Shown piece after piece: positions 1 through 64,000 of a DNA stretch of 64,000 nt. Under the pieces are notes generated by a model. That model did no database searches, was not told the origin of the DNA, and saw only the letters and a list, made by a program, of their open reading frames with translations. The translations under genes were made by a program, and so were the position numbers. This DNA comes from Candidatus Aldehydirespirator sp. (lineage in GTDB: Bacteria; Actinomycetota; Acidimicrobiia; Acidimicrobiales; Aldehydirespiratoraceae), in assembly GCA_965220645.1 (NCBI GenBank), contig OZ244836.1, forward strand, positions 660,075 through 724,074, written 5' to 3'. Position 1 is the stretch's first letter, and the number at the start of each line of letters is the position of its first letter.

Positions 1-157
1 ACCGCCCTCGACGAGGTCCGCCGCAGAGTCCAGAACCAGACCCTGGGACATCGAGGCCACGCCCACGACCCCCTCTACCGGGCCCGCAAGCTGCTCATCG
101 CCGCGCACGAACGCGTCACCGAATCAGGCGACGCCCGCCTGCGCGGCCTGCTCGCGG
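1..157 (+). pseudogene. ISL3-family transposase internal fragment, interrupted by IS3 element 1
   Basis: Frame 1 reads TALDEVRRRVQNQTLGHRGHAHDPLYRARKLL, nearly identical to the ISL3 transposase at 51692-52984; similarity stops at the IS3 IR. Confidence 0.85.
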
Positions 158-177
158 CGCTTCCCCCCGTTGACCGG

Positions 178-283
178 TCAGGTGGTTAAGGCGGGCTGGT
201 TGCCCGCGGTGTGACGGTAGTGGTGTTCGTAGTCGTCGGGGGTCTGGTTGCCCAAGCTGGTGTGGAGCCGGTGGGTGTTGTAG
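178..283 (-). pseudogene. IS3-1 OrfB C-terminal piece
   Basis: Reads YNTHRLHTSLGNQTPDDYE...TT*, the typical IS3 OrfB tail. Confidence 0.85.
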
Positions 284-313
284 TTATGCGGGTGATCGGG
301 TCAAGTGGAGATG

Positions 314-2146
314 TCATGAGGCTTCCTCGTCGAGTCGGTGGAGGAGGCCGTCGAAGATCTTCTGGCGACCGATCTGGCCCTTGTCGGCGGCGTCGTCGCG
401 TTGGCGGCGCAGCGTTGGTTTGAACTCGATGGTGGTGACGAAGAAGTTGCAGGACTCGCAGATCGATTCGAAGTGGCAGTCCATCTCGACGGGTCGGGCG
501 CAGTAGCCGTTGCCGAGCATGCGCCGGTGCATCTCGGCACGGAGTTTGCGCATCTCGTTGCCTTCGTCGCTGGCGGGGAGCTGGTGGGGTTGGTCGTAGA
601 GGGCCTCGACCTTGTCGGTGACGGCGAAGTACTCGTCAGCGACGGTCTTGTCGGCGATGCGGGCGTAGACCATGGTCATGGCCAAGGTCTTGTGGCCGAG
701 CAGGGCGGCGATGGCCTCGAGGCTCATGCCCCGGTTGATGGCCTGGGTGGCGAGCGTGTGGCGGAGCTGGTGTGGGGTGACATGGCCGATGCCGGCGTTG
801 TTGGCGATCCGGGCGAGAGCGTTGGCGACGCGGAGCTTGGTGATGGGCCGTCCGCGTTCGAGTAGGAGCCGGTCGCTGCGCAGGCCGCTGGGGCGATGGT
901 TGTCGATCCAGGCGTCGAGCAGGGTCTTGAGGTCGGGGTGCAGCGGGATGTAGCGGTCGTTGTGGAGCTTGCCGACCGGGATCCGAAGCCAGAACGCGGA
1001 GCCGATCTGCACGACGGCGTCGACGGTGAGGCCGATCAGTTCGCTGAGACGGATGCCGGTGCGGGCGAGAATCTCGACGCAGAGCCTGGCGAGCGGGTCG
1101 GGTTCGGCTCGGGTCGCTCGGGCGAGCTTGGCTGCTGCGGCGTCGTCGAGGAACCGGGGCAGGGGTCGGTCGATGCGGGGCAGGTCGCCGGCGAACAGCA
1201 GCGGCTTGGTCGGCGCGTTCGGGTAGCCCCAGTTCGTGGTGCGTTCGAAGAAGCAGCCGAGATTGATCAGCTGTTCCTTGACCGACGTGCGCGCCAGCGG
1301 TTTGGCGGTGCGGGCGCTCGGGGTGGTCGAGATCCAGATCTTGAAGTCCTCGATGTGGCCGCGTTCGAGCTCCGCGCAGGAGCGGATCTCGCGATGGTGG
1401 CCGGCCAGCCAGGTCCCGAAGACACGCAGGTGCTGTTCGATGTGCTTGACCGTCGACGGGCGCAAGCTCAGGCGGACCTGCTCGATGTAGCGGTGTGCGT
1501 TGTCGCGGTAGAGCTGCGGGATCGGGTCCCAGCCCGAGACGGTGACCGAGGGCTTCGATGCTGGTCGGGCAAGCGAGTCGATCTTGCCGGCGTGGAACAA
1601 GGTCAGCTGCAGCCGGTGCAGGACCGCCCGCACGTTGCGCCCCGCCTCGGGCCGGCCCCGACGCTTGTAGGCCTCGGCGATTTGGGCCCGGGCCGCGACG
1701 AACGCGTCGGTGTCGACGCAATCGGGGCGGCATCGGGACATGGCGGCGATCTTGCACACAGCGTTCCATTGCGACGCTGTGTCCTGGGCGGTCGCGTCGA
1801 GCCTGCGGGTCGCGGAGACGAACCATTCATGCACCTCGGGGAGGTGCTTTCGGGCGGTGAGCCCGATCCGTAGATCGGCGAAGGCCAAGAACTCGGCGGT
1901 GGCGGTGAGCCGGCCAGTCACCAGCTGCCAAGCCACGAACGGTCGGGCCCGGCGCATCCACTCGAGCTGCGTGTCGAGGTTCACCCGCTCCCAGCCGCCC
2001 GCACCTTCGATGCGGCCCTGGAAGGTGCGAGCCGCGCGCAGCGTGGAATCCCACGCCTTGAGCCCGACGGTCTCGAGTGCCGCCGCGAACGCGTCGAGGC
2101 CGTCGATCGACTCGTCGGTGAGCACCAGCGCTGCGGGCATCACCAC
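314..2146 (-). CDS. Large tyrosine recombinase (TnpB-of-Tn554-like) with C-terminal Cys4 motif, element A
   Basis: TGIRLSE, GK, HQLRH, LGH, TMVY catalytic motifs; GYCARPVEMDCHFESICESC tail. Confidence 0.9.
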   Translation of the reverse strand: MVMPAALVLTDESIDGLDAFAAALETVGLKAWDSTLRAARTFQGRIEGAGGWERVNLDTQLEWMRRARPFVAWQLVTGRLTATAEFLAFADLRIGLTARKHLPEVHEWFVSATRRLDATAQDTASQWNAVCKIAAMSRCRPDCVDTDAFVAARAQIAEAYKRRGRPEAGRNVRAVLHRLQLTLFHAGKIDSLARPASKPSVTVSGWDPIPQLYRDNAHRYIEQVRLSLRPSTVKHIEQHLRVFGTWLAGHHREIRSCAELERGHIEDFKIWISTTPSARTAKPLARTSVKEQLINLGCFFERTTNWGYPNAPTKPLLFAGDLPRIDRPLPRFLDDAAAAKLARATRAEPDPLARLCVEILARTGIRLSELIGLTVDAVVQIGSAFWLRIPVGKLHNDRYIPLHPDLKTLLDAWIDNHRPSGLRSDRLLLERGRPITKLRVANALARIANNAGIGHVTPHQLRHTLATQAINRGMSLEAIAALLGHKTLAMTMVYARIADKTVADEYFAVTDKVEALYDQPHQLPASDEGNEMRKLRAEMHRRMLGNGYCARPVEMDCHFESICESCNFFVTTIEFKPTLRRQRDDAADKGQIGRQKIFDGLLHRLDEEAS

Positions 2147-3177
2147 TCCCCGAACACCTCGGCGTCGATGGCTTCGGTCGCCCGGCGATACTCACCGGCG
2201 AGCCAATCGTTGGCCAAATGCAGGTAGATCCGTGTCGACTCGATCGATCGATGCCCGGCCTGGGCCTGGATCGCCTCGAGCGCCATGCCCGCCTCCCGCA
2301 GCCGGGTGAAACACGTGTGCCGCAACTGGTGACAGGTCAACGCCTCGATCCCGGCCCGGCGGCGGGCGCCGGCCACGATCTCGTCGAGCCCCGCAGCGCT
2401 CAGCGGCCGGCCCCGGCGAGGGCCCTTGAGCACAACGAAGATCCGATCGGTGTCGGCCTCCTCGGGCCGTTCGTCGCACAGATAGGCCGCCAACGCGTCG
2501 AAGAACCGCGACGAGACCGGCACGACCCGCTGGTGACCGCCCTTGCCGTCGGCGATGAACACCCGTCGCTCCCCGGCGTTGATGTCTTCGAACCGCAGCC
2601 CAAGAACCTCACAACGACGCAAGCCTCCCAACAGCATCGCGTCGACCATCGCCCGGTCCCGATGCTTGCGAAGCGCGCCGGTGAACGCATCGACCTCGGC
2701 CGGGTCGACCACCCGCGGGAGCATCCGAGGGGTCCTGATCAACGGCACGCCACGCACCGCCCGCTGGCCACCTCGACGCGATGCCAACCCCTTCGGCACC
2801 GGATTCGATGCCACGTCACCACGCACGATCAGATAGTCATAGAGCCCCGCGAGGGTGGCCAACCGACGCTTGATCGTCCGTGCTGACAGACCCGACTCGC
2901 CATCCTCGATCCGGACCACGTTCCCCGCCACGCGGGGCTGACGCTGCACCGAGATGAACTTCAACACATCGACGGCGACGACATCGACAGGGTCCGCGTC
3001 AACGATCGAGAAGAACACCTTCAGGTCATAGGCCTGGGCCAGCAGCGTGTTCCACCGCGCACGCGCCGCCACCAACTCCAGATACGCATCAACAAGCGGA
3101 TGCCCGAGCCGGATCAGCTCGCGGCCAGCGCCGTCCTCGAACCGGTCAAACGATGGACCGAACGCCACCTCACCCAT
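2140..3177 (-). CDS. Small tyrosine recombinase (TnpA-of-Tn554-like), element A
   Basis: GLRRCE, GKGG, HQLRH, AGH, TRIY motifs; overlaps the downstream recombinase. Confidence 0.9.
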   Translation of the reverse strand: MGEVAFGPSFDRFEDGAGRELIRLGHPLVDAYLELVAARARWNTLLAQAYDLKVFFSIVDADPVDVVAVDVLKFISVQRQPRVAGNVVRIEDGESGLSARTIKRRLATLAGLYDYLIVRGDVASNPVPKGLASRRGGQRAVRGVPLIRTPRMLPRVVDPAEVDAFTGALRKHRDRAMVDAMLLGGLRRCEVLGLRFEDINAGERRVFIADGKGGHQRVVPVSSRFFDALAAYLCDERPEEADTDRIFVVLKGPRRGRPLSAAGLDEIVAGARRRAGIEALTCHQLRHTCFTRLREAGMALEAIQAQAGHRSIESTRIYLHLANDWLAGEYRRATEAIDAEVFGEW

Positions 3178-3225
3178 CGTCGCAGCACTCCTGGGCCCCG
3201 TGGTGGATCACCCGCATATCGTGAC

Positions 3226-3344
3226 CCGATCAGCCATTCGAAGATCGACCGGCGCGCTGCGGCGCGGTCGGGGTAGCTGTGGCGGTGGACGAGCTCTCGT
3301 TTGAGCGTCGAGAAGAACGCCTCGGCCACGGCATTGTCTGCTGA
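3226..3344 (-). pseudogene. IS3-1 OrfB middle piece carrying the catalytic E
   Basis: SADNAVAEAFFSTLKRELVHRHSYPDRAAARRSIFEWLI. Confidence 0.9.
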
Positions 3345-3397
3345 TTATCCGGCCAATCGCGGTCGGGGGTGAAGCGAGGTGTCGTGGGCCCGGTCGG

Positions 3398-3706
3398 TCA
3401 GATGGCTTTGCGGCGGGGTTGGCGGCGTTCGATGTGGCGGAGCCGTTCTTCTTGGTTTCGGACTCGGTCGGCGAGGGCTTCGAGCCCGGTGCGGAGGTGG
3501 GCGATTTGGGTGGCGAGTCCGGTGAGGGTGTGGGGGTCGTGGCTGTGGCTGCGGTGTTCTTCGACGACGGCTCGGAGCTGCGGGTTGCGGTAGAGGGTGG
3601 TGCGGCTGATGCCGGCGTGGTCGGCGACGGCGGTGAAGGTGATTGCTTGGCCGTTGTGGGCGAGGCGGGCGCAGGCGGCTTCGACGGCTTCGATGTTGGT
3701 GTTCAT
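3398..3706 (-). CDS. TnpC-like (DUF6262-like) HTH/coiled-coil protein, 102 aa
   Basis: MNTNIEAVEAAC...ITFTAVADHAGISRTTLY; ATGA overlap with the upstream recombinase; this is the real tail of the 729-aa track ORF. Confidence 0.8.
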   Translation of the reverse strand: MNTNIEAVEAACARLAHNGQAITFTAVADHAGISRTTLYRNPQLRAVVEEHRSHSHDPHTLTGLATQIAHLRTGLEALADRVRNQEERLRHIERRQPRRKAI

Positions 3707-5673
3707 GCGGTGTCGGCGATGAGTGTGTCGAGGCGGTCGAGGAGGCGTCGGTGCCGGTCGGCTTCGTCGATCCAGCCGCGTGTTTGGGCGTCGGCGATGA
3801 GTGCTTGGGTGTCGACGCGCTGCGCGGCTAGCACGGCAATGGAGGCGGCGTCGGTGCGGAAGCTGGGGCAGTGCTCGCAGATGTTGGCGTAGGGGCAGGC
3901 TCCCTGGGCGGGGGCGCGTAGGCAGTGGCCTCCGGCGAGGCGCGCTTTGATGGCCGGCGCGTCGCGCCAGTCGTCGCCGGAGGTGCAGCCGTTGGCGCGG
4001 CCGTCGTTGGCGGTGACGGGGATCGATGGCCGGCCCGTCGGTGTAGGCATGGCGCCGATGCGGCCTTTGGCGAGGTCGAGGGCGCGTTCGTATTCGGCGC
4101 GGACGGTGGAGTCGAAGAGGTGCGCGTAGCGCAGGCTCATCTCGGCTGAGACGTGGCCGAGGAGGGCCATGAGCGCTTGCAGCGAGACGCCGGCGTTGAC
4201 TAGGGCGGTGGCGTAGGTGTGGCGGAGCTGGTGGGGGGTGACGTGACCGATCCCGGCAGTGTTGGCGCTGCGGGCCAGTTCGGTGCGCACCGCGGTTTGG
4301 GAGAGTCGTCGTCCGTGGTGGGTGAACAGGAACTGGGTCGGCCGGCCGGTGCGGGGGTGTGGCAGCGGTTTGCCGGTCGATCGTGTGGCGGTGATCCGGT
4401 CGATGAGGGCGACGGTCTCGTCGTCGAGGGGGACCATGCGCTCGGTGTCGAGCTTGCCGAGCGGGACCTTGAGCCAGGCGCCGTGGCCGCCGATCTCGTG
4501 GACGCAGTCCAACTCGAGGTCGAGGAGCTCTCCGATGCGCAGCCCGACGGCCCGGGCCAACAGCAGGGCGTCGGCGGCGAGCCGGTAGGTGGAGGCTTCG
4601 AGCGCTTCGGTGAGGCGCCGGTCGGCGTCCACGGGCAGATAGCGGGGCAATGGCCGCGGTTGGCGGGGATGGTCGGACCGGAAGACCAGCTTGCGGGCGG
4701 GGGCGTCTTCCCAGCCCCACTCGGTGATCTCTGCGAGCATGTGGCCCACAGCGCGGATGCGGCGGTCCTGGTCGGCGACGGTGATCGCCTGCCCGGTCTT
4801 CGATGACACTGCGCTCGCGACGGAGTTCAGGTAGGGCTCGATGTGGCGTTGGCGGTCCAGCGCGGCGAGCGACTCGAGTTCGGGGTCGTGCTCGGCGAGG
4901 AACCGGCCGAAGCAGGCGAGGCGGGTGGCGAGGCTCGAGACGGTCTTGGGTCGACAGGTGCCGCGCTTGCGTTCGAGGTAGGCGGCCATGGCGGAGCGCA
5001 GGTTCGGGCGGCAGTCGGCCAGGCGGGCCTCGAAGCTGTCCGGCTGCTGTGGGGGCTCGGGTGGTTGGGCGACGATGTCGAGGTGGAACAGCACCGTGTG
5101 GGCGCACACGAGCGCGGTCCTGTAGTGCCGCCAGCCCTGCCCGGTCGCAGCCTCGCGTGCCCGGCACGCGTCGGCCAGGGCCTCCAGGTCGCCGATGGCC
5201 AACTGCTCCAGTGGGCGTCCGGTCTGGATCAACAGCCGGCCGACCGACTGCGACGCGGCCCGTTTCGCCTGAATCTCGCTGAACCCGACCGCTGCCGCCG
5301 TGTCGCAGAACCGGCCCATGTCGGCCTCGAGCGGCGAGTCGCAGATCTCGCGCCAGAAGCTCGAGAGCTTGCGTGACACCAGCCAGTCCCAGCCCGGCTG
5401 CAGCCACCTGTGGGCCATCAAGAACATCAGCAGCGACATCGTCGAGGGCGCCAGCACCAGCCGGGCGCCGAGGGGTTGGTCGGCCCAGGCCTGCGGGTTG
5501 GGCCAGCGGTCCAGGAACGTCCGGGCCGCCAAGTCCGAGGCCGGGTTCCCTCGGCCGGTGGCGCGCTGGCGGTCCCGCCACGCCCACAGCAGCTGGCCCG
5601 GTGCTGGGACCGGTGACGGTTCAGGTGTTGGCGCGTTGGCGGCGGCGGGCAGCATCGAACTCGGCCTTGACAT
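3703..5673 (-). CDS. Large tyrosine recombinase with Cys4 tail, element B1
   Basis: GLRIGE, LGK, HQLRH, LGH, SLRY; GHCLRAPAQGACPYANICEHC; start uncertain. Confidence 0.9.
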   Translation of the reverse strand: MSRPSSMLPAAANAPTPEPSPVPAPGQLLWAWRDRQRATGRGNPASDLAARTFLDRWPNPQAWADQPLGARLVLAPSTMSLLMFLMAHRWLQPGWDWLVSRKLSSFWREICDSPLEADMGRFCDTAAAVGFSEIQAKRAASQSVGRLLIQTGRPLEQLAIGDLEALADACRAREAATGQGWRHYRTALVCAHTVLFHLDIVAQPPEPPQQPDSFEARLADCRPNLRSAMAAYLERKRGTCRPKTVSSLATRLACFGRFLAEHDPELESLAALDRQRHIEPYLNSVASAVSSKTGQAITVADQDRRIRAVGHMLAEITEWGWEDAPARKLVFRSDHPRQPRPLPRYLPVDADRRLTEALEASTYRLAADALLLARAVGLRIGELLDLELDCVHEIGGHGAWLKVPLGKLDTERMVPLDDETVALIDRITATRSTGKPLPHPRTGRPTQFLFTHHGRRLSQTAVRTELARSANTAGIGHVTPHQLRHTYATALVNAGVSLQALMALLGHVSAEMSLRYAHLFDSTVRAEYERALDLAKGRIGAMPTPTGRPSIPVTANDGRANGCTSGDDWRDAPAIKARLAGGHCLRAPAQGACPYANICEHCPSFRTDAASIAVLAAQRVDTQALIADAQTRGWIDEADRHRRLLDRLDTLIADTA

Positions 5674-6712
5674 GGGTGGGGGCCAGATGGACGTAGCGGG
5701 CGGTGGTGTCGATGTGGGCGTGGCCCAACAGGGCCTGCATCACGGCCAGGTCCACACCGGCCTCGGCCAAAGCGGTGCCGAAGGTGTGGCGCAAGGCGTG
5801 GGGATGCGCGGCCGTGATGCCGGTGATCTCGCGGTGATAGCGGAAGATCCGCCGCAGCCCCGCCGCGGTGAGCGGCTGCCCGCGGGTGGGGCCCTTGGCC
5901 ACGACGAACAGCCTGGCGCTGGTCGTCTCGGGGCGCTCGGCGAGCAGGTAGGTCCCGATCACCCCGGCGACGTCCACGTCGAGGGGGACCCGGCGCTCGG
6001 TGCCGCCCTTGCCCGACACCCGCAGCCATCGGGCGCCGATGTCGGCATCGGCGACGTCGAGGGCCAACACCTCCGACGAGCGCAGCCCGCAGAACACCAT
6101 CAACCCGGCGGCGGCCCGGTCCCGCCACGTGCGCAGGCTCTCCAGCAGCGCCACGACTTCTCGGTGCTCGAGCGTCTTCGGGAGCCGCTTGGCGTCGCGG
6201 ACCCGCAACGGCGAGCGCCGCCGCGGCGCACGCGACACGTGCGCGAGCATCCCGCCGCGCTCACCCGCCGACGCCCGCCTGGCCTCGCGGCCCGCAGGCA
6301 TCGGGTTCGGCGCGTCCGGGTCGCGCATCGACCGGAACGAGAACAACCCCGACACCGCCGCCAAGCGCAAGTTGATCGTGGCCGCAGACAACGTGTCGGT
6401 CCGGCGGCCGTCGAGCCCGACCACGTTCGCACCGCCGGGCCGGCCAGCGACCCGCTCACTGCGGCACGCGGCCAAGAACCGCAACAACACATCCGTCGTG
6501 ACCTCGCCCAGATCCAAGTCCTCGTCGCCGAGCCAGCGGCAGAACGCCAACAGCCCGAACCCATAGGTGCGTATCGTGCGAGGCGAGTAGTTCCGGTCAA
6601 CCAGATACGACAGGTAGTCGTTCACCAACCCGAACCGACCGGCGCCGGCGCCGGCGAGCTGCCAGCCAACCCCAGTCCGCTCAAGGAACAACCCACCATC
6701 CGGCACGGCCAC
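5621..6712 (-). CDS. Small tyrosine recombinase, element B1
   Basis: GLRSSE, GKGG, HALRH, LGH, TARY. Confidence 0.9.
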   Translation of the reverse strand: MAVPDGGLFLERTGVGWQLAGAGAGRFGLVNDYLSYLVDRNYSPRTIRTYGFGLLAFCRWLGDEDLDLGEVTTDVLLRFLAACRSERVAGRPGGANVVGLDGRRTDTLSAATINLRLAAVSGLFSFRSMRDPDAPNPMPAGREARRASAGERGGMLAHVSRAPRRRSPLRVRDAKRLPKTLEHREVVALLESLRTWRDRAAAGLMVFCGLRSSEVLALDVADADIGARWLRVSGKGGTERRVPLDVDVAGVIGTYLLAERPETTSARLFVVAKGPTRGQPLTAAGLRRIFRYHREITGITAAHPHALRHTFGTALAEAGVDLAVMQALLGHAHIDTTARYVHLAPTHVKAEFDAARRRQRANT

Positions 6713-6808
6713 ATATGTAACGCCCAGCGAACCCTAAGGCAAGCATTTCCCAGTACCAACAGCCAATCAGGAAGCAAGCACCAGATCCGATTGGCCGGTT
6801 AACAGGCA

Positions 6809-7489
6809 GGACCCGACCCGGCCGGCTGACTGGTTCATGCCCCATGACCTCACGCTGTTCTTGAACGCCTTGGCCTGGTAGTTGCTGCCGCGATCGGAAT
6901 GGAACACGATGCCTGCGGTGCGGCCCCCGCGGGCCGCGCCAGCCATGTCGAGGGCGTCTTGGGCCAAGCGGGTGTCGATGCGGTCGCTCATCTGGTAGCC
7001 GAGCAGCCGGCGGCTGCCCAAGTCGAGCACGACCGCGAGGTACAGCCAGCCCTCGCCGGTGCGGATGTAGGTGATGTCTGACACCCACGCCCGATCGGGG
7101 GTCCCCGGAGCGAAGTCCCGTCCCAGCAGGTCCGGGAGTGTCACAGCCGTGCGGGCTGGGATGGTGGTGCGCTTGGGCCGCCGGCGGCGGATCCCCGCTA
7201 TCTGGTGGACTCTCATGAGCCGCTCGACGCGTTTGCGGTTCACCACACGCCCTGCGGCGCGCAGCTGCGCGGTCACCCTCGGCGACCCATAAGCGCCACC
7301 CGAGCCGGCATGCGCCCGGCGGATCGCCCCGAGGAGGTCCGCCTCGGCGAGATCACGCTCGCTGGGACCCGCGGCGTGCCTGGCGCGCCAGTCATAGAAC
7401 GCCTGACGGCTCACTCGGGCTGCCTCACAGCACAGCGTGGTCGGGAATCCCTCGGCCCTTCGGGCAGCCACCCACCGGAAACGGGTCAC
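6809..7489 (-). pseudogene. IS3-1 OrfB N-terminal part
   Basis: YGSPRV, WVSDITYI, FHSDRGSNY, ending at SAGRVGS. Confidence 0.9.
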
Positions 7490-7502
7490 TGTCCCAACTC
7501 CC

Positions 7503-7817
7503 TCACCCAAAAGCCGTCGCTCGTTTGAGCAACTCACGCTCCTGGCGCAGCCGAAAGTTCCCCCGGCGCAGCTCGGCCAGCTCGGCCCGCTCGCTGGTCG
7601 TCACTCCCTCGCGCTCGCCGCGGTCGATGCGCGCCTGGCGCACCCAATTGCCCAGGTTCGTCGCCCCGATCCCCAAACTGCGCGCCACCGACGCAACCGA
7701 ACGGCCCTCATCGAGCACCAACGACACCGCATCAGCCTTGAACTCAGCCGTGAACGATCTTCGCGACCGGCCCGGCGGCAACACCGGCCCAGCACGCTGC
7801 CTTTCCATAGTTGACAT
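7503..7817 (-). CDS. IS3-1 OrfA (HTH)
   Basis: RRSFTAEFKADAVSLV...VARSLGI...LGNWV plus leucine-zipper-like tail. Confidence 0.88.
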   Translation of the reverse strand: MSTMERQRAGPVLPPGRSRRSFTAEFKADAVSLVLDEGRSVASVARSLGIGATNLGNWVRQARIDRGEREGVTTSERAELAELRRGNFRLRQERELLKRATAFG

Positions 7818-8063
7818 GGCTACCTCCTAATCGAGGTGACCGGTCAACAGGGGGAGGCACCCCTCGGACAACTCGCCTTGGCCATCGCCGTGATCCTCAC
7901 CGTCAAGCTCTTCAAATGGGCCGACCGATGGAACCCCACGTAGCCGCCTATTTGCGCGCGCTCTTAGCAGAAAACTTCAAAAAGGGTTTTTGTTCTCGAC
8001 TGCCGGGAAGAACGGGTCGTCACCTTCTTTGACCTCAGACCACGCGGCAAGAGCGACGCCACC

Positions 8064-8819
8064 GTGTTCACCGACATGACCCTGAAGGCTCGGCAACGGC
8101 ACCCTGACCTCACCGCTGGCATGCACGGCATCGTCTATGACATGGCGCTGGCATCAGAAGACATAGACCGGCTCCTCGACGGGGGGCTCAACCCCATCTC
8201 CAAAGTGCCCAGAACCTCCAACGGACACCCGGCAGGGGCCAACCTCGGAGACCACACATTCCGACTCGCCTCCATTCCCGGCCAGCAGACCGCTATGCGG
8301 GTCTTGGCCATTGATGGCCCTCCCGTCATCGAAGCCGTGGACTCAAACGGCGTCATCCACTACGTACCCCTCGTGAGGGCACGCACCTATGTGCGCAAAC
8401 ATTCCCACCGCCGCACCTGGTACAGCGATTTCACCGTGCCCGACCACCCGCTGGTGCCTCCCCACCTCGTCGGTGCTACTACCGCCATCCGCCACAGCAG
8501 CACCACACACGAACGCCAGACCAGACCCCACAGGCGACGCACCCGAGCCCTAAGGGTCACCTCCGAGCACGACCCAGACTTTGACAAGATCTACGGCCTC
8601 CGCGAGGACTCCGAGTCCAACATCTCGACCTACAAACGGACACTCCATCACGGCCGCGCCCGCGCCGTGGGGGGCAACAGCCTTCGCCTGGACCTGCTCT
8701 CCTACCAGGGCGTCACCATGATCACCGCTCTCGTCGCGCACCACCGCCGCACCGGGGCCAGCCTCAAGGGTTGGTTCGGCAGCCGCCCACCCCCATACCG
8801 CGGCGACCCGACCGGCTGA
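8064..8819 (+). pseudogene. C-terminal half of a divergent DDE transposase-like protein
   Basis: IVYDMA (second Asp) and YGLREDSESNISTYK resembling the YREK motif; N-terminus missing. Confidence 0.5.
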
Positions 8820-9129
8820 ACGGCAGCCAGCAAGGCAAGCGCCCACCACACGCGGGCGCTCAGCAGCCAACCGGCCAAGAGGGAGCCCCCGCGCTCCCCG
8901 CACACCCCTGCAATAGGCTCACAGCGTGAACATCAACGTCAAAGCAGTCAAACCGAGCATCGCCAACTAATAGTCCACCACATAGTCTTCCAACCCCCGC
9001 CCTCGTGGGACATGCGCGAATTACAAACACCGAGGTCAGAGCCTCGGGCTCTGAGGGGTTTGGAACGGATTTCGCGAAATCCTGGAACGTTTTTGTCGCG
9101 AGCGCGCAAAACCCCAGGTCAGAGGCATG

Positions 9130-9176
9130 ATCCGGTCGCCTGACCAGCCACGACAGGATTTTGGGCATCCACACAG
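9130..9176 (+). mobile_element. Orphan end of an rve-integrase IS
   Basis: GCCTGACCAGCCACGACAGGATTTTGGGCATCCACAG matches the end at ~10637-10672. Confidence 0.6.
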
Positions 9177-9215
9177 CCGCTCGCACGCGTCAGCGGCACC
9201 GGAAGCTGTGATTCC

Positions 9216-9317
9216 ACCCCATCGGGCAGAACACCTGGCCACCACCGGGCAGTTCTGTTGGCCACGAACGGGCAGTTCTACTGTCCGCCACTGGGCAGAT
9301 CCCACTGGCCATTGACA
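9216..9317 (+). mobile_element. IS21-family terminal remnant
   Basis: Four ~23-bp degenerate repeats (GGCCACnnnnGGGCAGTTCT) ending in GGCCATTGACA. Confidence 0.7.
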
Positions 9318-9659
9318 GCATGGGACCTCAACGCAGACGGGCTGTGGCCCACGGTCAAGGCACGGCCCTCGTGGGGATTGGCTATGTGGGACTTGGGAGC
9401 CTGGTGATCTCGGACGCTCCGAAGGCTGCTGCCCCTGTCCGAAAATCTCCAACCAGACACTCTCACGCTCCCGCGTTAGGCATGCCGGGTGTGGGCAGAC
9501 TGAGTTCGGTCAACGCCTGCTCATCCTCTCAGTCAGCGGGGTAAGCAGAGGCCGGCTGGAACGCGATTCGCCGGAACTCGACCGCCGGACCGCGCGGATA
9601 CGTTCCGTTTCGCAGGCAGGGCGAGGTCGCCGCCGTTGAGTGCCGGTCGGTTGATCTAG

Positions 9660-9842
9660 CGACGCAGCATCGTGAGTTGGTGGCGCAACACGATGATCTC
9701 GAGGTCCTTCCAGCAGCCTGACCGCACAGCGAGCCGAGCGAGTGATGCCAGGAATCGGTACAAGATTCGGTACACGAGGACTCAGGATCGGCTGGCGTCG
9801 TTGCAGGTCAACGCCCGCGACCGGGTATTGGGCACCCACAGG
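9660..9842 (-). pseudogene. 5' end of an rve-integrase IS (N-terminal fragment plus terminal repeat)
   Basis: YRILYRFLASLARLAVRSG..KDLEIIVLRHQL; end motif GGCACCCACAGG. Confidence 0.65.
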
Positions 9843-10309
9843 TATGACATCAAATCCACACCCTTCCACACCGCGACACCGAAATCCCCACCCTGTTCAC
9901 GTTCAACGCGCGGATTTCCCCACGGATGCCCACACCTGAATTACAGCGGTGTAAGTCCTTCCAGTAGACTGCGGCCCATGACATAGAACTCGCAAGAACG
10001 ACGAATCCCGCACGCTGCAACGTGCGGGAGTTCGGAGCCTCCAACGAAGGGAGGGACTTAGAACAATGCTGACTAGGCAAGAGAACCCTACCGCGGCGCG
10101 CGGCCGTGCGCAACTCGCAGCGTTTCCGGGTTGGGAATGGAGCCTCGATCTCGACCTGGACGACTACCGCGTCCTGCCACCTGCCAGCGACCCCGACCCT
10201 GGCGACGACCTACCATTGTCGGCGCGATCTCCGGTTGGGCACCATCCGACATAACCCCCTTCGGTCGTGTGCGCTGACCAGGCATGATTCGCTTGCATCC
10301 GGGGAACCC

Positions 10310-10673
10310 ATGTGTCGCATTCTGTACCGGTCGTCTGTAGCGAGGGCCTCAAGATTCTCAAGACTCCAGTCCATACCCCGGTAGGCAACGCGTTCGCCGA
10401 ACGCTGGATCGGCACCCTGCGACGCGAGCTCCTCGACCGCACCATCATCTGGAACCGTCGCCAACTCAACAGGCTCGTCGTCGACTACATCGATCATTAC
10501 AACACGCACCGGCCCCACCGTTCGCTCGATCAGCGACCACCCGTCGCCACCGACGCTGCAGACCAGCCAGATGGGCACCTCCAGGTCGTGAAGACGACCC
10601 GCTGCGATGGCCTCATCAACGAATACAAACATGCCGCCTGACCAGCCACGACACGATATTGGGCACCCACAGG
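10310..10673 (+). pseudogene. Internally deleted rve-integrase IS (C-terminal core plus end)
   Basis: NAFAERWIGTLRRELLD...HYNTHRPHRSL...GLINEYKHAA*. Confidence 0.8.
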
Positions 10674-10935
10674 CGTCCAGTTCTGGCGAGACCTGAGGGT
10701 GTCTGCGACCGTCTCGCACCCTGAGCCGGCCAGCGCTACGGGCTGAGCCTCAGATGATCCGGCGTCTCGAGCCTGATCCGGTGTCAGCGGTCTTTTGCCT
10801 GTTCAGCAGGTATTTCTTGCAGGGCTGAAGAAAAAGTCTCGCCGATTCCCGGGAATCTTGCCGGTGACAAAATCCTGCAACATTCCATTCCTACCGTGCG
10901 CAGCATCACGAAATTCTCACGAAAGGAGTGGAAGC

Positions 10936-12474
10936 GTGATTGGCAGAATGCTAAAGACGAAAAAGTTCCTGATCGGGTCGGTGCTGGGAGCTGTTCTCGG
11001 CGCCGGGATACTGGTCGGCTGCGCCGACGACCCGAACGAAGGCCGCTCCGGCGGGGAGAGTGCCGGTGAGCACGGCTCCGCCGGCGAGGGCGGCACCGAA
11101 GGCGGCGGCGAGTCCGGCGGCGGAGGCGAGGAGGGCAGCGCAGCAATGCTGGCTCCCGACCAGATCTTCGACGCGGTCCGCGGCGGCGCCCAGCTGGTGA
11201 TGGGCTACGACTCCACCAACAACTCCTTCACGGGCACGGTGGCCAACACCACCAACGGGCCCCTGACCCGAGTCCGCATCGAGGTGCACCTGGACAACGG
11301 GACCGAGCTGGGCCCGACCACTCCGGCGGATCTCGCTCCCGGCGAGGTGATGGCGGTCAACCTGCCCTCGACGCAGGCTTCGTTCACCGGCTGGGTCGCC
11401 CATGCTGAGGTCGGCGGTGGCGAGGGCGGCGGCGAGCACGGCGGCAGCGGCGGCGAGTCCGGTTCTGAGGGTGCCGAGGGCGCTGACGGCGAGTCCGGTT
11501 CTGAGGGTGCCGGCGGCGAGGGCGGCTCAGAGAGCGCCGGCGGCGAGAGCGGCGTCGAACTCAACGAGGCCGCCATGTCAAGCCCGGTCGTGCCGCTGAA
11601 CCAGACCTGGGACGGGACCCTGGGTCCGTTGGCGGTGTCGGCCTGGTACGACCAGGCGACCCAGACGGTGCACTCCACAGTGCAGAACACCAGCTCCCAG
11701 ACCCAGTGCTACGTGCAGGCCGAGCCTCACCTGAAGTCGGGAACGACCACGGTGGGGGAGCTGGGCCCGGACAAGCTGGGCGATCTGGCCCCGGGCCAGC
11801 AGGCGACCACGAGTGTGGCGCTGGCCACTGAGCCGGCGCTGGCAGGAGTGGCCTTCGACGGCTATGTCGTGCACATGGAGGTCTTCGACTGCGCCGGCCC
11901 CGGACCCCAGCCCCACACCGCTGAAGGCGGCGGCGCCGAGGGCGCCGGAGGCGAGGGCCACGGCGCCGGCGGCGAGGGCGGCTCAGAGAGCGGCACCGAA
12001 GGTGCAGAGTCCGGCGGTGGCGGTGAGGAGGGCAGCGGCGCCAACGCCCTGGCGCTGGATGCGACCTTCGACCAGACCCGCAACGGCGCCCGGCTCGTCA
12101 TGGCCTATGACCCGGCCACCAACACCTTCAACGGCACCGTCATCAACACCACCAACAACACCTTGACCCGAGCCCGGGTGGAGGTGCACCTCACCAACGG
12201 CGTCGAGTTGGGCCCGACCACCCCGGTGAACCTGGCCCCGGGCCAGAGCGTGGCCATCAACCTGGACGTCACCCAGGCCTCCTTCACCGGCTGGACGCCC
12301 CACGTCGAGGTCGGCAGCGGCGAGGGCGGCGGCTCCGGCACCGAAGGCGCCGGCGAGCACGGCGGCAGCGGCGGTGAGTCCGGCTCAGAGGGCGGCGGCG
12401 AGTCCGGCTACGACAGCGGCACCGAGGGTGCCGGCGAGCACGGCGGCAGCGGCGGTGAGTCCGGCTCCGGCTAG
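10936..12474 (+). CDS. Lipoprotein with three repeated (FxLYD-like) beta domains and Gly/Glu/His-rich linkers
   Basis: AAGGAG SD before GTG 10936; lipobox ILVGC; domains 1 and 3 clearly paralogous; GGESGSEGAGEHGG repeats. Confidence 0.8.
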   Translation: MIGRMLKTKKFLIGSVLGAVLGAGILVGCADDPNEGRSGGESAGEHGSAGEGGTEGGGESGGGGEEGSAAMLAPDQIFDAVRGGAQLVMGYDSTNNSFTGTVANTTNGPLTRVRIEVHLDNGTELGPTTPADLAPGEVMAVNLPSTQASFTGWVAHAEVGGGEGGGEHGGSGGESGSEGAEGADGESGSEGAGGEGGSESAGGESGVELNEAAMSSPVVPLNQTWDGTLGPLAVSAWYDQATQTVHSTVQNTSSQTQCYVQAEPHLKSGTTTVGELGPDKLGDLAPGQQATTSVALATEPALAGVAFDGYVVHMEVFDCAGPGPQPHTAEGGGAEGAGGEGHGAGGEGGSESGTEGAESGGGGEEGSGANALALDATFDQTRNGARLVMAYDPATNTFNGTVINTTNNTLTRARVEVHLTNGVELGPTTPVNLAPGQSVAINLDVTQASFTGWTPHVEVGSGEGGGSGTEGAGEHGGSGGESGSEGGGESGYDSGTEGAGEHGGSGGESGSG

Positions 12475-12605
12475 AGCCATCGGCACAGGCCGCGGAAGCA
12501 CGGCCTGAATGCGAGTGCGGACAGGAGCGATGCAATTCCCGCCCCTGTCCGCCTCGCGCGGCCCGAGCGGAATATCGAGGGGGATACGAGGGAGATACTC
12601 TGGTC

Positions 12606-13286
12606 ATGGTGGCGATGAGCGGTGAAGTGTTGATCATCGAGGACGACACGAGGATCGCGAACTGGGTCAAGGTGTACTTCGAGCGGGCCGGATACACCGC
12701 GACGGTCGCCCACGACGGCCTGTCCGGCCTGAAGCTGGCCCGTCGCACGAGCCCGGACCTGATAATCCTCGACCTGATGCTGCCCCGCATCGAGGGAGTG
12801 GAGCTGTGCAAGATCCTCCGTCAGAAGTCGGACGTTCCGATAATCATGCTGACGGCCAAGGAGGCCACCGCAGAGCGGATCGTCGGACTCGAGAGCGGCG
12901 CCGACGACTACATCGTCAAGCCCTTCGACCCGGACGAGGTCATCGCCCGGGCCGAGGCGGTGCTCCGCCGGGTCCAGCACAGAGTCCAGAGGGTCCTGAC
13001 CGGCGGCAGCATCACGCTCAACGAGACCACCGGGGTCGTGACCGTCGATGACGAGCCGGTGACGCTGAGCCAGGCGCAGACCGCCCTGCTGTCGACGTTC
13101 ATGCGCCATCCCAACCAGTTGCTCACCCGTGAACAGCTCATCTCGTTGACCTTCGACGACGATTTCGACGGGTTCGACCGGGCCATCGACAGCCAGATCT
13201 CCCGGCTGCGAAAGCAGATCAACCGAGACGGCAGGCAGCCCATCGAGACTGTGTACGGTGGCGGCTACCGGTTCGTGGGGGAGTGA
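12606..13286 (+). CDS. OmpR-family response regulator
   Basis: IEDD, DLIILDLMLP, MLTAK, GADDYIVKPF, winged-helix tail IETVYGGGYRF. Confidence 0.95.
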   Translation: MVAMSGEVLIIEDDTRIANWVKVYFERAGYTATVAHDGLSGLKLARRTSPDLIILDLMLPRIEGVELCKILRQKSDVPIIMLTAKEATAERIVGLESGADDYIVKPFDPDEVIARAEAVLRRVQHRVQRVLTGGSITLNETTGVVTVDDEPVTLSQAQTALLSTFMRHPNQLLTREQLISLTFDDDFDGFDRAIDSQISRLRKQINRDGRQPIETVYGGGYRFVGE

Positions 13287-13289
13287 ACG

Positions 13290-14702
13290 ATGTCGCTGCG
13301 CTGGCGGATCATGGGCTCGACCGTCCTTGTCGTCCTCATCACGGTGCTGGTCAGCATCGGTGTGGGCTACTACGCCACGCAGACCAACCTGGGTGACTTC
13401 GTGGACGAGATCGGCGACGACGAGGCTATCCAGCTGGGCCGGAGCCTGAGCCGCGAGTACACCGCGTCCGGCGGCTGGGACACAGTGGGCAGCTCGCTGT
13501 CAGAGGCCGGATACATCTCCGGCGAGAGTCCAGACGAGGCCGGGCACGAGGGAGGGTCCGAGACCAGCGCGGGGGAGGTCTCGGAGGCGCTCAACCATGA
13601 CCGGGTGAGAATCGTCATCGTCGACGTCGACGGGCGGGTGGTGGCCGACAATCTGTCCGAGCTGGCGTCCGGGACAGACGCACCCGACCTGGAAGGGCGC
13701 CGCGAGACGGTGTTCGACCTGGGCACCAACCAGCCGGTCGGACACGTCTATGTGGACGTGAACCGCGACTTCCTATCGACCGAATCGGACGGGTTTCTCG
13801 ACACGCTGCTCTACCTCACCCTCGTCGGCGGAGCGCTGACGGTCGGCGTCGCCGTGCTGCTGGCCGCCTGGCTGTCGAAGCGGGTCACCGCGCCGGTGAC
13901 CGCCTTGACCGAGGCCACCCAGGCGATCGCGCAGGGGGACACGGCCCGGCTGCCGGTCGCCTCCTCGGACGAGCTGGGAAGGATGAGCGCGGCCTTCAAC
14001 CGGATGACCTCCACCCTGGAGACCCAGCGCGAGCTCCGCAGGCGGCTGATCAACGACGTCTCCCATGAGATCAACACGCCCCTGAGCGTCATACTGCTGG
14101 AGGCGAGAGGACTGCGCGACGGGCTCCAGACCGCGGAGAGCGCCTCCGACCACATCACCCAGGAAGTGGACCGGCTGCGCGGCCTGGTGACCGACCTGGA
14201 CTGGCTCGCCGAGACCGACCATGGGGAGATGAGGCTCAGCCTCCAGGAATGCTCGATACATGAACTGCTCACGGCGGAAGCGAAGCGCTGGCAGCCGCAG
14301 TCCCAGGCCCAGCAGGTGGAGTTGTCGCTGCAGGCGCCCGGCGACCTGCCGCCCATGGATCTCGACCGGATGCGGATGAGCCAGGCACTGGGAAACGTGG
14401 TGGGCAACGCCGTCCATTGCACCGACGCGGGCGGGAGCGTCGTGATCACAGCCGAGCCGGAGGGCAGCGAGACGCTGGCCGTCTCCGTCGTCGACGACGG
14501 GATCGGCATCGACGCCGCCGACCTCCCCCACGTCTTCGACCGCTTCTACCGCACCGACCAGTCCCGCAGCCGCGGGATAGCCGGCACAGGCATGGGACTG
14601 GCCATCACCGAAGCCATAGTCGCAGCCCACGGGGGCACCACCACCGTGACCAGTGACGGGCCCGGGCACGGCGCCGCCGTGACTATCCGCCTTCCCTTGT
14701 GA
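13290..14702 (+). CDS. HAMP-domain sensor histidine kinase
   Basis: Two TM segments, HAMP, SHEINTPL H-box, N/G1/F/G2 boxes. Confidence 0.95.
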   Translation: MSLRWRIMGSTVLVVLITVLVSIGVGYYATQTNLGDFVDEIGDDEAIQLGRSLSREYTASGGWDTVGSSLSEAGYISGESPDEAGHEGGSETSAGEVSEALNHDRVRIVIVDVDGRVVADNLSELASGTDAPDLEGRRETVFDLGTNQPVGHVYVDVNRDFLSTESDGFLDTLLYLTLVGGALTVGVAVLLAAWLSKRVTAPVTALTEATQAIAQGDTARLPVASSDELGRMSAAFNRMTSTLETQRELRRRLINDVSHEINTPLSVILLEARGLRDGLQTAESASDHITQEVDRLRGLVTDLDWLAETDHGEMRLSLQECSIHELLTAEAKRWQPQSQAQQVELSLQAPGDLPPMDLDRMRMSQALGNVVGNAVHCTDAGGSVVITAEPEGSETLAVSVVDDGIGIDAADLPHVFDRFYRTDQSRSRGIAGTGMGLAITEAIVAAHGGTTTVTSDGPGHGAAVTIRLPL

Positions 14703-14768
14703 CCGGTGCCGTGACCGCCGCCCGACGCCACCGGAGAGAGTCGATCTCAGACCCATGAGAGCGTTGCG

Positions 14769-16055
14769 GTGATCGACCCGATGCCGCCGGCCGCGGTCTG
14801 CGTTCTCCCCTGGGACGGGCCCGTTGCCGACACGGTCGAGGCGATCGGTCAGGCCCGGGCGGATTGCGGCGACACGTTCGTGGTGGACAGCGGTGAGGAT
14901 CGCTACCTGTTCCTGTTCTCGGAGGCGGGACTGCACAGCTTCTACACCGTGCCCGAGACGCAGGCCAGCAAGGGCATCGCCGATTGCAGGATGCTGCGCC
15001 GCAAGCTCCCCGACGAGCTGTTCGCGGGGCGCCGCACCCTGCCCCACGAGCTGTTCGGCCGGGTAGCGGTGGCCGGCTACCTCGACGCGCTCGAGGAGGC
15101 GATCTCACTGCAGCTCGCAGAGCTGAGCCCCGGCTGCGAGATCGAAGTGTTCGACTTCTCGCGGCGGCTCGGGCACCGGCTGGGCTTGGCGAGCTGGGCC
15201 GGTCGGGAGGTCCTGCGATCAGCCCGGTTCGACGAGCTGGTGGCGGCGCTGGACGCGCTCGACGGGGCCGAAGCGTTCGTGTCGCCGGAGCGGATGCGTG
15301 AGGTGGCTCTCACCGACAAGGCCGCCGAACGGCAGGCGATGGCCCGAGCCGAGGAGATCCTGGCCGAGTCGATCGGCGCGCGGGTCGAGCCCGGTGACGA
15401 CCTGCTGGGCACCACCATCCGGCGATGGGACGACACCGCGGCAGCCGACAGAATGACCGGCATCGCCCGTGACGTGATTCTGGTGCACATCGGGTCGATG
15501 TCGAACCTGTTCGCGGCGCTGGGCTGGTCGCTGGTGCACCTGGTGCAGCATCCCGACGTGCTGGCGCGGCTGCGCGGCGGATCGGATCGGGGCGCCGACG
15601 CCGAGCTGGCGTCGCGCTGCGTGCTGGAGTCGATACGCATCGCCCAGCGCTCCATCATGCTGCGCACAGTGCTGGAACCGGCAGTCATCGACGACGGCTC
15701 GCAGGCCTACCACGTGTCACAGGGGGCCACGCTGGCGACGTTCCTGCCGCTCACCAATCTCGCCGGCGCGCCCGGACTCGGCTCCTACGACCCCGACCGC
15801 TGGCAGGGCCGCCACCTCATCTCGCCCGCCGGACTGCCGGCGGAGGCCATCACGACCTTCGGCCACGGCCCGCACACCTGCCCGGCCCGGCCGTTCTCGG
15901 TGACGGCGATGGTGCGAGTCATCGAACGACTCTTCGGGTCCTGTGACCTGCAGCGCCGATTCGACGATGCCGTGCCGCGGCCCGGTCAGATCGGCGGTGT
16001 CGCTCGCGCCGCCGCGCCCTGCAACGTCGTGGTCACACCGCGCGCACCCGCCTGA
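14769..16055 (+). CDS. Cytochrome P450 (atypical I-helix)
   Basis: ESIR (ExxR), YDPDRW, FGHGPHTCPAR heme motif. Confidence 0.9.
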   Translation: MIDPMPPAAVCVLPWDGPVADTVEAIGQARADCGDTFVVDSGEDRYLFLFSEAGLHSFYTVPETQASKGIADCRMLRRKLPDELFAGRRTLPHELFGRVAVAGYLDALEEAISLQLAELSPGCEIEVFDFSRRLGHRLGLASWAGREVLRSARFDELVAALDALDGAEAFVSPERMREVALTDKAAERQAMARAEEILAESIGARVEPGDDLLGTTIRRWDDTAAADRMTGIARDVILVHIGSMSNLFAALGWSLVHLVQHPDVLARLRGGSDRGADAELASRCVLESIRIAQRSIMLRTVLEPAVIDDGSQAYHVSQGATLATFLPLTNLAGAPGLGSYDPDRWQGRHLISPAGLPAEAITTFGHGPHTCPARPFSVTAMVRVIERLFGSCDLQRRFDDAVPRPGQIGGVARAAAPCNVVVTPRAPA

Positions 16056-16096
16056 GCGGGCGAGCCTGCCCCGAGACGAAGGCCGACTCGGTGGCC

Positions 16097-16203
16097 GGTC
16101 GCGTCGCTGGGGGGCGCCGGACTCGGTCGGCTGGTCGCGTCGCTGGGGGGTGCCGGACTCGGTCGGCTGGTCGCGTCGCTGGGGGGTGCCGGACCCGGTC
16201 GGT
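16097..16203. repeat. Three tandem 36-bp repeats
   Basis: GGTCGCGTCGCTGGGGGGTGCCGGACTCGGTCGGCT at 16097, 16133, 16169; no spacers. Confidence 0.9.
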
Positions 16204-16720
16204 TGCGCCTGTCGATTCGCGGCCACGATCACGAACTCGATCGGCGCAGCGCCACATACTCTGCTACAAGAATGTTCTCGTGTTGGTTATTGTTTGTTGG
16301 TTTGACCCACCATCGGTTGCCTTTGGTGTCGTGAGCGAGAAACACCCCTGATTTCCCGAAGGTTTTTTCAGGGCCTGTTCGGGCGAGTTGAGGCACGCTG
16401 GGGATGGAAGCGGGTCGGCTTCCGGCTATGCGTCCACTCCAGTTGGCCCTGGGCGGTGAACTAGCCACGGGACCCAGGGGCCGTTACGGCGTGTGTCAGC
16501 GGCCCTGCTGACTCATGCAAAGTTCTGTTGCATCGATGATCGAGCTTGATCGGCAAGAGATAATGCATCATCTTGAATGATGTGCTGGACTCAGATGATG
16601 TTTGCAGGCTTCGCCAGCAGTCGAACGAACAGTTACCGGGTTGGCGCTGGGAACAGGCGCACATTGGAGTCTCAAAAGGGTGGTGTGCCCTGTGTTTCGC
16701 GCGGTCGGGTTGTTTGAATC

Positions 16721-16924
16721 TCAGGCTGTGTTGGCGTGGCGGATCTCGTATTCGACGGGTGTGAGCATGCCGAGTGATGAGTGCCGCCGTTGCCGGTTGT
16801 GGAAGATCTCAAGGTACTCGAATATGGCGTTGGATAGTTCCAGGCGGGTTCTCCAGCGCCTTCGGTTGAGCAGCTCGACTTGCATGCGGGCCCAGAACGA
16901 CTCGATGACGGCGTTGTCGAAGCA
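16721..16924 (-). pseudogene. IS3-2 OrfB C-terminal piece
   Basis: CFDNAVIESFWARMQVELLNRRRW...IFEYLEIFHNRQRRHSSLGMLTP. Confidence 0.9.
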
Positions 16925-16977
16925 TTATCCGGCCAATCGCGGTCGGGGGTGAAGCGAGGTGTCGTGGGCCCGGTCGG

Positions 16978-17286
16978 TCAGATGGCTTTGCGGCGGGGTT
17001 GGCGGCGTTCGATGTGGCGGAGCCGTTCTTCTTGGTTTCGGACTCGGTCGGCGAGGGCTTCGAGCCCGGTGCGGAGGTGGGCGATTTGGGTGGCGAGTCC
17101 GGTGAGGGTGTGGGGGTCGTGGCTGTGGCTGCGGTGTTCTTCGACGACGGCTCGGAGCTGCGGGTTGCGGTAGAGGGTGGTGCGGCTGATGCCGGCGTGG
17201 TCGGCGACGGCGGTGAAGGTGATTGCTTGGCCGTTGTGGGCGAGGCGGGCGCAGGCGGCTTCGACGGCTTCGATGTTGGTGTTCAT
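16978..17286 (-). CDS. TnpC-like protein, element B2
   Basis: Same as 3398-3706. Confidence 0.8.
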   Translation of the reverse strand: MNTNIEAVEAACARLAHNGQAITFTAVADHAGISRTTLYRNPQLRAVVEEHRSHSHDPHTLTGLATQIAHLRTGLEALADRVRNQEERLRHIERRQPRRKAI

Positions 17287-19253
17287 GCGGTGTCGGCGAT
17301 GAGTGTGTCGAGGCGGTCGAGGAGGCGTCGGTGCCGGTCGGCTTCGTCGATCCAGCCGCGTGTTTGGGCGTCGGCGATGAGTGCTTGGGTGTCGACGCGC
17401 TGCGCGGCTAGCACGGCAATGGAGGCGGCGTCGGTGCGGAAGCTGGGGCAGTGCTCGCAGATGTTGGCGTAGGGGCAGGCTCCCTGGGCGGGGGCGCGTA
17501 GGCAGTGGCCTCCGGCGAGGCGCGCTTTGATGGCCGGCGCGTCGCGCCAGTCGTCGCCGGAGGTGCAGCCGTTGGCGCGGCCGTCGTTGGCGGTGACGGG
17601 GATCGATGGCCGGCCCGTCGGTGTAGGCATGGCGCCGATGCGGCCTTTGGCGAGGTCGAGGGCGCGTTCGTATTCGGCGCGGACGGTGGAGTCGAAGAGG
17701 TGCGCGTAGCGCAGGCTCATCTCGGCTGAGACGTGGCCGAGGAGGGCCATGAGCGCTTGCAGCGAGACGCCGGCGTTGACTAGGGCGGTGGCGTAGGTGT
17801 GGCGGAGCTGGTGGGGGGTGACGTGACCGATCCCGGCAGTGTTGGCGCTGCGGGCCAGTTCGGTGCGCACCGCGGTTTGGGAGAGTCGTCGTCCGTGGTG
17901 GGTGAACAGGAACTGGGTCGGCCGGCCGGTGCGGGGGTGTGGCAGCGGTTTGCCGGTCGATCGTGTGGCGGTGATCCGGTCGATGAGGGCGACGGTCTCG
18001 TCGTCGAGGGGGACCATGCGCTCGGTGTCGAGCTTGCCGAGCGGGACCTTGAGCCAGGCGCCGTGGCCGCCGATCTCGTGGACGCAGTCCAACTCGAGGT
18101 CGAGGAGCTCTCCGATGCGCAGCCCGACGGCCCGGGCCAACAGCAGGGCGTCGGCGGCGAGCCGGTAGGTGGAGGCTTCGAGCGCTTCGGTGAGGCGCCG
18201 GTCGGCGTCCACGGGCAGATAGCGGGGCAATGGCCGCGGTTGGCGGGGATGGTCGGACCGGAAGACCAGCTTGCGGGCGGGGGCGTCTTCCCAGCCCCAC
18301 TCGGTGATCTCTGCGAGCATGTGGCCCACAGCGCGGATGCGGCGGTCCTGGTCGGCGACGGTGATCGCCTGCCCGGTCTTCGATGACACTGCGCTCGCGA
18401 CGGAGTTCAGGTAGGGCTCGATGTGGCGTTGGCGGTCCAGCGCGGCGAGCGACTCGAGTTCGGGGTCGTGCTCGGCGAGGAACCGGCCGAAGCAGGCGAG
18501 GCGGGTGGCGAGGCTCGAGACGGTCTTGGGTCGACAGGTGCCGCGCTTGCGTTCGAGGTAGGCGGCCATGGCGGAGCGCAGGTTCGGGCGGCAGTCGGCC
18601 AGGCGGGCCTCGAAGCTGTCCGGCTGCTGTGGGGGCTCGGGTGGTTGGGCGACGATGTCGAGGTGGAACAGCACCGTGTGGGCGCACACGAGCGCGGTCC
18701 TGTAGTGCCGCCAGCCCTGCCCGGTCGCAGCCTCGCGTGCCCGGCACGCGTCGGCCAGGGCCTCCAGGTCGCCGATGGCCAACTGCTCCAGTGGGCGTCC
18801 GGTCTGGATCAACAGCCGGCCGACCGACTGCGACGCGGCCCGTTTCGCCTGAATCTCGCTGAACCCGACCGCTGCCGCCGTGTCGCAGAACCGGCCCATG
18901 TCGGCCTCGAGCGGCGAGTCGCAGATCTCGCGCCAGAAGCTCGAGAGCTTGCGTGACACCAGCCAGTCCCAGCCCGGCTGCAGCCACCTGTGGGCCATCA
19001 AGAACATCAGCAGCGACATCGTCGAGGGCGCCAGCACCAGCCGGGCGCCGAGGGGTTGGTCGGCCCAGGCCTGCGGGTTGGGCCAGCGGTCCAGGAACGT
19101 CCGGGCCGCCAAGTCCGAGGCCGGGTTCCCTCGGCCGGTGGCGCGCTGGCGGTCCCGCCACGCCCACAGCAGCTGGCCCGGTGCTGGGACCGGTGACGGT
19201 TCAGGTGTTGGCGCGTTGGCGGCGGCGGGCAGCATCGAACTCGGCCTTGACAT
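17283..19253 (-). CDS. Large tyrosine recombinase, element B2
   Basis: Same as 3703-5673. Confidence 0.9.
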   Translation of the reverse strand: MSRPSSMLPAAANAPTPEPSPVPAPGQLLWAWRDRQRATGRGNPASDLAARTFLDRWPNPQAWADQPLGARLVLAPSTMSLLMFLMAHRWLQPGWDWLVSRKLSSFWREICDSPLEADMGRFCDTAAAVGFSEIQAKRAASQSVGRLLIQTGRPLEQLAIGDLEALADACRAREAATGQGWRHYRTALVCAHTVLFHLDIVAQPPEPPQQPDSFEARLADCRPNLRSAMAAYLERKRGTCRPKTVSSLATRLACFGRFLAEHDPELESLAALDRQRHIEPYLNSVASAVSSKTGQAITVADQDRRIRAVGHMLAEITEWGWEDAPARKLVFRSDHPRQPRPLPRYLPVDADRRLTEALEASTYRLAADALLLARAVGLRIGELLDLELDCVHEIGGHGAWLKVPLGKLDTERMVPLDDETVALIDRITATRSTGKPLPHPRTGRPTQFLFTHHGRRLSQTAVRTELARSANTAGIGHVTPHQLRHTYATALVNAGVSLQALMALLGHVSAEMSLRYAHLFDSTVRAEYERALDLAKGRIGAMPTPTGRPSIPVTANDGRANGCTSGDDWRDAPAIKARLAGGHCLRAPAQGACPYANICEHCPSFRTDAASIAVLAAQRVDTQALIADAQTRGWIDEADRHRRLLDRLDTLIADTA

Positions 19254-20292
19254 GGGTGGGGGCCAGATGGACGTAGCGGGCGGTGGTGTCGATGTGGGCG
19301 TGGCCCAACAGGGCCTGCATCACGGCCAGGTCCACACCGGCCTCGGCCAAAGCGGTGCCGAAGGTGTGGCGCAAGGCGTGGGGATGCGCGGCCGTGATGC
19401 CGGTGATCTCGCGGTGATAGCGGAAGATCCGCCGCAGCCCCGCCGCGGTGAGCGGCTGCCCGCGGGTGGGGCCCTTGGCCACGACGAACAGCCTGGCGCT
19501 GGTCGTCTCGGGGCGCTCGGCGAGCAGGTAGGTCCCGATCACCCCGGCGACGTCCACGTCGAGGGGGACCCGGCGCTCGGTGCCGCCCTTGCCCGACACC
19601 CGCAGCCATCGGGCGCCGATGTCGGCATCGGCGACGTCGAGGGCCAACACCTCCGACGAGCGCAGCCCGCAGAACACCATCAACCCGGCGGCGGCCCGGT
19701 CCCGCCACGTGCGCAGGCTCTCCAGCAGCGCCACGACTTCTCGGTGCTCGAGCGTCTTCGGGAGCCGCTTGGCGTCGCGGACCCGCAACGGCGAGCGCCG
19801 CCGCGGCGCACGCGACACGTGCGCGAGCATCCCGCCGCGCTCACCCGCCGACGCCCGCCTGGCCTCGCGGCCCGCAGGCATCGGGTTCGGCGCGTCCGGG
19901 TCGCGCATCGACCGGAACGAGAACAACCCCGACACCGCCGCCAAGCGCAAGTTGATCGTGGCCGCAGACAACGTGTCGGTCCGGCGGCCGTCGAGCCCGA
20001 CCACGTTCGCACCGCCGGGCCGGCCAGCGACCCGCTCACTGCGGCACGCGGCCAAGAACCGCAACAACACATCCGTCGTGACCTCGCCCAGATCCAAGTC
20101 CTCGTCGCCGAGCCAGCGGCAGAACGCCAACAGCCCGAACCCATAGGTGCGTATCGTGCGAGGCGAGTAGTTCCGGTCAACCAGATACGACAGGTAGTCG
20201 TTCACCAACCCGAACCGACCGGCGCCGGCGCCGGCGAGCTGCCAGCCAACCCCAGTCCGCTCAAGGAACAACCCACCATCCGGCACGGCCAC
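19201..20292 (-). CDS. Small tyrosine recombinase, element B2
   Basis: Same as 5621-6712. Confidence 0.9.
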   Translation of the reverse strand: MAVPDGGLFLERTGVGWQLAGAGAGRFGLVNDYLSYLVDRNYSPRTIRTYGFGLLAFCRWLGDEDLDLGEVTTDVLLRFLAACRSERVAGRPGGANVVGLDGRRTDTLSAATINLRLAAVSGLFSFRSMRDPDAPNPMPAGREARRASAGERGGMLAHVSRAPRRRSPLRVRDAKRLPKTLEHREVVALLESLRTWRDRAAAGLMVFCGLRSSEVLALDVADADIGARWLRVSGKGGTERRVPLDVDVAGVIGTYLLAERPETTSARLFVVAKGPTRGQPLTAAGLRRIFRYHREITGITAAHPHALRHTFGTALAEAGVDLAVMQALLGHAHIDTTARYVHLAPTHVKAEFDAARRRQRANT

Positions 20293-20463
20293 ATATGTAA
20301 CGCCCAGCGAACCCTAAGGCAAGCATTTCCCAGTACCAACAGCCAATCAGGAAGCAAGCACCAGATCCGATTGGCCGGTTAACAGGCAGTCCCCGATCGA
20401 TCCCACCGACACCGCCAGCCCGGCGTCTTTGGCGCGTTGGGTGAACGCCCAGGAGGTGAATTG

Positions 20464-21920
20464 GCCGGATTCAAGTGGTCGTCGCAACACCTCGATGATG
20501 GAGGTGTTTGTGATGGCGACGATGAGGGAGCGGCAGCGGGAGGTTCAGCTGTATCGGGGCCAGGTGCCGTCGCCTGGGCGTCCGACTGTTGCGTGGCGGC
20601 AGGATCGGGTGAGGTTCTGGGCGGCGATCGCTCGTGGGGAAAAGACCGGCGACGCGGCGGCTGTGGCGGGTGTGTCATCGCCGGTTGGGTTCCGGTGGTT
20701 CCGCCACGCTGGCGGTGTGAACCCATGCCTTGGCCCGACGGTGTCGGGCCGATATCTGTCATTCGGTGAGCGCGAAGAGATTGCGCTGTATCGGGCCCAG
20801 GGTGTCGGCGTGCGCGAGATCGCACGACGCTTGGGGAGGTCGCCATCAACGATCTCGCGAGAGTTGCGTCGGAACGCGTCGACGAGGACCTGGCGTCTCG
20901 AGTACAAAGCGACGATCGCCCAGTGGCATGCCGAGCGCCGCGCTCGGCGGCCCAAGGCGGCCAAGCTCGCCTCCAACGACCGGCTCCGCAGCTATGTCCA
21001 GGACCGCCTGGCTGGGCGGGTCAGGGCGCCCGATGGCCGGGTGCTGGGCCCCGAGGGTCCGCAATGGAACGGCAAGAACAAGCCGCATCGTGGTGACCGC
21101 CGCTGGGTTCAGGGATGGAGTCCCGAGCAGATCGCGAACCGCCTGCGGGTTGACTTCCCCGATGATGAGTCCATGCGGATCAGCCACGAGGCCATCTACC
21201 AGGCCCTCTACGTCGAAGGCCGAGGTGCGCTCAAGCGCGAGCTGGCCGCCTGTTTGCGCTCCGGGCGCGCCTTGCGGGTCCCACGGGCCCGGGCCCGACA
21301 GAAGGCGTGGGCCCACGTCACACCCGAGGTGATGATCAGCCAACGCCCCCCAGATGTCGAGGACCGGGCTGTGCCCGGACACTGGGAAGGCGACCTGCTC
21401 ATCGGACTGCACCGCTCCGCGGTCGGCACCCTCGTCGAGCGCACGACGAGGTTCACGATGCTGATCCATCTACCACGCGCCGAGGGCTACGGCGTGATCC
21501 CCCGCACCAAGAACGGCCCGGCCCTTGCCGGCTACGGCGCCGTCACCATGAAGGACGCGCTCAAAGCGTCGATGACCACGCTGCCCGAACAGCTGCGCCG
21601 ATCACTGACCTGGGACCGCGGCAAAGAACTCTCCGCGCATGTGGCATTCACCGTCGAGACCAACATCCCGGTCTACTTCGCGGACCCCAAGAGCCCCTGG
21701 CAGCGAGGAACCAACGAGAACACCAACGGGCTGCTGCGCCACTACTTCCCCAAAGGCACCGACCTGTCGCGATGGACCGCCCAAGAGATCAACGCCGTCG
21801 CCCACACCCTCAACACGAGGCCACGCAAGACCCTCGGCTGGCGCACACCCGCCGAAGCCCTCAACGAGCACCTACGCTCAATCCAACAACCCGGTGTTGC
21901 GACCACCGATTGAATCCGGC
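20464..21920 (+). mobile_element. IS30-family element inserted in IS3-2 orfB
   Basis: IRs GCCGGATTCAAGTGGTCGTCGCAACACC / GCCGGATTCAATCGGTGGTCGCAACACC; flanking TTG duplication. Confidence 0.92.
20513..21913 (+). CDS. IS30 transposase
   Basis: GHWEGDL, LTWDRGKE, PWQRGTNENTNGLLRHY, LNTRPRKTLGW. Confidence 0.95.
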   Translation: MATMRERQREVQLYRGQVPSPGRPTVAWRQDRVRFWAAIARGEKTGDAAAVAGVSSPVGFRWFRHAGGVNPCLGPTVSGRYLSFGEREEIALYRAQGVGVREIARRLGRSPSTISRELRRNASTRTWRLEYKATIAQWHAERRARRPKAAKLASNDRLRSYVQDRLAGRVRAPDGRVLGPEGPQWNGKNKPHRGDRRWVQGWSPEQIANRLRVDFPDDESMRISHEAIYQALYVEGRGALKRELAACLRSGRALRVPRARARQKAWAHVTPEVMISQRPPDVEDRAVPGHWEGDLLIGLHRSAVGTLVERTTRFTMLIHLPRAEGYGVIPRTKNGPALAGYGAVTMKDALKASMTTLPEQLRRSLTWDRGKELSAHVAFTVETNIPVYFADPKSPWQRGTNENTNGLLRHYFPKGTDLSRWTAQEINAVAHTLNTRPRKTLGWRTPAEALNEHLRSIQQPGVATTD

Positions 21921-21923
21921 TTG

Positions 21924-22478
21924 CGTGCCGTGATCGGAGTGGATCGTGGATCCGTGGGGTTCGCGGTTCTCTATGGCCATGGCCAGCGCGTTGGTGGCCA
22001 ACGACGCCTGGGGGCGTGAGTCGATGGACCAGCCCACTACTCGGCGGCTGAACACGTCGAGCACGACTGCGCAGTAGATCTTGCCTTCGCGTGTGGGGTG
22101 CTCGGTGATGTCGGTGACCCACAGCTGGTCGGGTTCGTCGCGGCGGAACCGCCGATCGACGAGGTCTGTGGCGGTGGGCAAATTGGGCACCTTGCGGTAT
22201 CGGTGCCGGCCCGGCAGCCCGGTGAGGCCGTTGCGGCGCATGACCAGCTCCACGGTGCAGCGCTCGACCTGCAAGCCACGCCCATGCACCAACTCGGCGT
22301 GGATGCGCCGCGCTCCATAGGTGCGCCGAGACGCATGGTGGATCTCGGCGATGACCCCCAGCAGCATCCCATGGCGCACCGAACGCGCTGACGGCGGACG
22401 CCGGCGCCAGCAGTAGTAGCCCGACACCGACACCCCCACCGCACGGCAGACAGCCTCCACGGGGTAGCCGTCGCTCAC
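21924..22478 (-). pseudogene. IS3-2 OrfB N-terminal part
   Basis: TYGARRI, WVTDITEH, IHSDHGTQ then IS30. Confidence 0.9.
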
Positions 22479-22783
22479 TACCGCGGCGACGACCTCGAAG
22501 CGCCTTTTGGGTCGGTCTGCTCCTTGAGCAGCTCGAAGGCCCGCCTGGTCACCGCCAGCTCGGTCTCGAGCTCGCGGATGCGTTTGCGGGCCGCGGCCAG
22601 CTCCACTGACTCCGCGGTGCTCACACCGGGTCGCAGCCCTCGATCCACCAGGTCCTGGTTGCGCCAGTTGTAGATCGTCTGACCCGTCACCCCCAACTGC
22701 TGGGCGATCTCAGCGACCGGTCTGCCCGCCTCGATGAGATCCAGGACCTTGCGCCGGAACTCGGCCGGATAACTCCTTGGCAT
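22478..22783 (-). CDS. IS3-2 OrfA
   Basis: MPRSYPAEFRRKVLDLI...IAQQLGVTGQTIYNW. Confidence 0.88.
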   Translation of the reverse strand: MPRSYPAEFRRKVLDLIEAGRPVAEIAQQLGVTGQTIYNWRNQDLVDRGLRPGVSTAESVELAAARKRIRELETELAVTRRAFELLKEQTDPKGASRSSPR

Positions 22784-22888
22784 GATGACCTCCTCAGGGT
22801 CGACATGCCCGAGATTCAACTATCCCGACTACGCGATACCCGGGGCACACCAGTCCCTCCAGGAAAGCCAGGGTGCCTCTGTGTGTTG

Positions 22889-23944
22889 TCAAGCGGCTTG
22901 GTCAGCGACGATGTCGGGGCAGCTGGGCTGTTGTTCGTCGGCGAGCATCACCCGCCAGACGCGGCCGGCGATCTTGCGTTTGAGGCAGCGCATGGCCTCT
23001 TTGTGGGTCTTGCCCTGGTCGATCTTGCGGTCGTAGTAGCGGCGGCCCTCGCTGTGGGCCTTGCGGATCTGGGTCACCGCGACGAGGTGCAGCGCCGAGT
23101 TGAGCTTGCGGTCGCCACTGCGGGAGAGCCGGTGGCGGATCCGTTCACCGCTGGAGGCCTCCACCGGCGCGGTGCCGGCGTAGCTGGCGAACGCGTCCGC
23201 GGTGGGGAACCTTGAGGCCCGCCCGCAGCGTCCGGTGAGGCGCGCCGCCAATACCGGGCCGATGCCGTCGATGTCAACCAGCCGGGTGGGGCGAGCCTCG
23301 AGCGCCTCGATCATGCGCTGGGTGATCGACGCCAGCGCCGCGTCCAGAGCTCGGATCTCGCGCACCAGGTCCCACGCCAGCTGCTTGCGTGTGCGCTGCA
23401 CTGGTGTGGCGGGGCGGATCTTGCGCAGCAGCGCCGCGGCACCGGCGGCTTTGAGCGCGGTGGGCGCCCCGCCCGCCACCAGGTCACGCAGCAGGGCGTG
23501 GAGCTGGTTGACCGAGCGCACACGCTGGGACGCCAGACTCCCACGACGCTCCTCCAACAAGGCGAACACCACGGTGTGGTCATCAACAACGACCGGGGCG
23601 GCGTCGCCCTGACAGGCAGCGACGCTGGCTGCAGCCGACGCGTCGATCACGTCGTTCTTGCGCCGTCCGCCCCTAGACAGCTCACGCACCCGCGCCGTCG
23701 CGACCGTCGACGCGTCCAGCACCGTCTCGCCGTGTGCGACGAGCCACTGTGCCAGATGACAACCCATGCCCCGGGCGTTCTCCACCGCCCAGCGGCGCTC
23801 GTCGAACTGCTCAGCCCAGCCCAGCAGCCTCCGATAGCCCGCCGCGCTGGCAGCGACCCGCAGCGACGCCACCGCTGTGTTCGTGGCCACATCCACCGCC
23901 GTGGCAGTGTGAGACGACTTGTGGGGATCCACTCCAATGATCAT
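22889..23944 (-). CDS. IS110 recombinase, type 1
   Basis: IGVDPHK, WAVEN, KNDVIDA, GIGPVLA, GTAPVEASSG. Confidence 0.95.
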   Translation of the reverse strand: MIIGVDPHKSSHTATAVDVATNTAVASLRVAASAAGYRRLLGWAEQFDERRWAVENARGMGCHLAQWLVAHGETVLDASTVATARVRELSRGGRRKNDVIDASAAASVAACQGDAAPVVVDDHTVVFALLEERRGSLASQRVRSVNQLHALLRDLVAGGAPTALKAAGAAALLRKIRPATPVQRTRKQLAWDLVREIRALDAALASITQRMIEALEARPTRLVDIDGIGPVLAARLTGRCGRASRFPTADAFASYAGTAPVEASSGERIRHRLSRSGDRKLNSALHLVAVTQIRKAHSEGRRYYDRKIDQGKTHKEAMRCLKRKIAGRVWRVMLADEQQPSCPDIVADQAA

Positions 23945-23959
23945 GACTCAGTCCTTGAC

Positions 23960-24136
23960 TCGACAGCAGTTGCACACCACAGCCGGCACGCCGACTTCGA
24001 GATCCAAGAATGGATCACGCCTCTGTTGAGCCAGACCGCAGCCGGCCGTCAACCGGGTCGCACACCCTGGCAGAGCCAGCCGAAGCGGCAGGCGGTTCAC
24101 GAGCCAACCCGGCCAACGACCCACCGGACGCTCCGG
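23960..24136 (-). ncRNA. Putative bridge RNA of IS110 type 1
   Basis: Contains a 9-nt complement of the flanking target (24063-24071 vs 22867-22875) and an 8-nt match to its own tail end (24019-24026 vs 22875-22882); boundaries approximate. Confidence 0.7.
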
Positions 24137-24252
24137 GGCAGCGTCCCGCCATATGGTGGGACTTGAGGTAGCTGGGAGGGTCCACCACTAGGGGGTCATC
24201 GGCGTGATCCTCGGTGAGAAGACATCACTCACTCATCGAGGAGGACACACCG

Positions 24253-25027
24253 ATGACCCTGTCTGATACTGACACAGCGCAGCTGTGGGAGACGTTTCGC
24301 GCTGGTGGCGGCGCGGAGCTGGTGCGCGGCGCGGTGCGTCTGGTGCTCCAGGAGCTGATCGAGGCCGAGGCCACCGAGGCGGTGGGCGCGGGGCGCTATG
24401 AGCGCAGCGACGCTCGTGTGAATGAGCGCAACGGGCACAGGCCGCGGCTGTTGGCCACCCAGGCCGGAGACGTCGAGTTGAGGATCCCCAAGCTGCGCAA
24501 GGGGTCGTTGTTGCCGTCGGTGCTCGAGCCTCGCCGGCGCATCGACAAGGCGCTGCACGCGGTCATCATGGAGGCATATGTGGCCGGGGTGTCCACCCGA
24601 TCAGTGGACGATCTGGTGGCCGCTTTGGGCGCGGAGTCGGGCATCTCCAAGTCGGAGGTGTCGCGCATCTGCGCGGGGCTCGACGACATGGTGGAGGCGT
24701 TCAGAAGCCGGCGCCTCGATCACGTCGAGTTCCCCTACGTCTATCTGGACGCGACCTACCTCAAGGTGCGCAACAGCGTCAGCCAGGTCGCCTCGATGGC
24801 GATGGTCGTGGCCACCGGCGTCACCGCAGACGGCAACCGCGAGATCCTGGGATGCGACATCGGCGACAGCGAGAGCGAGGGGTTCTGGCAGCACTTCTTG
24901 GGCTCGCTGCGAGCCCGCGGGCTCAGCGGGGTGCGCCTGGTGATAGCCGACGCCCACGCCGGGCTCGGCGCGGCCGCGGACCGCACCATCCAGGGCGCCG
25001 GGCGCCAGCGATGCAGGGTGCACTTCA
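24253..25027 (+). pseudogene. IS256-1 transposase N-terminal part
   Basis: RNGHR, IPKLRKGS, GVSTRSV, YLDATY, QRCRVHF. Confidence 0.92.
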
Positions 25028-25127
25028 TCTCCGTTAACCGGCCTTGGGTGGTCGGGCTTCGGCTGGTGGCGTGAGGGTCCGCGCGTGGTGCTGGTCGGGG
25101 GTGGAGACTTCGGTCGAGGAGGCCCGG

Positions 25128-26177
25128 ATGGGGTTGCGGGTAGCGGTCGTCGATGGCGGTCACCGTCTGGTCGGTGGTGGCGATGTGGTCGGTCTGGCGA
25201 ATCGGTGGCTGGCGCATCTGGAGGTCCGTGAGTTCTCACCGCGAACGGTTCGGGCGTATGCGTTCGATGCGTTGAACTTGGCCCGTTTCCTTGAGGATCG
25301 GTCGATTGCGGTGGCTGATGTGGTGGCGATGGACCTGTTCGATTGGCTGGCGTGGCAGTCCGCTGCGGTGCCGACGGCTGGCCGTCGGGTGGTCCGATTG
25401 CAGGAGCGTCGTGGCGCGGCGGCGTCGACGATGAACCGTCGCGTGGCGGCGGTGCGTGGCTTGTTCGACTACTTGGTGATGAGCGGCGAGGTCGAGGTGA
25501 ATCCGGTGCCGTCGCCTCGACGCTCGGGCGGGCTGCGCCAGGTTCGCCGCGGGATGCTCGGCCATGTTGGTGGCCGTCGTTCGGGTTCCGATGGTCGGCT
25601 GGTGCGTCAGGCACGTCCGTTGCCTGAGAGTTTGCCGGCCGGCGAGGTCGCGGTGTTCTTGGCCGATCTGGACCGTCATCGTGACCGGGCGGTGGTGTTG
25701 TTGATGTTGCTCGGCGGCCTGCGCGCGTCGGAGGTGCGGTCGCTGCGTTTGGCCGACATCGATGTCGGGATGCGACAGGTGACTGTCACCGGCAAGGGCG
25801 GCAAGCAGCGAACGGTGCCTGTGGATCGGGCGTTCTTCACCGAGTTGGGTTCATATCTGCGTGTGGAGCGACCGGCTGGGCTGACTACACCGGAGTGTTT
25901 CGTGGTGTTGCGCGGTCCGACGACCGGGCAGGCGATGAGCGAGGCCGGGTTGCGGCGGGTGTTCCGGACGCATCGGGCTCGTTCCGGTGCCCAGCGGGTG
26001 CGACCGCATCGGCTGCGGCACACGTTCGGGACCGAGCTCGCCGCGGCGGGGATGGATCTGTTGGTGCTGCGGGACCTGATGGGGCACGCGCACGCCGAAA
26101 CGACCGCCGCGTATGTGCACCCGAACGCGGAGACGATCGCTGCGGAGTGGTCGCGGGTTCGGGCGGTGCAGCGATGA
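25128..26177 (+). CDS. Small tyrosine recombinase, element C1
   Basis: GAGGAGG SD; GLRASE, GKGG, HRLRH, MGH, TAAY. Confidence 0.9.
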   Translation: MGLRVAVVDGGHRLVGGGDVVGLANRWLAHLEVREFSPRTVRAYAFDALNLARFLEDRSIAVADVVAMDLFDWLAWQSAAVPTAGRRVVRLQERRGAAASTMNRRVAAVRGLFDYLVMSGEVEVNPVPSPRRSGGLRQVRRGMLGHVGGRRSGSDGRLVRQARPLPESLPAGEVAVFLADLDRHRDRAVVLLMLLGGLRASEVRSLRLADIDVGMRQVTVTGKGGKQRTVPVDRAFFTELGSYLRVERPAGLTTPECFVVLRGPTTGQAMSEAGLRRVFRTHRARSGAQRVRPHRLRHTFGTELAAAGMDLLVLRDLMGHAHAETTAAYVHPNAETIAAEWSRVRAVQR

Positions 26178-28135
26178 TCGCTGCGGTCGCCTCTGGGGAA
26201 ACGGCCGTCGATGTGTTGGCCGACTACGAAGCCCACGTCGCGGCGTTGTCGATCACGCTTGGTGCTCGGCGGGATCGTGTGTATCGGGCTCGCCGGTTCA
26301 TGAGCGTGCATCGGGACCTGGGCGTGTGGATGCAACGCCCGACGGTTGCCCGGTTGGCGGATCTGCGCCGGGTGAAGGCATGGCCGTTCGCGACGTGGCT
26401 GTTCGTGTCGGGCCGACGGCGACCCGATCTCGAGCTGCTGCTCACCAAACCGGCCGGCTGCGATCTGCCGTCGGTGTGGGCCGCCGCTCACCCCGACGAC
26501 GTCGCCCGAGCCGAACAGATGGCGTTGGGGCTCGGATGGAGCAAGAACTGGACCCGCCAGGTTGTGATCCTGGCAGCGTCGATGATCTGTGTGTGGGCCA
26601 ACAAGGCCATCGACGATCTCGACGACGCCGACTTCGACGCGATCGTTGCCGAGCTTGATGACAGTCCCGCCGTGACGGCATCTGCGCGGACCCGGTTGAA
26701 GACGCGCCTGTTCTCGCTGCATCACGTCTGCTTTCAGCTCGGCATCTGCCACGTCGCACCCCGCCTCGGCCAACCACCGGCACGGAACGCTGCGCAACAC
26801 GCAGCCACGATCCCGCAACCCGCGATCGCCCGCGAGGTGGTCCGCTATGCCGAGACGATCTCCACGGTGCTGCGACCGTCAACGGTGCAGATGCGGGTCA
26901 AGTCGATCCGGGTCCTGTGCGACTGGCTCGCCGACCACCACCCCGACATCGAACGGCTCGATCAACTCGACCGCAACGTCCACATCGAACCGTTCATCGC
27001 CTGGGCCCGAACCCGGCCATGTCGCGGCAACAACGGTCGCGGGCGGACCGTGTCGCCAACCCAGTTCCACCACGATGTGGTCGACCTGCGCGTCTTCTTT
27101 GAGGACATCACCGAATGGGGATGGGCCAGCCAACCCAACCGCCGGCTGTTCTTCCTCGCCGATCTGCCCCGCCTGCCCGAACCCCTCCCACGCGCGCTCC
27201 CACGCGACGTCGACCGCGATCTGATGGCCGCCGTCGAACACCTCGATGACGACTTCGCCAGAACCGGGATCATCTTGCTGCGAGCCACCGGGATGCGCAT
27301 CGGTGAACTGTTGGATCTCGAACTCGACTGCCTCGTCACCTTCGGCACCCACGGCACCTGGCTCAAAGTCCCAATCGGCAAGCTCGGCACCGAACGAATG
27401 GTGCCGCTGGACCCCGGACCACTCGCCGCGCTCGACGCCTGGATCAAGAACCGCGACCGGCAACGACCCCTTCCGCATCCACGCGACGGACGCCTCTGCG
27501 ACTTCGTGTTCACCGAACGCGGGCGTCGCCCCGGAGCGCATCGGATCAGACGCGGACTCCACGACGCCGTCAACATCGCCGGGCTCACCGGCCCCGGCAA
27601 GCAACCACTGCGAGTCGTGCCCCACCAGCTCCGCCACACCTTCGGCACCGAACTCGTCAACGCCGGCATGTCACTGCCCGCGCTGATGGCGCTGCTCGGC
27701 CACGTCACCCCCGAAATGACGTTGCGCTACGCGCAGCTCGCCTCGCCCACCGTGCGAGCCGCCTATGACACCGCGATGGACAAGGTCCGCGCCCGGCGCC
27801 CCATCTTCGTCGTCCCAGCCGGCCGAACCACCGCAATCCCCGCCAAAGTCGACTGGCTCCACACCGAAATGATCAAGACCCGCGTCGCACACGGCTTCTG
27901 TTCACGCGACCCACTCGCTGGCGCCTGCACCTACTCGAACATCTGCGAACAATGCGACAACTTCGTCCCCGACCCCGCCCGAGAACCCGTCATCGCCGAA
28001 CAACTCGACGACATCCGCACCCTTCGCGACGACGCCCACCAACGCGGCTGGACCGACGAGGTCGCCCGCCACGACCGAGTCATCGAACACCTCGAACAGC
28101 ACCTCACAACCACCCGCCACCGAACCATCAGTTGA
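26174..28135 (+). CDS. Large tyrosine recombinase with Cys4 tail, element C1
   Basis: ATGA overlap; GMRIGE, IGK, HQLRH, LGH, TLRY; GFCSRDPLAGACTYSNICEQC. Confidence 0.9.
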   Translation: MIAAVASGETAVDVLADYEAHVAALSITLGARRDRVYRARRFMSVHRDLGVWMQRPTVARLADLRRVKAWPFATWLFVSGRRRPDLELLLTKPAGCDLPSVWAAAHPDDVARAEQMALGLGWSKNWTRQVVILAASMICVWANKAIDDLDDADFDAIVAELDDSPAVTASARTRLKTRLFSLHHVCFQLGICHVAPRLGQPPARNAAQHAATIPQPAIAREVVRYAETISTVLRPSTVQMRVKSIRVLCDWLADHHPDIERLDQLDRNVHIEPFIAWARTRPCRGNNGRGRTVSPTQFHHDVVDLRVFFEDITEWGWASQPNRRLFFLADLPRLPEPLPRALPRDVDRDLMAAVEHLDDDFARTGIILLRATGMRIGELLDLELDCLVTFGTHGTWLKVPIGKLGTERMVPLDPGPLAALDAWIKNRDRQRPLPHPRDGRLCDFVFTERGRRPGAHRIRRGLHDAVNIAGLTGPGKQPLRVVPHQLRHTFGTELVNAGMSLPALMALLGHVTPEMTLRYAQLASPTVRAAYDTAMDKVRARRPIFVVPAGRTTAIPAKVDWLHTEMIKTRVAHGFCSRDPLAGACTYSNICEQCDNFVPDPAREPVIAEQLDDIRTLRDDAHQRGWTDEVARHDRVIEHLEQHLTTTRHRTIS

Positions 28136-28158
28136 CCCCGACCCCCAAGGCCGGTTAA

Positions 28159-28646
28159 TCCGCAACATTCTCGCTTTGGTGCCCCGCAGCCACCAGCACA
28201 TGGCCGCCGCGGTGTTCCGGACCGTCTTCGCGCAGCCCGACGCCGAAGCTGTGCGCGACACCTGGGACGAAGTCGCCGCCCAGCTCGGCGCCCGATTCCC
28301 CAAAGTCGCAGCGCTGATGGCCGACGCCAAGCCCGAGGTGCTGGCCTTCGCGGCGTTCCCTCGGGCGCACTGGCAGAAGATCTGGTCCACCAACCCGCTG
28401 GAGAGAATCAACAAGGAGATCAAACGACGATCACGCGTCATCGGGATCTTCCCCAACGAAGCATCCGCCATCCGCCTCGTCGGAGCCATTCTCGCTGACC
28501 TCCACGACGAATGGCAGGCCACCGAGCGCCGCTACCTCTCAGAGCACTCCATGGCCACCCTCAGCCCCGAGCGCGATACCATCGCCACAGCCGAGCTCAC
28601 AGCCGGCCACCATCACCGAGGCTCAACTCAAGAGCCCACCACTTGA
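28159..28646 (+). pseudogene. IS256-1 transposase C-terminal part
   Basis: RNILALVP...WQKIWSTNPLERINKEIKRR..GIFPN. Confidence 0.92.
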
Positions 28647-28659
28647 TTCAGTGCATGAT

Positions 28660-28815
28660 TGGCGGGTGTTGCCGGCTCGCTCTACCACTTCGTGCCGTCA
28701 TGGCCAGGTCCCGTCTTGCGGCCGGCGACACGATGCGGACCGGCCGGTGTGGCTTGATAGGAGCGTGGCATCGCCCCCACTGAGTTGTGCCCGCCGACCG
28801 GTCCTTGCACCGTTC
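28660..28815 (+). ncRNA. Putative bridge RNA of IS110-2a
   Basis: Four guide-like segments in the order target-left, target-right, donor-left, donor-right; boundaries approximate. Confidence 0.75.
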
Positions 28816-28837
28816 ACCTACGAAAGGCAACGACATC

Positions 28838-29884
28838 ATGATCACATTGGGAATCGACGCGCACAAGCGCACCCACACTGTTGTCGCGGTCGACGAGCTG
28901 GGCCGCCAGCTCGGGTGCCGCACGACCTGCGGCACCACCACCGCTGACCATCGGGCGCTGATCGGCTGGGCAGAGGGGTTCGGAGCGGAGCGCACCTGGG
29001 CAGTCGAGGACTGTCGGCAGCTGTCGCGCCGCCTCGAGGCCGACATGCTCGCAGCAGGCGAGCGCATCGTGCGGGTCCCGCCCAAGCTGATGGCCCATGC
29101 CCGCGACGCGGCCCGCACCTACGGCAAGTCCGACCCCATAGACGCGCTCGCGGTGGCCCGCGCCGCGCAGCGCGAGCCCGATCTTCCCGCCGCGCACCTC
29201 GACGCTGCTTCCCGGGAGATCCGGCTGCTGGTCGATCACCGAGATGACCTCGTGGCCGAGCGCACACGCTGCATAAACCGGCTGCGCTGGCACCTCCATG
29301 AGATCGACCCCGCATTCGATCCTCCAGCGGGCGCGTTGACGACCCGCAAGCACCTCGACGCCGCCCACAAGCGCGTCCAGGGGCTCGACACGGTCGTGGC
29401 GCGCATCGCCGCAGAGATCATCGAGCGAATCCGCAGCCTCAACGCCATCATCGCCAGCCTCGGCGACGAACTCGACGCCCGAACCGCCCACGCCGCGCCG
29501 AACCTGCGCTCAGTGCACGGCGTGGGCCCGCTCACAGCAGCCAAGATCATCGGCGAGACCGCCGGCATCGGCCGGTTCCGCTCCCGGCACGCATACGCCC
29601 GCCACAACGGCACCGCCCCGCTGCCGGTCTGGTCCAGCAACACCCACCGGCACCGACTCAGCCGAGCCGGCAACCGCCAACTCAACGCCGCCATACACCG
29701 CATCGCGCTCACCCAGGCCAGCAACCACCCCCCAGCACGCCGCTTGCTGGACCGGCGAACCACCGGCGGCAACACCACCAAAGAAGCCATGAGAGTCCTC
29801 AAACGCCGACTCTCCGACGTCGTCTACCGAGCCCTCAACGCCGACGCCGCCCACCTCCAGGACCCCCAACTCCTAGCTGCTTGA
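28838..29884 (+). CDS. IS110 recombinase, type 2a
   Basis: LGIDAHK, WAVED, KSDPIDA, GVGPLTA, GTAPLPVWSS. Confidence 0.95.
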   Translation: MITLGIDAHKRTHTVVAVDELGRQLGCRTTCGTTTADHRALIGWAEGFGAERTWAVEDCRQLSRRLEADMLAAGERIVRVPPKLMAHARDAARTYGKSDPIDALAVARAAQREPDLPAAHLDAASREIRLLVDHRDDLVAERTRCINRLRWHLHEIDPAFDPPAGALTTRKHLDAAHKRVQGLDTVVARIAAEIIERIRSLNAIIASLGDELDARTAHAAPNLRSVHGVGPLTAAKIIGETAGIGRFRSRHAYARHNGTAPLPVWSSNTHRHRLSRAGNRQLNAAIHRIALTQASNHPPARRLLDRRTTGGNTTKEAMRVLKRRLSDVVYRALNADAAHLQDPQLLAA

Positions 29885-29921
29885 CACATAGGAGAGATGG
29901 GACGCCCCCCAGACTTGTAAG

Positions 29922-30320
29922 TTGTCTGTTTGGGATGATCGGGTGCGGACTGAGGTAGTGGGGTGCTGGCCATGGACCGACGGGGCAGCGCGAGCATTCG
30001 ACCGAGGGCGTGCACGCCGCGGGTCGCTGCTGCCGCTGGCCGCCTACGAGATGCCCATTCTCGAGTCGCTCATCGAGTTGGGCGGGTCCGCTCCGTCGTC
30101 GGTTGTCATCGATCGCGTGGGCGCGAAGCTCGAAGCACAGTTGACCGACATCGACCGTGACAAGACGCCCGGCAGGGGCGTCATCCGCTGGAGGTATAGA
30201 ACTCAGTTCGCTCGGCGGGCGCTCGTTGAGAAGGGGCAGATGCTACGAGACTCTCCACACGGCGTCTGGGAGATCTCGCAGGCAGGCACAGACCGGGTGA
30301 AGGCAGAAGCGACGACATGA
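29922..30320 (+). CDS. Stand-alone Mrr N-terminal-like winged-helix protein
   Basis: PILESLIELGGSA...RWRYRTQFARRALVEKG...HGVWEISQAG; start uncertain. Confidence 0.7.
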   Translation: MSVWDDRVRTEVVGCWPWTDGAARAFDRGRARRGSLLPLAAYEMPILESLIELGGSAPSSVVIDRVGAKLEAQLTDIDRDKTPGRGVIRWRYRTQFARRALVEKGQMLRDSPHGVWEISQAGTDRVKAEATT

Positions 30321-30559
30321 CCTTCGACGGCGCAGGGGACGCCAGTTGGCGAAGGCTCACTTGCGGATCCCCGGCACGCCCCGATGAGACCCAGCGCTAC
30401 AACAAAGTCCTCGACCTGAGGCTTCGCATATCTGTCACGACTCTCGGGAACCGGATCGTCCGGGGTGGCCGCAGCGTATGGGGTTCCGTCGCAGCGGCGA
30501 GGCACCTTGGCTGCCGCGCCTGATCGCTGGATCCGCCTAAGGGAGCGTCGGTCATTCGT

Positions 30560-32632
30560 GTGAGGGTTCGGAGGAGAGCGGCCGCGGTCGCGCTGGTCGC
30601 GGTGACCGTCGCTGCGGCAACGGGATGGGTTCCCAGTGCGGCCGCGCAGCAGGGGGGCTTTGTTGATGTGACGGGCGGGGTGCACAAACCGGGCATCGAC
30701 GCGCTCGACGCCCGGGGGATGATCGCGGGCACCGAATGCGCCGAGGCGATGTTCTGTCCGGGTTTGGCGATCAAGCGTTCGACGGCGGCGGTGTGGCTGG
30801 TGCGAGCCCTCGACGACGCAGAGCCGCCTGCGGTCAGCGACTCGAGGTTCGCTGACGTAGGTGCCGATGAGTGGTGGATGCCCTACGTCGAACGGCTCGC
30901 AGAACTGGAGATCACCGTGGGCTGTAGGGCCGAGCCGCTGACCTTCTGCCCCAACCAGCCGGTGACACGCGCTCAAATGGCGACGTTCCTCGTTCGGGCC
31001 TTCGACCTACAGACCGCTCCCTCGGCGGGGTTCGCTGACACGAAGGGAAGCACTCATGAGGCCAGCATCGACGCTCTGGCCGCGGCCGGCGTCACCGCTG
31101 GCTGCAAGGTTGAGCCGCTGACCTTCTGCCCCAATCAGCCGGTGACACGCGCTCAGATGGCGACGATGTTGGCGCGTGCGATGGGCGACGTTCCCTTGCC
31201 GCCGGAATTCAGTTGGTCGCTGCCGTCGCACTGCTCCTCATCGCCGCCGGAGGACCCGCATACCGATCCGGGGGGTGGTTGTCCTGTGTGGTGGAGCCAC
31301 CTGCTGGACCTGGAGCCCTCACAGGAGGGAATCACCGCCGACGACATGAGGCGCAGTCTCGCCGCGGCGCTGCCGAACTATGTCTCAGGAGCCGCTGACA
31401 GTCTGGGCCGGCTGCCTGGGCGGGCGCGAGAGGTCATTGCGAACACGGTCACCGAACTTGCCGCCGCGGATCCTCTGACAGCGGAGCGGATTGAGACGAT
31501 CGCTGCTCACCTAGACGGCTGCACCGGATACTCGCATGCGGCGGCGTGCGCGTTGCGCAACGGAATCAATTTCGTGACTGCACAGGGGTCCGGGTGGTGG
31601 CTCCAAGATGTCCGCACCGTCTCCCACGAGTGGGCTCATCTGCGTGACTTTCGGGTTGCGCCGGGAGGCGGCTATGCCGCGCAGTGGTGCGAGCGGATGG
31701 CGCAACGCGCCAGCGTCGCAGAATCGACGGGGCGGCTCGTCACTCACATGGCGCTGTTGGAGGCTGCCAGCGCGGCCCATGACGCTCCGCTTGTGTCGGG
31801 TCCGGGCTGTGCTGGGGCACTCATAGCCCGCTTCGCGCCCGAGATTGGGAGCCACGACCAACCGGGCCAGATCTTGGAGTTGTCCGCGAATGCGCAGGCC
31901 CAAGTTTGGATGAGGCGCGGCTACGCGTCGGCAGAGGCCCGCTGGTGGGCAGCCGAGACCGCGGCCGGATACCCCACAGAGACCCAACCGCTGGCCCGTC
32001 CGCTGGAACGCGGTCCGCTTATGGAGCCTCCCGAACCGGGCGGATGCGACGACTTCAATGACCGAGACCCCGAGCTCTGCGTGCCAGACGACTGCCACGA
32101 CGGAATGCATGAACACCCCTACCGTCCAAACACGCGGCACTACCACCGCGGCGGGCTGGAACCCCACACCCATCACCGCTGGCACATACTCGTTGACGGT
32201 ATAGCCGTCCCCACCGACGCCGCCCGACCCGCAGGAACCTACTGCGAATACCCCGACGGCCGACGCGTGATCGGCCATTACAGCGGAGGGGAACGACTCG
32301 GTGACGCTGTGAGCGTCGGCTACGTGATGTTCTCACCCGACGGGCTCTGGCGCATGGGCGGCTACTCGATCTGCATCGACATCACCGACCCCAACCACCC
32401 CAGACACGATCCCGACGCCACGAACGCAGATTCTGTGGCAGCACGCCAGGTGTGCGACGGCACCTCCGACCATCTATGGAAGCCATGCGATGCTAGCGGC
32501 CGGTGCCCCACGGAGAGCGACTTCAACGACGGCGAATACGACGGCGGCTGGGTGACCTGCGGCGAGGCCGGTTGGATGGGCTACTACTGGGAGATCTGCC
32601 GACGAACCACCGGCCAGCCACGGGCCAGCTGA
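30560..32632 (+). CDS. Secreted SLH-domain protein with HExxH motif
   Basis: Signal peptide; three SLH-like repeats (FCPNQPVTRAQMATFL); SHEWAH; Cys/His-rich C-terminus. Confidence 0.8.
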   Translation: MRVRRRAAAVALVAVTVAAATGWVPSAAAQQGGFVDVTGGVHKPGIDALDARGMIAGTECAEAMFCPGLAIKRSTAAVWLVRALDDAEPPAVSDSRFADVGADEWWMPYVERLAELEITVGCRAEPLTFCPNQPVTRAQMATFLVRAFDLQTAPSAGFADTKGSTHEASIDALAAAGVTAGCKVEPLTFCPNQPVTRAQMATMLARAMGDVPLPPEFSWSLPSHCSSSPPEDPHTDPGGGCPVWWSHLLDLEPSQEGITADDMRRSLAAALPNYVSGAADSLGRLPGRAREVIANTVTELAAADPLTAERIETIAAHLDGCTGYSHAAACALRNGINFVTAQGSGWWLQDVRTVSHEWAHLRDFRVAPGGGYAAQWCERMAQRASVAESTGRLVTHMALLEAASAAHDAPLVSGPGCAGALIARFAPEIGSHDQPGQILELSANAQAQVWMRRGYASAEARWWAAETAAGYPTETQPLARPLERGPLMEPPEPGGCDDFNDRDPELCVPDDCHDGMHEHPYRPNTRHYHRGGLEPHTHHRWHILVDGIAVPTDAARPAGTYCEYPDGRRVIGHYSGGERLGDAVSVGYVMFSPDGLWRMGGYSICIDITDPNHPRHDPDATNADSVAARQVCDGTSDHLWKPCDASGRCPTESDFNDGEYDGGWVTCGEAGWMGYYWEICRRTTGQPRAS

Positions 32633-32809
32633 CTAGTCCTTGACTTGTTTCTGGAGCCGCGGAGGGTCGGGGGTGACTGCGATTACTTGGACTCCTCAGC
32701 GACGATCGGCCACCACCGCCCACGGAACACTGAACACTCGGTCCCGTTCAAGAACCTCCTTGACCACGAAGCACCTGCCGATACGGGCTCCTGAATCCGG
32801 CCGAGCACG

Positions 32810-33015
32810 CTTCACCCCCTTGCCGACGGTGGCTTGCGTGAGGCAGAAGCTGTCGCCGGCGGTCATGACGATGTGGGCGTGGTGCAGCAGCCTGTCGACG
32901 GTCGCGTTGGCGATGGTCTTGGGCATGAGTTCGTCGAACCCGGCCGGGTGAAGGTTGCTCGACAGGGCGATGCCGAGCGCTTCTTGCAAGCGGCGTCGAC
33001 GACACGGTAGAGCGG
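32810..33015 (-). pseudogene. istB: IS21 IstB helper ATPase fragment
   Basis: LYRVVDAA / SNLHPAGFDELMPKTIANATVDRLLHHAH..GDSF, frameshifted. Confidence 0.8.
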
Positions 33016-33597
33016 CCTAGGCGGTCTCGGTGGCGACGACCTGTAGCGGCCACTACGACCAACGGGCACGACCGGGCCGGTTCACGGGTTCTGGACCCGT
33101 CGAGCCCTAGAGGGCGCCTGCGTGTTCGGGAGCGTCGACGCTTTCGGGCGCTGTGGAGGCTGCGAGGGCGGCGCATGACGTTTCTGGAGGGTGCGTTCGC
33201 GACGTTGGTGACGGCGCGTGCGGAGTTGTCGAGTCGGGGGTCGCGATGCTGTCGGAGTGACGATTCCGGACTGCTCTTGGCGGGCTGCGTTCGTGAGCGT
33301 TCGCTTTGACCGTTCGGGGTGGTTTGGCCGCCACACGTTTGCACTAGAGTGCCCGCCCACTTCAACAGGGGCGCGCGGCCGGCCAAGACGAACGCGTCGC
33401 CCGCCGTTTCTTGAGCTGTGTGCGGCACGCGAACGCACGCGAACGCTGTTGCGATGACAGTGCATGTCGGTCCATTCCGCTCGTGAATTTGATCCGTCTC
33501 GGCGCTCGCCGGATCGTGGTGGTGTCGTGACGGAACGCAACCGCGAACGCTGTTGCGACGACGGTGTATGCCGCTGCCTTTCGCTGCTGGCTTGTGC

Positions 33598-34077
33598 TCA
33601 GCCCTCGAAGAGGTCGTTGAGCTGATCGTAGGCTTGGCACCGCCAGCACAGCAGTTGTTGCGTGTCGCCCTCCATTCGCGAAATTGGCACCTTGGCGGCC
33701 GCGCCGCAGCGGTTGCAGGGCTCATCGAATAGAGCGAAGACCACTCCGTCGTCGATGGCTTGTCTTTGCAGCTGCCGCTCGATCACCGTCGCGGCCAGAA
33801 GCCGGTGCTCCTCGCGGTGGCAGCGCTCGCACAGGGAGATGAGGCCGTCTTGCCCGTCGGGATCGTCCGGAAAGACGGGGCCGCCTTCGGCAACGGGGTA
33901 GAGGTGATGCACCACGAGCACGACGCGGGTGCTGTCGCCGGGCATCGAGGCGCGCACGCCGCATCGTCGGCAGCGTCCTCCGTCCCTGCGCATGATGTGG
34001 CCTCTGAGCCTTCCCCAGCGACGGGAGTCCTCAGGAGCTAGGTCGTCTCTCCAGCCTATGACGCCGCCCTCCGGCAT
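33598..34077 (-). CDS. HNH endonuclease with an extra C-terminal CxxC pair
   Basis: RRDGGRCRRCG, VVHHLYP..EGG, LISLCERCHREEH. Confidence 0.8.
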   Translation of the reverse strand: MPEGGVIGWRDDLAPEDSRRWGRLRGHIMRRDGGRCRRCGVRASMPGDSTRVVLVVHHLYPVAEGGPVFPDDPDGQDGLISLCERCHREEHRLLAATVIERQLQRQAIDDGVVFALFDEPCNRCGAAAKVPISRMEGDTQQLLCWRCQAYDQLNDLFEG

Positions 34078-35333
34078 TTGTCATCGCCGGGTTGCGGCGA
34101 CAGGACAGTGGCGCGGCACGCAAGAGATTCGCTACCGGTCTCGGGGTGCAGCGACTCCTCCGGGGTCATCTGTCTGACGTCCGGCGGGGACTCATTGCTG
34201 CACGGTACAGCCGGCGAGGAACCACGACGCGGCGCGATCAATCCTGAACGGTGAGCGGAGCAATGACGGGACGATCTCCTTCAGTAGAAGATCTGGGTCG
34301 GCGTGACCGCGTGGCCTGCAGCGGCCGGCTCTCGTTGGCAGTCCGGGACGGCACACCCGTTGGACGGGCCGCCCAGTGGGGAGCCACTACCGGTTGAGGT
34401 TGGCCTCGGCGGTTGCTTGCTCGGCTCCCGGACCTGTGTCGCTGTCGTCGAACGCGACACCGTCCAGAACTTCAGCCAGACGCTTGATCGCTGCATCGTC
34501 CCCGGCATCGATGGCATCTACCAGACGGGCTGCTGTGATCCGCTGAGCAGCGGTTACGGATCCGAAGGTCAGCGGGTCGGCGTTGGCGACCTGAATGGCC
34601 GTCTGTCGCAACTGGTCGTGGGCCACGGGCGTCAACATAACACAGGGCTGGAGAGGTGCTCCGTCAGCGGCGTTGGCGAACTCCCCGAATGGGGCGTGCT
34701 CGCTACCCGCGGAGGCATTGCCTCACGTGAGCCGATCCCAGCCAGCGACGGTCGTCACCGACGGCCGCCGAATGTGATGCCGGGTGCTCGCCCGGCAGTA
34801 GGTGCCGGCGCTCGGCCAGCCGCAGCCGTCTCGGCGAACGCAGAGTGTTTGAACTGTGGCGGGCTTCATGACCCACTGCCTGATGAGCTCGCCACCTACG
34901 GCCCTCCGCGCGTATGGTGCGAAACTGTCACAGACCACAAACGGAAGGGCCGCTACGGCGAAGCGCTCACAATCCCTGAGGGATGCATGGCGGTCGAGGA
35001 AGTTCACCGGAGAGGCGTAGCCCCCTGGTACTACGAACGAGCCGCCATCATTCACCGCAAACGCGGCGACCGAAACGCGAGGTGGCCGTCCTTCGCCGCT
35101 TCGCCACAGGAGCACGCGGCGGGTGTAATGCCACCTACGTTGCTTGCGCGACTAGTCAAACTCGAGGCTGGCGCGTAGCCGTGTGGGCTTGGGCCCAGTC
35201 AAGCGTTCTGAGATCGGGCATCTCGGGTTCGGGGATTCACCTAAACGCATTGAAACAGACAACAACTAGCCTGCGATACTGCATTTGAACGGCGGCGGCT
35301 GCCAAGGGTGGGAGCGGGAGAAGGCCGATCGCG

Positions 35334-35801
35334 TCAACTGTACGCTGACAGCTCGTTGTCGAACGTCCATACTTTGACGCCAGTGTGGGCCACGTTCTGC
35401 TTGAATTGATCTCGTTCGACGAGTATTGCCACATCCCCGGTGCCCAGCCGCCCGTCTCCGAGAAGAGTGACGAGATTCGATCCGGTCGAGTTGCCGGCCA
35501 GCAGCTCTTCCGTGAATCCCTGGTTCAACGTAGCCTGGTGGAGAATCCACGGGGGATTGGGCCGGTGCGCCTCCTCGATGACTTGCCGCAACCGCTCGGC
35601 GAACCGCCGTCGATCGGACGACAGCTGAGCGACATGATTGCCGACCTCGATGAGCGCTGTCACCGGAAGCACGAACCGTTGGCCTGCCTCTCGCCGCCTG
35701 TCGAACTCGGCAGCTACTTCGTTAGCCAGTTGCTCGCCATCGATGCCAATGAGGCGGACGATGACCGACGTGTCGACGAAGACCACGGCCGGAAGGTTCA
35801 T
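35334..35801 (-). CDS. PIN-domain protein
   Basis: VFVDTSV, LIEVGN, GTGDVAI, VWTFDNEL. Confidence 0.8.
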   Translation of the reverse strand: MNLPAVVFVDTSVIVRLIGIDGEQLANEVAAEFDRRREAGQRFVLPVTALIEVGNHVAQLSSDRRRFAERLRQVIEEAHRPNPPWILHQATLNQGFTEELLAGNSTGSNLVTLLGDGRLGTGDVAILVERDQFKQNVAHTGVKVWTFDNELSAYS

Positions 35802-35804
35802 CAG

Positions 35805-37115
35805 CTATTGGAGTCCCAGCACATCCACCAGCGACCGAGGGGCCTCGGACGGGGCATCGCTCGGGCGCAGGCGGTCGCGCGCGGCCACCGTTCCGAGAGG
35901 ACCTCGTCCAACTACCTCGAAGTAGTCGGGGAAGTCTGTGAGCCTCGTGGCCTTGCTCCAACCGTCGGGACCGCGGCTGCACACCATGACGCTGTTGTGG
36001 TCCTTGCCCTCGAGCGCGTCAAGGATCGCGGGGCTGTGTGTGGTGGCCAACGTGCTAACGCCGGTGCCCGCCGACGCCTTGAGCCGATTCAGCAGCAACG
36101 CTGCCTGAGACGGGTGCAGTCCGTTCTCGATCTCCTCCACGACAAGCAGCCGCCCACCGGTGACCGAGTCATCCTCGCCGCTGGCGGATTGCGAACGGTC
36201 GAGGAGCGCCGCCGCTATGGCGAGGAACCTCAGCGTGCCGTCGCTCATCAGGCGCGCCGGCATCGGCTTCGCCGTTGAACCGATCCGCTCCTGGATCGCC
36301 ACCATCACGTCTCCGAGGTCGCTGTTCACGGTGTCAATCTCCGATACCTGAGCTTCTGAGAGCGACCGGGTCATCTCGAGCAGGATGCCTCGCGTCGCTT
36401 CATCCTTCAGAAGGCTCGCCAGCACTGCTGACAGGTTCTCAGCGTTCCGGCGGAGCCGAATATCCTTCTCAGGAACGTACTCACGCATCTGGTGCGGCAC
36501 GGGGTCGAGGATGAACACGTTCGACAGTGCGGCAAGCACTGCCTCGGCGACCCGCCGAACATCACGACCGGCCTGGGAGGTCGCAGGCACACGAGTAGCT
36601 ACCTGCGCCGTGAGCAGTTGCGACGCACGGAAGGTCACCGCAGGGTTCGGCCCCTGCTTTCTATTGTCCCAGCGCGCAACAATGTCACCGGAATCGGGGC
36701 GCAGCGGGTCTGTTCTCAATAGCTCCAGCGGTTCTCCGTAGCGAGAGCCGCTCAGGCGTCGTGTCCACAGCCGTTCCTTGATCACCTGCACGCTCGGTCG
36801 CACCGAGACTCTTACGTCGAGGTAGTAGCGCCTGCCGTCGACAACGACAGAACAGCCGACCGCGAACCAGTCCTTGCCTAATGGCGCGCATCCCTCGGAG
36901 CCACCCCGCACTAAGGGTCCCGAGCGGCCGCCATCGAGCGCGTCCCGGATAGTCCCGCCGGCCGCGAGCGCGGATAGAGCGGCCAGAGCGTCGAGCACGT
37001 TCGACTTCCCGCTGCCGTTGCGGCCGACGAGAAGAGTCAGAGGCCGCAGTGGAATGCTCACCTTTCGCAGGCTCTTGAACGCCGGGAGCCGGAGCTCTAT
37101 CAAGGTGGCAGCCAT
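35805..37115 (-). CDS. AAA_21/ABC-like ATPase
   Basis: GRNGSGKSN Walker A, MSDGTLRF signature, VVEEIENGLHP Walker B/D-loop, TTHSP. Confidence 0.9.
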   Translation of the reverse strand: MAATLIELRLPAFKSLRKVSIPLRPLTLLVGRNGSGKSNVLDALAALSALAAGGTIRDALDGGRSGPLVRGGSEGCAPLGKDWFAVGCSVVVDGRRYYLDVRVSVRPSVQVIKERLWTRRLSGSRYGEPLELLRTDPLRPDSGDIVARWDNRKQGPNPAVTFRASQLLTAQVATRVPATSQAGRDVRRVAEAVLAALSNVFILDPVPHQMREYVPEKDIRLRRNAENLSAVLASLLKDEATRGILLEMTRSLSEAQVSEIDTVNSDLGDVMVAIQERIGSTAKPMPARLMSDGTLRFLAIAAALLDRSQSASGEDDSVTGGRLLVVEEIENGLHPSQAALLLNRLKASAGTGVSTLATTHSPAILDALEGKDHNSVMVCSRGPDGWSKATRLTDFPDYFEVVGRGPLGTVAARDRLRPSDAPSEAPRSLVDVLGLQ

Positions 37116-37530
37116 GCCGTGGAGGGTATCCGCGAGTGGTGCCGCCCCGCCGACAGGGGTGGAGTCCTCCACACAGAGCAAACGCATCGGCATGCCTCAA
37201 GAACCGATTCGCAATATAGGGGGGATCTCGCGGCCCCAGCGAAGCGAATACTGGTAAGCGCCAATCGCGACTCTCGCCTAGCGCCAACAGTGGGGCACCA
37301 GAGTGTGGAATTGCTCAGCGACAGCGGGCTTCGCGCGCCGCTATCCGTTACGTAACCCAGAAGCTGTGCCGGATGCAGGGCTCCCGAGACAACAGCAGTA
37401 TGAACCGACCTTGATGTTCGTCCCACCGGGCAGCTCACCGGAGGTGCCTTTAGCGCGATGGGGAGGAGGAATTCAGTGTAAGCTTCCTGAACAAAAGTAA
37501 CACTGATTCTCACATCTGACTCACAGGCTC

Positions 37531-39147
37531 TCAATATATAGCCAGGTCACAGGGCATTTTAGCTCTTGCTGACGTGTCGGAGGGGGACACGTCCGCGAAA
37601 CAGGCCTTGTCGGCGTCTACTATCGCTTGAAGGTCACGGTCGAGTCGGTGGAGTTCGTCGACCTCGATCATTCCCAGATTCAGCGGCACGAGCAGCATCT
37701 CGAGCCATGCGATGCGGTCGGGATCGGGCACCGGTGGCAGCTGCCGCATCGGGAGCAAGCGCCGCTTCGGTGATCGCTGGCGCCGCGGGGGCTCGCTGTT
37801 GGCGAGGACCCAGTAGCCCTCGTTGATGACGGGAACTCGAAGGATGTCGCCGCCGCCTGCGCCCCGGATCTGCGTCTTCAGTTCGATGGTCTCGCCTCGC
37901 CACTTGAACTTGTACCGCTCACGGTCGGCCACGCTCCTTCTCCTGGTCTCGTAGAGACGGCGGACGTCGACGGTTGTCTCGGTGGCTGAGCGGCTGGGGC
38001 GGGCCAGTCTCTGTGATGGTTCTGCCAGCCACTCGCTGACCCAGTCAGGCGGCGTGCACCGCCTCCGCAGCAACGCCCGGGCCTGCTGGAGCCGGGTTCG
38101 GGGCGCCACACCTGTGAACAAGCCCTCGGCGTGTCGCCGCAGCCGCTCAACCCGCCACGACATCGGGCTGTACTTGGCTGCACCGACTTCGGTTGTGGCG
38201 TAGAAGCTGCGGAGACTTCGAGCGATCTGCGCGCCGTTGTAGACGATGTGGGAGACAGGGGCCAGCTCGGCCGGATCCCACGGGTCGTCGTCGACGTAGA
38301 CCTCCCCAACAGACACCGGCCCCACAAAGAACACGGGCCTTCGCTCCCCGACGGCTCCGCGGGCCTCGCGGCGCGCATCATAGGGCGGTGGGCGCTCCAC
38401 GACGACGGCCCCAGAGGCCATTTTCATCTTGAGGCCACTGCTCGGGCGGAACGTGAACTGGTCCGCCGTGTCCGAGGGCCAGCTCGCACACACCACCGCA
38501 CCCCCCGAAGCGATTATGTCCTCGCACAACTGCCGCTGTCCCCTGTAGCCGTAGCGGACGGGGCCCAGCGAGCACAACAACGCCGCAACCGCGCGTCCCC
38601 CGGCATCCAACGCGGCCTGAAGCACGGCTCGGTCGATCTCTGAGAGAACGTCACCGATCACGGTGACACCCCTACGGGCCAGGCCCCGCCCGATGATCCG
38701 GGCCCGCCTCAGGTTCTCCGCGGACGGTGAACGCCGGCACGACGCGACATAGACGCTGTGAGCGTCGCGATCAGCGTCGAGTGTCCCGTCATAGGACAGG
38801 AACGGGTAGGTGCGCGACGCTCGGCGCAGGTTGAGCGGGAACTGCTCGTCGAACACGGTCACGAACCGCGAACCCGCCTCCTTAGCAAGCTCGAGTTCCT
38901 TCTCCGCCGCAGCCCGCGCGCCGCTCCAGCCCATCGGTGGCGCGTCGAGCGGACCCGGCTGCGACCTCACCGCGCCCGGAGAATCCCACAGGCCGTCCTC
39001 CAGCAGCTGGACCATCGAACCCGCAGTCAAAGCGGTCCTGGCCACGAGCCCCCAATCGTGTTGATGGACCCGCTTCAACAGCGCGAGAAACTGCCGCTGC
39101 TCGCCAGTCAAACCAGCCTCTACCAGATCACTGAGAGTCGGACGCAT
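37531..39147 (-). CDS. Divergent DprA/SMF-like protein with long C-terminal extension
   Basis: TVFDEQFPLNLR, ARRGVTVIG...IDRAVLQAALDAGGRAVAAL, IIASGGAVV; start uncertain. Confidence 0.7.
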   Translation of the reverse strand: MRPTLSDLVEAGLTGEQRQFLALLKRVHQHDWGLVARTALTAGSMVQLLEDGLWDSPGAVRSQPGPLDAPPMGWSGARAAAEKELELAKEAGSRFVTVFDEQFPLNLRRASRTYPFLSYDGTLDADRDAHSVYVASCRRSPSAENLRRARIIGRGLARRGVTVIGDVLSEIDRAVLQAALDAGGRAVAALLCSLGPVRYGYRGQRQLCEDIIASGGAVVCASWPSDTADQFTFRPSSGLKMKMASGAVVVERPPPYDARREARGAVGERRPVFFVGPVSVGEVYVDDDPWDPAELAPVSHIVYNGAQIARSLRSFYATTEVGAAKYSPMSWRVERLRRHAEGLFTGVAPRTRLQQARALLRRRCTPPDWVSEWLAEPSQRLARPSRSATETTVDVRRLYETRRRSVADRERYKFKWRGETIELKTQIRGAGGGDILRVPVINEGYWVLANSEPPRRQRSPKRRLLPMRQLPPVPDPDRIAWLEMLLVPLNLGMIEVDELHRLDRDLQAIVDADKACFADVSPSDTSARAKMPCDLAIY

Positions 39148-39561
39148 CAGATCGGGTCTTCGCTCATGTCGATGGTCTGGATCCAGTCGGGGACACCCTT
39201 CAACTGGTGGTTGTCGGTCAGGGAAACCACACTCGGGCCGCGGGCGGGAGTTACTGTCGGTGTCGACGGCAAACCGGCGGTGTCCGCCGGCGTAGTCGCC
39301 TTCTGAAGCCGGAAGCACATGCATGAGCCTCACGCTTCAAGGGAATGATGCACTCGTGATAGCCCGACATGACCGTGACATTGCTAACGGCAAGCGCGAT
39401 GCCTCTATCGGCAGGGCAGGCCGCATACGGGTGTTCAACCGACACCCGTCAGGCGTCCGTCCTGGAGAGATGATTTGCAAATCATCTCTCACAAATCCGC
39501 TAAATGGCGCATTTGGAACAGATCATTTGCGAATCATCTCTGCGGGGCTACCCTTGCCGTC

Positions 39562-41265
39562 ATGGCTCGACCACGGCCTCGGCTCGACGAGATACCCCGC
39601 CGGATGACAGTAGACGAGTTCTGGGATCTCTTCGGCACCGTCGAGCACGAAGGACTCGACTTCAAAGGCGGGCCGAACGAAAGCCTGGACAGGGCAATAC
39701 CAGCCATGGCCATGACCGACGGGGGTCTACTCGTCCTCGGAGTGGACGACCAGCGCCGGATGGTCGGCTGCCCGCTCACTCAGCGCATCCAAGACCGGAT
39801 CACGGACTACGCGAAGGAGTGCCACGTCACCGTGGGGCTTCGCGGCGTGAGGGCGGGCGACCACCGGTTGACCATTGTCGAGGTGCCGGAAGTGCGCGGC
39901 CGCATCGTCACCACCACAGACGGTCGCCTGCTGCGACGGGTGGGCGGAGACTCCCAGTCGCTTCGAGGCGACGCGATGGCACGGTTCGTCCAAGACCGCG
40001 GGAGGGTCTCCGCCGAAGAGGAGCCGCTGGGTCGTGCGTTCGACCCGACTGACTTCGACCTAGACCACGTCAACTCGGCTCTGGAGAGCCAAGGACGGCC
40101 CTCCGTCGACCTCGCCGGTCTGGGTCGGGCGCTGACGGATCTGCATGTAGCGGAGTGCGTGGCAGACCCCGGCGAGGAGACCAGCCTCGTCGTGTTCAAG
40201 GCCGCCGCCGTGCTGTTCGCGCACGACCCTCGTATCTTCGTTCCCGGCGCCGAGGTTCAACTCGTTCGGAGGGACGGCGTCGGTCCGGGTCCGGGTCCGG
40301 CTAGCGACCGGCAGCACTGCAGCGGGCCGTTGGCAGAGACTGTCGATTGCTGCCTCGCCTTCATCGAGCGCCACACCAGGAACTTCGAGGTGTTGTCGAA
40401 GACATACCGGGAGGTGATGCCCGAATACCCGCACTTCGTCGTGCGCGAGGCCCTGCTCAACGGTCTAGCGCACCGAGACTACGGCCTGTCGGGCGCCACC
40501 GTCGACATCACTGTGTGGGACGACCGCATCGAGTTCCACAGTCCGGGACCGTTGCCCGGACACATCACCCCCGACAACATGCGGTTCGAGCACTTCAGCC
40601 GCAACCGCAGGATCATGCGGGTGCTCAAGGACATCGGCCTGGTCGAAGAGTTCGGCGAGGGCGTCGACCGCATGTACAGGGCGATGGAGGAACGCCTGAT
40701 GCAGCCGCCGACGTTCACCGCCGCCGAGGCTTCGCTGACCGTCACACTCCACAACCGGTTCCTCGTGAGCGTGGAGGACCAAGCCTGGCTGCAGTTGTTG
40801 GGCGCGGGGCCCGACTCGGCGGAGGAGCGGACAGCCCTGGTGGAGACACGGCGGAAGGGCCAACTGCCGAGACGGCATTTCGCTGGCGTGGTGCCGGGTG
40901 TGGACGTGGACCGGCTTCTATCAACTCTGGTGGCGAAGGGACTGTTGGCTCGCGTGGGCAGGGCCGGCGGGACTCGGTACGAACTGTCCCCAGAACTCGT
41001 GGCGAGAGCTGGGGGGTCGAGCATCGAGGTCCAACGGCGGCGTCGCCAGACGCTGCTGGACGAGATGGCCCGCAGGGGCAATCTCTCCCTGGCGGAGGCT
41101 GTCGACGTGCTGGGGGGAGACAGAGGAGCGGCCCGAGCGCTGATGGGCTCATTGGTTGCGGCCGGACTCGTCGTCGCGGAGGGCAACACCCGCGCCCGCC
41201 GCTACCGGCTCACCGACAGGGCAGGAGCCGCTCCGCCGAACGAGGACGGCCCCGCCCGGCCCTAG
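39562..41265 (+). CDS. Schlafen/AlbA_2 + HATPase_c_4 + wHTH protein
   Basis: EHEGLDFK, AMAMTDGGLLVLGVDD, YP..VVREALLNGLAHRDY, SPGPLPG, GLVEEFGEGV. Confidence 0.88.
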   Translation: MARPRPRLDEIPRRMTVDEFWDLFGTVEHEGLDFKGGPNESLDRAIPAMAMTDGGLLVLGVDDQRRMVGCPLTQRIQDRITDYAKECHVTVGLRGVRAGDHRLTIVEVPEVRGRIVTTTDGRLLRRVGGDSQSLRGDAMARFVQDRGRVSAEEEPLGRAFDPTDFDLDHVNSALESQGRPSVDLAGLGRALTDLHVAECVADPGEETSLVVFKAAAVLFAHDPRIFVPGAEVQLVRRDGVGPGPGPASDRQHCSGPLAETVDCCLAFIERHTRNFEVLSKTYREVMPEYPHFVVREALLNGLAHRDYGLSGATVDITVWDDRIEFHSPGPLPGHITPDNMRFEHFSRNRRIMRVLKDIGLVEEFGEGVDRMYRAMEERLMQPPTFTAAEASLTVTLHNRFLVSVEDQAWLQLLGAGPDSAEERTALVETRRKGQLPRRHFAGVVPGVDVDRLLSTLVAKGLLARVGRAGGTRYELSPELVARAGGSSIEVQRRRRQTLLDEMARRGNLSLAEAVDVLGGDRGAARALMGSLVAAGLVVAEGNTRARRYRLTDRAGAAPPNEDGPARP

Positions 41266-41313
41266 CCCACCGTCGCTAGGAAGCAGGCTGGGCCCCGCAG
41301 GTAGCAACGGCCT

Positions 41314-41567
41314 GGTGAGTGGCGGGAGGGAACCTCCCCCTCCCTTAGAACCGTACGTGAAGGTCTCCCGTCATACGGCTTCCACAGTCCGGCGTTGGGT
41401 TGAAGCAACGAGGTGCCAGTGAGCGAAGAGTTGTGGCTCGCGCTGACGGGCAGCGTCGAGCCATCTCCACGCCTTGGTGGGTTGGCCTCGCAATCGTCTG
41501 AACTTCTGCATCGCCCATCGGACGAGATGTTCGTCGATGCGCGTCGCGATGGAATACAACTCGGGGC
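41314..41567 (-). mobile_element. 3' remnant of a group II intron (maturase tail plus domains V/VI), truncated by IS256-2
   Basis: DV GAAGCCGTATGACGGGAGACCTTCACGTACGGTTCT (41347-41382); RT tail HLVRWAMQKFRRL...QLFAHW. Confidence 0.85.
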
Positions 41568-41592
41568 GGCAGCGTCCCATCTCTCCTATGTG

Positions 41593-42639
41593 TCAAGCAG
41601 CTAGGAGTTGGGGGTCCTGGAGGTGGGCGGCGTCGGCGTTGAGGGCTCGGTAGACGACGTCGGAGAGTCGGCGTTTGAGGACTCTCATGGCTTCTTTGGT
41701 GGTGTTGCCGCCGGTGGTTCGCCGGTCCAGCAAGCGGCGTGCTGGGGGGTGGTTGCTGGCCTGGGTGAGCGCGATGCGGTGTATGGCGGCGTTGAGTTGG
41801 CGGTTGCCGGCTCGGCTGAGTCGGTGCCGGTGGGTGTTGGCAGACCAGACCGGCAGCGGGGCGGTGCCGTTGTGGCGGGCGTATGCGTGCCGGGAGCGGA
41901 ACCGGCCGATGCCGGCGGTCTCGCCGATGATCTTGGCTGCTGTGAGCGGGCCCACGCCGTGCACTGAGCGCAGGTTCGGCGCGGCGTGGGCGGTTCGGGC
42001 GTCGAGTTCGTCGCCGAGGCTGGCGATGATGGCGTTGAGGCTGCGGATTCGCTCGATGATCTCTGCGGCGATGCGCGCCACGACTGTGTCGAGGCCCTGG
42101 ACGCGCTTGTGGGCGGCGTCGAGGTGCTTGCGGGTCGTCAACGCGCCCGCTGGAGGGTCGAATGCGGGGTCGATGTCATGGAGGTGCCAGCGCAGCCGGT
42201 TTATGCAGCGTGTGCGCTCGGCCACGAGGTCATCTCGGTGATCGACCAGCAGCCGGATCTCCCGGGAAGCAGCGTCGAGGTGCGCGGCGGGAAGATCGGG
42301 CTCGCGCTGCGCGGCGCGGGCCACCGCGAGCGCGTCTATGGGGTCTGACTTGCCATAGGTGCGGGCCGCGTCGCGGGCGTGGGCCATCAGCTTGGGCGGG
42401 ACCCGCACGATGCGCTCGCCTGCTGCGAGCATGTCGGCCTCGAGGCGGCGCGACAGCTGCCGGCAGTCCTCGACTGCCCAGGTGCGCTCCGCTCCGAACC
42501 CCTGTGCCCAGCCGATCAGCGCCCGATGATCGGCGGTGGTGGTGCCACCGGTGGTGCGGCAGCCGAGCTGGCGGCCCAGCTCGTCGACCGCGACAACAGT
42601 GTGGGTGCGCTTGTGCGCGTCGATTCCCAATGTGATCAT
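41593..42639 (-). CDS. IS110 recombinase, type 2b
   Basis: Differs from copy a by only a few residues. Confidence 0.95.
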   Translation of the reverse strand: MITLGIDAHKRTHTVVAVDELGRQLGCRTTGGTTTADHRALIGWAQGFGAERTWAVEDCRQLSRRLEADMLAAGERIVRVPPKLMAHARDAARTYGKSDPIDALAVARAAQREPDLPAAHLDAASREIRLLVDHRDDLVAERTRCINRLRWHLHDIDPAFDPPAGALTTRKHLDAAHKRVQGLDTVVARIAAEIIERIRSLNAIIASLGDELDARTAHAAPNLRSVHGVGPLTAAKIIGETAGIGRFRSRHAYARHNGTAPLPVWSANTHRHRLSRAGNRQLNAAIHRIALTQASNHPPARRLLDRRTTGGNTTKEAMRVLKRRLSDVVYRALNADAAHLQDPQLLAA

Positions 42640-42661
42640 GATGTCGTTGCCTTTCGTAGGT

Positions 42662-42817
42662 GAACGGTGCAAGGACCGGTCGGCGGGCACAGCTCAGTGG
42701 GGGCGATGCCACGCTCCTATCAAGCCACACCGGCCGGTCCGCATCGTGTCGCCGGCCGCAAGACGGGACCTGGCCATGACGGCATCGAGTGGTAGAGCGA
42801 GCCGGCAACACCCGCCA
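42662..42817 (-). ncRNA. Putative bridge RNA of IS110-2b
   Basis: Same as copy a except in the left target guide and one base next to the right donor guide. Confidence 0.75.
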
Positions 42818-42934
42818 ATCATGCACTGAACCGAGTGGTGGAAATTGAGGTAGGCGTGGGGGTCCACCTGTAGGGGGCCATCGGCGTGATCCTCGGTGAG
42901 AAGTAGTCACCGACTCATCGAGGAGGACACACCG

Positions 42935-43715
42935 ATGACCCTGTCTGATACTGCCACAGCGCAGCTGTGGGAGACCTTCCGCGCCGGAGGTGGCGCGGAG
43001 TTGATCCGCGACGCGGTGGAGCTGGTGCTCCAAGAGCTGATCGAGGCCGAGGCGGCCGAGGCGATCGGCGCGGGCCGCTATGAGCGCAGCGAGCACCGCC
43101 GCACCGAGCGCAACGGGCACCGCGGCCGCTTGTTGGCCACCCAGGCGGGGGATGTGGAGCTGAAGATCCCCAAGCTGAGAAAGGGCAGCTTCTTTCCGTC
43201 GATGCTCGAGCCTCGCCGGCGCATCGACAAGGCGCTGTACGCGGTGATCATGGAGGCCTATGTGGCTGGGGTGTCAACGCGCTCAGTCGATGACCTGGTG
43301 GCCGCTTTGGGCGCGGAGTCCGGCATCTCGAAGTCGGAGGTGTCGCGTATTTGCGCCGGGCTCGACGAGACGGTGGAGGCGTTCCGTTCCCGCCGCCTGG
43401 ACCACATCGAGTTCCCCTACGTCTATCTGGACGCGACCTACCTCAATGTGCGCAACAGCGTCGCCCAGCCGGCGTCGATGGCCACCGTCGTGGCCACCGG
43501 GATCACCGCTGACGGCAACCGGGAGGTGCTGGGCTGCGACGTCGGCGACAGCGAGAGCGAGGGGTTCTGGCAGCAGTTCCTGTCCTCGTTGCGCGACAGG
43601 GGCCTCACCGGCGTGCGGCTGGTCATCTCCGACGCGCACCGCGGGCTCGGCGCAGCCGCCGACCGCTGGTTCCAAGGAGCCGCCCGACAGCGCTGTCGGG
43701 TGCATTTCATCCGCA
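42935..43715 (+). pseudogene. IS256-2 transposase N-terminal part
   Basis: IPKLRKGSFFPS, YLDATY, QRCRVHFIR. Confidence 0.92.
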
Positions 43716-43738
43716 TTAACCGGCCTTGGGGGTCGGGG

Positions 43739-45700
43739 TCAACTGATGGTTCGGTGGCGGGTGGTTGTGAGGTGCTGTTCGAGGTGTTCGATGACTCGGT
43801 CGTGGCGGGCGACCTCGTCGGTCCAGCCGCGTTGGTGGGCGTCGTCGCGAAGGGTGCGGATGTCGTCGAGTTGTTCGGCGATGACGGGTTCTCGGGCGGG
43901 GTCGGGGACGAAGTTGTCGCATTGTTCGCAGATGTTCGAGTAGGTGCAGGCGCCAGCGAGTGGGTCGCGTGAACAGAAGCCGTGTGCGACGCGGGTCTTG
44001 ATCATTTCGGTGTGGAGCCAGTCGACTTTGGCGGGGATTGCGGTGGTTCGGCCGGCTGGGACGACGAAGATGGGGCGCCGGGCGCGGACCTTGTCCATCG
44101 CGGTGTCATAGGCGGCTCGCACGGTGGGCGAGGCGAGCTGCGCGTAGCGCAACGTCATTTCGGGGGTGACGTGGCCGAGCAGCGCCATCAGCGCGGGCAG
44201 TGACATGCCGGCGTTGACGAGTTCGGTGCCGAAGGTGTGGCGGAGCTGGTGGGGCACGACTCGCAGTGGTTGCTTGCCGGGGCCGGTGAGCCCGGCGATG
44301 TTGACGGCGTCGTGGAGTCCGCGTCTGATCCGATGCGCTCCGGGGCGACGCCCGCGTTCGGTGAACACGAAGTCGCAGAGGCGTCCGTCGCGTGGATGCG
44401 GAAGGGGTCGTTGCCGGTCGCGGTTCTTGATCCAGGCGTCGAGCGCGGCGAGTGGTCCGGGGTCCAGCGGCACCATTCGTTCGGTGCCGAGCTTGCCGAT
44501 TGGGACTTTGAGCCAGGTGCCGTGGGTGCCGAAGGTGACGAGGCAGTCGAGTTCGAGATCCAACAGTTCACCGATGCGCATCCCGGTGGCTCGCAGCAAG
44601 ATGATCCCGGTTCTGGCGAAGTCGTCATCGAGGTGTTCGACGGCGGCCATCAGATCGCGGTCGACGTCGCGTGGGAGCGCGCGTGGGAGGGGTTCGGGCA
44701 GGCGGGGCAGATCGGCGAGGAAGAACAGCCGGCGGTTGGGTTGGCTGGCCCATCCCCATTCGGTGATGTCCTCAAAGAAGACGCGCAGGTCGACCACATC
44801 GTGGTGGAACTGGGTTGGCGACACGGTCCGCCCGCGACCGTTGTTGCCGCGACATGGCCGGGTTCGGGCCCAGGCGATGAACGGTTCGATGTGGACGTTG
44901 CGGTCGAGTTGATCGAGCCGTTCGATGTCGGGGTGGTGGTCGGCGAGCCAGTCGCACAGGACCCGGATCGACTTGACCCGCATCTGCACCGTTGACGGTC
45001 GCAGCACCGTGGAGATCGTCTCGGCATAGCGGACCACCTCGCGGGCGATCGCGGGTTGCGGGATCGTGGCTGCGTGTTGCGCAGCGTTCCGTGCCGGTGG
45101 TTGGCCGAGGCGGGGTGCGACGTGGCAGATGCCGAGCTGAAAGCAGACGTGATGCAGCGAGAACAGGCGCGTCTTCAACCGGGTCCGCGCAGATGCCGTC
45201 ACGGCGGGACTGTCATCAAGCTCGGCAACGATCGCGTCGAAGTCGGCGTCGTCGAGATCGTCGATGGCCTTGTTGGCCCACACACAGATCATCGACGCTG
45301 CCAGGATCACAACCTGGCGGGTCCAGTTCTTGCTCCATCCGAGCCCCAACGCCATCTGTTCGGCTCGGGCGACGTCGTCGGGGTGAGCGGCGGCCCACAC
45401 CGACGGCAGATCGCAGCCGGCCGGTTTGGTGAGCAGCAGCTCGAGATCGGGTCGCCGTCGGCCCGACACGAACAGCCACGTCGCGAACGGCCATGCCTTC
45501 ACCCGGCGCAGATCCGCCAACCGGGCAACCGTCGGGCGTTGCATCCACACGCCCAGGTCCCGATGCACGCTCATGAACCGGCGAGCCCGATACACACGAT
45601 CCCGCCGAGCACCAAGCGTGATCGACAACGCCGCGACGTGGGCTTCGTAGTCGGCCAACACATCGACGGCCGTTTCCCCAGAGGCGACCGCAGCGATCAT
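43739..45700 (-). CDS. Large tyrosine recombinase, element C2
   Basis: Same translation as C1. Confidence 0.9.
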   Translation of the reverse strand: MIAAVASGETAVDVLADYEAHVAALSITLGARRDRVYRARRFMSVHRDLGVWMQRPTVARLADLRRVKAWPFATWLFVSGRRRPDLELLLTKPAGCDLPSVWAAAHPDDVARAEQMALGLGWSKNWTRQVVILAASMICVWANKAIDDLDDADFDAIVAELDDSPAVTASARTRLKTRLFSLHHVCFQLGICHVAPRLGQPPARNAAQHAATIPQPAIAREVVRYAETISTVLRPSTVQMRVKSIRVLCDWLADHHPDIERLDQLDRNVHIEPFIAWARTRPCRGNNGRGRTVSPTQFHHDVVDLRVFFEDITEWGWASQPNRRLFFLADLPRLPEPLPRALPRDVDRDLMAAVEHLDDDFARTGIILLRATGMRIGELLDLELDCLVTFGTHGTWLKVPIGKLGTERMVPLDPGPLAALDAWIKNRDRQRPLPHPRDGRLCDFVFTERGRRPGAHRIRRGLHDAVNIAGLTGPGKQPLRVVPHQLRHTFGTELVNAGMSLPALMALLGHVTPEMTLRYAQLASPTVRAAYDTAMDKVRARRPIFVVPAGRTTAIPAKVDWLHTEMIKTRVAHGFCSRDPLAGACTYSNICEQCDNFVPDPAREPVIAEQLDDIRTLRDDAHQRGWTDEVARHDRVIEHLEQHLTTTRHRTIS

Positions 45701-46746
45701 CGCTGCACCGCCCGAACCCGCGACCACTCCGCAGCGATCGTCTCCGCGTTCGGGTGCACATACGCGGCGGTCGTTTCGGCGTGCGCGTGCCCCATCAGGT
45801 CCCGCAGCACCAACAGATCCATCCCCGCCGCGGCGAGCTCGGTCCCGAACGTGTGCCGCAGCCGATGCGGTCGCACCCGCTGGGCACCGGAACGAGCCCG
45901 ATGCGTCCGGAACACCCGCCGCAACCCGGCCTCGCTCATCGCCTGCCCGGTCGTCGGACCGCGCAACACCACGAAACACTCCGGTGTAGTCAGCCCAGCC
46001 GGTCGCTCCACACGCAGATATGAACCCAACTCGGTGAAGAACGCCCGATCCACAGGCACCGTTCGCTGCTTGCCGCCCTTGCCGGTGACAGTCACCTGTC
46101 GCATCCCGACATCGATGTCGGCCAAACGCAGCGACCGCACCTCCGACGCGCGCAGGCCGCCGAGCAACATCAACAACACCACCGCCCGGTCACGATGACG
46201 GTCCAGATCGGCCAAGAACACCGCGACCTCGCCGGCCGGCAAACTCTCAGGCAACGGACGTGCCTGACGCACCAGCCGACCATCGGAACCCGAACGACGG
46301 CCACCAACATGGCCGAGCATCCCGCGGCGAACCTGGCGCAGCCCGCCCGAGCGTCGAGGCGACGGCACCGGATTCACCTCGACCTCGCCGCTCATCACCA
46401 AGTAGTCGAACAAGCCACGCACCGCCGCCACGCGACGGTTCATCGTCGACGCCGCCGCGCCACGACGCTCCTGCAATCGGACCACCCGACGGCCAGCCGT
46501 CGGCACCGCAGCGGACTGCCACGCCAGCCAATCGAACAGGTCCATCGCCACCACATCAGCCACCGCAATCGACCGATCCTCAAGGAAACGGGCCAAGTTC
46601 AACGCATCGAACGCATACGCCCGAACCGTTCGCGGTGAGAACTCACGGACCTCCAGATGCGCCAGCCACCGATTCGCCAGACCGACCACATCGCCACCAC
46701 CGACCAGACGGTGACCGCCATCGACGACCGCTACCCGCAACCCCAT
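45697..46746 (-). CDS. Small tyrosine recombinase, element C2
   Basis: Same translation as C1. Confidence 0.9.
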   Translation of the reverse strand: MGLRVAVVDGGHRLVGGGDVVGLANRWLAHLEVREFSPRTVRAYAFDALNLARFLEDRSIAVADVVAMDLFDWLAWQSAAVPTAGRRVVRLQERRGAAASTMNRRVAAVRGLFDYLVMSGEVEVNPVPSPRRSGGLRQVRRGMLGHVGGRRSGSDGRLVRQARPLPESLPAGEVAVFLADLDRHRDRAVVLLMLLGGLRASEVRSLRLADIDVGMRQVTVTGKGGKQRTVPVDRAFFTELGSYLRVERPAGLTTPECFVVLRGPTTGQAMSEAGLRRVFRTHRARSGAQRVRPHRLRHTFGTELAAAGMDLLVLRDLMGHAHAETTAAYVHPNAETIAAEWSRVRAVQR

Positions 46747-46846
46747 CCGGGCCTCCTCGACCGAAGTCTCCACCCCCGACCAGCACCACGCGCGGACCCT
46801 CACGCCACCAGCCGAAGCCCGACCACCCAAGGCCGGTTAACGGAGA

Positions 46847-47296
46847 ACCTGCTGGCGGTGGTGCCCCGCAGCCACCAGCACATGGCCGCCGCGGTGTTCA
46901 GAACCATCTTCGCCCAGCCCGACGCCGCCGCGGTGACCGAAGCCTGGGACCAGGTCGCAGACCAGCTCGCCGCCAGTTTCGCGAAGATCGGCCCCCTCAT
47001 GGCCGGCGCCAAAGCCGAGGTCCTCGCGTTCGCCGCGTTCCCCCGAACGCACTGGCAGAAGATCTGGTCCACCAACCCCCTCGAACGCATCAACAAAGAG
47101 ATCAAACGCAGATCACGCGTCGTGGGCATCTTCCCCAACGAGGCCTCAGCCATACGCCTCGTCGGCGCCATCTTGGCCGACCTCCACGACGAATGGGCAG
47201 GCCACCGACCGCCGCTACCTCTCAGAGGACTCCATGAGCCTGCTCTACCCCCAGCGCGATAACCTCACCACAGCCGAGCTCACAGCCGGCAACTAA
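46847..47296 (+). pseudogene. IS256-2 transposase C-terminal part (with +1 frameshift near 47195)
   Basis: IWSTNPLERINKEIKRR; GAATGGGCAG versus GAATGGCAG in copy 1. Confidence 0.88.
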
Positions 47297-47297
47297 C

Positions 47298-48354
47298 TGT
47301 TCTGGACATAGAGGTTGGTAGCTCCGCGATGGGGTGAGCCTCCGGTGGCAGTGTGGGAGTTGTGACAACCGCACGAATACAACCGGAGGCTCTATGTCGC
47401 ACGCTAACGCACGTTTCACCCCTGCTGGGCGCCTGTTGATCGTCCAGCGGATCGAGGCGGGCATGCCCCAGGCCCATGTGGCCCGCCAGATGGGCCTGTC
47501 TCGCGGCACGGTCGCGAAGTGGTGGCACCGCTGGCTCGCCGAGGGCGAGGCCGGTCTGGTGGACCGGTCCTCGAGGCCCTGGCGCTGTCCGCGGCGCACC
47601 GACGCCAGGCTCGAGGAGCGGGTGTGCCGGCTGCGGCGCAGCACCCGGCGCGGTCCGGTGTATCTGGGGGCGCGCACCGGGCTGCCGGCGTCGACGGTGT
47701 GGCGGATCCTCAAGCGCAACGGGCTGAACCGCCTGTCATGGATCGACCGGCCCACCGGGCGCGTGATCCGCCGCTACGAGCGCTCCGCTGCTGGCGAGCT
47801 GGTGCACCTCGACATCAAGAAGGTCGGCAAGATCCCACCTGGGGGCGGCTGGCGCGTCCATGGACGCGGCTCAGACCGCGCCAAGCGAGCCAATCGCTCC
47901 AAGCGGCGCCCGGTGGGCTACACCTTCTTGCACGTCGCCATCGACGACTACTCCCGAGTCGCCTACGTCGAGGCCCATGACAACGAGACCGCCGCCACCC
48001 TCGTCGGGTTCTGGCGGCGCGCCCAGGGGTGGTTCTGGTCCAACGACATGGCCGTCGACGAGGTCCTCACCGACAACGGCCCCAACTTCGTCTCCGACGC
48101 GTTCGCCGAGCTGCTGGCTGAGCGGCGCATCCTGCACCGCCGGACCCGCCCGTACCGGCCCCAAACCAACGGCAAAGCCGAGCGCTTCAACCGCACCCTC
48201 GCCGACGAGTTCCTCTACAACTACAAGTTCAGATCCGAGAACGAACGCCGCATCCGCCTCAAACGCTGGATCCACGACTACAACTGTCACCGACACCACA
48301 CCGCCGTCGGCGGCCCGCCCGCATCACGAGCACACAACCTCACGCGAACTGACA
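47298..48354 (+). mobile_element. IS481-family element
   Basis: TGT...ACA ends with a GAGGTTG subterminal match; flanks ACTAAC / CCTAGG. Confidence 0.8.
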
Positions 48355-48359
48355 CCTAG
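47394..48359 (+). CDS. IS481 transposase
   Basis: MSHANARFT, GELVHLDIKK, IDDYSR, LTDNG, PQTNGKAERFNRT. Confidence 0.95.
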   Translation: MSHANARFTPAGRLLIVQRIEAGMPQAHVARQMGLSRGTVAKWWHRWLAEGEAGLVDRSSRPWRCPRRTDARLEERVCRLRRSTRRGPVYLGARTGLPASTVWRILKRNGLNRLSWIDRPTGRVIRRYERSAAGELVHLDIKKVGKIPPGGGWRVHGRGSDRAKRANRSKRRPVGYTFLHVAIDDYSRVAYVEAHDNETAATLVGFWRRAQGWFWSNDMAVDEVLTDNGPNFVSDAFAELLAERRILHRRTRPYRPQTNGKAERFNRTLADEFLYNYKFRSENERRIRLKRWIHDYNCHRHHTAVGGPPASRAHNLTRTDT

Positions 48360-48897
48360 GCGGCCCGACACGCGACAGACGCCGACGGCCTCGTATGGAC
48401 CTTCGGCGACATCCTCACCCAACACGACGACTGAGCCTCCCGAGCCGAGCAGTCGATCAACCGTGGAGAATCGCACAGTCCTCCCAAGTTGACTCCCTCT
48501 GGACCCCTCAAGGATCCCAGGATCAGGGTGTCAACGAAACCGGGTCAGCTCCACTCTTCACTTCACTCAGGCCGTTGTGGCGGCCATGCATCAGGCGGAA
48601 CAGCGCGGCGATCCGCTCCGCATGCAGCCAATGTCAGAGCTTCTCGTCGAGCCGGTCCTGCCAGCCGTGGAGGGCCGCAAGCACAAGGGTCGAATGCTGT
48701 TGTCCGCCGTCCTCGACGCCATGGAGGCTGATGGTCTTGCCGAGCGGCCCATTCAGCACAATCAGTGCTGGCGACTTACCTCAGCTGGTCGCCAGCGCGT
48801 CCTGGAGGTCTAGCCGCGCCTTCCCTAAGCTGCATACTCTGCACCCGGATGGTCTACTAGGTGCTGATATGCAGACGAGATCCCGTCACGGCAGGTC

Positions 48898-51156
48898 TCA
48901 AACGAGGTCATCGAACACGCTTCGGTGCCGTGGAGCTGATTGTGTCGTGGCGCGCGGCATGTCGTAGCGGCGATCGTCATCTAGTGATTCGTCAGACCAG
49001 CCCTGATCCCTTACCCACTCCCATCTTGCATCTTCCAGTATTGTCGCTGCGGCCAACACGGTTTCGTCGTCTTCGAACTCTGCGATGAGCGCCCCGGCGA
49101 ACTCCTCTATCGGCTGTGTGAACTCTGCAGGATCCTCATCCTCGGGGAACCAGGAGGTGAAGTTCTCAAAGGCTGACCTTGGGTCCGCGACAACCTCGGT
49201 CATGAGCCGGGACCGCAGGGTGTGTTCCTCGTCGGTGTTGAGCATGTCGCGGAAGCGGTTGTCCGATAGGACTGTGCCGTCAGCTTCGTTGATGCAGTTC
49301 TCGATGACCGATTGGACGAACACGGCCCGGGCGTGTTCGGGGAGTACGTCGTTTCGATGAAGGCTGGCCATGAGGTCCGCTCCAGAATCAAGATCCAGCC
49401 TCAGTTCTGGCCGGGATAGGTCGTCTAGGCCGTCTGGGTGCCGTTCCAGGTAGTGGCGTTGGAACGCCGGGGTGCACTGTCTGGCTAGGTATCTCCAGCA
49501 CCAATCACGCTGTATCTCACTGGTCTCGCTGTTCTTCAGAGTCTCATTGAGGCGGTCAATCACCGTGGACCACACTGGTTGTGGCAAGATGATGGCGTTC
49601 GTCCAACCTGTGTCGCCACAGGTTGTGCGGCTCATGAGCACATGGGTGTCGAAGCCCTCGATGAGCACAGCGAGCAGCTCGGGGGTGCGGATGTGATCCG
49701 CGTAGGCGTCGATCATGGTGGGGTGAGCAAAGACCCAACCCGGACTGCTGTCGCGGTTGACAAGGGCTACGAGGGATCCCTCCAAGCGTGGTAGCGCACC
49801 GGTGACGCCTGCCTTGGTGCTGCCGAGGCGCGCCAGCAACTCGCTGTGGGGCTCGTCGAGTTCGATCGGGCTCGGAAGCCAGCCCCGGCTGACGAAGATG
49901 AGCCCGAGTGCTGAGCGGCTGTCGACATCGAGGCCGGTGAGAATGTCGGCCAGGAACTGTTTCGGCTTCTCAAAGAAGACCGCGACACTCGTGGCCGTTG
50001 GGGGTTTAAGGTGCTTGGTGAACGCGGGTTCAGCGAGACGGCGGGCCAACTCCGGAGTGAAGCGTGGATGGTCTGCGGCCGCTTCGAGGTGCGGAACCAG
50101 CTTCTGGAGAAACGACTTGGGCTGACGCCCGTGCTTGAGGTGGTTATAGAGGATCTGGCGGCGCTCACGCGGTGTCAGGTCAGCGACATCGACGACGACC
50201 TGTGCCGTGTTGAGGAGAGGAAAGCTGCCGGGTTTGAGATGCTCCAATGCGTGGCTCAGGATGTAGCTCCGAGTCGTGAGCACGAACTTGGAGCCGCGGT
50301 CAATTGCGGACATGACCTTGGGTGTAATGCGCTGCCAGCTCTGCGCGAAGAAAGGAGTCAGCTGAGTGGCGCCGAATGCGTCATCGAGCCAGAACAGCTG
50401 CTTCTCGTTGGGGTTCCATCGGTCTGAGAACTCAGACGCGTCATCAAGCATGACGACATGCGTGTCGAACACATCGGCTGCGGCTAGCGCGAGCTGACCG
50501 GCGACAGTGGTCTTTCCAGTTGCCGGCGAACCCGTCAGAAGCACGAACCCGTGATCGTGAAGGGCTTCGGCGGCCCTTTCGTAAGTCGTGGTGCGCACCA
50601 GCTTGGCCAAGTCGGTGCGCATGCTGTCCAGGACCGCCTGAGCTTGCTCGTAGGCACGTTGGTCGAGGATCTGGGTCAGATCACCCAACCCGTAGAGTCG
50701 CGGGACGAGCATCCGCAGGCGCGGACTTTCCGCGATCTTCGCGTTGATCCACTTCGAACTCAGAACGAGGGACTGATCGATGCCACGATCACACAGCGCC
50801 GCGCGGAACCTCGCTTCGGTCTGGGCGGTCATCCGTGCATTCGTCATCAACAGGTAAACGTCGCAGCGCCTCGACTCGGCTAGCCGTTCAGCCTTCTCGA
50901 GTTCATCAGCCAAGCTTGAGAGGCCCAGCGTCGCGTCAGGCTTCGTGGTGTGCTTGACCTGGATGACGAACTCACCAGAGAACGTCTCGCCAGCACTTGG
51001 GCTCCATACTCCGGTGAACGCGCCGTCTCGTCCGCCGTCGTTGCTGTCGAGATGGCCGACGACGGTCTGGCCGAGGATCTCACGGCAAACCGTGTGACAG
51101 AGAGATTGGAAGTCGGACCAGCCCAACTCGTGCAGCGCGAACGTGACGGTGCCCAC
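48898..51156 (-). CDS. Mrr-like restriction endonuclease fused to nSTAND3-type NTPase (putative antiviral)
   Basis: FQSLC...DGGRDG...VIQVKH nuclease motif; GSPATGKTT; FWLDDAFG; VLTTR. Confidence 0.8.
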   Translation of the reverse strand: MGTVTFALHELGWSDFQSLCHTVCREILGQTVVGHLDSNDGGRDGAFTGVWSPSAGETFSGEFVIQVKHTTKPDATLGLSSLADELEKAERLAESRRCDVYLLMTNARMTAQTEARFRAALCDRGIDQSLVLSSKWINAKIAESPRLRMLVPRLYGLGDLTQILDQRAYEQAQAVLDSMRTDLAKLVRTTTYERAAEALHDHGFVLLTGSPATGKTTVAGQLALAAADVFDTHVVMLDDASEFSDRWNPNEKQLFWLDDAFGATQLTPFFAQSWQRITPKVMSAIDRGSKFVLTTRSYILSHALEHLKPGSFPLLNTAQVVVDVADLTPRERRQILYNHLKHGRQPKSFLQKLVPHLEAAADHPRFTPELARRLAEPAFTKHLKPPTATSVAVFFEKPKQFLADILTGLDVDSRSALGLIFVSRGWLPSPIELDEPHSELLARLGSTKAGVTGALPRLEGSLVALVNRDSSPGWVFAHPTMIDAYADHIRTPELLAVLIEGFDTHVLMSRTTCGDTGWTNAIILPQPVWSTVIDRLNETLKNSETSEIQRDWCWRYLARQCTPAFQRHYLERHPDGLDDLSRPELRLDLDSGADLMASLHRNDVLPEHARAVFVQSVIENCINEADGTVLSDNRFRDMLNTDEEHTLRSRLMTEVVADPRSAFENFTSWFPEDEDPAEFTQPIEEFAGALIAEFEDDETVLAAATILEDARWEWVRDQGWSDESLDDDRRYDMPRATTQSAPRHRSVFDDLV

Positions 51157-51299
51157 CGGTGGCAGAGGCTACAGACCCATGCTTCGCGGGCGACTGACGC
51201 AGGCTGGCTGGAACAGCATCGGCGCCGCAGGAGGGTCTGAGTTCCGAGGCTGAGCCTCACGGGGTATTGCGCAGGCTGCGTGAAACCCGGTGAGGTTCA

Positions 51300-51582
51300 G
51301 ATGAGTCCGTCACAGTGGGAGGATCTTGAGTCCCTCGGCACAGAAGACGTCGTCGAAGTCGTGGACGAACTGGCTGGCGCGGTCACGCACGAGGGCTCGG
51401 GCCTGTGTGAGTTGCTGTGGGTGGCGCAGCAGCAGGTTTCGCGCGGCTTGGGTGGTCCAGGCTGCGGTGGGTTGGCGGTGATTCCAGCGAAGAACACGCG
51501 GCGTGTGGGGATGTCGATGAAGAACAACACGTAGTAGCGCCGCAGCAGCGCGGAGTCGACGGTGAAGAAGTCACAGCAAACC
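51300..51582 (-). pseudogene. rve-integrase fragment cut by ISL3
   Basis: CDFFTVDSALLRRYYVLFFIDIPTRRVFFAGITANP. Confidence 0.8.
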
Positions 51583-52997
51583 GGCTCTTCGCGTTTGAGG
51601 GTGGGGTGAGAGGAGCAGCCATCCGCGGCTGAACGCGAGGGATCCCCCAGAATCGGCGCCGCCAAGGCTGCCGAGGACCTGGAGGATCCCTGTGGAAGTT
51701 GACCCTACGCGTGTTTGTGAGCTGTTGGTGGGACTGGGCGATGTGGAGGTGCTCGGCGTCGACGGCGAGGCCGGCGGGCCGCTGCGGGTGCACATCCGGC
51801 GGCGGGCGCCGAGACCGGGCTGCGGGTCCTGTGGGGGGCCGTTGTGGGGCAACGGCGAGCGGCCGGTGGAGTTGGTGGATCTCGCTGCGTTCGGCAGGGC
51901 GTCGAGGTTGGTGTGGCACAAGCGCCGATGGCGCTGCGGGCGGCGGGGATGCTCTGGGGGTGCCGTCACTGAGCAGGACCCGGTGATCGCGCCGCCTCGG
52001 GAGCGGCTGACGACGCGGGCGGGCCGCTGGGCGACGCGCCAGGCGGGCTGCGGCCGCCCGCTCAAAGAGGTCGCCTCAGAGCTGGGATGCAGCTGGCATC
52101 CCGTCAACGCGTCGGTGCGGCGCTGGGGCCAGGCGCTCATCGACGCCGACACCGAACGGATCCGCGGCACGGCGGCGCTGGGCCTCGACGAGCACCTGAT
52201 GTGGCGCCGGGGACGGTTCCGCACCAAGGCCTGGGCGACCAGCATCGTCGACGTCGGGCGGGGCCAGCTACTGGACATAGTCCCAGGCAGAACCGCCAAA
52301 GCGCCCACACGGTGGATGCTGGCGCGGCCCCGGAGTTGGCGCGAGCAGATCCGCTGGGCGGTGCTGGACCTCTCGGGCCCGTACCGGGCCGCGTTCGACG
52401 CGGCGACGCCCCAAGCGAAACAGGTCGCGGACCCGTTCCACGTCGTGCGGTTGGGCAACGACGCCCTCGACGAGGTCCGCCGCCGGATCCAGAACCAGAC
52501 CCTGGGACACCGCGGCCACAAACACGACCCCCTCTACCGGGCGCGCAAGCTGCTCGTGTCAGCGTCGGAGAACATCACCGACAACGGCCGGACCAGGCTG
52601 CGGGGCCTCCTCGACGCAGGCGACCCCTACGGCGACGTCCGCGACGCCTGGCACGCCAAAGAGACCCTGCGAAGCATCTACGACATCGCCGACGCCGACC
52701 TGGGCGCCGCCACCGTCAACCAGCTCGCCCAAGACCTGCAGGACCCCGGCCTGCCCCCAGAGATCAACCGGTTGGGCCGCACCATCTGGCGCTGGCGACA
52801 CCAGATCGCCAACTGGCACACCGCCCGAGTCACCAACGCCGCCACCGAAGCCGCCAACAACCTCGCCAAACGCGTCAAACGCGCCGCCTTCGGGTTCACC
52901 AACTTCAACAACTACCGGATCCGGGCACTGCTGTATGCCGGCAAACCCAACTGGGCCCTCCTCAACACCCTCACCCCACCCTGAAACGCGAAGAGTC
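51583..52997 (+). mobile_element. ISL3-family element
   Basis: IRs GGCTCTTCGCGTTTGAGGGTGGGGTGAGG / GACTCTTCGCGTTTCAGGGTGGGGTGAGG; no matching target duplication. Confidence 0.9.
51692..52984 (+). CDS. ISL3 transposase
   Basis: Zn finger CGSCG..WRC, LGLDE, VLDLSGPY, VADPFHVV, TNAATEAANN..K.VKR.AFGF. Confidence 0.95.
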   Translation: MEVDPTRVCELLVGLGDVEVLGVDGEAGGPLRVHIRRRAPRPGCGSCGGPLWGNGERPVELVDLAAFGRASRLVWHKRRWRCGRRGCSGGAVTEQDPVIAPPRERLTTRAGRWATRQAGCGRPLKEVASELGCSWHPVNASVRRWGQALIDADTERIRGTAALGLDEHLMWRRGRFRTKAWATSIVDVGRGQLLDIVPGRTAKAPTRWMLARPRSWREQIRWAVLDLSGPYRAAFDAATPQAKQVADPFHVVRLGNDALDEVRRRIQNQTLGHRGHKHDPLYRARKLLVSASENITDNGRTRLRGLLDAGDPYGDVRDAWHAKETLRSIYDIADADLGAATVNQLAQDLQDPGLPPEINRLGRTIWRWRHQIANWHTARVTNAATEAANNLAKRVKRAAFGFTNFNNYRIRALLYAGKPNWALLNTLTPP

Positions 52998-54290
52998 GCA
53001 TTACCTCAAGTTCGTTCTGGTCGACATGGACACCGCCCACCCACCCGTACCACGGCGACTTCAGGGCGACCGCAGGTCTCGAGTCAATCCAGAGCCGGAC
53101 CAACGACGGCACGCTCGTCTATGACCCCGAACTCGTCGCCACCGACGGCACGCCGGGTGTCTACTACTATTCGTTGGAACAGGACTTCTCCTTCAGCCAG
53201 GTGGAGCGCGCCCATGCCCTGCTAGCTGCCAGCATGCCGCTGCTCGATCACAATCTGGCCTTGCATGTCCTGAACTACTCGCTCTCCTACTTCCGGAGAT
53301 TCCAGTCCGACCTGCCGTTGTTCAGGGACTCCCGCATCCCCCTCTTGTTCGATGAGGACATCTTCCCCGACATCGGCTTTCTGGCGTTGAACCCGGGGGA
53401 GGGGTACGGACGGCTGCGGTCCATGGACCCCGACGAGCGTCCCAACCCCCGCGACGTCGTGATCTACGAGGCGCTGCCCAACGATCTTCCCCGCGTCGCG
53501 GGCATCGTCACCACCGTGCCCCAGACGCCGCTGTCGCACGTGAACCTGCGCGCCGTGCAGGACGGCGTGCCCAACGCCTACATCCGCGGCGCCCTGGACC
53601 AGCACTCCATCTCGTCGCTCGTCGGCAGCTACGTCCACTACACGGTGGCCGACGGCCGGTGGACCCTGCGCGCCGCGACCCGCGCTGAGGTCGACGCCCA
53701 CTATGGCGCGGCGCGGCCGCTGTGGCGCAGACCCCCCAGCGCGACCTGTCGGTAACCGAGATCGCCGCGCTGAGCGGCGTCGGCTTCGACGACTGGGACG
53801 CGTTCGGGGTCAAGGCGGCCAACGTGGCCGTGCTGCGGACGCTGGGCTTCCCGCGGGGACGGTGCCAGACGGGTTCGCGGTGCCGTTCTACTTCTACGAC
53901 GAGTTCATGAGGCACAACGGGCTCTACGACGACGTCGAGGAGATGCTGGCCGACCCCGAGTTCCAGACCGACTACGCCGTGCAGGCCTCCAAGCTCAAGA
54001 AGCTGCGCAAGTCCATCAAGAAGGCCCAGACCCCGCAGTGGATCATCGACGCGCTCAGCGAGATGCACGCCTCGTTCCCCGAGGGGACGTCTCTGCGCTA
54101 CCGCTCCAGCACCAACAACGAGGACCTGCCCGGCTTCAACGGGGCGGGGCTCTATGACTCCAAGACCCAGAAACCCGACGAGACCGTGGAGGACGGCATC
54201 TCCAAGTCGCTCAAGCAGGTGTACGCCAGCCTGTGGAACTTCAGCGCCTTCACCGAGCGCGACTTCCACCGCATCGACCATCTCGCGGCC
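52998..54290 (+). pseudogene. PEP/pyruvate-binding (PPDK_N-like) domain protein, truncated and frameshifted
   Basis: QTPLSHVNLR, FGVKAANVA, DGFAVPF, RYRSSTNNEDLPGFNGAGLY spread over three frames. Confidence 0.8.
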
Positions 54291-54370
54291 GCGCCTGCAA
54301 TGCGGCGGGTGTATCCGACTGGTCGGACTTCCTGACCCTTGCAAACCCCGAGCGGTGACGATAGCTATCA

Positions 54371-54550
54371 GGCTCTTCGCACTCGTTTGAGGGTGGAGTA
54401 GTGGAGCGCAGGCTCGATTAGTTGGCTCGCCAGGGGGTGGTGCCGGGGTTGTTGTAGCAGGGCGCAGATCCACTTGCGCGACACCAAGTCGACGATGGCG
54501 AAGCAGTTCGGCGCGGCCCGGCAGCGGCTGAAGTGGGTCACGTCGCCCGG
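54371..54550. mobile_element. IS debris: ISL3-like IR plus transposase fragment
   Basis: GGCTCTTCGC..GTTTGAGGGTGG at 54371; minus strand DVTHFSRC...FAIVDLVSRKWI. Confidence 0.55.
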
Positions 54551-54563
54551 CCTCATTGGAGGG

Positions 54564-55517
54564 TCATCCCGTCTCGGTTTGTGGGATGCAGGTCTCGATG
54601 GCCGCATCCAACACGGGGAGGAACTGTGTGTCCAGGTAGTCGTCGGCGATGTCGTCGCCGAAGAGCGGTGCCGCGTCCAGGGCGCCGTCGACGACACTGT
54701 CTATGACCTCGCCGAGCACGCACCTGTGTTCGTGCTCGGCGAGGCCACCGTCGAAGGTCTCATCAAGGAACGAGCCGACGAGGATCGAGACCGCTTCGAG
54801 CGAGCAGCCAAACAGCGCTTGGTCAACGGTCCCCGCGTCGAGTTCCACTAGGACAGCCAACCCGCCATCGTTGTCGCCGAAGCTGAATTCGGTGCTCAAG
54901 CTCTTTGAGACCTCTGCAGCAAGGTCGGCTTGGGCTGGCAGTCGACTGATACAGCCCGCGTCGATGCCGGCGGCCGAGAACCCATCTGTTGTTCGTGCCA
55001 GTTCCTCAAGGCGGACCGATATGTAGAGCGCTGCTGCGGTGTCGGGCTCGAGGCATCTCCACACCTGATGTGGCCAATGGTTGTCGCCGATATCGATCCC
55101 GACGATCTGTTGGTGCCAAATCGGCCACGCCCCGGCGTTTGTGGCTGTGTCCATCACGACGCCATCCAACAACTCCTCCGGCAAGTCCTCGTCGTCGATG
55201 GCGTCGCCGATGCAAGCCAGCTCGGATTGATCAGCGACCGAAGCGACCAGCTCGTTCCAAGTCACCCCAACACCGAGCCCTACCAGCGGTTGTGCGGGCC
55301 CCTCCGGCGTGGCAGCGGCAGACTCTTGTGACTCTTGGGAGTCTTGCGAGTCCGGGGGGAGATCGCCCGCGGCGGGTTCGGCTGCAGCGACTGGAGCCCC
55401 GGTCGTGGTGGCGGCGGGCGTGTCGCTGGACTCCGAGGACCCGCACCCGCTGATCGAGACCGCCAATGGGAGCGCTACCGCGATCAGCGTCTTGTGGATT
55501 GCCCTACAACGTGACAT
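54564..55517 (-). CDS. Hypothetical lipoprotein
   Basis: Signal peptide with ISGC lipobox; acidic composition. Confidence 0.7.
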   Translation of the reverse strand: MSRCRAIHKTLIAVALPLAVSISGCGSSESSDTPAATTTGAPVAAAEPAAGDLPPDSQDSQESQESAAATPEGPAQPLVGLGVGVTWNELVASVADQSELACIGDAIDDEDLPEELLDGVVMDTATNAGAWPIWHQQIVGIDIGDNHWPHQVWRCLEPDTAAALYISVRLEELARTTDGFSAAGIDAGCISRLPAQADLAAEVSKSLSTEFSFGDNDGGLAVLVELDAGTVDQALFGCSLEAVSILVGSFLDETFDGGLAEHEHRCVLGEVIDSVVDGALDAAPLFGDDIADDYLDTQFLPVLDAAIETCIPQTETG

Positions 55518-55767
55518 GGACTCAGTCCTTCCGGCTCGGGGGCTGGGGCCTTGTTCGGCCCGAGGCTGAACGGGCCCTGTCCAGCCCGAAGTTGAACGGT
55601 GTGCGCATCTGGGTGAGGAACCCCACCCACAGCACCAACATGCACAAAGCCATAGTCACCGGATAAGAGCCCGCCATTGCCAACTCCGCCCGGCATCCCC
55701 GACGCGAGCGATCCCCGACGCGAGCGATCCCCACCGCTTGGCGGCTCAACGTTGGCCATCGTGTCAC

Positions 55768-57351
55768 CTATGGGAGGCGCTCGACCACTAGGAAGTACGC
55801 ATCGCCGCTCTCTAGCCTGTGGGGATTCTCCACCAACACGATGTGTTCGCCGCCGGTCTCAGCTGTATAGACGATCTCGGCATTGGTTGAAAACCCGAAT
55901 ATGGAACTGCCGCTGTCATCATCGAAGGCAACTTCCACGAAGAAGGGATCTACGATTGCCAAAGTCGGATCTGCGATTACGGAATCAGTATAGAGAAGCA
56001 CGGTCTCGCCCTCATCCAGCTGAATCACATAGTAGTCAGAATCGGAATAATGGTCGAAGACGCCATCGACAATGATTGAGCCCTCCTCCCTTGGGAGGGG
56101 TCGACCATCGTCTGCATCAAGAAACGGTGTAAGTCTTGAGGTGCTGGAGACAACGAAGGGGGAGGCTTCATCTGACAGGAGAACGATGTCCAAGAAGTAG
56201 GTTCCGGGGCCGAGTTCTACTTCCAGAAACTCCTGACCATCGTAAGTGTCGTCGACTTCTGCGATGATGCCGTACTCGTTCGACACTCGAAGCAGACCGT
56301 CTCCGGATCCCTCAATGCCTACAACAAACAGCGTGTCCACTGATCCGATAAAAACATAGGTCTGAGTGTCACCGAAGAATAGCAGCTCTGTATTGTGTTC
56401 GAATGCGCCGCTTCCAGATGCAAGGCGACGCTCGGTCCACTGATTCGCTTCGAAATCTTGAATCAGCAAGTCGATGATTTCAGCGTCGTCCACCGCGGAG
56501 GTTGCCACTCCGAATCCTGCGTCGCTGAAACTCCATGTGGAGATGCCGATGACCTCGCCGCGGGCATCGACGAGCGCTCCGCCGCTTTGGCCGCCCGCGA
56601 TGGCGGCGTCCGTCTGAAGGAGCGTCAGGTCATAGAGATCCCACTGGCGGAGACGAGACAGAATCCCTCGGGTGATGGTGGGCTCTGGAAACAGGTCGCT
56701 CTCGGCTGGATAGCCCACCAAGAACAACTCACTGCCCGGTGCCAGCGCCTCCCCGTCGCCGAGCCTCAATAGTGGAGCTGACACATTGATCGGGCCCAGC
56801 ACCGCCAGATCGGCGAAGGGATCCCATCCCACGACGGGCACATTCTGCAACTCTGTCCCGTCCGAGAACACAACCCAAACTTCCTCGTGGGGCCACACAA
56901 CGTGATAGTTCGTCACCACGTACCCGCCCTCGATCAGGATGCCGCTGCCCGTCGTACCCGAGACTGTCTCAATCAGTGGAACTGAAGGGGCTACCCGCGA
57001 GTAGACCTCCTCGGCTGACAATTCCTCGGGCTCCGCGACGGCGGTCGGAGTCGGCTCGGGCTCCGCGACGGCGGTCGGAGTCGGCTCGGGCTCCGCGACG
57101 GCGGTCGGAGTCGGCTCGGGCTCCGCGACGGCGGTCGGAGTCGGCTCGGGCTCCGCGACGGCGGTCGGAGTCGGCTCCGGCTCGGGCGTATCGGCGCCGG
57201 AGGCGAGGGTCGTGGGGATCTGACTGGTTGGCGCGTCCTCAGACTCCGAGGAACCGCCACAGGCACTGAGCGCCACGGCGACGAGCAGCCAGGCGACTGG
57301 CTTGGAACATCGACACATGCACCGGCATCGCAGATGGTTGGAACTTCCCAT
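55768..57351 (-). CDS. Lipoprotein trypsin-like serine protease with PPC-like C-terminal domains
   Basis: LSAC lipobox; TNYHVV, DLAVL, GGQSGG; start uncertain. Confidence 0.88.
   Translation of the reverse strand: MGSSNHLRCRCMCRCSKPVAWLLVAVALSACGGSSESEDAPTSQIPTTLASGADTPEPEPTPTAVAEPEPTPTAVAEPEPTPTAVAEPEPTPTAVAEPEPTPTAVAEPEELSAEEVYSRVAPSVPLIETVSGTTGSGILIEGGYVVTNYHVVWPHEEVWVVFSDGTELQNVPVVGWDPFADLAVLGPINVSAPLLRLGDGEALAPGSELFLVGYPAESDLFPEPTITRGILSRLRQWDLYDLTLLQTDAAIAGGQSGGALVDARGEVIGISTWSFSDAGFGVATSAVDDAEIIDLLIQDFEANQWTERRLASGSGAFEHNTELLFFGDTQTYVFIGSVDTLFVVGIEGSGDGLLRVSNEYGIIAEVDDTYDGQEFLEVELGPGTYFLDIVLLSDEASPFVVSSTSRLTPFLDADDGRPLPREEGSIIVDGVFDHYSDSDYYVIQLDEGETVLLYTDSVIADPTLAIVDPFFVEVAFDDDSGSSIFGFSTNAEIVYTAETGGEHIVLVENPHRLESGDAYFLVVERLP
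57025..57174 (-). repeat. Five perfect 30-bp coding repeats (PTPTAVAEPE linker)
   Basis: CTCGGGCTCCGCGACGGCGGTCGGAGTCGG x5. Confidence 0.95.
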
Positions 57352-57764
57352 GTGACACCTCTTAGCCAGCGCGACCCACTTGGTATTGGAGGAACCTAAC
57401 CAGCGTAGCCTAGGCTGCAGGGGGAGAAGCTGCTGCTCCTGCTGGGGCGGCCCCTCGTGGCCGACGTGCTCCTGCACGTGCTGCAGACCCTGCCGCACTT
57501 GGAGGTCGAGGATGCGCCGCAAGCCGCCCTGCGAGACGCGCTGCTGGCGCTGATCAACCACCGGCGCGCCTTCATCCGCGCGTGGGCCTGCAACGGCCTC
57601 GGCATTCTGGCCGGGCGCGATCCTTCGTTCCGGCGTGAGGTCCAGACCCTTATGGACCGCGCCGAGAGAAATGAGACCGCCTCGGTGAAGGCCCGCATAC
57701 GGCACACACGCGCCGCGATTGCGCGCTGACGCGAGCCGGCCCGGTTTCGGGGGAACGGCGCCAA

Positions 57765-57881
57765 ACCCGGACTTGGACACCCTCGTGACTGCACTGTATG
57801 TGAGGATCGACGATTTGTTGATCGCTCATCCCGAGCTCGACCCCGGTGGAGTGCGGCTGACCCCTTGGAACCAACCGTCTA
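57765..57881 (+). mobile_element. Internally deleted IS982-like remnant
   Basis: DLDTLVTALYVRIDDLL N-terminus followed closely by end-like ACCCCTTGGAACCAACCGTCTA. Confidence 0.55.
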
Positions 57882-58472
57882 GGCGGGAAGGTCGGCGATG
57901 GCGGTCGCGGTTCGCAGCAGCTCCTGCCGGGCCAGCGCGGCGGGCAGTCCCCGGCTCGTGAGGTCGATGAGGGCGTGGATGACGGTGGCGATCAGGTCCA
58001 CCCGGATCTGGGCGGTGCCGCTGTCGGTGCCCGGCGCGGCCACGATGGCGTGGAGGCTGGCGTAGAGGTCCTGGTGCCGCCGGCCGATGGCGGCCCGGGT
58101 CTCCTCGGGCATGTCGTCGGTCTCTGAGGCGCAGCGGATCATGGCCTGGTTGCGGGCATCGGCGTGGAAGTCGAGCTCGAGTTCGACCCATCGCGCCAGC
58201 TTCTCGTGGCGGGTCGCGTCGGATCTGGCGATGGCGTCGCTGCGCTCGACGAGGGGGGCGATGACGGTCTCGAACCACCGGTGCACTACCGCGGCCTTCG
58301 TGGGGAAGTACCGGTAGAACGACGTCCGTTTGAGCCCCGCCGCCTCGGCGATGTCGCTGATGGTGACGTTGCGGGCGCCCCGTTCGGTGAGCAGCGCCAC
58401 CGCGGCGTCGAACACGGCGTGCTCCTGGGCTGCGACATGGTCCGCGATGGTGGGGGCGCGGATCTTCGGCAC
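57879..58472 (-). CDS. TetR-family regulator
   Basis: VTISDIAEAAGLKRTSFYRYFPTK. Confidence 0.92.
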   Translation of the reverse strand: MPKIRAPTIADHVAAQEHAVFDAAVALLTERGARNVTISDIAEAAGLKRTSFYRYFPTKAAVVHRWFETVIAPLVERSDAIARSDATRHEKLARWVELELDFHADARNQAMIRCASETDDMPEETRAAIGRRHQDLYASLHAIVAAPGTDSGTAQIRVDLIATVIHALIDLTSRGLPAALARQELLRTATAIADLPA

Positions 58473-58488
58473 TGCTCGGACTCCGGCG

Positions 58489-59172
58489 TCAGACTCCGGC
58501 CGGGGCCTGCTCGCCGATGCGGCCTCCGACGATGGTGACGTGGCGGGTGGCCGCGACCTGTTCGGGGAGATGGGTCACGACGAGCGTCGCCGCGGCGCTG
58601 TCGGTGGCCTGCTCCACCAGCAGGTCCATGATCTGGGCTCCCCGCTCGGCGTCGAGCGCGGCGGTGGGCTCGTCGGCCAGCAGCACCGACGGGTTGTTCA
58701 TGAGCGCCCGGGCGATGGCCACCCGCTGGCGCTCGCCGCCGGAGAGCTGCGACGGCCGGGCGTTGAGGCGCGCCTTCAGCCCGACGGTGACGAGAAGCTC
58801 CTCGGCTCTCGCCCTGGCCGCCCGGTTGAGCCGCCCGTTGACGTGGGCGACGAGCTCGACCTGCTCGCGGGCGCTCAGCGCCGGGAACAGGTTGGCCGAC
58901 TGGTACACCACCGCGATGTGGTCGCGGCGCAGCCGGGTCCGCTCCGCAGCCGACGCGGCTCCGGCGTCGCGGCCTGCGACGGTGACGGTCCCGGACTGGG
59001 GCCGCATCAGCAGCGCCGCCACCGCGACGAGCGTCGACTTGCCCGACCCGGAGGCGCCGGTGACCGCGACGACGTCGCCGGGGGCCACGCTGATGCTGGC
59101 ATCGTCGAGGATGGTGAGCGTCTCGCGCCCGTCGGGGACGGTGACGGTGATGTGGTCGAGGGACAGGCTCAT
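58489..59172 (-). CDS. ABC exporter ATP-binding subunit (LolD/HrtA-like)
   Basis: GASGSGKST, LSGGERQR, LLADEPT. Confidence 0.95.
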   Translation of the reverse strand: MSLSLDHITVTVPDGRETLTILDDASISVAPGDVVAVTGASGSGKSTLVAVAALLMRPQSGTVTVAGRDAGAASAAERTRLRRDHIAVVYQSANLFPALSAREQVELVAHVNGRLNRAARARAEELLVTVGLKARLNARPSQLSGGERQRVAIARALMNNPSVLLADEPTAALDAERGAQIMDLLVEQATDSAAATLVVTHLPEQVAATRHVTIVGGRIGEQAPAGV

Positions 59173-59248
59173 GGCTTCTTCCTTGGGGTGCTGGAAACGG
59201 GGGAGGGGACGCGGCGACCGGGTCGGCGCCGGTGATGTGCTCAGGGTG

Positions 59249-60337
59249 CTAGAGGCGGGAACGGAGCGCGACGATGGGGTCGACGCCGGTGATGCGGCGC
59301 ACCGCGATGAGGCAGCCGGCCATCCCGAACGCGATCAGCAGCGCGACCGAGGTCACGATGGGGGCGGTCTCGAGCCGGAACGGGACGTCGGACGACCCCA
59401 CCAGCTGTCCCAGCCCGACCGCGACGGCCGCGCCGAGCGCGGTGGCCGACAGCAACACGATGGCCATCTGGCCCAGCGCGTCGCGCACGACGTAGGCCGT
59501 CGACGCGCCCAGCGCCTTGAGCAGCCCGATCTCGCTGGCGCGCTGCACCGTCCACACGGTGAAGAACGCCCCGACGATCATGGCTGAGATCAGCAGCAGG
59601 AAGGCTTGGATCAGGCTCATGGTCTGGGTCTCGCCGGTGTAGCCCGGAGAGCCCTTGTAGGCGTCCTCGCGGGTCTCGGCCTCGGTGCCGGCCAGCGCGT
59701 CGATGGCGGCCAGGTCGGCGCCGTCGCCGGCCCGCACCGCGATGGCGGAGAACCGGTCGTCGGCGTTGTCGCCGTAGAGCAGATGCTGCCAGGTCTCCAG
59801 GGTGGTGAACGCGATGTCGACGTGGCCGTAGGTGCCGGCGAACGTGAACCCCAGGATCGGGAGCCGCTGCTCGATGCCGACCACGGTCACCTCGTCGCCC
59901 GCCTCGAGCCCCTCGGACCGCAGCTCCTCGCTCAGCACCAGCCCGGCCCCGCCTTGCAGCGCGGCTCGGGCTTCGTCGTTGGGCGCGAGGAAGCTGTCGG
60001 GGGCGATCCCGAACAGCGCCATGTCGATGGTCGAACCGTCGTCGAGGCGGGCGTTGAAGAACGACGCCCCGACCGGGGTGGCCGCCACTCCCTCGGCGCT
60101 CTGCCACAGCTGGAGGTTCTCCGGGGTCAGGTTGGAGCGGCTGAAGGTGCTCTCGGCCCCCGGCTGGAACGCGAGGTGGGTCAACGGCAGCCGCCGCAGG
60201 CCCGAGATGCCGTCATCGACCAGGCCGTTGGCCAGCCCCGACAGCAGCGTCGCCATCAGGGCGACCAAACCGATCACGGTGCCGACCAGGGCGAAACGGC
60301 CCCGAGCGAACCACAAGTCACGCAACGCGACGAACAT
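59249..60337 (-). CDS. FtsX/MacB-type ABC permease (HrtB-like)
   Basis: MFVALRDLWFARGRF, EIGLLKALGAS, four TM segments. Confidence 0.9.
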   Translation of the reverse strand: MFVALRDLWFARGRFALVGTVIGLVALMATLLSGLANGLVDDGISGLRRLPLTHLAFQPGAESTFSRSNLTPENLQLWQSAEGVAATPVGASFFNARLDDGSTIDMALFGIAPDSFLAPNDEARAALQGGAGLVLSEELRSEGLEAGDEVTVVGIEQRLPILGFTFAGTYGHVDIAFTTLETWQHLLYGDNADDRFSAIAVRAGDGADLAAIDALAGTEAETREDAYKGSPGYTGETQTMSLIQAFLLLISAMIVGAFFTVWTVQRASEIGLLKALGASTAYVVRDALGQMAIVLLSATALGAAVAVGLGQLVGSSDVPFRLETAPIVTSVALLIAFGMAGCLIAVRRITGVDPIVALRSRL

Positions 60338-60374
60338 CACGAACCTCTCAACATCTTGGCGACGTAACGCCGGC

Positions 60375-60422
60375 ATCATAGCGACAGCGCGTCGACAAGC
60401 AACGCCCTGTGACAAGTGTCAC
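60375..60422 (-). promoter_or_regulatory. Putative promoter and TetR operator of the exporter operon
   Basis: TATGAT -10 (60375-60380, minus strand); palindrome GTGACA-AG-TGTCAC at 60409-60422. Confidence 0.5.
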
Positions 60423-60581
60423 CTCCGCGGCGCCCGCAGCGTCATGACCCTCGCGTCCGCGACGAGCCTGCGCGACAGACGCCGCGTCAGTAACTGCTCC
60501 GTCATGGCCCCTGAGCTTGGCAGCCTGCGTGGCGCCGGAGGTCTGCACGCGTTCGAGCACGTCGGGTAGTTCGCTATATGT

Positions 60582-61649
60582 CTACGGGTTCTGGATCAGA
60601 CCGGTCTCGGCGAGGTGGGGCTCGAATCCGATGCCGGGGGTGTCGGGGACGGCGGCCGTGCCGTCGGGGCCGACGAGGGGGTCGACCACCACCGGGTTCT
60701 GCATCACGAACGACTCGTAGTAGGTGCAGTTGGGGATGGCCGCGCAGAGCTGGAGGCTGAGCAGGCCGCCCCCGTGGACCTCGGCGGTCGTGGCGAACCC
60801 GTCGGCGATGTGGGCGATGCGCATCGCGCCGGTCACGCCGCCGCAGAGGTGGTGGCTGGTCCTGATGAGGTCGCAGGCGCCCGACTGGAGCCATTCGGTC
60901 GCGGTGTAGTGGGCCCCGTCGATGACCTCGGCGCCCAGTATCGGGATGTCGAGGTCGGCGGCCAGGCGGCGGTGCGGCTCCACTGCAAACTCCATCATCG
61001 GCTCCTCGTACCACAGGTAGCCGGCCTCCTCGAGGGCCCGCCCCAGCGGCAGGGCCTCGTGGTAGCGGAACCCGCCCGAGCCGTCGTACATCAAGTCGAC
61101 GCCGTCGCCGACGTGCGCCCTGAGCTCGTGGGCCAGATGGGCGTCGCGGCGCCAGTCGCCCCAGGCGTGGAGCTTGATCGCCCCGAACCCCGCCTCCAGG
61201 CACTGGTCGGCGACCTCGAGGAACTCCGCCACCGAGGAGAACGTGGCGGTGCTGGCGTAGGCGGGCACGCTCGCCCGGTAGCCGCCCAACACCTCGAACA
61301 GCGGCAGGCCCGCGACCTTGGCGGTGATGTCCCAGCAGGCCACGTCGAGCGCGCCGAACACGTACAGCGGGAACTGCACCATGCGGTCGTGCTCCCAGGC
61401 CCGCCGCCACAACAGCTCCTTGCGGAGCGGGTCGGCGCCGATGCCGAGCTGCCTGAGCTGGTCGAGATGGGCCTCGGTTACCCGGCCCCAGTGCTCGACA
61501 GGGCTCCAGCCGTCGGGTCCGTCGTCGGTGCATACCTGGACCCAGGCGTCGCAACGGGTGCCGTCATGGCGGGGGAGCCCGTCGCGCCAGCGAAACAGAG
61601 GGATGTCGTCGCGCTCCAGGACATGCACGCGAACGTCGGTGATCCGCAC
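60582..61649 (-). CDS. Mandelate racemase/muconate lactonizing enzyme family protein
   Basis: ALDVACWDI, AIKLH, LMYD, WYEEP, GAE, EVH. Confidence 0.9.
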   Translation of the reverse strand: MRITDVRVHVLERDDIPLFRWRDGLPRHDGTRCDAWVQVCTDDGPDGWSPVEHWGRVTEAHLDQLRQLGIGADPLRKELLWRRAWEHDRMVQFPLYVFGALDVACWDITAKVAGLPLFEVLGGYRASVPAYASTATFSSVAEFLEVADQCLEAGFGAIKLHAWGDWRRDAHLAHELRAHVGDGVDLMYDGSGGFRYHEALPLGRALEEAGYLWYEEPMMEFAVEPHRRLAADLDIPILGAEVIDGAHYTATEWLQSGACDLIRTSHHLCGGVTGAMRIAHIADGFATTAEVHGGGLLSLQLCAAIPNCTYYESFVMQNPVVVDPLVGPDGTAAVPDTPGIGFEPHLAETGLIQNP

Positions 61650-61772
61650 TCCCGAGGATCGTATCCCCGTCGCACCGCCCCGGCCGCCCACGGCCCGCCT
61701 CCCGGGGCGCCTGCTGCCCGCGTCGCTCGTCTGCTGCCCGCGCCGGCCGTCTGCTGTCCGCCTCTGGCGCTG

Positions 61773-63068
61773 TCAAACCGTCCATTCGGTGCCGGCCGGG
61801 TAGGCGAAGGCGGACGCGGTCTCTGGTCGGAAGGCCGTCCCCGCGCCCGGCCTGGTCGGGAGCCTGTAGCGGCCCGCGGTGACCTCGACGGGATCGGCCA
61901 TGTGCTCGTGGAGGTGCTCGACGTGCTCGATGGCGAGCCGCTGCGGGTCGGCGGCCACGCAGGCGGCGTTGAAGAAGGCGAAATGCTGCACCGCCTCGCA
62001 CAGGCCGACGCCGCCGGCGTGGGGGATCACGTCCGCTCCGGCGTGGGCCGCCAGCAGGATCATGGCGATCAGATCGTGGACGCCGCCCACTCTCGTGGCG
62101 TCGATCTGGAGGATCCGGGCGCCGCCCAGCTGCAGGAGCTGCTTGGCGAGCACGGGGTTGGCGAGGTGCTCGCCGGTGGCGACCGGCACGGGGTGCACCG
62201 CGGCTGCGATGGCGGCGTGGCCGACCACGTCGTCGGGGTGGGTGGGCTCCTCCACCCAGCGCAGGTCGAACTGGGCGAGCCGCCCGATCGCGGCTATGGC
62301 CTCAGGAACGCTCCAGCGCTGGTTGGCGTCGATGGCCAGGGCCGTTTCCGGGCCTGCGGCGTCGCGGGCCAGTCGGAGCCGCCGCCGGTCGGCTTCGGGG
62401 TCGGCGCCGACCTTCAGCTTGATCGTGGTGAAGCCCTGCTCGACTGCTTCGCGGCACAGCCGCACGAGCTTGTCGTCGCTGTAGCCGAGCCAGCCGGGCG
62501 AGGTCGTGTACGCGGCCAGGCCGCGGCGGCGAAGGTCGGCGACGCGGCTGTCGCGCTCGCCGCGGCGCTCCTCGAGGATCTCGCGGGCCCGGCCCGGATC
62601 CAGGAAGTCCGACAGGTACGTCCAGTCGACCAGCGAGGCCACCTCCGTTGGCTCGAGGCGCGCCAGCGCCGACCAGAGCGGCCGCCCCTCGCGCTTGGCC
62701 CGCAGATCCCACACCGCGTTCATCACCGCGCCGACGGCCATGTGCATCACGCCCTTGTCGGGGCCGAGCCAGCGCAGCTGGCTGTCCCAGGCGAGCTCGC
62801 GGTTGATCGCGGCGGGGTCTTCGACGACCGCGTCCACGCTGCGGCCCACGAGGCGCTCGGCCACCGCAGCCACCGCGGCGGCCTGGATGTCGTTGCCGCG
62901 GCCGATGGTGAACACGAACCCGCAGCCGACCAGCTCCGGATCCGAGGTCGCGAGCTCGAGGCATGCGGCCGAGTAGTCCGGGTCGGGGTTCATCGCGTCC
63001 GATCCGTCCAGTGTTCGGCTCGTGGGGAACCTGAGGTCGGTCACGGCCGCGGCGGTGATCCCGGTCAT
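61773..63068 (-). CDS. fucD: L-fuconate dehydratase (enolase superfamily)
   Basis: DLRFPTSRTLDGSDAMNPDPDYS, FTIGRG, QLRWLGPDKG, PHAGGVGLCE. Confidence 0.88.
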   Translation of the reverse strand: MTGITAAAVTDLRFPTSRTLDGSDAMNPDPDYSAACLELATSDPELVGCGFVFTIGRGNDIQAAAVAAVAERLVGRSVDAVVEDPAAINRELAWDSQLRWLGPDKGVMHMAVGAVMNAVWDLRAKREGRPLWSALARLEPTEVASLVDWTYLSDFLDPGRAREILEERRGERDSRVADLRRRGLAAYTTSPGWLGYSDDKLVRLCREAVEQGFTTIKLKVGADPEADRRRLRLARDAAGPETALAIDANQRWSVPEAIAAIGRLAQFDLRWVEEPTHPDDVVGHAAIAAAVHPVPVATGEHLANPVLAKQLLQLGGARILQIDATRVGGVHDLIAMILLAAHAGADVIPHAGGVGLCEAVQHFAFFNAACVAADPQRLAIEHVEHLHEHMADPVEVTAGRYRLPTRPGAGTAFRPETASAFAYPAGTEWTV

Positions 63069-63078
63069 CAGGCCCGAA

Positions 63079-63180
63079 CCTATAGGGCGTGCGGTCCCTA
63101 TAGGGTCGTGCGGTTCCTGCGGGGCGTGCGGTTCCTACGGGGCGTGCGGTCCCTGCGGCGTGCGGTCCCTATAGGGTCGG
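63079..63180. repeat. Degenerate ~18-bp tandem repeats in the divergent intergenic region
   Basis: Five GGGCGTGCGGT(T/C)CCT-like units, three CCTATAGG palindromes. Confidence 0.8.
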
Positions 63181-63187
63181 GCCTCGC

Positions 63188-64000
63188 ATGGGGGGTTCGG
63201 CTCTGCTGCCTGCCGCCGGGTTCGGGACGGCGCCCCTCGGAGGGCTGTACGCGGCGGTGTCGAGGGACGAGGCGGTGGTGGCGGTGGAGGCCGCGGTCGG
63301 GATCGGCTACCGGTACTTCGACACTGCTCCGCTATACGGCTACGGCGCGGCGGAGCGGGCGCTGGGCGAGGCGCTGGCGGGGTGCGGCGCCGATGTCGCG
63401 GTGTCCACCAAGGTCGGGCGCATCGTCGATGAGGACGCGCCGTCGGCGCCGGGCGACATGTTCGCGGGCGGGGCTGGCGCAGCCTCGTTCGACTTCTCCG
63501 CCGACGGGGTGCGCCGGTCGCTGGAGGCGAGCCTGGAGCGCCTGGGCCGCAGCTTCATCGACGTGGTGTTCATACATGATCCCGACGAGCACCCCCGCCA
63601 GGCCCTCGACGAGGCCTATCCGGCGCTGGAGCGCCTGCGGGCCGAGGGCGCAGTCGGCGCGGTCGGCGTCGGGATGAACGAGCCCGACCTGCCGGCGCGG
63701 TTCGTGACCGAGACCGACATCGACGCGGTGCTGATCGCGGGCCGCTACACGCTGCTCGACCGGTCCGCCGAGCAGACGCTGTTCGCCGCGGCCAAGGCCC
63801 GGGGGGTGCATGTCGTGGCCGCGGGGGTCTACAACTCGGGGATACTCACCGGCGCCGAGCGGGCGCCGCACTTCGACTACGCGGACGCACCGCCCCAGAT
63901 CATCGAGCGGGCCGCCCGGCTGCGGTCGGTGTGCGACGACTACGGGGTGCCGCAGGCGGCCGCGGCGGTGCAGTTCACCGCCCGCAGCGAGGCTGTCGGC
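63188..64000 (+). CDS. Aldo/keto reductase (L-fucose/D-threo-aldose dehydrogenase-like), runs off the window
   Basis: GFGTAPLGGLY, YFDTAPLYGYG, VSTKVGR, FIHDPD; absent from the ORF track because no stop codon lies in the window. Confidence 0.88.
   Translation, partial: MGGSALLPAAGFGTAPLGGLYAAVSRDEAVVAVEAAVGIGYRYFDTAPLYGYGAAERALGEALAGCGADVAVSTKVGRIVDEDAPSAPGDMFAGGAGAASFDFSADGVRRSLEASLERLGRSFIDVVFIHDPDEHPRQALDEAYPALERLRAEGAVGAVGVGMNEPDLPARFVTETDIDAVLIAGRYTLLDRSAEQTLFAAAKARGVHVVAAGVYNSGILTGAERAPHFDYADAPPQIIERAARLRSVCDDYGVPQAAAAVQFTARSEAVG

What the first reader, a model, noticed from the sequence alone, without database searches (positions are those of the whole stretch)
284..46846. A family of minimal Tn554-like dual-tyrosine-recombinase elements that home into conserved motifs of IS transposase genes
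Seen: five insertions of three different elements (A 284-3225; B 3345-6808 and 16925-20388; C 25028-28158 and 43716-46846). Each is ~3-3.5 kb and cargo-free, with a ~350-aa plus a ~610-655-aa tyrosine recombinase (the larger has a Cys4 tail), TTA(A/T)-initiated 14-15-bp IRs and no target duplication. All five sit inside DDE transposase genes at conserved motif codons, and precise removal restores the frame each time. Known: Tn554 has the tnpA/tnpB/tnpC layout and inserts in radC; RIT elements have three recombinases. Inference: these are site-specific hyperparasites that use multicopy, dispensable IS genes as a renewable safe harbour, with different members reading different targets. I am not aware of this two-recombinase IS-targeting group being characterised.
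Basis: partly seen in the sequence, partly recalled or inferred. Interest (0 to 1): 0.92.

Follow-up and report, generated by a model that had tools for sequence, protein, structure and literature searches.

The report
Tn554-like transposons that target IS genes
Five copies of three small mobile elements, each driven by a pair of tyrosine recombinases, sit exactly inside the transposase genes of other jumping genes, and their relatives in many other bacteria do the same, so they behave as parasites of parasites.

Summary
A (284-3225), B (3345-6808 and 16925-20388, identical) and C (25028-28158 and 43716-46846, identical, inverted) are the only copies in the 3.59-Mb genome. Each carries a ~350-aa and a ~610-655-aa tyrosine recombinase. 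One correction: B also has a third gene, a tnpC-like DUF6262 ORF (3398-3706, minus strand).

All five interrupt DDE transposase genes. A and B1 lie in one IS3-family orfB, B2 in another, and C1/C2 in two IS256-family genes. Removing A and B1 in silico gives 200/200-nt identity to three uninterrupted copies of that IS elsewhere in the genome, so nothing was duplicated or deleted.

The targeting is general:
- B relatives: 62 of 71 sit two codons before the rve "DNA" motif (46 non-redundant sites).
- A relatives: 64 of 67 sit in rve "YN..R.H", ISL3 "GIDE" or IS256 motifs.
- Other clades hit IS256, ISL3, IS4/IS1634-like, IS481/Mu-like, IS30 and Tn3 transposase motifs.

The proteins are homologous to a staphylococcal Tn554-family TnpA/TnpB, Cys4 tail included. 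Actinobacterial Tn554-related pairs were described in 2012 with no target named. Eight full-text searches found no paper on transposase-gene targeting. Verdict: real, a new variant of a known kind, and of high interest to mobile-DNA specialists.

The parts
284..3225 (-). Element A (2942 bp), a single copy inside IS3-family orfB copy 1
   Evidence: Joining its flanks gives 200/200 identity to uninterrupted IS copies.
314..2146 (-). A tnpB-like large tyrosine recombinase (610 aa, Cys4 tail)
   Evidence: Pfam Phage_integrase 98.6 bits; alignment.
2140..3177 (-). A tnpA-like small tyrosine recombinase (345 aa)
   Evidence: Pfam Phage_integrase 114.8 bits.
3220..3225 (-). A's element-borne hexamer (GTCACG in gene orientation), outside the 14-bp inverted repeats at 284-297 and 3206-3219
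   Evidence: The same hexamer occurs in 21 of 55 A-clade left ends.
3345..6808 (-). Element B copy 1 (3464 bp), in the same IS3-family orfB, 119 bp from A
3398..3706 (-).
   Evidence: (33.2 bits, cut-off 29).
3703..5673 (-). B tnpB-like large recombinase (656 aa)
   Evidence: 24% identity, E 2e-37, to a staphylococcal Tn554-family TnpB, Cys4 tail included.
5621..6712 (-). B tnpA-like small recombinase (363 aa from a GTG; start not fixed)
   Evidence: 28% identity, E 1e-33, to the staphylococcal TnpA.
6803..6808 (-). B's element-borne hexamer (TGCCTG in gene orientation); inverted repeats at 3345-3359 and 6788-6802
   Evidence: TGCCTG occurs in 25 of 46 non-redundant B-clade sites.
16925..20388 (-). 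Element B copy 2, identical to copy 1, in a second IS3-family orfB (tnpC 16978-17286, tnpB 17283-19253, tnpA 19201-20292)
25028..28158 (+). Element C copy 1 (3131 bp): hexamer 25028-25033, IR-L from 25034, tnpA 25044/25128-26177, tnpB 26174-28135, IR-R ending at 28158
43716..46846 (-). Element C copy 2, identical, at the same codon of a second IS256-family gene but in the opposite orientation relative to the host gene
1..7800 (-). Host IS3-family element 1 (it runs off the window start). orfB pieces lie at <1-283, 3226-3344 and 6809-about 7540. The end given is approximate.
   Evidence: Healed 338-aa ORF; rve 82.1 bits and HTH_21; three uninterrupted copies elsewhere in the genome.
16300..22700 (-). 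Host IS3-family element 2, split by B2 and by an IS30-family element (about 20465-21924). Outer limits are approximate.
   Evidence: rve 75.3 bits for 21861-22478. The IS30 limits come from contig joints.
24150..28635 (+). Host IS256-family element 1, split by C1 at Transposase_mut profile position 257-259 of 379. The left limit is approximate.
42842..47320 (+). Host IS256-family element 2, split by C2. The right limit is approximate.

Best explanation
A, B and C are cargo-free members of the Tn554 family of tyrosine-recombinase transposons: tnpA plus tnpB, with tnpC in B only. They belong to a wide, mostly actinobacterial radiation whose insertion sites are short DNA words that encode conserved, often catalytic, motifs of DDE transposases. 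Each recombinase clade has its own word.

Likely cycle (inferred). The two recombinases join the element's ends into a circle. Its junction is a classical core site: the right inverted repeat, a fixed 6-bp spacer, then the left inverted repeat. That site recombines with the target without needing spacer homology.

What the sequences show of the product. The element's own hexamer always ends up on the tnpA side and the intact target hexamer on the other side. Nothing is duplicated or lost, and the reverse reaction would restore the transposase gene exactly.

A further inference. This fixed asymmetry fits exchange of one strand pair followed by replication better than a two-step exchange across a heteroduplex spacer.

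Consequences. Insertion splits the host transposase, for example between the second D and the E of the rve triad. The element therefore rides on a multicopy, horizontally mobile and dispensable target. That this gives a fitness advantage is also inferred.
For: Identity as mobile units: identical copies sit in different hosts and in different orientations. Insertion is exact against three empty sites in the same genome.

Family:
- Pfam and NCBIfam call both proteins tyrosine recombinases.
- BLASTP against the tnpA-tnpB-DUF6262 module of S. aureus plasmid NZ_CP096533.1 gives E 1e-33 and 2e-37, and the tnpB alignment runs through the Cys4 tail.
- B has DUF6262, which a Listeria paper's table labels TnpC.

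Targeting:
- B clade: 62 of 71 at xxDNA of rve genes, 46 non-redundant of 49 sites with both flanks, and rve in 34 of 41 left flanks.
- A clade: 64 of 67, with 54 non-redundant of 65 right flanks. Of 24 left flanks, rve hits 15, ISL3 domains 3 and Transposase_mut 1.
- Pfam places other insertions at Transposase_mut 259/379 (L085, L086) and 337/379 (L089), DDE_Tnp_ISL3 about 150/240 (L090), DDE_Tnp_1 (L081), a Mu-type transposase (L092) and DDE_Tnp_Tn3 181-183/389 (L133).
- One TnpB variant, identical in L007, L008 and L016, occupies three different IS3-type hosts in one genome.

Cargo-free: 50 A-clade elements measure 2939-3052 bp. B-clade elements measure 3122-3747 bp, except one of 5182 bp that carries an inserted IS.

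Fixed hexamer: no B or A site shows the hexamers swapped.

Circular forms of Tn554-family members are reported in the TnCentral preprint (passages read).
Against: No circle, excision event or transposition was observed. The only public runs that hold the sequence are kept as contigs, which cannot show rare junctions.

The fixed hexamer differs from the donor-derived 6-bp footprint reported for Tn554 relatives (PMC10214605, passages), so the strand-exchange details may differ from Tn554.

I saw no convincing similarity between element ends and targets (by eye on the consensus), so how the target is read is unknown.

Not every relative is in a transposase gene. L131 lies in a plasmid gene with no Pfam hit. 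L132 lies next to dinB in a frame ending GFYE. L110, L032, L058, L061 and L173 are unresolved.

Loci from metagenomes and MAGs are not independent samples.
Confidence: 0.85

Rival explanations
1. Insertion is essentially random. Only copies that land in dispensable IS genes survive selection, so the IS association is a survivorship filter in an IS-rich region.
For: The window is an IS graveyard. It holds IS3, IS30, IS256, IS110 and ISL3-type genes, several of them nested.
Against: A filter would scatter insertions along IS genes. Instead 62 of 71 B-clade insertions share one codon register in 46 different host sequences, and 46 of 67 A-clade insertions share another. Orientation is also fixed relative to the host gene: 62 of 62 for B at rve and 46 of 46 for A at rve.
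Confidence: 0.02
2. The copies spread passively. The host IS, still flanked by its own ends, transposes with help in trans, or gene conversion between IS copies carries the insert along. The recombinases would not be doing the targeting.
For: Some loci share near-identical flanks: L009/L011, L081/L082, L033/L034. An interrupted IS keeps its terminal repeats, so mobilisation in trans is plausible and probably adds to spread.
Against: B1 and B2 are identical but lie in clearly different IS3-family genes. C1 and C2 are identical while their hosts are 81-87% identical, and they are oppositely oriented. Three copies of host IS 1 are empty. Forty-six non-redundant hosts for one clade cannot arise by copying one composite.
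Confidence: 0.05
3. The elements are kept because they act as reversible off-switches for transposases, like the excisable intervening elements of sigK or nifD. On this view they are host-beneficial or IS-regulating devices rather than pure parasites.
For: Removal is exact and restores the frame. Insertions separate catalytic residues, for example at rve profile position 101 of 102.
Against: Nothing links excision to a signal. The elements occur in many unrelated IS families and hosts, as a selfish element would. Empty and occupied copies of the same IS coexist. This view is compatible with the main explanation and adds a possible side effect to it.
Confidence: 0.08

Closest known systems
Tn554 family of Firmicutes (Tn554, Tn558, Tn559 and relatives), represented here by the tnpA-tnpB-DUF6262 module of S. 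aureus plasmid NZ_CP096533.1
   Same: Same gene order and sizes: about 360 aa, then about 640 aa, then a small DUF6262 protein. TnpA is 28% identical and TnpB 24% identical, with the same C-terminal Cys4 motif. Insertion is site-specific, falls inside a gene and makes no target duplication. A 6-bp unit lies at the junction.
   Different: The target is DDE transposase genes, not radC. There is no passenger gene. The 14-18-bp terminal inverted repeats are clear. The hexamer is fixed per clade, not copied from the donor flank. tnpC is absent from A, C and many B relatives. The hosts are Actinomycetota, with some Alphaproteobacteria. The TnCentral preprint calls the family small, restricted to Firmicutes and radC-specific (passages).
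Actinobacterial Tn554-related tnpA/tnpB(/tnpC) sets of Van Houdt et al. 2012 (PMC3414803)
   Same: This is almost certainly the same group. It has one abnormally long (611-828 aa) and one ordinary recombinase, with or without a TnpC homologue, on Rhodococcus, Mycobacterium, Streptomyces, Arthrobacter and Nocardioides replicons (section 10 read). My plasmid hits come from the same genera.
   Different: That paper defines gene sets, not element ends or targets. [quoted passage not shown] The ends, the hexamer, the empty sites and the transposase-motif targets are shown here. I could not see the paper's supplementary tables.
[quoted passage not shown]
   Same: [quoted passage not shown] One SE inserted into insJ of IS3 in E. 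coli (PMC10214605, passages).
   Different: SEs and GInts have four core genes, including a non-catalytic Tfp/GinC, and carry cargo. SEs copy 6 bp from the donor flank. Their authors report no blastp similarity between SE and GInt proteins, and I did not compare either with the window's proteins.
RIT (recombinase-in-trio) elements
   Same: Small, cargo-poor elements made only of tyrosine recombinase genes, with terminal inverted repeats.
   Different: RITs have three recombinases of 315-410 aa and no long TnpB-like protein. The window elements have two recombinases.
Other mobile elements that home into mobile elements: IS4321/IS5075 in Tn21-type inverted repeats, Tn5053 'res hunters', IMEs integrated in ICE genes, and inteins or homing endonucleases in conserved motifs
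   Same: The same logic: the most conserved DNA of a widespread, dispensable or mobile target serves as the landing site.
   Different: The enzymes and the targets differ. I know of no described system whose target is the catalytic-motif coding sequence of DDE transposase genes across several IS families.

Membership tests
Tn554 family | Adjacent, co-oriented tnpA (about 360 aa) and tnpB (about 630 aa), both with tyrosine-recombinase catalytic residues | tested here: met
   (R, K, HxxR, H and Y invariant in 45 large proteins).
Tn554 family | Sequence homology of both proteins to Tn554-family TnpA and TnpB | tested here: met
   E 1e-33 (28% over 336 aa) and E 2e-37 (24% over 459 aa, through the Cys4 tail) against the module on NZ_CP096533.1. 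That this module is a Tn554-family member rests on its gene content, its neighbouring JAB-domain (RadC-like) gene and my recall. The record itself does not name it.
Tn554 family | Third gene tnpC (DUF6262) | tested here: inconclusive
   Present in B (33.2 bits, cut-off 29). There is no room for it in A or C. B's TnpC shows no BLASTP similarity to the staphylococcal DUF6262 protein.
Tn554 family | Insertion without target duplication | tested here: met
   Healed junctions match empty sites at 200/200 nt. Frames are restored.
Tn554 family | A 6-bp junction unit carried over from the previous insertion site (a footprint) | tested here: not met
   A hexamer is present, but it is constant within clades (TGCCTG in 25 of 46; GTCACG in 21 of 55) and is not a typical target hexamer. 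The feature as stated comes from passages of PMC10214605.
Tn554 family | Specific insertion into radC (att554) | tested here: not met
   All five window copies, and most relatives, lie in DDE transposase genes.
Tn554 family | Circular intermediate and a requirement for TnpA and TnpB | not testable with these tools
   Only contig-level public data were available.
RIT elements | Three overlapping tyrosine recombinase genes, ritA-ritB-ritC | tested here: not met
   Two recombinase genes per element.
SE / GInt elements | Four core genes, including a non-catalytic Tfp/GinC between the two integrases | tested here: not met
   tnpA and tnpB overlap or abut, with no ORF between them.

The most novel reading that the evidence does not exclude
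A large, overlooked radiation of Tn554-family elements consists of dedicated parasites of DDE transposons. Each clade has evolved to read a 15-25-bp DNA word that encodes an active-site or other invariant motif:
- rve: xxDNA..E and W|YN..R.H
- IS256: HF.R|N and TTNP|IE
- ISL3: GIDE
- IS4/IS1634-like: FD|TTS
- IS30: DPHS|
- IS481/Mu-like: P|..GK.ER
- Tn3: TDTGGAS|D
- in one case, the LLGH|..RYA box of a sibling element's own tnpB

The elements integrate without spacer homology, by a strand-biased reaction that keeps their own hexamer. They knock out the transposase exactly and reversibly. In effect they would be natural, sequence-specific suppressors of IS activity that travel on the IS they disable.
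Probability: 0.55. Interest if true: 0.85.

Novelty: new variant of a known kind. Interest (0 to 1): 0.78.

Why it matters
It extends the Tn554 family, which a curated resource describes as small, Firmicutes-restricted and radC-specific. The extension is a broad group in Actinomycetota, reaching Alphaproteobacteria, with a different ecology: hyperparasitism on insertion sequences and Tn3-type transposons.

It gives dozens of natural recombinase-and-target pairs in which closely related enzymes read different DNA words. That makes the old question of how TnpA and TnpB choose a site, and what the long N-terminal domain and Cys4 tail of TnpB do, directly testable by comparison and domain swaps.

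It also bears on genome annotation. Many 'pseudogenised' transposases in Actinomycetota are in fact interrupted by these 3-3.5-kb units.

Finally, it bears on IS population dynamics, because an element that disables transposases exactly and reversibly could damp IS expansion.

Tried and rejected
1. Inverted-repeat finder. A naive finder gave chance pairs in about a third of the loci. I replaced it with a search for the clade's consensus end. L034's left end and L078's right end were wrong and were corrected by hand.

2. Frame choice. Taking the longest ORF across a healed junction picked GC-rich shadow frames in 4 of 8 loci. I then chose frames by the motif seen at the junction and checked them with Pfam.

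3. Att-site mimicry. By eye, I found no convincing match between the element junction consensus and the target consensus. This was not a formal test.

4. TnpC and orientation. I considered whether TnpC-less elements lose orientation control. B-clade members without tnpC (about 3.14 kb) are still all co-oriented with the host gene, so I dropped the idea. Both orientations do occur for C at IS256 and for A-type elements at ISL3.

5. Public reads. All 21 runs listed are kept as contigs. Laying X16, X18, X1 and X2 on window 16000-29000 showed relatives, loose ends that match the other copy's flank, and contig joints across the IS30 element. It cannot show circles or rare excision. The joint 25029>28196 in X1 looks like an uninterrupted related IS256 gene, but it has only 22 nt on one side.

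6. Structure. An AlphaFold2 model of B's TnpB (mean pLDDT 78) shows:
- a confident all-helical N-terminal domain (about residues 25-200)
- a core-binding domain
- a catalytic domain
- a low-confidence Cys4 stretch (residues 534-607)
I ran no fold search, so no function is claimed for the extra domains.

7. Unresolved targets: L032, L058, L061, L110, L173, L131 and L132. L131 and L132 gave no Pfam hit on short flanks. L196, L197 and L202 have flanks that are inverted copies of each other. These may be assembly chimeras of oppositely oriented copies; I did not follow this up.

9. Literature. Eight searches found no paper on transposase-gene targeting by such elements. The library holds open-access papers and bioRxiv only.

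10. Unpublished genomes. G088 supplies only locus L088, which is one row of the tree with a tentative label. No count or claim rests on it. G148 (L093) was not used.

Full report
WHAT IS IN THE WINDOW.
The window is G000:C1:660075-724074, from a 3.59-Mb, 68% G+C genome with one extra 41-kb contig. Its closest relatives among named records are Acidimicrobiia MAGs (Ca. Aldehydirespirator, Ca. Poriferisodalis).

The five insertions are real. B at 3345-6808 and B at 16925-20388 are identical. C at 25028-28158 is the exact reverse complement of C at 43716-46846. blastn and tblastn of the elements and their proteins against the whole genome find no further copy. The only extra hit is a 218-nt fragment related to A's small recombinase gene at genome 790651-790857.

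Each element encodes a small recombinase (345-377 aa) and a large one (610-656 aa), both tyrosine recombinases (Pfam Phage_integrase 85-119 bits). The large proteins keep the catalytic R, K, HxxR, H and Y residues and four Cys in a C-terminal C-x7/8-C-x5-C-x2-C motif. These are invariant across 45 diverse homologues.

A table in a Listeria paper labels this family TnpC. A and C have no room for such a gene.

ANATOMY OF THE ENDS.
Read in the direction of the genes, every element has the same layout:
- host DNA
- an element-borne hexamer (B TGCCTG, C TCTCCG, A GTCACG)
- the left inverted repeat
- tnpA, tnpB and, in B, tnpC
- the right inverted repeat
- the intact target hexamer
- host DNA

Joined in a circle, the ends would form two inverted arms around a 6-bp spacer. 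That is the usual shape of a tyrosine-recombinase core site. The circle itself is an inference.

THE HOSTS.
Taking the elements out in silico restores long reading frames.

A and B1 lie 119 bp apart in one IS3-family orfB (rve 82 bits, HTH_21 68 bits). A sits between ..WLIG and YNTHRLH. B1 sits between ..GRVGS and SADNAVAE.

B2 lies in another IS3-family orfB, between ..SIGD and CFDNAVIE. That IS is also split by an IS30-family element.

C1 and C2 lie in two IS256-family genes that are 81-87% identical to each other (Transposase_mut, 301 and 309 bits; profile position about 257-259 of 379). Both sit at VHF-IR|N, but in opposite orientations relative to the host gene.

The strongest single result is. 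The 200-nt joined junctions for A and for B1 match three uninterrupted copies of the same IS elsewhere in the chromosome at 200/200, 200/200 and 198/200. The stated boundaries are therefore exact. Nothing is duplicated or deleted, and empty target sites coexist with the occupied one.

IS THE TARGETING GENERAL?
B clade. A scan of one genome per species returned 79 loci with a B-type TnpB (51-94% identity), and the plasmid collection gave four more that I examined.
- I could call a right end with at least 15 nt of flank in 71 of these 83 loci.
- In 59 the end is followed by six variable bases and then GAY-AAY. In frame this reads xx-D-N-(A/S/P)-..-E, the rve motif that holds the catalytic E.
- Three more are the same site: L027 with a frameshift, L069 with an Asn-to-His change, and L078 with a mis-called end.
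- Six (L070, L071, L079, L081, L082, L083) form their own clade. They sit in the opposite orientation at FFD|TTSTYFE of an IS4/IS1634-like gene. DDE_Tnp_1 was confirmed for L081, and the others were read by motif.
- Three (L032, L058, L061) are unclear.
- The left flanks read S-x-G-x-x-G-x. Of 41 left flanks long enough to test, 34 hit Pfam rve.
- Of 49 sites with both flanks, counting B1 and B2, 46 are non-redundant at 85% identity.
- All 62 rve insertions are co-oriented with the host gene.

A clade. A metagenome scan gave 80 loci (54-80% identity), and 67 have a right end with flank. Of these:
- 46 sit at W|YN..R.H near the C-terminus of rve proteins
- 16 sit at ISL3 GIDEIS|YKRG (11 in one orientation, 5 in the other)
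- 2 sit at IS256 IW|SNNP.ER
- 3 are unclassified, and two of those look like ISL3 sites

Among 65 right flanks of at least 45 nt, 54 are non-redundant. Of 24 left flanks, rve hits 15, ISL3 domains hit 3 and Transposase_mut hits 1.

The DNA words of the three A-clade targets resemble each other (NTACAA or GTCCAA after TG or TC). This suggests that the DNA is read, not the protein family.

C clade and others. Whole-genome searches of 401 genomes of the phylum found C-type TnpB in 17 and A-type TnpB in 13, G000 included. The insertions that could be read are:
- L085 and L086 at HFMR|N of Transposase_mut, profile position 259 of 379
- L087 and L091 at the same motif, by eye
- L089 and plasmid locus L129 at TTNP|IE (profile position 337 for L089)
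- L090 in DDE_Tnp_ISL3, about position 150 of 240
- L094 just before the ISL3 GVDE motif
- L092 in a Mu-type transposase, and L103 and L075 at P|...GKIER. For L103 the rve hit is weak (19.9 bits, below the cut-off).
- L076 at the IS30-type DPHS| motif, by eye
- L111 and L122 at YN..R.H, by eye

In G303 an A-type element sits inside a C-type tnpB, at LLGH|VSAEMTLRYA.

A more distant clade has a different inverted repeat and is found on Arthrobacter, Shinella, Microvirga and Streptomyces plasmids. In it:
- L133 is inserted in a Tn3-family transposase at TDTGGAS|D (DDE_Tnp_Tn3 positions 181-183 of 389)
- L134 lies next to a Tn3 transposase gene
- L131 lies in a plasmid gene with no Pfam hit and appears to carry passenger genes
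- L132 lies next to dinB and appears to carry passenger genes

On a FastTree of 91 TnpB sequences the target labels cluster by clade: 22 changes against a shuffled mean of 30.5, and as low in 0 of 200 shuffles. Two rows (L075, L076) were mislabelled rve_xxDNA in that run, which inflates the change count.

FAMILY.
B's TnpB and TnpA align with the 637-aa and 361-aa recombinases of a tnpA-tnpB-DUF6262 module on S. aureus plasmid NZ_CP096533.1. That module lies beside a JAB-domain (RadC-like) gene. The matches are E 2e-37 and E 1e-33, and the TnpB alignment runs through the Cys4 tail. The two TnpC proteins share only the Pfam family.

So the window elements are Tn554-family in gene content, homology and insertion without duplication. 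They differ in target, in lacking cargo, in their clear inverted repeats and in the behaviour of the hexamer. The hexamer is constant within a clade (TGCCTG in 25 of 46 sites; GTCACG in 21 of 55 left ends) and is never exchanged with the target hexamer. Tn554 relatives, by contrast, are reported to carry 6 bp from the donor flank (PMC10214605, passages).

A fixed arrangement of this kind is what exchange of one strand pair at the tnpA-side boundary, resolved by replication, would give. A two-step exchange across a non-identical spacer should produce both arrangements. This is inference.

WHAT IS KNOWN.
Van Houdt et al. [quoted passage not shown] It has one long and one ordinary recombinase, with or without TnpC. 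They noted identical copies on chromosomes and plasmids, and they left the attB open.

Idola et al. 2023 (PMC10214605; passages) list Tn554 relatives as known only from Staphylococcus and Enterococcus. The TnCentral preprint (passages) calls the family small, restricted to Firmicutes and radC-specific, with circular forms reported.

Eight full-text searches found nothing on insertion into transposase genes. The library covers open-access papers and bioRxiv only, and I could not open supplements.

A profile-free search of 1.84 billion cluster representatives finds 412 relatives of B's TnpB at E at most 1e-30, many of them fragments. The family is sizeable but not huge.

VERDICT.
The kind (a Tn554-related tyrosine-recombinase transposon) is known. 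The target biology is new as far as I could check: clade-specific homing into motif-coding DNA of DDE transposase genes, with exact and potentially reversible interruption.

What remains unshown is any movement, meaning circles, excision or integration. How the target word is recognised, and whether the association benefits the host, are also open.

Noticed in passing
window 28636-29905 (+) and 41572-42841 (-): Two 98%-identical copies of an IS110-family element (DEDD_Tnp_IS110 89 bits, Transposase_20 57.7 bits). Each abuts the outer tip of a terminal repeat of one of the two IS256-family hosts of C, with the same IS110 end facing the IS256 end. One sits at the right end of host 1 and the other at the left end of host 2. 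This looks like a second, independent element that targets the IS256 terminal repeat.
   Followed up: partly
window about 20465-21924: An IS30-family element (HTH_38 74 bits; rve weak) is inserted in the same IS3-family orfB that carries B2. Contigs of runs X16 and X18 join 20464 to 21925 and skip it, but with only 21-25 nt on the shorter side.
   Followed up: partly
L112/L098 (G303:C499, about 2400-2840): An A-type element is inserted inside the tnpB gene of a C-type element, exactly at LLGH|VSAEMTLRYA, the box that holds the catalytic tyrosine. A family member is parasitising a sibling.
   Followed up: partly
L196, L197, L202 (metagenome contigs): The two flanks of the A-type element are inverted copies of the same half of an ISL3 gene. 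This may be an assembly chimera of oppositely oriented insertions, or a real rearrangement between them.
   Followed up: no
L002 (M. gilvum Spyr1 plasmid pMSPYR101, NC_014811.1): Here a B-type element is itself split between tnpA and tnpB by an annotated IS1182-like ISMgi3, giving a 5182-bp unit. The nesting therefore goes both ways.
   Followed up: no
genome C1:790651-790857 (outside the window): A 218-nt remnant, 83% identical to part of A's small recombinase gene. It is the only trace of the family outside the window.
   Followed up: no
window 57025-57183 and 10795-12474: There is a perfect 30-bp tandem array (about 5 units) inside the 670-aa minus-strand ORF 55768-57780. There is also a 559-aa ORF full of degenerate Gly/Ala/Glu/Ser-rich repeats. 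Both are unrelated to the finding.
   Followed up: no
L131 and L132 (Arthrobacter and Shinella plasmids): Distant relatives with a TTATGTGGACA-type end appear to carry passenger genes. L131 is about 4.6 kb and includes a beta/gamma-crystallin-domain gene. For L132 no right end was found within 3.3 kb. Both lie in non-transposase genes, so the cargo-free, transposase-targeting habit does not hold for the whole family.
   Followed up: partly

What the first reader, a model, noticed from the sequence alone, without database searches (positions are those of the whole stretch)
3326..20410. Element B hits the same codon position in two divergent IS3 transposases
Reconstructed targets (gene sense) are GTC GGG TCC | TCA GCA GAC AAT GCC GTG (GSSADNAV) and ATC GGG GAC | TGC TTC GAC AAC GCC GTC (GDCFDNAV). 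Both breakpoints are exactly 6 bp before the DNA codons that precede the catalytic Glu. The two IS3s have different IRs and clearly different proteins, so this is not a segmental duplication. The shared pattern is TCGGGnnC-N6-GACAAYGCCGT with a free central hexamer. The two B copies give identical ORF translations, which suggests recent movement.
Basis: seen in the sequence. Interest (0 to 1): 0.85.

Follow-up and report, generated by a model that had tools for sequence, protein, structure and literature searches.

The report
Tn554-like transposon that targets IS3 transposase genes
Element B is a small mobile element, a distant relative of the staphylococcal transposon Tn554, that inserts at one exact codon position inside the transposase gene of another family of mobile elements (IS3), so it is a site-specific parasite of other transposons.

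Summary
Element B is 3,464 bp and lies at 3345-6808 and 16925-20388. The two copies are 100% identical and are the only ones in the 3.59-Mb genome. B encodes, in Tn554 order, a 363-aa and a 656-aa tyrosine recombinase and a 102-aa DUF6262 protein, each homologous to Tn554 TnpA, TnpB and TnpC.

Both copies interrupt IS3-family transposase genes (39-40% aa identity, different inverted repeats) exactly 6 bp upstream of the GAC-AAY-GCC (Asp-Asn-Ala) codons, in the gene's orientation, without target duplication.

Among 79 related elements from other Actinomycetota (58-94% TnpB identity), 68 of 70 assessable right junctions are followed in frame by xx-D-N-x-x-x-E. Nearly every flank is different. 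Identical element copies sit in divergent IS3 hosts in at least four other genomes.

B is therefore a site- and orientation-specific Tn554-family transposon whose attachment site is a conserved catalytic-motif stretch of IS3 transposase genes. I found no published description of this target. Two other Tn554-like lineages in the window hit other transposase motifs. The exact crossover position is unresolved.

The parts
3345..6808 (-). Element B copy 1 (3,464 bp), inserted in IS3-1. In gene sense it reads TGCCTG + TTAACCGGCCAATCGG ... CCGATTGGCCGGATAA.
   Evidence: The limits come from comparison with three empty IS3-1 copies (1-nt T ambiguity).
16925..20388 (-). Element B copy 2 (3,464 bp), inserted in IS3-2. 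It is 100% identical to copy 1.
   Evidence: Empty sites of IS3-2 relatives are in L090 and L091.
5621..6712 (-). tnpA of copy 1: a 363-aa XerC/D-like tyrosine recombinase. The twin in copy 2 is at 19201-20292.
   Evidence: Pfam Phage_integrase 2.8e-34 plus Phage_int_SAM_1. It is 26% identical to Tn554 TnpA over nearly the full length, E 4e-32.
3703..5673 (-). tnpB of copy 1: a 656-aa long tyrosine recombinase with an N-terminal extension and a C-terminal four-Cys cluster. The twin in copy 2 is at 17283-19253.
   Evidence: Pfam Phage_integrase 7e-27. It is 26% identical to Tn554 TnpB over residues 245-653, E 3e-37. Invariant in 22 relatives: R379, H481, R484, H507, Y516, C584, C593, C599, C602.
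3398..3706 (-). tnpC of copy 1: a 102-aa DUF6262 protein. Its ATG overlaps the tnpB stop codon (ATGA). The twin in copy 2 is at 16978-17286.
   Evidence: Pfam DUF6262 5e-8, 33.5 bits against a cut-off of 29. BLASTP to Tn554 TnpC gives E 2e-6. The overlap is seen.
6787..6808 (-). tnpA-proximal end of copy 1: hexamer TGCCTG (6803-6808) plus a 16-bp inverted repeat (6787-6802). In copy 2 the same end is at 20367-20388.
   Evidence: The hexamer is stable within lineages across relatives (TGCCTG in 31 of 67).
3345..3360 (-). tnpC-proximal inverted repeat CCGATTGGCCGGATAA of copy 1. In copy 2 it is at 16925-16940.
   Evidence: Its last 6 nt covary with the other repeat across relatives.
3330..3344 (-). 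Target 1, right side: native hexamer TCAGCA (3339-3344) plus GACAATGCC (3330-3338), the Asp-Asn-Ala codons.
6809..6832 (-). Target 1, left arm ...GTCGGGTCC (codons G-R-V-G-S).
16910..16924 (-). Target 2, right side: native hexamer TGCTTC (16919-16924) plus GACAACGCC (16910-16918).
20389..20412 (-). Target 2, left arm ...ATCGGGGAC (codons G-S-I-G-D).
156..7861 (-). IS3-1. Its native length is 1,301 bp. Here it is interrupted by element U (284-3225) and by B copy 1. orfA is at 7503-7817 and the orfB N-terminal part is at 6767-7537.
16681..22852 (-). IS3-2 with 46-nt terminal inverted repeats. It is interrupted by B copy 2 and by an IS30-like element (about 20464-21920). orfA is at 22478-22819.

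Best explanation
Element B is a cargo-less member of the actinobacterial branch of the Tn554 family. It is a transposon moved by two tyrosine recombinases (TnpA and the long TnpB) with a small DUF6262 helper (TnpC).

Its attachment site is not a host gene. It is a conserved stretch of IS3-family transposase genes: the codons S-[MIV]-G-x-x-G-x, then two free codons, then D-N-A-x-x-E, where E is the third catalytic residue. B integrates in one orientation and without target duplication, exactly 6 bp upstream of GAYAAY. This separates the catalytic Glu from the rest of the DDE domain and so inactivates the host IS.

Shown here: homology to Tn554, the exact junctions, the empty sites, family-wide site and orientation specificity, and identical copies in divergent hosts.

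Inferred, preferred model M1: the element passes through a circle whose junction is right repeat - TGCCTG - left repeat. That is a canonical recombinase core site, two inverted 13-16-bp arms around a 6-bp spacer. This site recombines with the target's left arm, free hexamer and GAYAAYGC arm without needing spacer homology. The outcome is always biased, so the element's own hexamer stays beside tnpA and the target's hexamer stays beside tnpC.

Inferred ecology: IS3 genes are multicopy, dispensable to the host, and often carried on plasmids, so they make a safe and portable landing site. An IS3 that carries B keeps its own ends, so intact sister copies could in principle move it in trans.
For: - **Gene content and homology.** Pfam finds two Phage_integrase proteins plus DUF6262. 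BLASTP against a Tn554 copy fetched from a plasmid record (L082) gives TnpA 26%, E 4e-32; TnpB 26% over residues 245-653 including the Cys cluster, E 3e-37; TnpC E 2e-6. Gene order and sizes are 363/656/102 aa against 361/630/125 aa in Tn554.
- **Clean insertion.** Three empty IS3-1 copies in the same genome and two empty IS3-2 relatives elsewhere show no duplication or loss of target bases.
- **Family-wide specificity.** One search returned 79 loci. Of 76 right junctions found, 70 were assessable and 68 carry xxDNxxxE in frame (background 7e-5). Of 68 left junctions found, 60 were assessable and 55 carry S-x-[GS]-x4. Two more (L003, L012) are IS3 sites with a 1-nt or 4-nt junction variant. 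Every IS3 flank piece that tblastn found next to an element lies on the element's strand.
- **Independent events.** 58 of 59 left arms and 68 of 69 right arms are unique. 53 of 53 upstream 150-nt flanks fall into separate clusters at 90% identity, and the median identity of the downstream 50-aa peptides is 26%.
- **Not co-divergence.** Thirteen pairs of elements are at least 97% identical over their last 1,500 nt. In 12 of them the adjacent 150-nt flanks are only 53-83% identical. Five of these pairs are 100%-identical elements within a single genome, spread over four genomes.
- **Published plasmids.** The elements on pBD2 and pMSPYR101 sit at the same site.
- **Core-site architecture.** The repeats covary (TTGACC with GGTCAA, TTATCC with GGATAA, TTAACC with GGTTAA). 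Element A in this window lies in both orientations around a single target hexamer.
- **Precedent.** Firmicute Tn554-like transposons hit one conserved site of radC even at 45% RadC identity (PMC3788773, passages read).
Against: - No movement was observed. Only Logan contigs, not raw reads, were available, and they show no circle junction.
- Two of 70 relatives (L033, L049) lie in non-IS3 DNA, and one left flank (L076) is not IS3. Specificity is strong but not absolute, or these loci have been rearranged.
- Three intact IS3-1 copies with a perfect target are unoccupied.
- The bases the recombinases actually read cannot be separated from codon conservation with these data.
- The crossover position is open. 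One IS3-2 relative (L092) carries GGATAA where GGGGAC should be. That fits a crossover in the 6 bp to the left of the insertion point (model M2, as described for Tn554 and SE elements). It equally fits a deletion across the CGG microhomology.
- B differs from the published Tn554 behaviour. No donor-derived 6-bp footprint is seen at either junction.
Confidence: 0.9

Rival explanations
1. Ancient composite. B entered an ancestral IS3 once, and IS3::B has since diverged as a unit. The shared position would then reflect common descent, not targeting.
For: The position and orientation are the same in all IS3 hosts. That is what descent from a single insertion would also give.
Against: The two B copies are 100% identical while their host OrfBs are 39-40% identical. 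Empty sites exist in near-identical IS copies. In 12 of 13 pairs of elements that are at least 97% identical, the flanks are only 53-83% identical.
Confidence: 0.02
2. Spread by homologous recombination or gene conversion. B is copied from one IS3 to another through the flanking IS3 homology, without any site-specific integration.
For: IS copies do recombine. Some loci show chimeric or rearranged flanks (L057, L076). The window's IS3-1 and IS3-2 lack matching flanking duplications.
Against: The flanks of the two window copies are 46% and 38% identical without gaps, far below what homologous recombination needs. 53 of 53 upstream flanks are distinct at 90% identity. The junction is base-exact in all of them.
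Confidence: 0.03
3. Same element and same target, but the crossover follows the Tn554/SE scheme (model M2). Strand exchange would occur in the 6 bp to the left of the apparent insertion point, target GGnGAC against element GGATAA. The conserved GG would supply the 2-bp homology for the first strand exchange.
For: L092 shows GGATAA in place of GGGGAC at an otherwise empty IS3-2-like site. GG is present at -6/-5 in 52 of 58 targets, and all element right ends start with GG, or AG in two cases. Published Tn554 and SE behaviour places the target's 6 bp next to tnpA (PMC10214605, passages read).
Against: GGATAA lies inside the inverted repeat and covaries with its partner. The canonical spacer between the two repeats is TGCCTG. 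A scan of 401 genomes of the same order for TCGGWTAA-N6-GAYAAYGC found one match, and it is not in an IS3 gene. A local scan found none either. L092 can also be produced by deletion across the CGG microhomology.
Confidence: 0.3
4. Survivorship. B inserts with low specificity, and only copies inside dispensable IS genes persist.
For: IS genes are neutral landing places, and the window is a nest of mobile elements.
Against: Selection could favour IS genes in general. It could not favour one nucleotide position and one orientation in 68 of 70 cases across hosts with a median 26% peptide identity.
Confidence: 0.02

Closest known systems
Tn554 and its Firmicute relatives (Tn558, Tn559, Tn5406, Tn6188, Tn6674)
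   Same: The tnpA-tnpB-tnpC operon has similar protein sizes, and each protein is homologous. There is no target duplication. Insertion is site- and orientation-specific, into a conserved motif-coding stretch of a gene, and works across divergent hosts (PMC3788773, passages read). In the Tn554 copy I fetched, the element follows the ..HNHPSGN.. codons of the UPF0758/radC gene.
   Different: The target is the IS3 transposase gene, not radC. B carries no cargo genes. B has 16-bp near-perfect terminal inverted repeats around a 6-bp spacer, whereas Tn6188 is described as not flanked by inverted repeats. No donor-derived 6-bp footprint is seen. Protein identity is only 20-26%.
Actinobacterial Tn554-related tnpAB(C) elements (Van Houdt et al. 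2012, PMC3414803)
   Same: B belongs to this class. The element on pBD2, a plasmid the paper lists as carrying such elements, has 64% TnpB identity to B and the same ends and target. The paper also noted identical multiple copies per genome.
   Different: [quoted passage not shown] The term 'IS3' occurs 0 times in its main text. Its supplementary tables were not seen.
[quoted passage not shown]
   Same: They use one ordinary and one long tyrosine recombinase plus a TnpC-like helper. They have target specificity, a 6-bp crossover unit and a strictly biased outcome. One SE insertion into insJ of IS3 has been reported (PMC10214605, passages read).
   Different: SEs have four core genes, occur in Gammaproteobacteria, carry cargo, and copy the donor's left 6 bp to the new right junction. 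B has three genes and a stable hexamer.
RIT (recombinase-in-trio) elements
   Same: They are of similar size (about 3.5 kb), encode several tyrosine recombinases and have terminal inverted repeats. One RIT type lies in the transposase gene of a Tn6049-like transposon (PMC3414803).
   Different: RITs have three recombinases and no DUF6262 protein. B has two recombinases plus DUF6262.
Tn7 with TnsD at attTn7 (recalled, not tested here)
   Same: The strategy is the same: recognise a conserved coding sequence in order to land at a safe, universally present site.
   Different: Tn7 uses DDE chemistry, inserts downstream of glmS without disrupting it, and targets a host gene rather than another transposon.

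Membership tests
Tn554 family | Operon tnpA (about 361 aa), tnpB (about 630 aa), tnpC (about 125 aa) in this order | tested here: met
   The proteins are 363, 656 and 102 aa, on the same strand, with overlapping genes.
Tn554 family | Each protein homologous to its Tn554 counterpart | tested here: met
   BLASTP to L082 (Tn554 copy) gives E 4e-32, 3e-37 and 2e-6. TnpC falls in Pfam DUF6262, the name NCBI gives Tn6188 TnpC (PMC11947258 table).
Tn554 family | Both recombinases keep the catalytic R-H-R-Y set | tested here: met
   In TnpB, R379, H481, R484, H507 and Y516 are invariant in 22 relatives. TnpA aligns HALRHT and YVHL with Tn554 TnpA and matches the whole Pfam catalytic domain. Assigning these residues to catalytic roles rests on general knowledge of the fold.
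Tn554 family | No target-site duplication | tested here: met
   Filled sites were compared with empty sites.
Tn554 family | Site- and orientation-specific insertion | tested here: met
   68 of 70 right junctions are at the same codon. All IS3 flank pieces found next to an element lie on its strand.
Tn554 family | Primary target att554 in radC | tested here: not met
   The target is the IS3 orfB gene.
Tn554 family | The 6 bp of the donor's left flank are carried to the new right junction (footprint) | tested here: not met
   The right-junction hexamer is native to the target. The left hexamer is stable within lineages. The last 6 nt of the right repeat covary with the left repeat.
Tn554 family | Transposition depends on tnpA, tnpB and tnpC | not testable with these tools
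   This needs genetics.
RIT elements | Three adjacent tyrosine recombinase genes | tested here: not met
   B has two recombinases plus DUF6262.
SE / GInt | Four core genes, including a non-catalytic Tfp/GinC | tested here: not met
   B has three genes. TnpB does carry an extra fold resembling a recombinase core-binding domain at residues about 114-212 (Z 5.3-7.8, modest).
IS3 family (the two targets) | orfA with HTH_Tnp_1 plus orfB with an rve DDE domain, terminal inverted repeats, and a 3-bp duplication | tested here: met
   Pfam results are, and rve hits. The three intact IS3-1 copies have 3-bp duplications. The window copies themselves lack matching duplications.

The most novel reading that the evidence does not exclude
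Actinobacterial Tn554-like elements may form a guild of transposons that parasitise other transposons. Each lineage would be specialised on a different conserved, catalysis-linked coding stretch of a transposase gene.

Evidence so far:
- The B lineage targets IS3 'xxDNAxxE'.
- The U lineage targets IS3 'YNxxRxH' (window 284-3225; relative L120).
- The A lineage targets IS256 'QRCxVHFxRN' (window 25028-28158 and 43716-46846; relatives L100, L101, L111, L106, L102).
- One relative (L104) sits at IS256 'LRTTN'.

Such elements would disable the host IS while using it, and the plasmids that carry it, as a vehicle. They may therefore act as natural brakes on IS expansion. Their recombination tolerates any 6-bp spacer in the target. 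That would make them a naturally diversified set of footprint-free, orientation-specific integrases.
Probability: 0.55. Interest if true: 0.8.

Novelty: new variant of a known kind. Interest (0 to 1): 0.7.

Why it matters
**A new attachment site for a known family.** Tn554-family transposons are known for one site, radC in Firmicutes. According to the passages read in PMC10214605, their transposition route is still unresolved. This work shows a large actinobacterial branch whose attachment site is another mobile element's transposase gene, cut at the codons just before the third catalytic residue.

**Three consequences:**
1. It is a clear, sequence-precise case of one transposon parasitising another. 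It predicts effects on IS dynamics, because each insertion kills one IS3 copy.
2. Nature has supplied about 70 different target sequences, element lineages with covarying ends, and one lineage lacking TnpC that inserts in both orientations. Together these give a ready-made data set for working out how TnpA, TnpB and TnpC read DNA and where they cut.
3. It explains a recurring annotation pattern in actinobacterial genomes and plasmids: 'truncated IS3 or IS256 transposases' flanking pairs of 'integrases'. The Arthrobacter aurescens TC1 genome paper lists such elements together in one genomic island (PMC1713258, passages read).

**Practical interest.** These are integrases that need no spacer homology and leave no duplication.

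Tried and rejected
1. **Donor-derived hexamer.** I first read the hexamer TGCCTG beside tnpA as a 6-bp 'coupling' sequence carried from a previous IS3 site, as in Tn554 and SE elements. I rejected this. The hexamer is the same within lineages whatever the target: TGCCTG 31, TCCCTC 14, TGCCTA 9, TGCCCC 7 of 67. It is also absent from the empty sites.

2. **Excision footprints.**
 - A local scan of the genome and all loci for GG[AT][TC]AA-N6-GAYAAY not preceded by the element's repeat gave 1 of 73 hits, and that hit is not in an IS3 gene.
 - The pattern TCGGWTAANNNNNNGAYAAYGC in 401 genomes of the same order gave 1 genome with a match (reversed-pattern controls 0). That match is not in an IS3 gene.
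 - L092 remains the only candidate footprint.

3. **Sequencing runs.** All 23 runs listed are kept as contigs. I laid four (X18, X20, X1, X2).
 - No contig spans the stretch and no circle junction appeared.
 - Two 'skip' joints in X18 (16833 to 20440 and 16921 to 20435; one contig each, shorter sides 25 and 30 nt) and the loose ends at 16921 and 16924 look like empty IS3-2-like sites of related strains or copies. They cannot be told apart from excision.
 - I make no claim about habitat.

4. **Empty site for a third host IS.** A search with the L005 upstream flank in its own genome did not help, because that flank is itself rearranged.

5. **NCBIfam** has no Tn554-specific model. All hits were generic Xer or integrase models below their cut-offs.

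6. **Fold of full-length TnpB.** Residues 486-607 came out at low confidence. Foldseek returned only generic Xer, Tn1549 Int, lambda Int and Cre matches. The match of the N-terminal domain to recombinase core-binding domains has Z 5.3-7.8, within the range the tool warns can be non-specific for helical domains.

7. **U lineage.** Of 4 relatives with a recognisable right end, only 1 (L120) sits at the IS3 YNxxRxH codons.

8. **TnpC and orientation.** Element A lacks TnpC and lies in both orientations. However, four B-type elements without a detectable TnpC (L047, L061, L065, L072) all keep the usual orientation. The link to TnpC is only a lead.

9. **Literature.** Six full-text searches found no paper that describes IS3 or IS256 transposase genes as the target of Tn554-like elements. 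The library lacks most subscription journals, for example the original pBD2 and SCP1 papers. Additional file 1 of PMC3414803 and Figures S1-S2 of PMC3788773 may bear on target sites.

Full report
**What is in the window**

The window is G000:C1:660075-724074 of a 3.59-Mb, 68% G+C genome in two contigs. Self-comparison finds a repeat of about 3.5 kb. After the similar target bases are removed, the repeat is 3,464 bp, at 3345-6808 and 16925-20388. The two copies are identical at every base.

Blastn with the element, and tblastn with its three proteins, find no other copy in the genome.

On the minus strand each copy encodes three proteins:
- a 363-aa tyrosine recombinase (Pfam Phage_integrase 2.8e-34 plus the SAM-like N-terminal domain);
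- a 656-aa tyrosine recombinase (7e-27);
- a 102-aa DUF6262 protein (5e-8, above the curated cut-off).

The genes overlap. tnpB starts upstream of the tnpA stop codon, and the tnpC ATG overlaps the tnpB stop codon (ATGA).

**The junctions and the empty sites**

Read in the sense of the interrupted genes, the junctions are:
- Copy 1: ...GTCGGGTCC | TGCCTG-TTAACCGGCCAATCGG ... CCGATTGGCCGGATAA | TCAGCA-GACAATGCCGTG...
- Copy 2: ...ATCGGGGAC | (same element) | TGCTTC-GACAACGCCGTC...

The host of copy 1, IS3-1, is a 1,301-bp IS3-family element. It has three uninterrupted copies elsewhere in the genome, each with a 3-bp flanking duplication. All three read ...GGGTCGGGTCC TCAGCA GACAATGCC... at the site. 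The insertion adds 3,464 bp, duplicates nothing and deletes nothing. The only ambiguity is one T.

The host of copy 2, IS3-2, spans 16681-22852 and has 46-nt terminal inverted repeats. It has no intact copy in this genome. Relatives that are 92-93% identical, in two genomes of the same genus, read ...ATCGGGGAC TGCTTC GATAAC... (L091) and ...GTCGGGGAC TGCTTC GATACT... (L090).

The two ISs are far apart. Their ends differ. Their OrfB proteins are 39-40% identical. The flanking DNA is 34 of 74 and 76 of 200 identical.

Pfam places the insertion at the very end of the rve domain (profile position 102 of 102), just before the D-N-A-x-x-E codons.

**What the element is**

The gene order and sizes suggested Tn554 (a recalled resemblance), so I tested the idea. 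A tblastn search of the plasmid collection led to a record that carries Tn554. It is annotated 'Tn554 family transposase A/B' and is followed by ant(9)-Ia and erm(A).

Pairwise BLASTP against that copy gives:
- TnpA: 26% identity over nearly the full length, E 4e-32;
- TnpB: 26% over residues 245-653, E 3e-37, including the Cys-rich C-terminal stretch;
- TnpC: E 2e-6.

In 22 relatives of TnpB, the residues R379, H481, R484, H507 and Y516 and four cysteines (C584, C593, C599, C602) are invariant.

A fold prediction of the N-terminal 225 residues has pLDDT 87. Its residues 114-212 resemble the core-binding domain of Xer, integron and lambda integrases, with Z 5.3-7.8. Nine of the top 12 hits are such recombinase domains. 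The tool warns that these Z values can be non-specific for helical domains. TnpB may therefore carry an extra DNA-binding module ahead of its canonical core-binding and catalytic domains. This is a lead, not a finding.

Van Houdt et al. [quoted passage not shown] B belongs to this class. The element on pBD2, a plasmid that paper lists as carrying such elements, has 64% TnpB identity to B and the same ends.

**Is the target choice a rule?**

A scan of one genome per species with TnpB found 381 relatives, of which the best 79 loci were kept (58-94% identity). They come from Acidimicrobiia metagenome-assembled genomes, Mycobacteriales, Nocardia, Gordonia, Rhodococcus, Nonomuraea, Arthrobacter, Kribbella, Nocardioides and others.

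Tblastn with the intact IS3-1 OrfB shows the same picture in locus after locus: residues up to about 241-243 just upstream of tnpA, and residues from about 241-245 onward just downstream of tnpC.

I located the terminal repeats by pattern and counted:
- Right junctions: 76 found, 70 with at least 24 nt of flank, 68 reading xx-D-N-x-x-x-E in frame directly after the repeat. The exceptions are L033 and L049. The same pattern occurs in 94 of 1,333,758 six-frame windows of these loci.
- Left junctions: 68 found, 60 assessable, 55 reading S-x-[G/S]-x4 directly before the element. Of the other five, L003 and L012 are IS3 sites with a 1-nt or 4-nt junction variant. L033, L049 and L076 are not IS3.

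The targets are independent. 58 of 59 left arms and 68 of 69 right arms are unique. All 53 upstream 150-nt flanks are distinct at 90% identity. The 50-aa peptides downstream have a median pairwise identity of 26%.

The window's situation recurs elsewhere. Thirteen element pairs are at least 97% identical over their last 1,500 nt, and in 12 of them the adjacent 150-nt flanks are only 53-83% identical. Elements that are 100% identical sit in different IS3 hosts within single genomes: L004/L005/L013, L007/L009, L027/L034 and L043/L044. This rules out co-divergence of an old composite. Together with the low flank identity, it also rules out spread by homologous recombination.

**The target**

Family-wide, GAYAAY at +7 to +12 is invariant (68 of 68). 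It is followed by G (56 of 68) and C (62 of 68). The six bases before it are free, with 38 different hexamers among 70 junctions. On the left, GG at -6/-5 occurs in 52 of 58. There is a second GG at -15/-14 and TC at -21/-20.

These positions are the first and second codon positions of S-[MIV]-G-x-x-G-x / x-x / D-N-A. So the data cannot say which bases the recombinases read and which are conserved only because the protein is.

**How it probably works**

The ends are a 16-bp inverted repeat, TTAACCGGCCAATCGG and CCGATTGGCCGGATAA, with one extra hexamer (TGCCTG) outside the repeat on the tnpA side. Joined in a circle, this gives repeat - 6 bp - inverted repeat, which is the standard core site of Xer- or Cre-type recombinases (established knowledge of the family).

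Across relatives the inner six bases of the two repeats covary: TTGACC with GGTCAA, TTATCC with GGATAA, TTAACC with GGTTAA. The extra hexamer is stable within lineages. Neither is therefore a scar from a previous site.

This differs from Tn554 and the SE elements. For those, the passages I read state that 6 bp from the donor's left flank are copied to the right junction of the new site (PMC10214605).

My preferred model (M1, inferred) is staggered exchange around the 6-bp spacer of the circle and the free hexamer of the target. It would not need spacer homology, because the target hexamers show no relation to the element's own hexamer. It would also have a strictly one-sided outcome: all 67 left junctions with a full hexamer carry an element-type hexamer.

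Support for a single 6-bp unit comes from element A in the same window (see below).

The alternative (M2) puts the crossover in the 6 bp to the left, GGnGAC in the target against GGATAA in the element. Three things support it:
- the conserved GG;
- the Tn554/SE precedent;
- one IS3-2 relative, L092, that carries GGATAA where GGGGAC should be.

L092 could be an excision scar. It could also arise by deletion across the CGG microhomology. Searches for more such scars found none inside IS3 genes. I put M2 at about 0.3.

Contigs from public runs did not help. No raw reads were available and no circle junction was seen.

**Consequences for the host IS**

The insertion separates the D-N-A-x-x-E stretch, which holds the third catalytic residue (general knowledge of DDE transposases), from the rest of OrfB. 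The occupied IS copies therefore cannot make an intact transposase.

Their terminal repeats are intact, however, and three intact IS3-1 copies are present in the genome. Movement of IS3-1::B in trans is therefore conceivable. This is an inference and was not tested.

**What else is in the window**

All five Tn554-like elements of the genome lie in this window.

*Element U* (284-3225) has two recombinases and no tnpC. It sits in the same IS3-1 copy as B copy 1, between the codons FEWLIG and YNTHRLH. Its architecture is the same: a hexamer GTCACG plus inverted repeats. One relative (L120, 63% TnpB identity) lies directly before YNPRRRHS codons. Three other relatives with a recognisable end do not.

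*Element A* (25028-28158, and inverted at 43716-46846) has two 100%-identical copies and no tnpC. It interrupts two IS256-family transposase genes that are 84% identical, at the codons R-C-x-V-H-F | I-R-N. Strikingly, the two copies lie in opposite orientations around the same target hexamer, TCCGCA. In each case the element's own hexamer TCTCCG sits beside tnpA and the target hexamer sits at the other end.

Relatives of A also abut transposase motifs. L100, L101 and L111 (59-63% identity), L106 and L102 abut QRCxxHxxRN-type codons, and L104 abuts the IS256 'LRTTN' motif.

[quoted passage not shown] The two-orientation behaviour of the tnpC-less element A fits this. However, four tnpC-less B-type elements keep the usual orientation.

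**Known or new**

Three things are already known:
- the Tn554 family;
- its habit of hitting one conserved site of radC across divergent hosts (PMC3788773, passages read);
- the existence of actinobacterial relatives (PMC3414803).

I did not find a statement that these relatives target transposase genes. I ran six full-text searches. The Van Houdt passages leave the attachment site open, and the term 'IS3' occurs 0 times in that paper's main text. [quoted passage not shown] The 2023 SE paper lists only Staphylococcus and Enterococcus as hosts of Tn554-related elements.

The library omits most subscription journals, and supplements were closed. Prior description elsewhere therefore cannot be excluded.

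**Verdict**

The element is a new variant of a known kind: a Tn554-family transposon whose attachment site is the catalytic-motif region of IS3 transposase genes. There are signs that sister lineages specialise on other transposase motifs.

Confidence in site-specific targeting by a Tn554-like element is 0.9. Confidence in the exact crossover (M1) is about 0.6. Interest is 0.7.

Noticed in passing
window 25028-28158 and 43716-46846: Element A is a second Tn554-like element with TnpA and TnpB but no TnpC. Its two 100%-identical copies interrupt two IS256-family transposase genes (84% identical) at the codons RCxVHF|IRN. The copies lie in opposite orientations around the same target hexamer TCCGCA. 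Relatives L100, L101, L111, L106 and L102 also abut QRCxxHxxRN-type codons, and L104 abuts the IS256 LRTTN motif.
   Followed up: partly
window 284-3225: Element U is a third Tn554-like element (2,942 bp, recombinases of 345 and 610 aa, no TnpC). It lies in the same IS3-1 copy as B copy 1, between the FEWLIG and YNTHRLH codons. Its ends are GTCACG+ATATGCGGGTGATC ... GATCACCCGCATAA. Of 4 relatives with a recognisable end, one (L120) sits before YNPRRRHS codons.
   Followed up: partly
L092 (G005:C127), about position 1513 on the minus strand: This IS3-2 relative has GGATAA, the last 6 nt of element B, in place of GGGGAC at an otherwise empty target site. That creates an in-frame stop. It may be an excision scar or a microhomology deletion.
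   Followed up: partly
window 20464-21920: An IS30-like element (HTH_38 plus a weak rve hit; 39-nt inverted repeats at 20464-20502 and 21882-21920) is inserted in IS3-2 upstream of B copy 2.
   Followed up: no
window 153-155 with 7862-7864, and 16678-16680 with 22853-22855: The window copies of IS3-1 and IS3-2 lack matching 3-bp flanking duplications, unlike the three intact IS3-1 copies. This suggests later rearrangement between IS copies.
   Followed up: no
window 22889-23947, 28784-29884, 41593-42693, 47322-48359, 51599-52984: There are further IS genes: three IS110-family, one IS481-like and one ISL3. Two of the IS110 copies form a 97.8%-identical inverted pair (28636-29919 and 41555-42841). 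The first 53 kb of the window is a nest of mobile elements.
   Followed up: no
window 10795-12474: A 559-aa ORF is full of degenerate Gly/Glu/Ser-rich repeats, with internal repeats about 900 nt apart. It has only a sub-threshold FixG_C Ig-like hit. It lies next to a response regulator and histidine kinase pair (12606-14702).
   Followed up: no
L082 2040-2100 (Tn554 copy in plasmid record OL539428.1): In this record Tn554 follows the codons ..LAHNHPSGN.. of the UPF0758/radC gene. So the archetype also cuts its target gene right at a conserved motif. The record is labelled E. coli, which is unexpected for Tn554.
   Followed up: no
L033 and L049: These are the two B-type elements whose flanks on both sides are not IS3. 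They may be secondary sites. In L033 the target hexamer TGCCCT resembles the element's own TGCCTA.
   Followed up: no

What the first reader, a model, noticed from the sequence alone, without database searches (positions are those of the whole stretch)
28630..29910. IS110 with a readable bridge RNA programmed against the IS256 terminal inverted repeat
Both copies of IS110 type 2 split an IS256 IR (right IR of IS256-1, left IR of IS256-2) at CACCACTY-GA-TGGGACGC. The upstream non-coding end contains, in bridge-RNA order: ACCACTT (28684-28690) = target left; GTCCCGTC (28708-28715) complementary to GATGGGAC with one G:T; ATAGGAGcG (28757-28765) matching its own tail ATAGGAGAG; and CACTGAGT (28778-28785) complementary to its own head ATTCAGTG with one G:T. 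Circularisation would join TTGACA (29881) to CATGAT (28654) 18 bp apart. The uninvaded left IR of IS256-1 reads ACCATAT and mismatches the guide. Bridge RNAs are known; an IS256-IR target is the new aspect.
Basis: partly seen in the sequence, partly recalled or inferred. Interest (0 to 1): 0.85.

Follow-up and report, generated by a model that had tools for sequence, protein, structure and literature searches.

The report
Bridge-RNA IS110 aimed at IS256 ends
This is a small jumping gene of the IS110 family whose own guide RNA is matched to the end repeat of another jumping gene (IS256 family), a well-supported natural example of a known RNA-guided mechanism with a target that I did not find described.

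Summary
All motifs sit at the stated coordinates. The element (window 28648-29898, +) has a second copy in the window (41579-42829, -) and a third elsewhere in the genome. Each splits a terminal inverted repeat of an IS256-family (Mutator-type) element, 11-12 bp from its tip.

The bridge-RNA reading is supported by relatives, not only by this copy:
- In 51 related left ends, two stems with compensatory changes leave all four guide segments in internal loops.
- Guides match their own flanks far better than other loci's flanks (0 of 5000 permutations).
- The donor guide covaries with the element's left end.

The two variants in this genome differ at only 4 of 190 non-coding bases. All four lie in guide segments, and two of them track differences in the flank. 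Metagenome contigs show the uninterrupted IS256 repeat ending exactly at 28647.

Corrections:
- The crossover dinucleotide is more likely AT than GA.
- Copies B and C carry GT at the left junction.
- IS256-end targeting is shared by a clade of relatives in Actinomycetota.
- IS110-family elements that target repeats of other transposons are already known (IS1383, IS4321/IS5075).

Verdict: new member of a known kind. No RNA data exist.

The parts
28606..28647 (+). Inner part of the right terminal repeat of IS256-1. Its last 10 bases (28638-28647, ACCACTTGAT) are the left target half plus the shared dinucleotide A28646-T28647. The stop codon of the IS256 transposase frame (28644-28646) lies inside it.
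   Evidence: (PF00872 C-terminal part at 28176-28643). In one search, contigs of other samples match up to 28647 and then continue with GGGACGC, which is the uninterrupted repeat.
28648..28837 (+). Non-coding left end of the IS110-group element (190 nt). It starts TCAGTG.
   Evidence: the left end is conserved in relatives while the sequence before it is not.
28667..28804 (+). Predicted bridge RNA core (138 nt). The target-binding stem-loop is 28667-28730 and the donor-binding stem-loop is 28737-28804.
   Evidence: 90.5% of cells paired, and 193 cells with a change on both sides against 59.2 in shuffles (0 of 500). maps alignment columns to window coordinates. In one search the same stems appear in the minimum-energy fold; the structure with open loops scores -58.6 against -63.7 kcal/mol.
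28684..28692 (+). Left target guide (ACCACTTCG in copy A; ACCACTCGA in copies B and C). It has the same sense as the left flank.
28708..28716 (+). Right target guide (28708-28713, pairs with T-GGGAC with one G:T) followed by three bases (28714-28716, TCT) complementary to the last three bases of the element's own right end. The latter is a handshake-guide-like segment.
   Evidence: In one search, 13 of 13 loci of the ACCAC target class match 3 of 3, through five different triplets. The rule for IS621 was read in PMC11208158.
28757..28765 (+). Left donor guide (ATAGGAGCG). It has the same sense as the right end ATAGGAGAG at 29888-29896.
   Evidence: both the guide and the right end are conserved across relatives.
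28778..28787 (+). Right donor guide (CACTGAGT plus 2 nt), complementary to the left junction A-T-TCAGTG. Base 28785 is T in copy A and C in copies B and C.
   Evidence: In one search, alignment columns 1-5 pair with columns 194-198 (U-A 36, C-G 13; G-C 46, A-U 5). Also.
28838..29884 (+). Recombinase gene: 348 aa, with a DEDD RuvC-like domain and a Tnp domain. The frame is intact in all three copies.
   Evidence: (PF01548 at 3.1e-25, PF02371 at 1.4e-15), and (IS621 and ISCro4 chains at 2.5e-7 and 1.1e-7).
29885..29898 (+). Short right end (14 nt) including the second copy of AT (29897-29898). The hexamer TTGACA (29881-29886) overlaps the stop codon.
   Evidence: In one search, TTGACA sits at the stop codon in 60 of 66 related loci with a full-length frame.
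28654..28659 (+). CATGAT, a candidate -10 hexamer. It would lie 18 nt after TTGACA only in a circularised element.
   Evidence: Arithmetic. In one search, a (C/T)AnnnT hexamer sits at this place in 42 of 51 left ends. One search found no promoter-like site in the linear form. Function was not tested.
29899..29910 (+). Outer 12 bp of the IS256-1 right repeat. The right target half GGGAC is 29899-29903, and the IS256 tip is at about 29910.
   Evidence: the flanks of A, L006 and the empty-site contigs agree for 12 bases and then diverge.
41579..42829 (-). Copy B of the element, in the left terminal repeat of IS256-2. Its left guide is at 42785-42793 and its recombinase gene at 41593-42639.
24137..24159 (-). 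Uninvaded left terminal repeat of IS256-1. Read on the minus strand, the site is ACCATATG-GC-GGGAC.
   Evidence: In one search, the reconstructed right end and the reverse-complemented left end share 37 aligned identical positions (54 and 56 nt compared).

Best explanation
The element is an IS110-group insertion sequence. It carries a DEDD/serine bridge recombinase gene, a 190-nt left end and a 14-nt right end, and has no terminal inverted repeats.

Its left end encodes a bridge RNA of about 138 nt with two internal loops:
- The first loop holds a left guide identical to ACCACT(T/C).. in the inner half of an IS256-family terminal repeat. It also holds a right guide complementary to (C/T)GGGAC in the outer half.
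- The second loop holds guides for the element's own right end (ATAGGAG..) and left end (..TCAGTG).

The recombinase, programmed by this RNA, joins a circular copy of the element to the IS256 repeat at a crossover dinucleotide (AT in copy A). The crossover lies 11-12 bp from the IS256 tip, so the insertion cuts the tip off the rest of IS256.

SHOWN:
- the anatomy;
- the guide-flank and guide-end matches and their covariation in relatives;
- three insertions in IS256 ends;
- empty sites in other samples.

INFERRED:
- that the RNA is made, probably from a TTGACA-18 nt-CATGAT promoter formed only in the circle;
- that in copy A read-through from the IS256 transposase gene may also contribute;
- that the RNA binds the recombinase;
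- that insertion disables that IS256 end.
For: 1. PROTEIN. PF01548 plus PF02371. The nearest solved chains are the bridge recombinases ISCro4 and IS621.

2. STRUCTURE. On 51 related left ends, the two outer stems and two small hairpins are paired in 90.5% of cells. 193 cells have a change on both sides, against 59.2 in shuffles (0 of 500). When partners are slid by 1-3 columns, pairing falls to 31-50%. The guide segments lie between the stems.

3. TARGET GUIDES.
- The left guide and its own left flank share a mean run of 7.08 nt, and 35 of 51 loci share 7 nt or more. Non-cognate pairs share 3.5 nt; 0 of 5000 permutations reach the observed sum.
- The right guide and its own right junction share 5.72 nt against 3.67 (n = 39); 0 of 5000.

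4. DONOR GUIDES. TCAGT pairs with ACTGA, CCAGT with ACTGG, and TCAAT with ATTGA (13 and 5 double changes). The three bases after the right target guide equal the last three bases of the right end in 13 of 13 loci of this target class, through 5 different triplets.

5. WITHIN THIS GENOME.
- A differs from B/C at 4 of 190 non-coding bases, and all 4 lie in guide segments.
- Guide T28690 goes with flank T28644 in A. In B/C a guide C goes with a flank C.
- Donor-guide T28785 pairs with A28646 in A. In B/C a C pairs with G.
- Relative to the nearest outgroup L006, which has guide ACCACTTCA, both changes in the B/C left guide increase the match to the B/C sites.

6. RECENT, INDEPENDENT INSERTION. 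B and C are identical over 1251 bp, while their host IS256 sequences are only 96.2% alike over 476 bp and have different outer flanks.

7. EMPTY SITES. Contigs in three coded runs match the left flank up to 28647 and continue GGGACGC (1, 2 and 3 contigs in X1, X5 and X6).

8. UNINVADED END. The left end of IS256-1 mismatches the left guides at 3 of 9 (copy A variant) and 5 of 9 (B/C variant) positions.
Against: - No RNA evidence at all. No listed run is on record as RNA, and Rfam has no matching family.
- The single-sequence fold is no more stable than shuffles (z = -0.85).
- No promoter-like site was found in the linear element. The junction promoter is arithmetic plus conservation only.
- The guides do not fit their present sites perfectly.
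  - Copy A's left guide mismatches its flank at the two positions next to the crossover (guide C-G against flank G-A).
  - The B/C left guide mismatches at one position (A against G).
  - The right guide needs a G:T pair.
- The left and right junction dinucleotides of B and C differ (GT and AT). IS621, by contrast, has CT at both ends.
- In a fixed register, many relatives outside this target class are offset by one base. My position numbering is therefore secure only for the ACCAC class.
- The 51 aligned loci are related, so shuffles overstate independence.
Confidence: 0.88

Rival explanations
1. The three IS110 copies were not aimed at IS256 ends. One ancestral IS256 already carrying the IS110 was copied by IS256 transposition or by segmental duplication, so the association is inherited rather than targeted.
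For: B and C both sit in left ends, at the same position and in the same orientation. The region is a mosaic of nested elements.
Against: - B and C are 100% identical, while the IS256 sequence beside them is 96.2% identical and the outer flanks differ.
- A sits in a right end.
- Relatives in other orders of Actinomycetota sit in both left and right ends of IS256-family elements that are only 46-84% identical in protein.
- Empty sites exist.
- An IS256 whose tip is separated by 1.25 kb is unlikely to transpose as a unit (inference).
Confidence: 0.04
2. Target choice is made by the protein alone, or by another factor. The guide-like matches in the left end are relics or serve another role, for example regulation of recombinase translation.
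For: Nothing here shows RNA. The guides mismatch the present sites at one or two positions next to the crossover.
Against: - Cognate guide-flank matching exceeds every permutation.
- Compensatory changes maintain the stems that present the guides.
- The only non-coding differences between the two variants in this genome lie in guide segments.
- In metagenome contigs, the differences listed within 28648-28831 are at 28690-28692 and 28785 only (53 further rows of that table were not shown).
- The mechanism is experimentally established for IS621 (PMC11208160 and PMC11208158, passages read).
Confidence: 0.05
3. The elements are now inactive relics. The bridge RNA was real, but the copies no longer move.
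For: All IS256 hosts here are broken, by a 3135-bp insert or by truncation. Copy A's left guide has two mismatches to its own site.
Against: All three recombinase frames are intact at 348 aa. B and C are identical at two loci 1.97 Mb apart, which points to recent movement of that variant.
Confidence: 0.15

Closest known systems
IS621 (IS110 group) bridge recombinase and bridge RNA
   Same: - The same two Pfam domains, and sequence similarity to the solved chain 8wt6.
- A long left end and a short right end.
- An RNA with target-binding and donor-binding internal loops, in the same order and sense of guides.
- Bases after the right target guide that match the donor end (handshake-like).
- A -35 hexamer in the right end that meets a -10-like hexamer in the left end only in a circle.
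The comparison is with passages read in PMC11208158 and PMC11208160.
   Different: - Distant in sequence (E about 1e-7).
- No Rfam hit.
- The crossover dinucleotide is AT/GT rather than CT, and in most relatives of this target class it is unequal at the two junctions.
- The target is a transposon end. That IS621's natural targets are REP elements is my recollection, prompted by a reference title.
IS4321/IS5075 (targets: terminal repeats of Tn21-family transposons) and IS1383 (targets: repeats of IS1384)
   Same: These are IS110-family elements that insert site-specifically and in one orientation into the terminal inverted repeats of another transposable element. I saw only the titles, in the reference lists of PMC11208160 and PMC11187229. 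I did not read the papers themselves.
   Different: - IS4321 and IS5075 are IS1111-group elements according to the reference title; for IS1383 the group is recalled. That these elements have subterminal repeats and carry the guide RNA in the right end is partly recalled.
- Here the RNA is in the left end and the right end is only 14 nt.
- The host element here belongs to the IS256 family in Actinomycetota. In four full-text searches I found no paper reporting that pairing.
Sister lineage inserted just upstream of start codons (resembles IS900/IS116-type behaviour, recalled)
   Same: The same left-end RNA scaffold, the same right end (TTGACA..ATAGGAG) and a related recombinase (62-75% identity). 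On the recombinase tree it is sister to the clade holding this element.
   Different: The right guide reads ..CATG.. and the junctions read ATAGGAGCAA-n-nCATG. The element therefore sits between a gene's start codon and its upstream region, not in a transposon end. The link to IS900/IS116 is from memory and was not tested.

Membership tests
IS110 family, IS110 group (bridge recombinase elements) | Recombinase with an N-terminal DEDD RuvC-like domain (PF01548) and a C-terminal Tnp domain (PF02371) | tested here: met
   PF01548 at residues 4-157 (3.1e-25) and PF02371 at residues 222-301 (1.4e-15); hits to the ISCro4 and IS621 chains.
IS110 family, IS110 group (bridge recombinase elements) | Catalytic D-E-D-D residues and the catalytic serine are present | tested here: inconclusive
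   In the weak N-terminal alignment to ISCro4, GID, an E in 'VED' and 'SDPIDA' align with GID, 'ME' and 'TDAVDA'. 'SVHGVG' aligns with 'SIPGIG'. Which residues are catalytic is recalled and does not come from any call.
IS110 family, IS110 group (bridge recombinase elements) | No terminal inverted repeats; the non-coding left end is much longer than the right end | tested here: met
   The left end is 190 nt (28648-28837) and the right end is 14 nt (29885-29898). The criterion was read in PMC11208160, section 12.
IS110 family, IS110 group (bridge recombinase elements) | The left end folds into an RNA with two internal loops flanked by conserved stems | tested here: met
IS110 family, IS110 group (bridge recombinase elements) | The first loop matches the target flanks (left guide in sense, right guide in antisense); the second loop matches the element's own ends | tested here: met
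   For this copy: 7 of 9 for the left guide, 6 of 6 for the right guide with one G:T, 8 of 9 for the left donor guide, and 8 of 8 for the right donor guide with one G:T.
IS110 family, IS110 group (bridge recombinase elements) | The same core dinucleotide at both junctions (CT in IS621) | tested here: inconclusive
   Copy A has AT at both junctions. B and C have GT at the left and AT at the right. In 10 of 12 relatives of this target class with both junctions readable, the two dinucleotides differ.
IS110 family, IS110 group (bridge recombinase elements) | A circular intermediate whose right-end/left-end junction forms a promoter | not testable with these tools
   The sequence is compatible: TTGACA, 18 nt, CATGAT. 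TTGACA is present in 60 of 66 relatives and a -10-like hexamer in 42 of 51. No circle junction appeared among the laid contigs, which proves nothing.
IS110 family, IS110 group (bridge recombinase elements) | The RNA is expressed and bound by the recombinase | not testable with these tools
   No RNA run is listed.
IS1111 group (guide RNA in the right end, subterminal inverted repeats) | A long right end encoding the RNA, and subterminal inverted repeats of 7-17 bp | tested here: not met
   The right end is 14 nt, and the RNA scaffold is upstream of the gene. The criterion was read in PMC11208160, section 12.

The most novel reading that the evidence does not exclude
A lineage of bridge-RNA IS110 elements spread through Actinomycetota may be specialised as parasites of IS256-family transposons. 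They insert 11-12 bp from the IS256 tip and re-tune their guides to local variants of the repeat.

Their natural junctions also carry an asymmetric footprint: a target-type dinucleotide at the left junction and a donor-type dinucleotide at the right junction, in 10 of 12 loci. That is the pattern expected if only the top strand is exchanged and the rest is copied.

If so, this would be population-level evidence for the copy-out / top-strand-insertion model proposed in two recent preprints (10.1101/2025.10.25.684509 and 10.64898/2026.08.31.748434; abstracts read).
Probability: 0.35. Interest if true: 0.65.

Novelty: new member of a known kind. Interest (0 to 1): 0.45.

Why it matters
It gives a clean natural case of bridge-RNA programming that can be read directly from sequence.
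- One genome holds two guide variants of the same element, each sitting in the repeat variant that it fits better.
- One repeat that neither variant fits remains untouched.
- It adds IS256-family ends to the short list of transposon ends used as safe, multi-copy landing sites by IS110-family elements.
- It shows the habit is shared by relatives from several orders of Actinomycetota. An insertion 11-12 bp from the tip should disable that IS256 end.

For engineering, the family offers a GC-rich bridge recombinase scaffold with a non-CT crossover dinucleotide. Its natural examples tolerate mismatches next to the crossover.

The unequal junction dinucleotides may bear on the open question of single-strand versus double-strand exchange.

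Tried and rejected
- Rfam: nothing at gathering scores for the whole window. On 28600-28900 only chance-level hits appeared, with E 0.13 or worse.
- Single-sequence folding: z = -0.85 against shuffles, so it is uninformative in this GC-rich sequence.
- Promoter and terminator scan of 28500-30000: none found.
- Sequencing runs: no RNA holder listed. Among the laid contigs no joint spans the whole element and no circle junction was seen. One joint that skips 745 nt inside the gene, from a single low-depth contig, was ignored.
- A loose pattern search for further IS256-type sites in the genome gave mostly chance hits and only re-found the uninvaded end. BLAST and a PF00872 search replaced it. The genome holds only four loci of this family, seen as six matched pieces.
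- Fixed-register scoring of guide against flank was still significant, but it was spoiled by one-base offsets in many loci outside the ACCAC class. A register-free measure replaced it.
- The per-position reading of the crossover dinucleotide is reliable only for the ACCAC class.
- In one search the right-end anchor was misplaced for the nine ACAGAGGAG-type loci (rows reading AGC). I draw no conclusion from those rows.
- I could not locate the left boundary or the target of the second IS110-group element at 22889-23944.
- I did not build a covariance model and did not predict a protein structure, because neither would have changed the verdict.
- Supplementary files of the papers were not consulted. 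The ISfinder-wide target tables of PMC11187229 and PMC11208160 may already list elements with IS256-end targets.
- The ISfinder database itself was not available.
Full report
WHAT IS THERE

The interval holds one complete IS110-group insertion sequence. Its 348-aa frame (28838-29884, +) carries PF01548 and PF02371. Its only solved relatives are the bridge recombinases ISCro4 and IS621. Upstream lie 190 non-coding bases (28648-28837) and downstream only 14 (29885-29898).

There are three copies in the genome:
- Copy A is the one above.
- Copy B lies at 41579-42829 on the minus strand.
- Copy C lies 1.97 Mb away on the same contig.

B and C are identical, and A differs from them at 22 of 1251 positions.

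THE HOST ELEMENTS

Each copy interrupts an end of an IS256-family (Mutator-type, PF00872) element. A is in the right end of IS256-1. B is in the left end of IS256-2. C is in the left end of a truncated third copy.

I compared the flanks of A, B, C, relative L006, the intact left end of IS256-1 and contigs from other samples. The sequence beyond the insertion point stays common for 11-12 bases (GGGACGCCCCCC or GGGACGCTGCC) and then diverges. The insertion point is therefore 11-12 bp from the IS256 tip. The reconstructed right end and the reverse-complemented left end of IS256-1 share 37 aligned identical positions over 54 and 56 nt.

Contigs from three coded runs match the left flank up to 28647 and then continue GGGACGC (1, 2 and 3 contigs in X1, X5 and X6). 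These are uninterrupted repeats. They fix the inserted segment as 28648-29898, including one copy of AT.

The genome has only four loci of this IS256 family:
- Three ends are invaded.
- One (IS256-1, left) is intact.
- One (IS256-2, right) is replaced by other sequence from about 47294.
- One belongs to a short fragment.

IS THE LEFT END A BRIDGE RNA?

A scan of one genome per species returned 80 related loci from Actinomycetota, 48-93% identical in protein. I aligned 51 distinct left ends, that is copies A and B plus 49 of the 80 related loci. I dropped loci that lacked a left end, had too little upstream sequence, had a truncated or divergent left end (L007, L033, L061, L066, L079, L081, L085, L018), or duplicated another row.

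A structure of two long outer stems and two small hairpins is paired in 90.5% of cells:
- 21 of 35 pairs show a change on both sides.
- 193 cells with a change on both sides were observed, against 59.2 in shuffles (0 of 500 reach it).
- Pairing drops to 31-50% when partners are slid by 1-3 columns.

In copy A the stems are 28667-28680 with 28718-28730, and 28737-28753 with 28789-28804. The same stems appear in the minimum-energy fold. That fold differs only by adding weak pairs between the two halves of each loop (-63.7 against -58.6 kcal/mol). Rfam has no matching family.

DO THE LOOPS READ THE DNA?

Left target guide. The segment after the first stem shares with its own left flank a longest exact run averaging 7.08 nt, and 35 of 51 loci share 7 nt or more. 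Against other loci's flanks the mean is 3.5 nt, and against its own shuffled flank 3.44 nt. None of 5000 permutations reaches the observed sum.

Right target guide. The reverse complement of the segment before the closing stem shares 5.72 nt with its own right junction, against 3.67 nt for other loci (39 loci; 0 of 5000).

Donor guides. RNAalifold on its own paired the first five bases of the element with the second loop, with double changes in 13 and 5 sequences: TCAGT with ACTGA, CCAGT with ACTGG, TCAAT with ATTGA. This is the donor-guide relation.

Handshake-like bases. The three bases after the right target guide equal the last three bases of the right end in 13 of 13 loci of this target class, through five different triplets. 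This parallels the handshake guides described for IS621 (PMC11208158, passages read).

The layout matches the IS621 rule, read in section 8 of that paper. The left guide has the same sense as positions 1-9 of the top strand. The right guide is antisense to the crossover dinucleotide plus the right half.

READING THIS COPY

I number the flank so that A28646-T28647 are positions 8-9.
- The left guide 28684-28692 (ACCACTTCG) matches the flank at 7 of 9 positions and mismatches at positions 7 and 8.
- 28708-28713 pairs with T-GGGAC, using one G:T pair.
- 28714-28716 pairs with AGA, the end of the right end.
- 28757-28765 matches the right end at 8 of 9 positions.
- 28778-28785 pairs with AT-TCAGTG, using one G:T pair.

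Relatives favour AT, because the conserved left end begins at TCAGTG and the base before it varies.

TWO VARIANTS IN ONE GENOME

In the 190 non-coding bases, A and B/C differ only at 28690-28692 (TCG against CGA) and at 28785 (T against C). All four positions lie in guide segments.
- The first change tracks the flank: T with T in copy A, C with C in copies B and C.
- The last change tracks the base before the left end: a guide T pairs with A in copy A, and a guide C pairs with G in copies B and C.
- Against the outgroup L006 (93% protein identity, guide ACCACTTCA, also in the right end of an IS256-family element), both left-guide changes in B/C raise the match to the B/C sites. The match goes from 6 of 9 to 8 of 9.
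- The single change in A lowers the match to its present site.
- Copy A's guide does fit, at 8 of 9 positions, the end of the IS256 fragment at G000:C1:2225150-2225560 (compared by hand).

Metagenome contigs show the same polymorphic positions, plus a third variant (CCA) in run X3. Among the differences listed for 28648-28831, only 28690-28692 and 28785 appear. Three more lie at 28832-28835, and 53 rows of that table were not shown.

The intact left end of IS256-1 (ACCATATG-GC-GGGAC) fits the right guide. It mismatches the left guides at 3 of 9 positions (copy A variant) and 5 of 9 positions (B/C variant).

INDEPENDENT INSERTION OR INHERITANCE?

B and C are identical over 1251 bp. The IS256 sequence beside them is only 96.2% identical over 476 bp, and the outer flanks differ. 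The IS110 therefore entered two diverged IS256 copies. It was not copied along with them.

HOW WIDE IS THE HABIT?

Of the 16 aligned loci whose left guide holds ACCAC, 13 have a Mutator-type transposase immediately on the left-flank side. These occur in both right-end and left-end arrangements. The exceptions are L047, L060 and L068.

On a recombinase tree of 43 rows (8 of the 51 aligned rows, those with frames shorter than 320 aa, were left out):
- Nine of these loci, including A and B, form one clade with support 100/99.
- The other ACCAC-class rows branch more deeply.
- A clade of 16 of the 17 loci that sit just upstream of start codons groups with the nine, within a fork with support 98/93 whose internal order is not resolved.
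- A third group from Nocardia, Micromonospora and others has guides of the ACCGTT type. In four of its nine rows (L021, L041, L048, L058) it lies next to a distant Mutator-type transposase of 27-32% identity.

Whether IS256-end targeting is ancestral was not tested with a rooted analysis.

PROMOTER

TTGACA (29881-29886) overlaps the stop codon and is present in 60 of 66 relatives with a full-length frame. A (C/T)AnnnT hexamer lies at the matching place in 42 of 51 left ends. In a circle with one AT copy the spacer is 18 nt. No promoter-like site is found in the linear form.

This agrees with what is reported for IS621 (PMC11208158, passage read), but it is an inference here. In copy A the element lies downstream of, and in the same direction as, the IS256 transposase frame. 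That frame's stop codon (28644-28646) is inside the target, so read-through transcription is possible (inference).

WHAT IS KNOWN

Bridge RNAs and their generality in the family are published (PMC11208160; section 12 passages read). Site-specific insertion of IS110-family elements into the terminal repeats of other transposons is also published. The examples are IS4321/IS5075 in Tn21-family repeats and IS1383 in IS1384 repeats; I saw only the titles, in reference lists.

Four full-text searches gave no paper that pairs an IS110-family element with IS256-family ends. PMC11187229 does not contain 'IS256' in its main text. Supplements and ISfinder could not be consulted.

VERDICT

The finding is a new member of a known kind, and a good teaching case, not a new mechanism.

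The most interesting loose thread concerns the junction dinucleotides. In 10 of 12 loci of this target class with both junctions readable, the left and right dinucleotides differ. The base that the right target guide should read pairs with the left-junction base in 11 of 12 loci and with the right-junction base in 7 of 12. This is the pattern expected from top-strand-only exchange, as argued in two preprints whose abstracts I read. I have not excluded repair bias or alignment artefacts.

Noticed in passing
window 25028-28162 and 43712-46846: A 3135-bp segment encoding two tyrosine recombinases (PF00589; frames of 377 and 746 aa) interrupts the transposase gene of both IS256-1 and IS256-2 at the same position, but in opposite orientations. 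The two copies differ by at most one base, while the host IS256 copies are only 81-87% alike. About 19 bp at one boundary belong to both the direct and the inverted repeat. It may be a site-specific or invertible element aimed at the IS256 transposase gene.
   Followed up: partly
window 22889-24136 (minus strand): A second, different IS110-group element (351-aa frame at 22889-23944) abuts the outer tip of the IS256-1 left end. Its upstream region has a similar scaffold (..GGCTC-guide-TGCC.. and ..GGCTCAACAGAGGCGT..), and its right end reads TTGACAACACACAGAGGC. I found no match between its presumed left guide and the present flank, and I could not place its left boundary.
   Followed up: partly
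junctions of A, B, C and loci L006-L047 of the ACCAC class: The dinucleotide at the left junction differs from that at the right junction in 10 of 12 loci. The left one behaves like the target's and the right one like the element's own. This is compatible with the top-strand-only insertion proposed in preprints 10.1101/2025.10.25.684509 and 10.64898/2026.08.31.748434.
   Followed up: partly
loci L010, L014, L016, L020, L022-L024, L026-L031, L037, L038, L043, L056, L078: A related lineage with the same RNA scaffold sits directly upstream of start codons (right junction ..TTGACATAGGAGCAA-n-nCATG..). The element's end therefore supplies a -35-like hexamer and an AGGAG in front of the host gene.
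   Followed up: no
G000:C1:2225150-2225560 (minus strand): A short C-terminal fragment of another IS256-family copy keeps a right end reading ACCCCTTC-GC-GTGAC. This fits copy A's left guide at 8 of 9 positions, better than copy A's present site does (7 of 9). The end is not invaded.
   Followed up: partly
loci L008, L013, L017, L064 (about 20 nt before the aligned left end): These relatives carry a second TCAGTGTCAT.. start about 20 nt upstream of the aligned left-end start. The guide-matching flank lies before the first one, so the left end seems to have a short internal duplication.
   Followed up: no
window 47294-47700: The right end of IS256-2 is replaced from about 47294 by unrelated sequence. 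A new frame starts at about 47396 and may belong to another insertion sequence.
   Followed up: no
loci L021, L041, L042, L048, L058, L062: Elements of the Nocardia/Micromonospora-type group (guides of the ACCGTT type, left end CCAGTG) also lie next to distant Mutator-type transposase genes of 27-32% identity. Targeting of IS256-family ends may therefore be older than the clade studied here.
   Followed up: no
coded runs X1-X20: Parts of the element occur in sponge, marine and viral metagenome runs from 11 studies. The B/C guide variant is the one seen in the X1 and X5 contigs.
   Followed up: no
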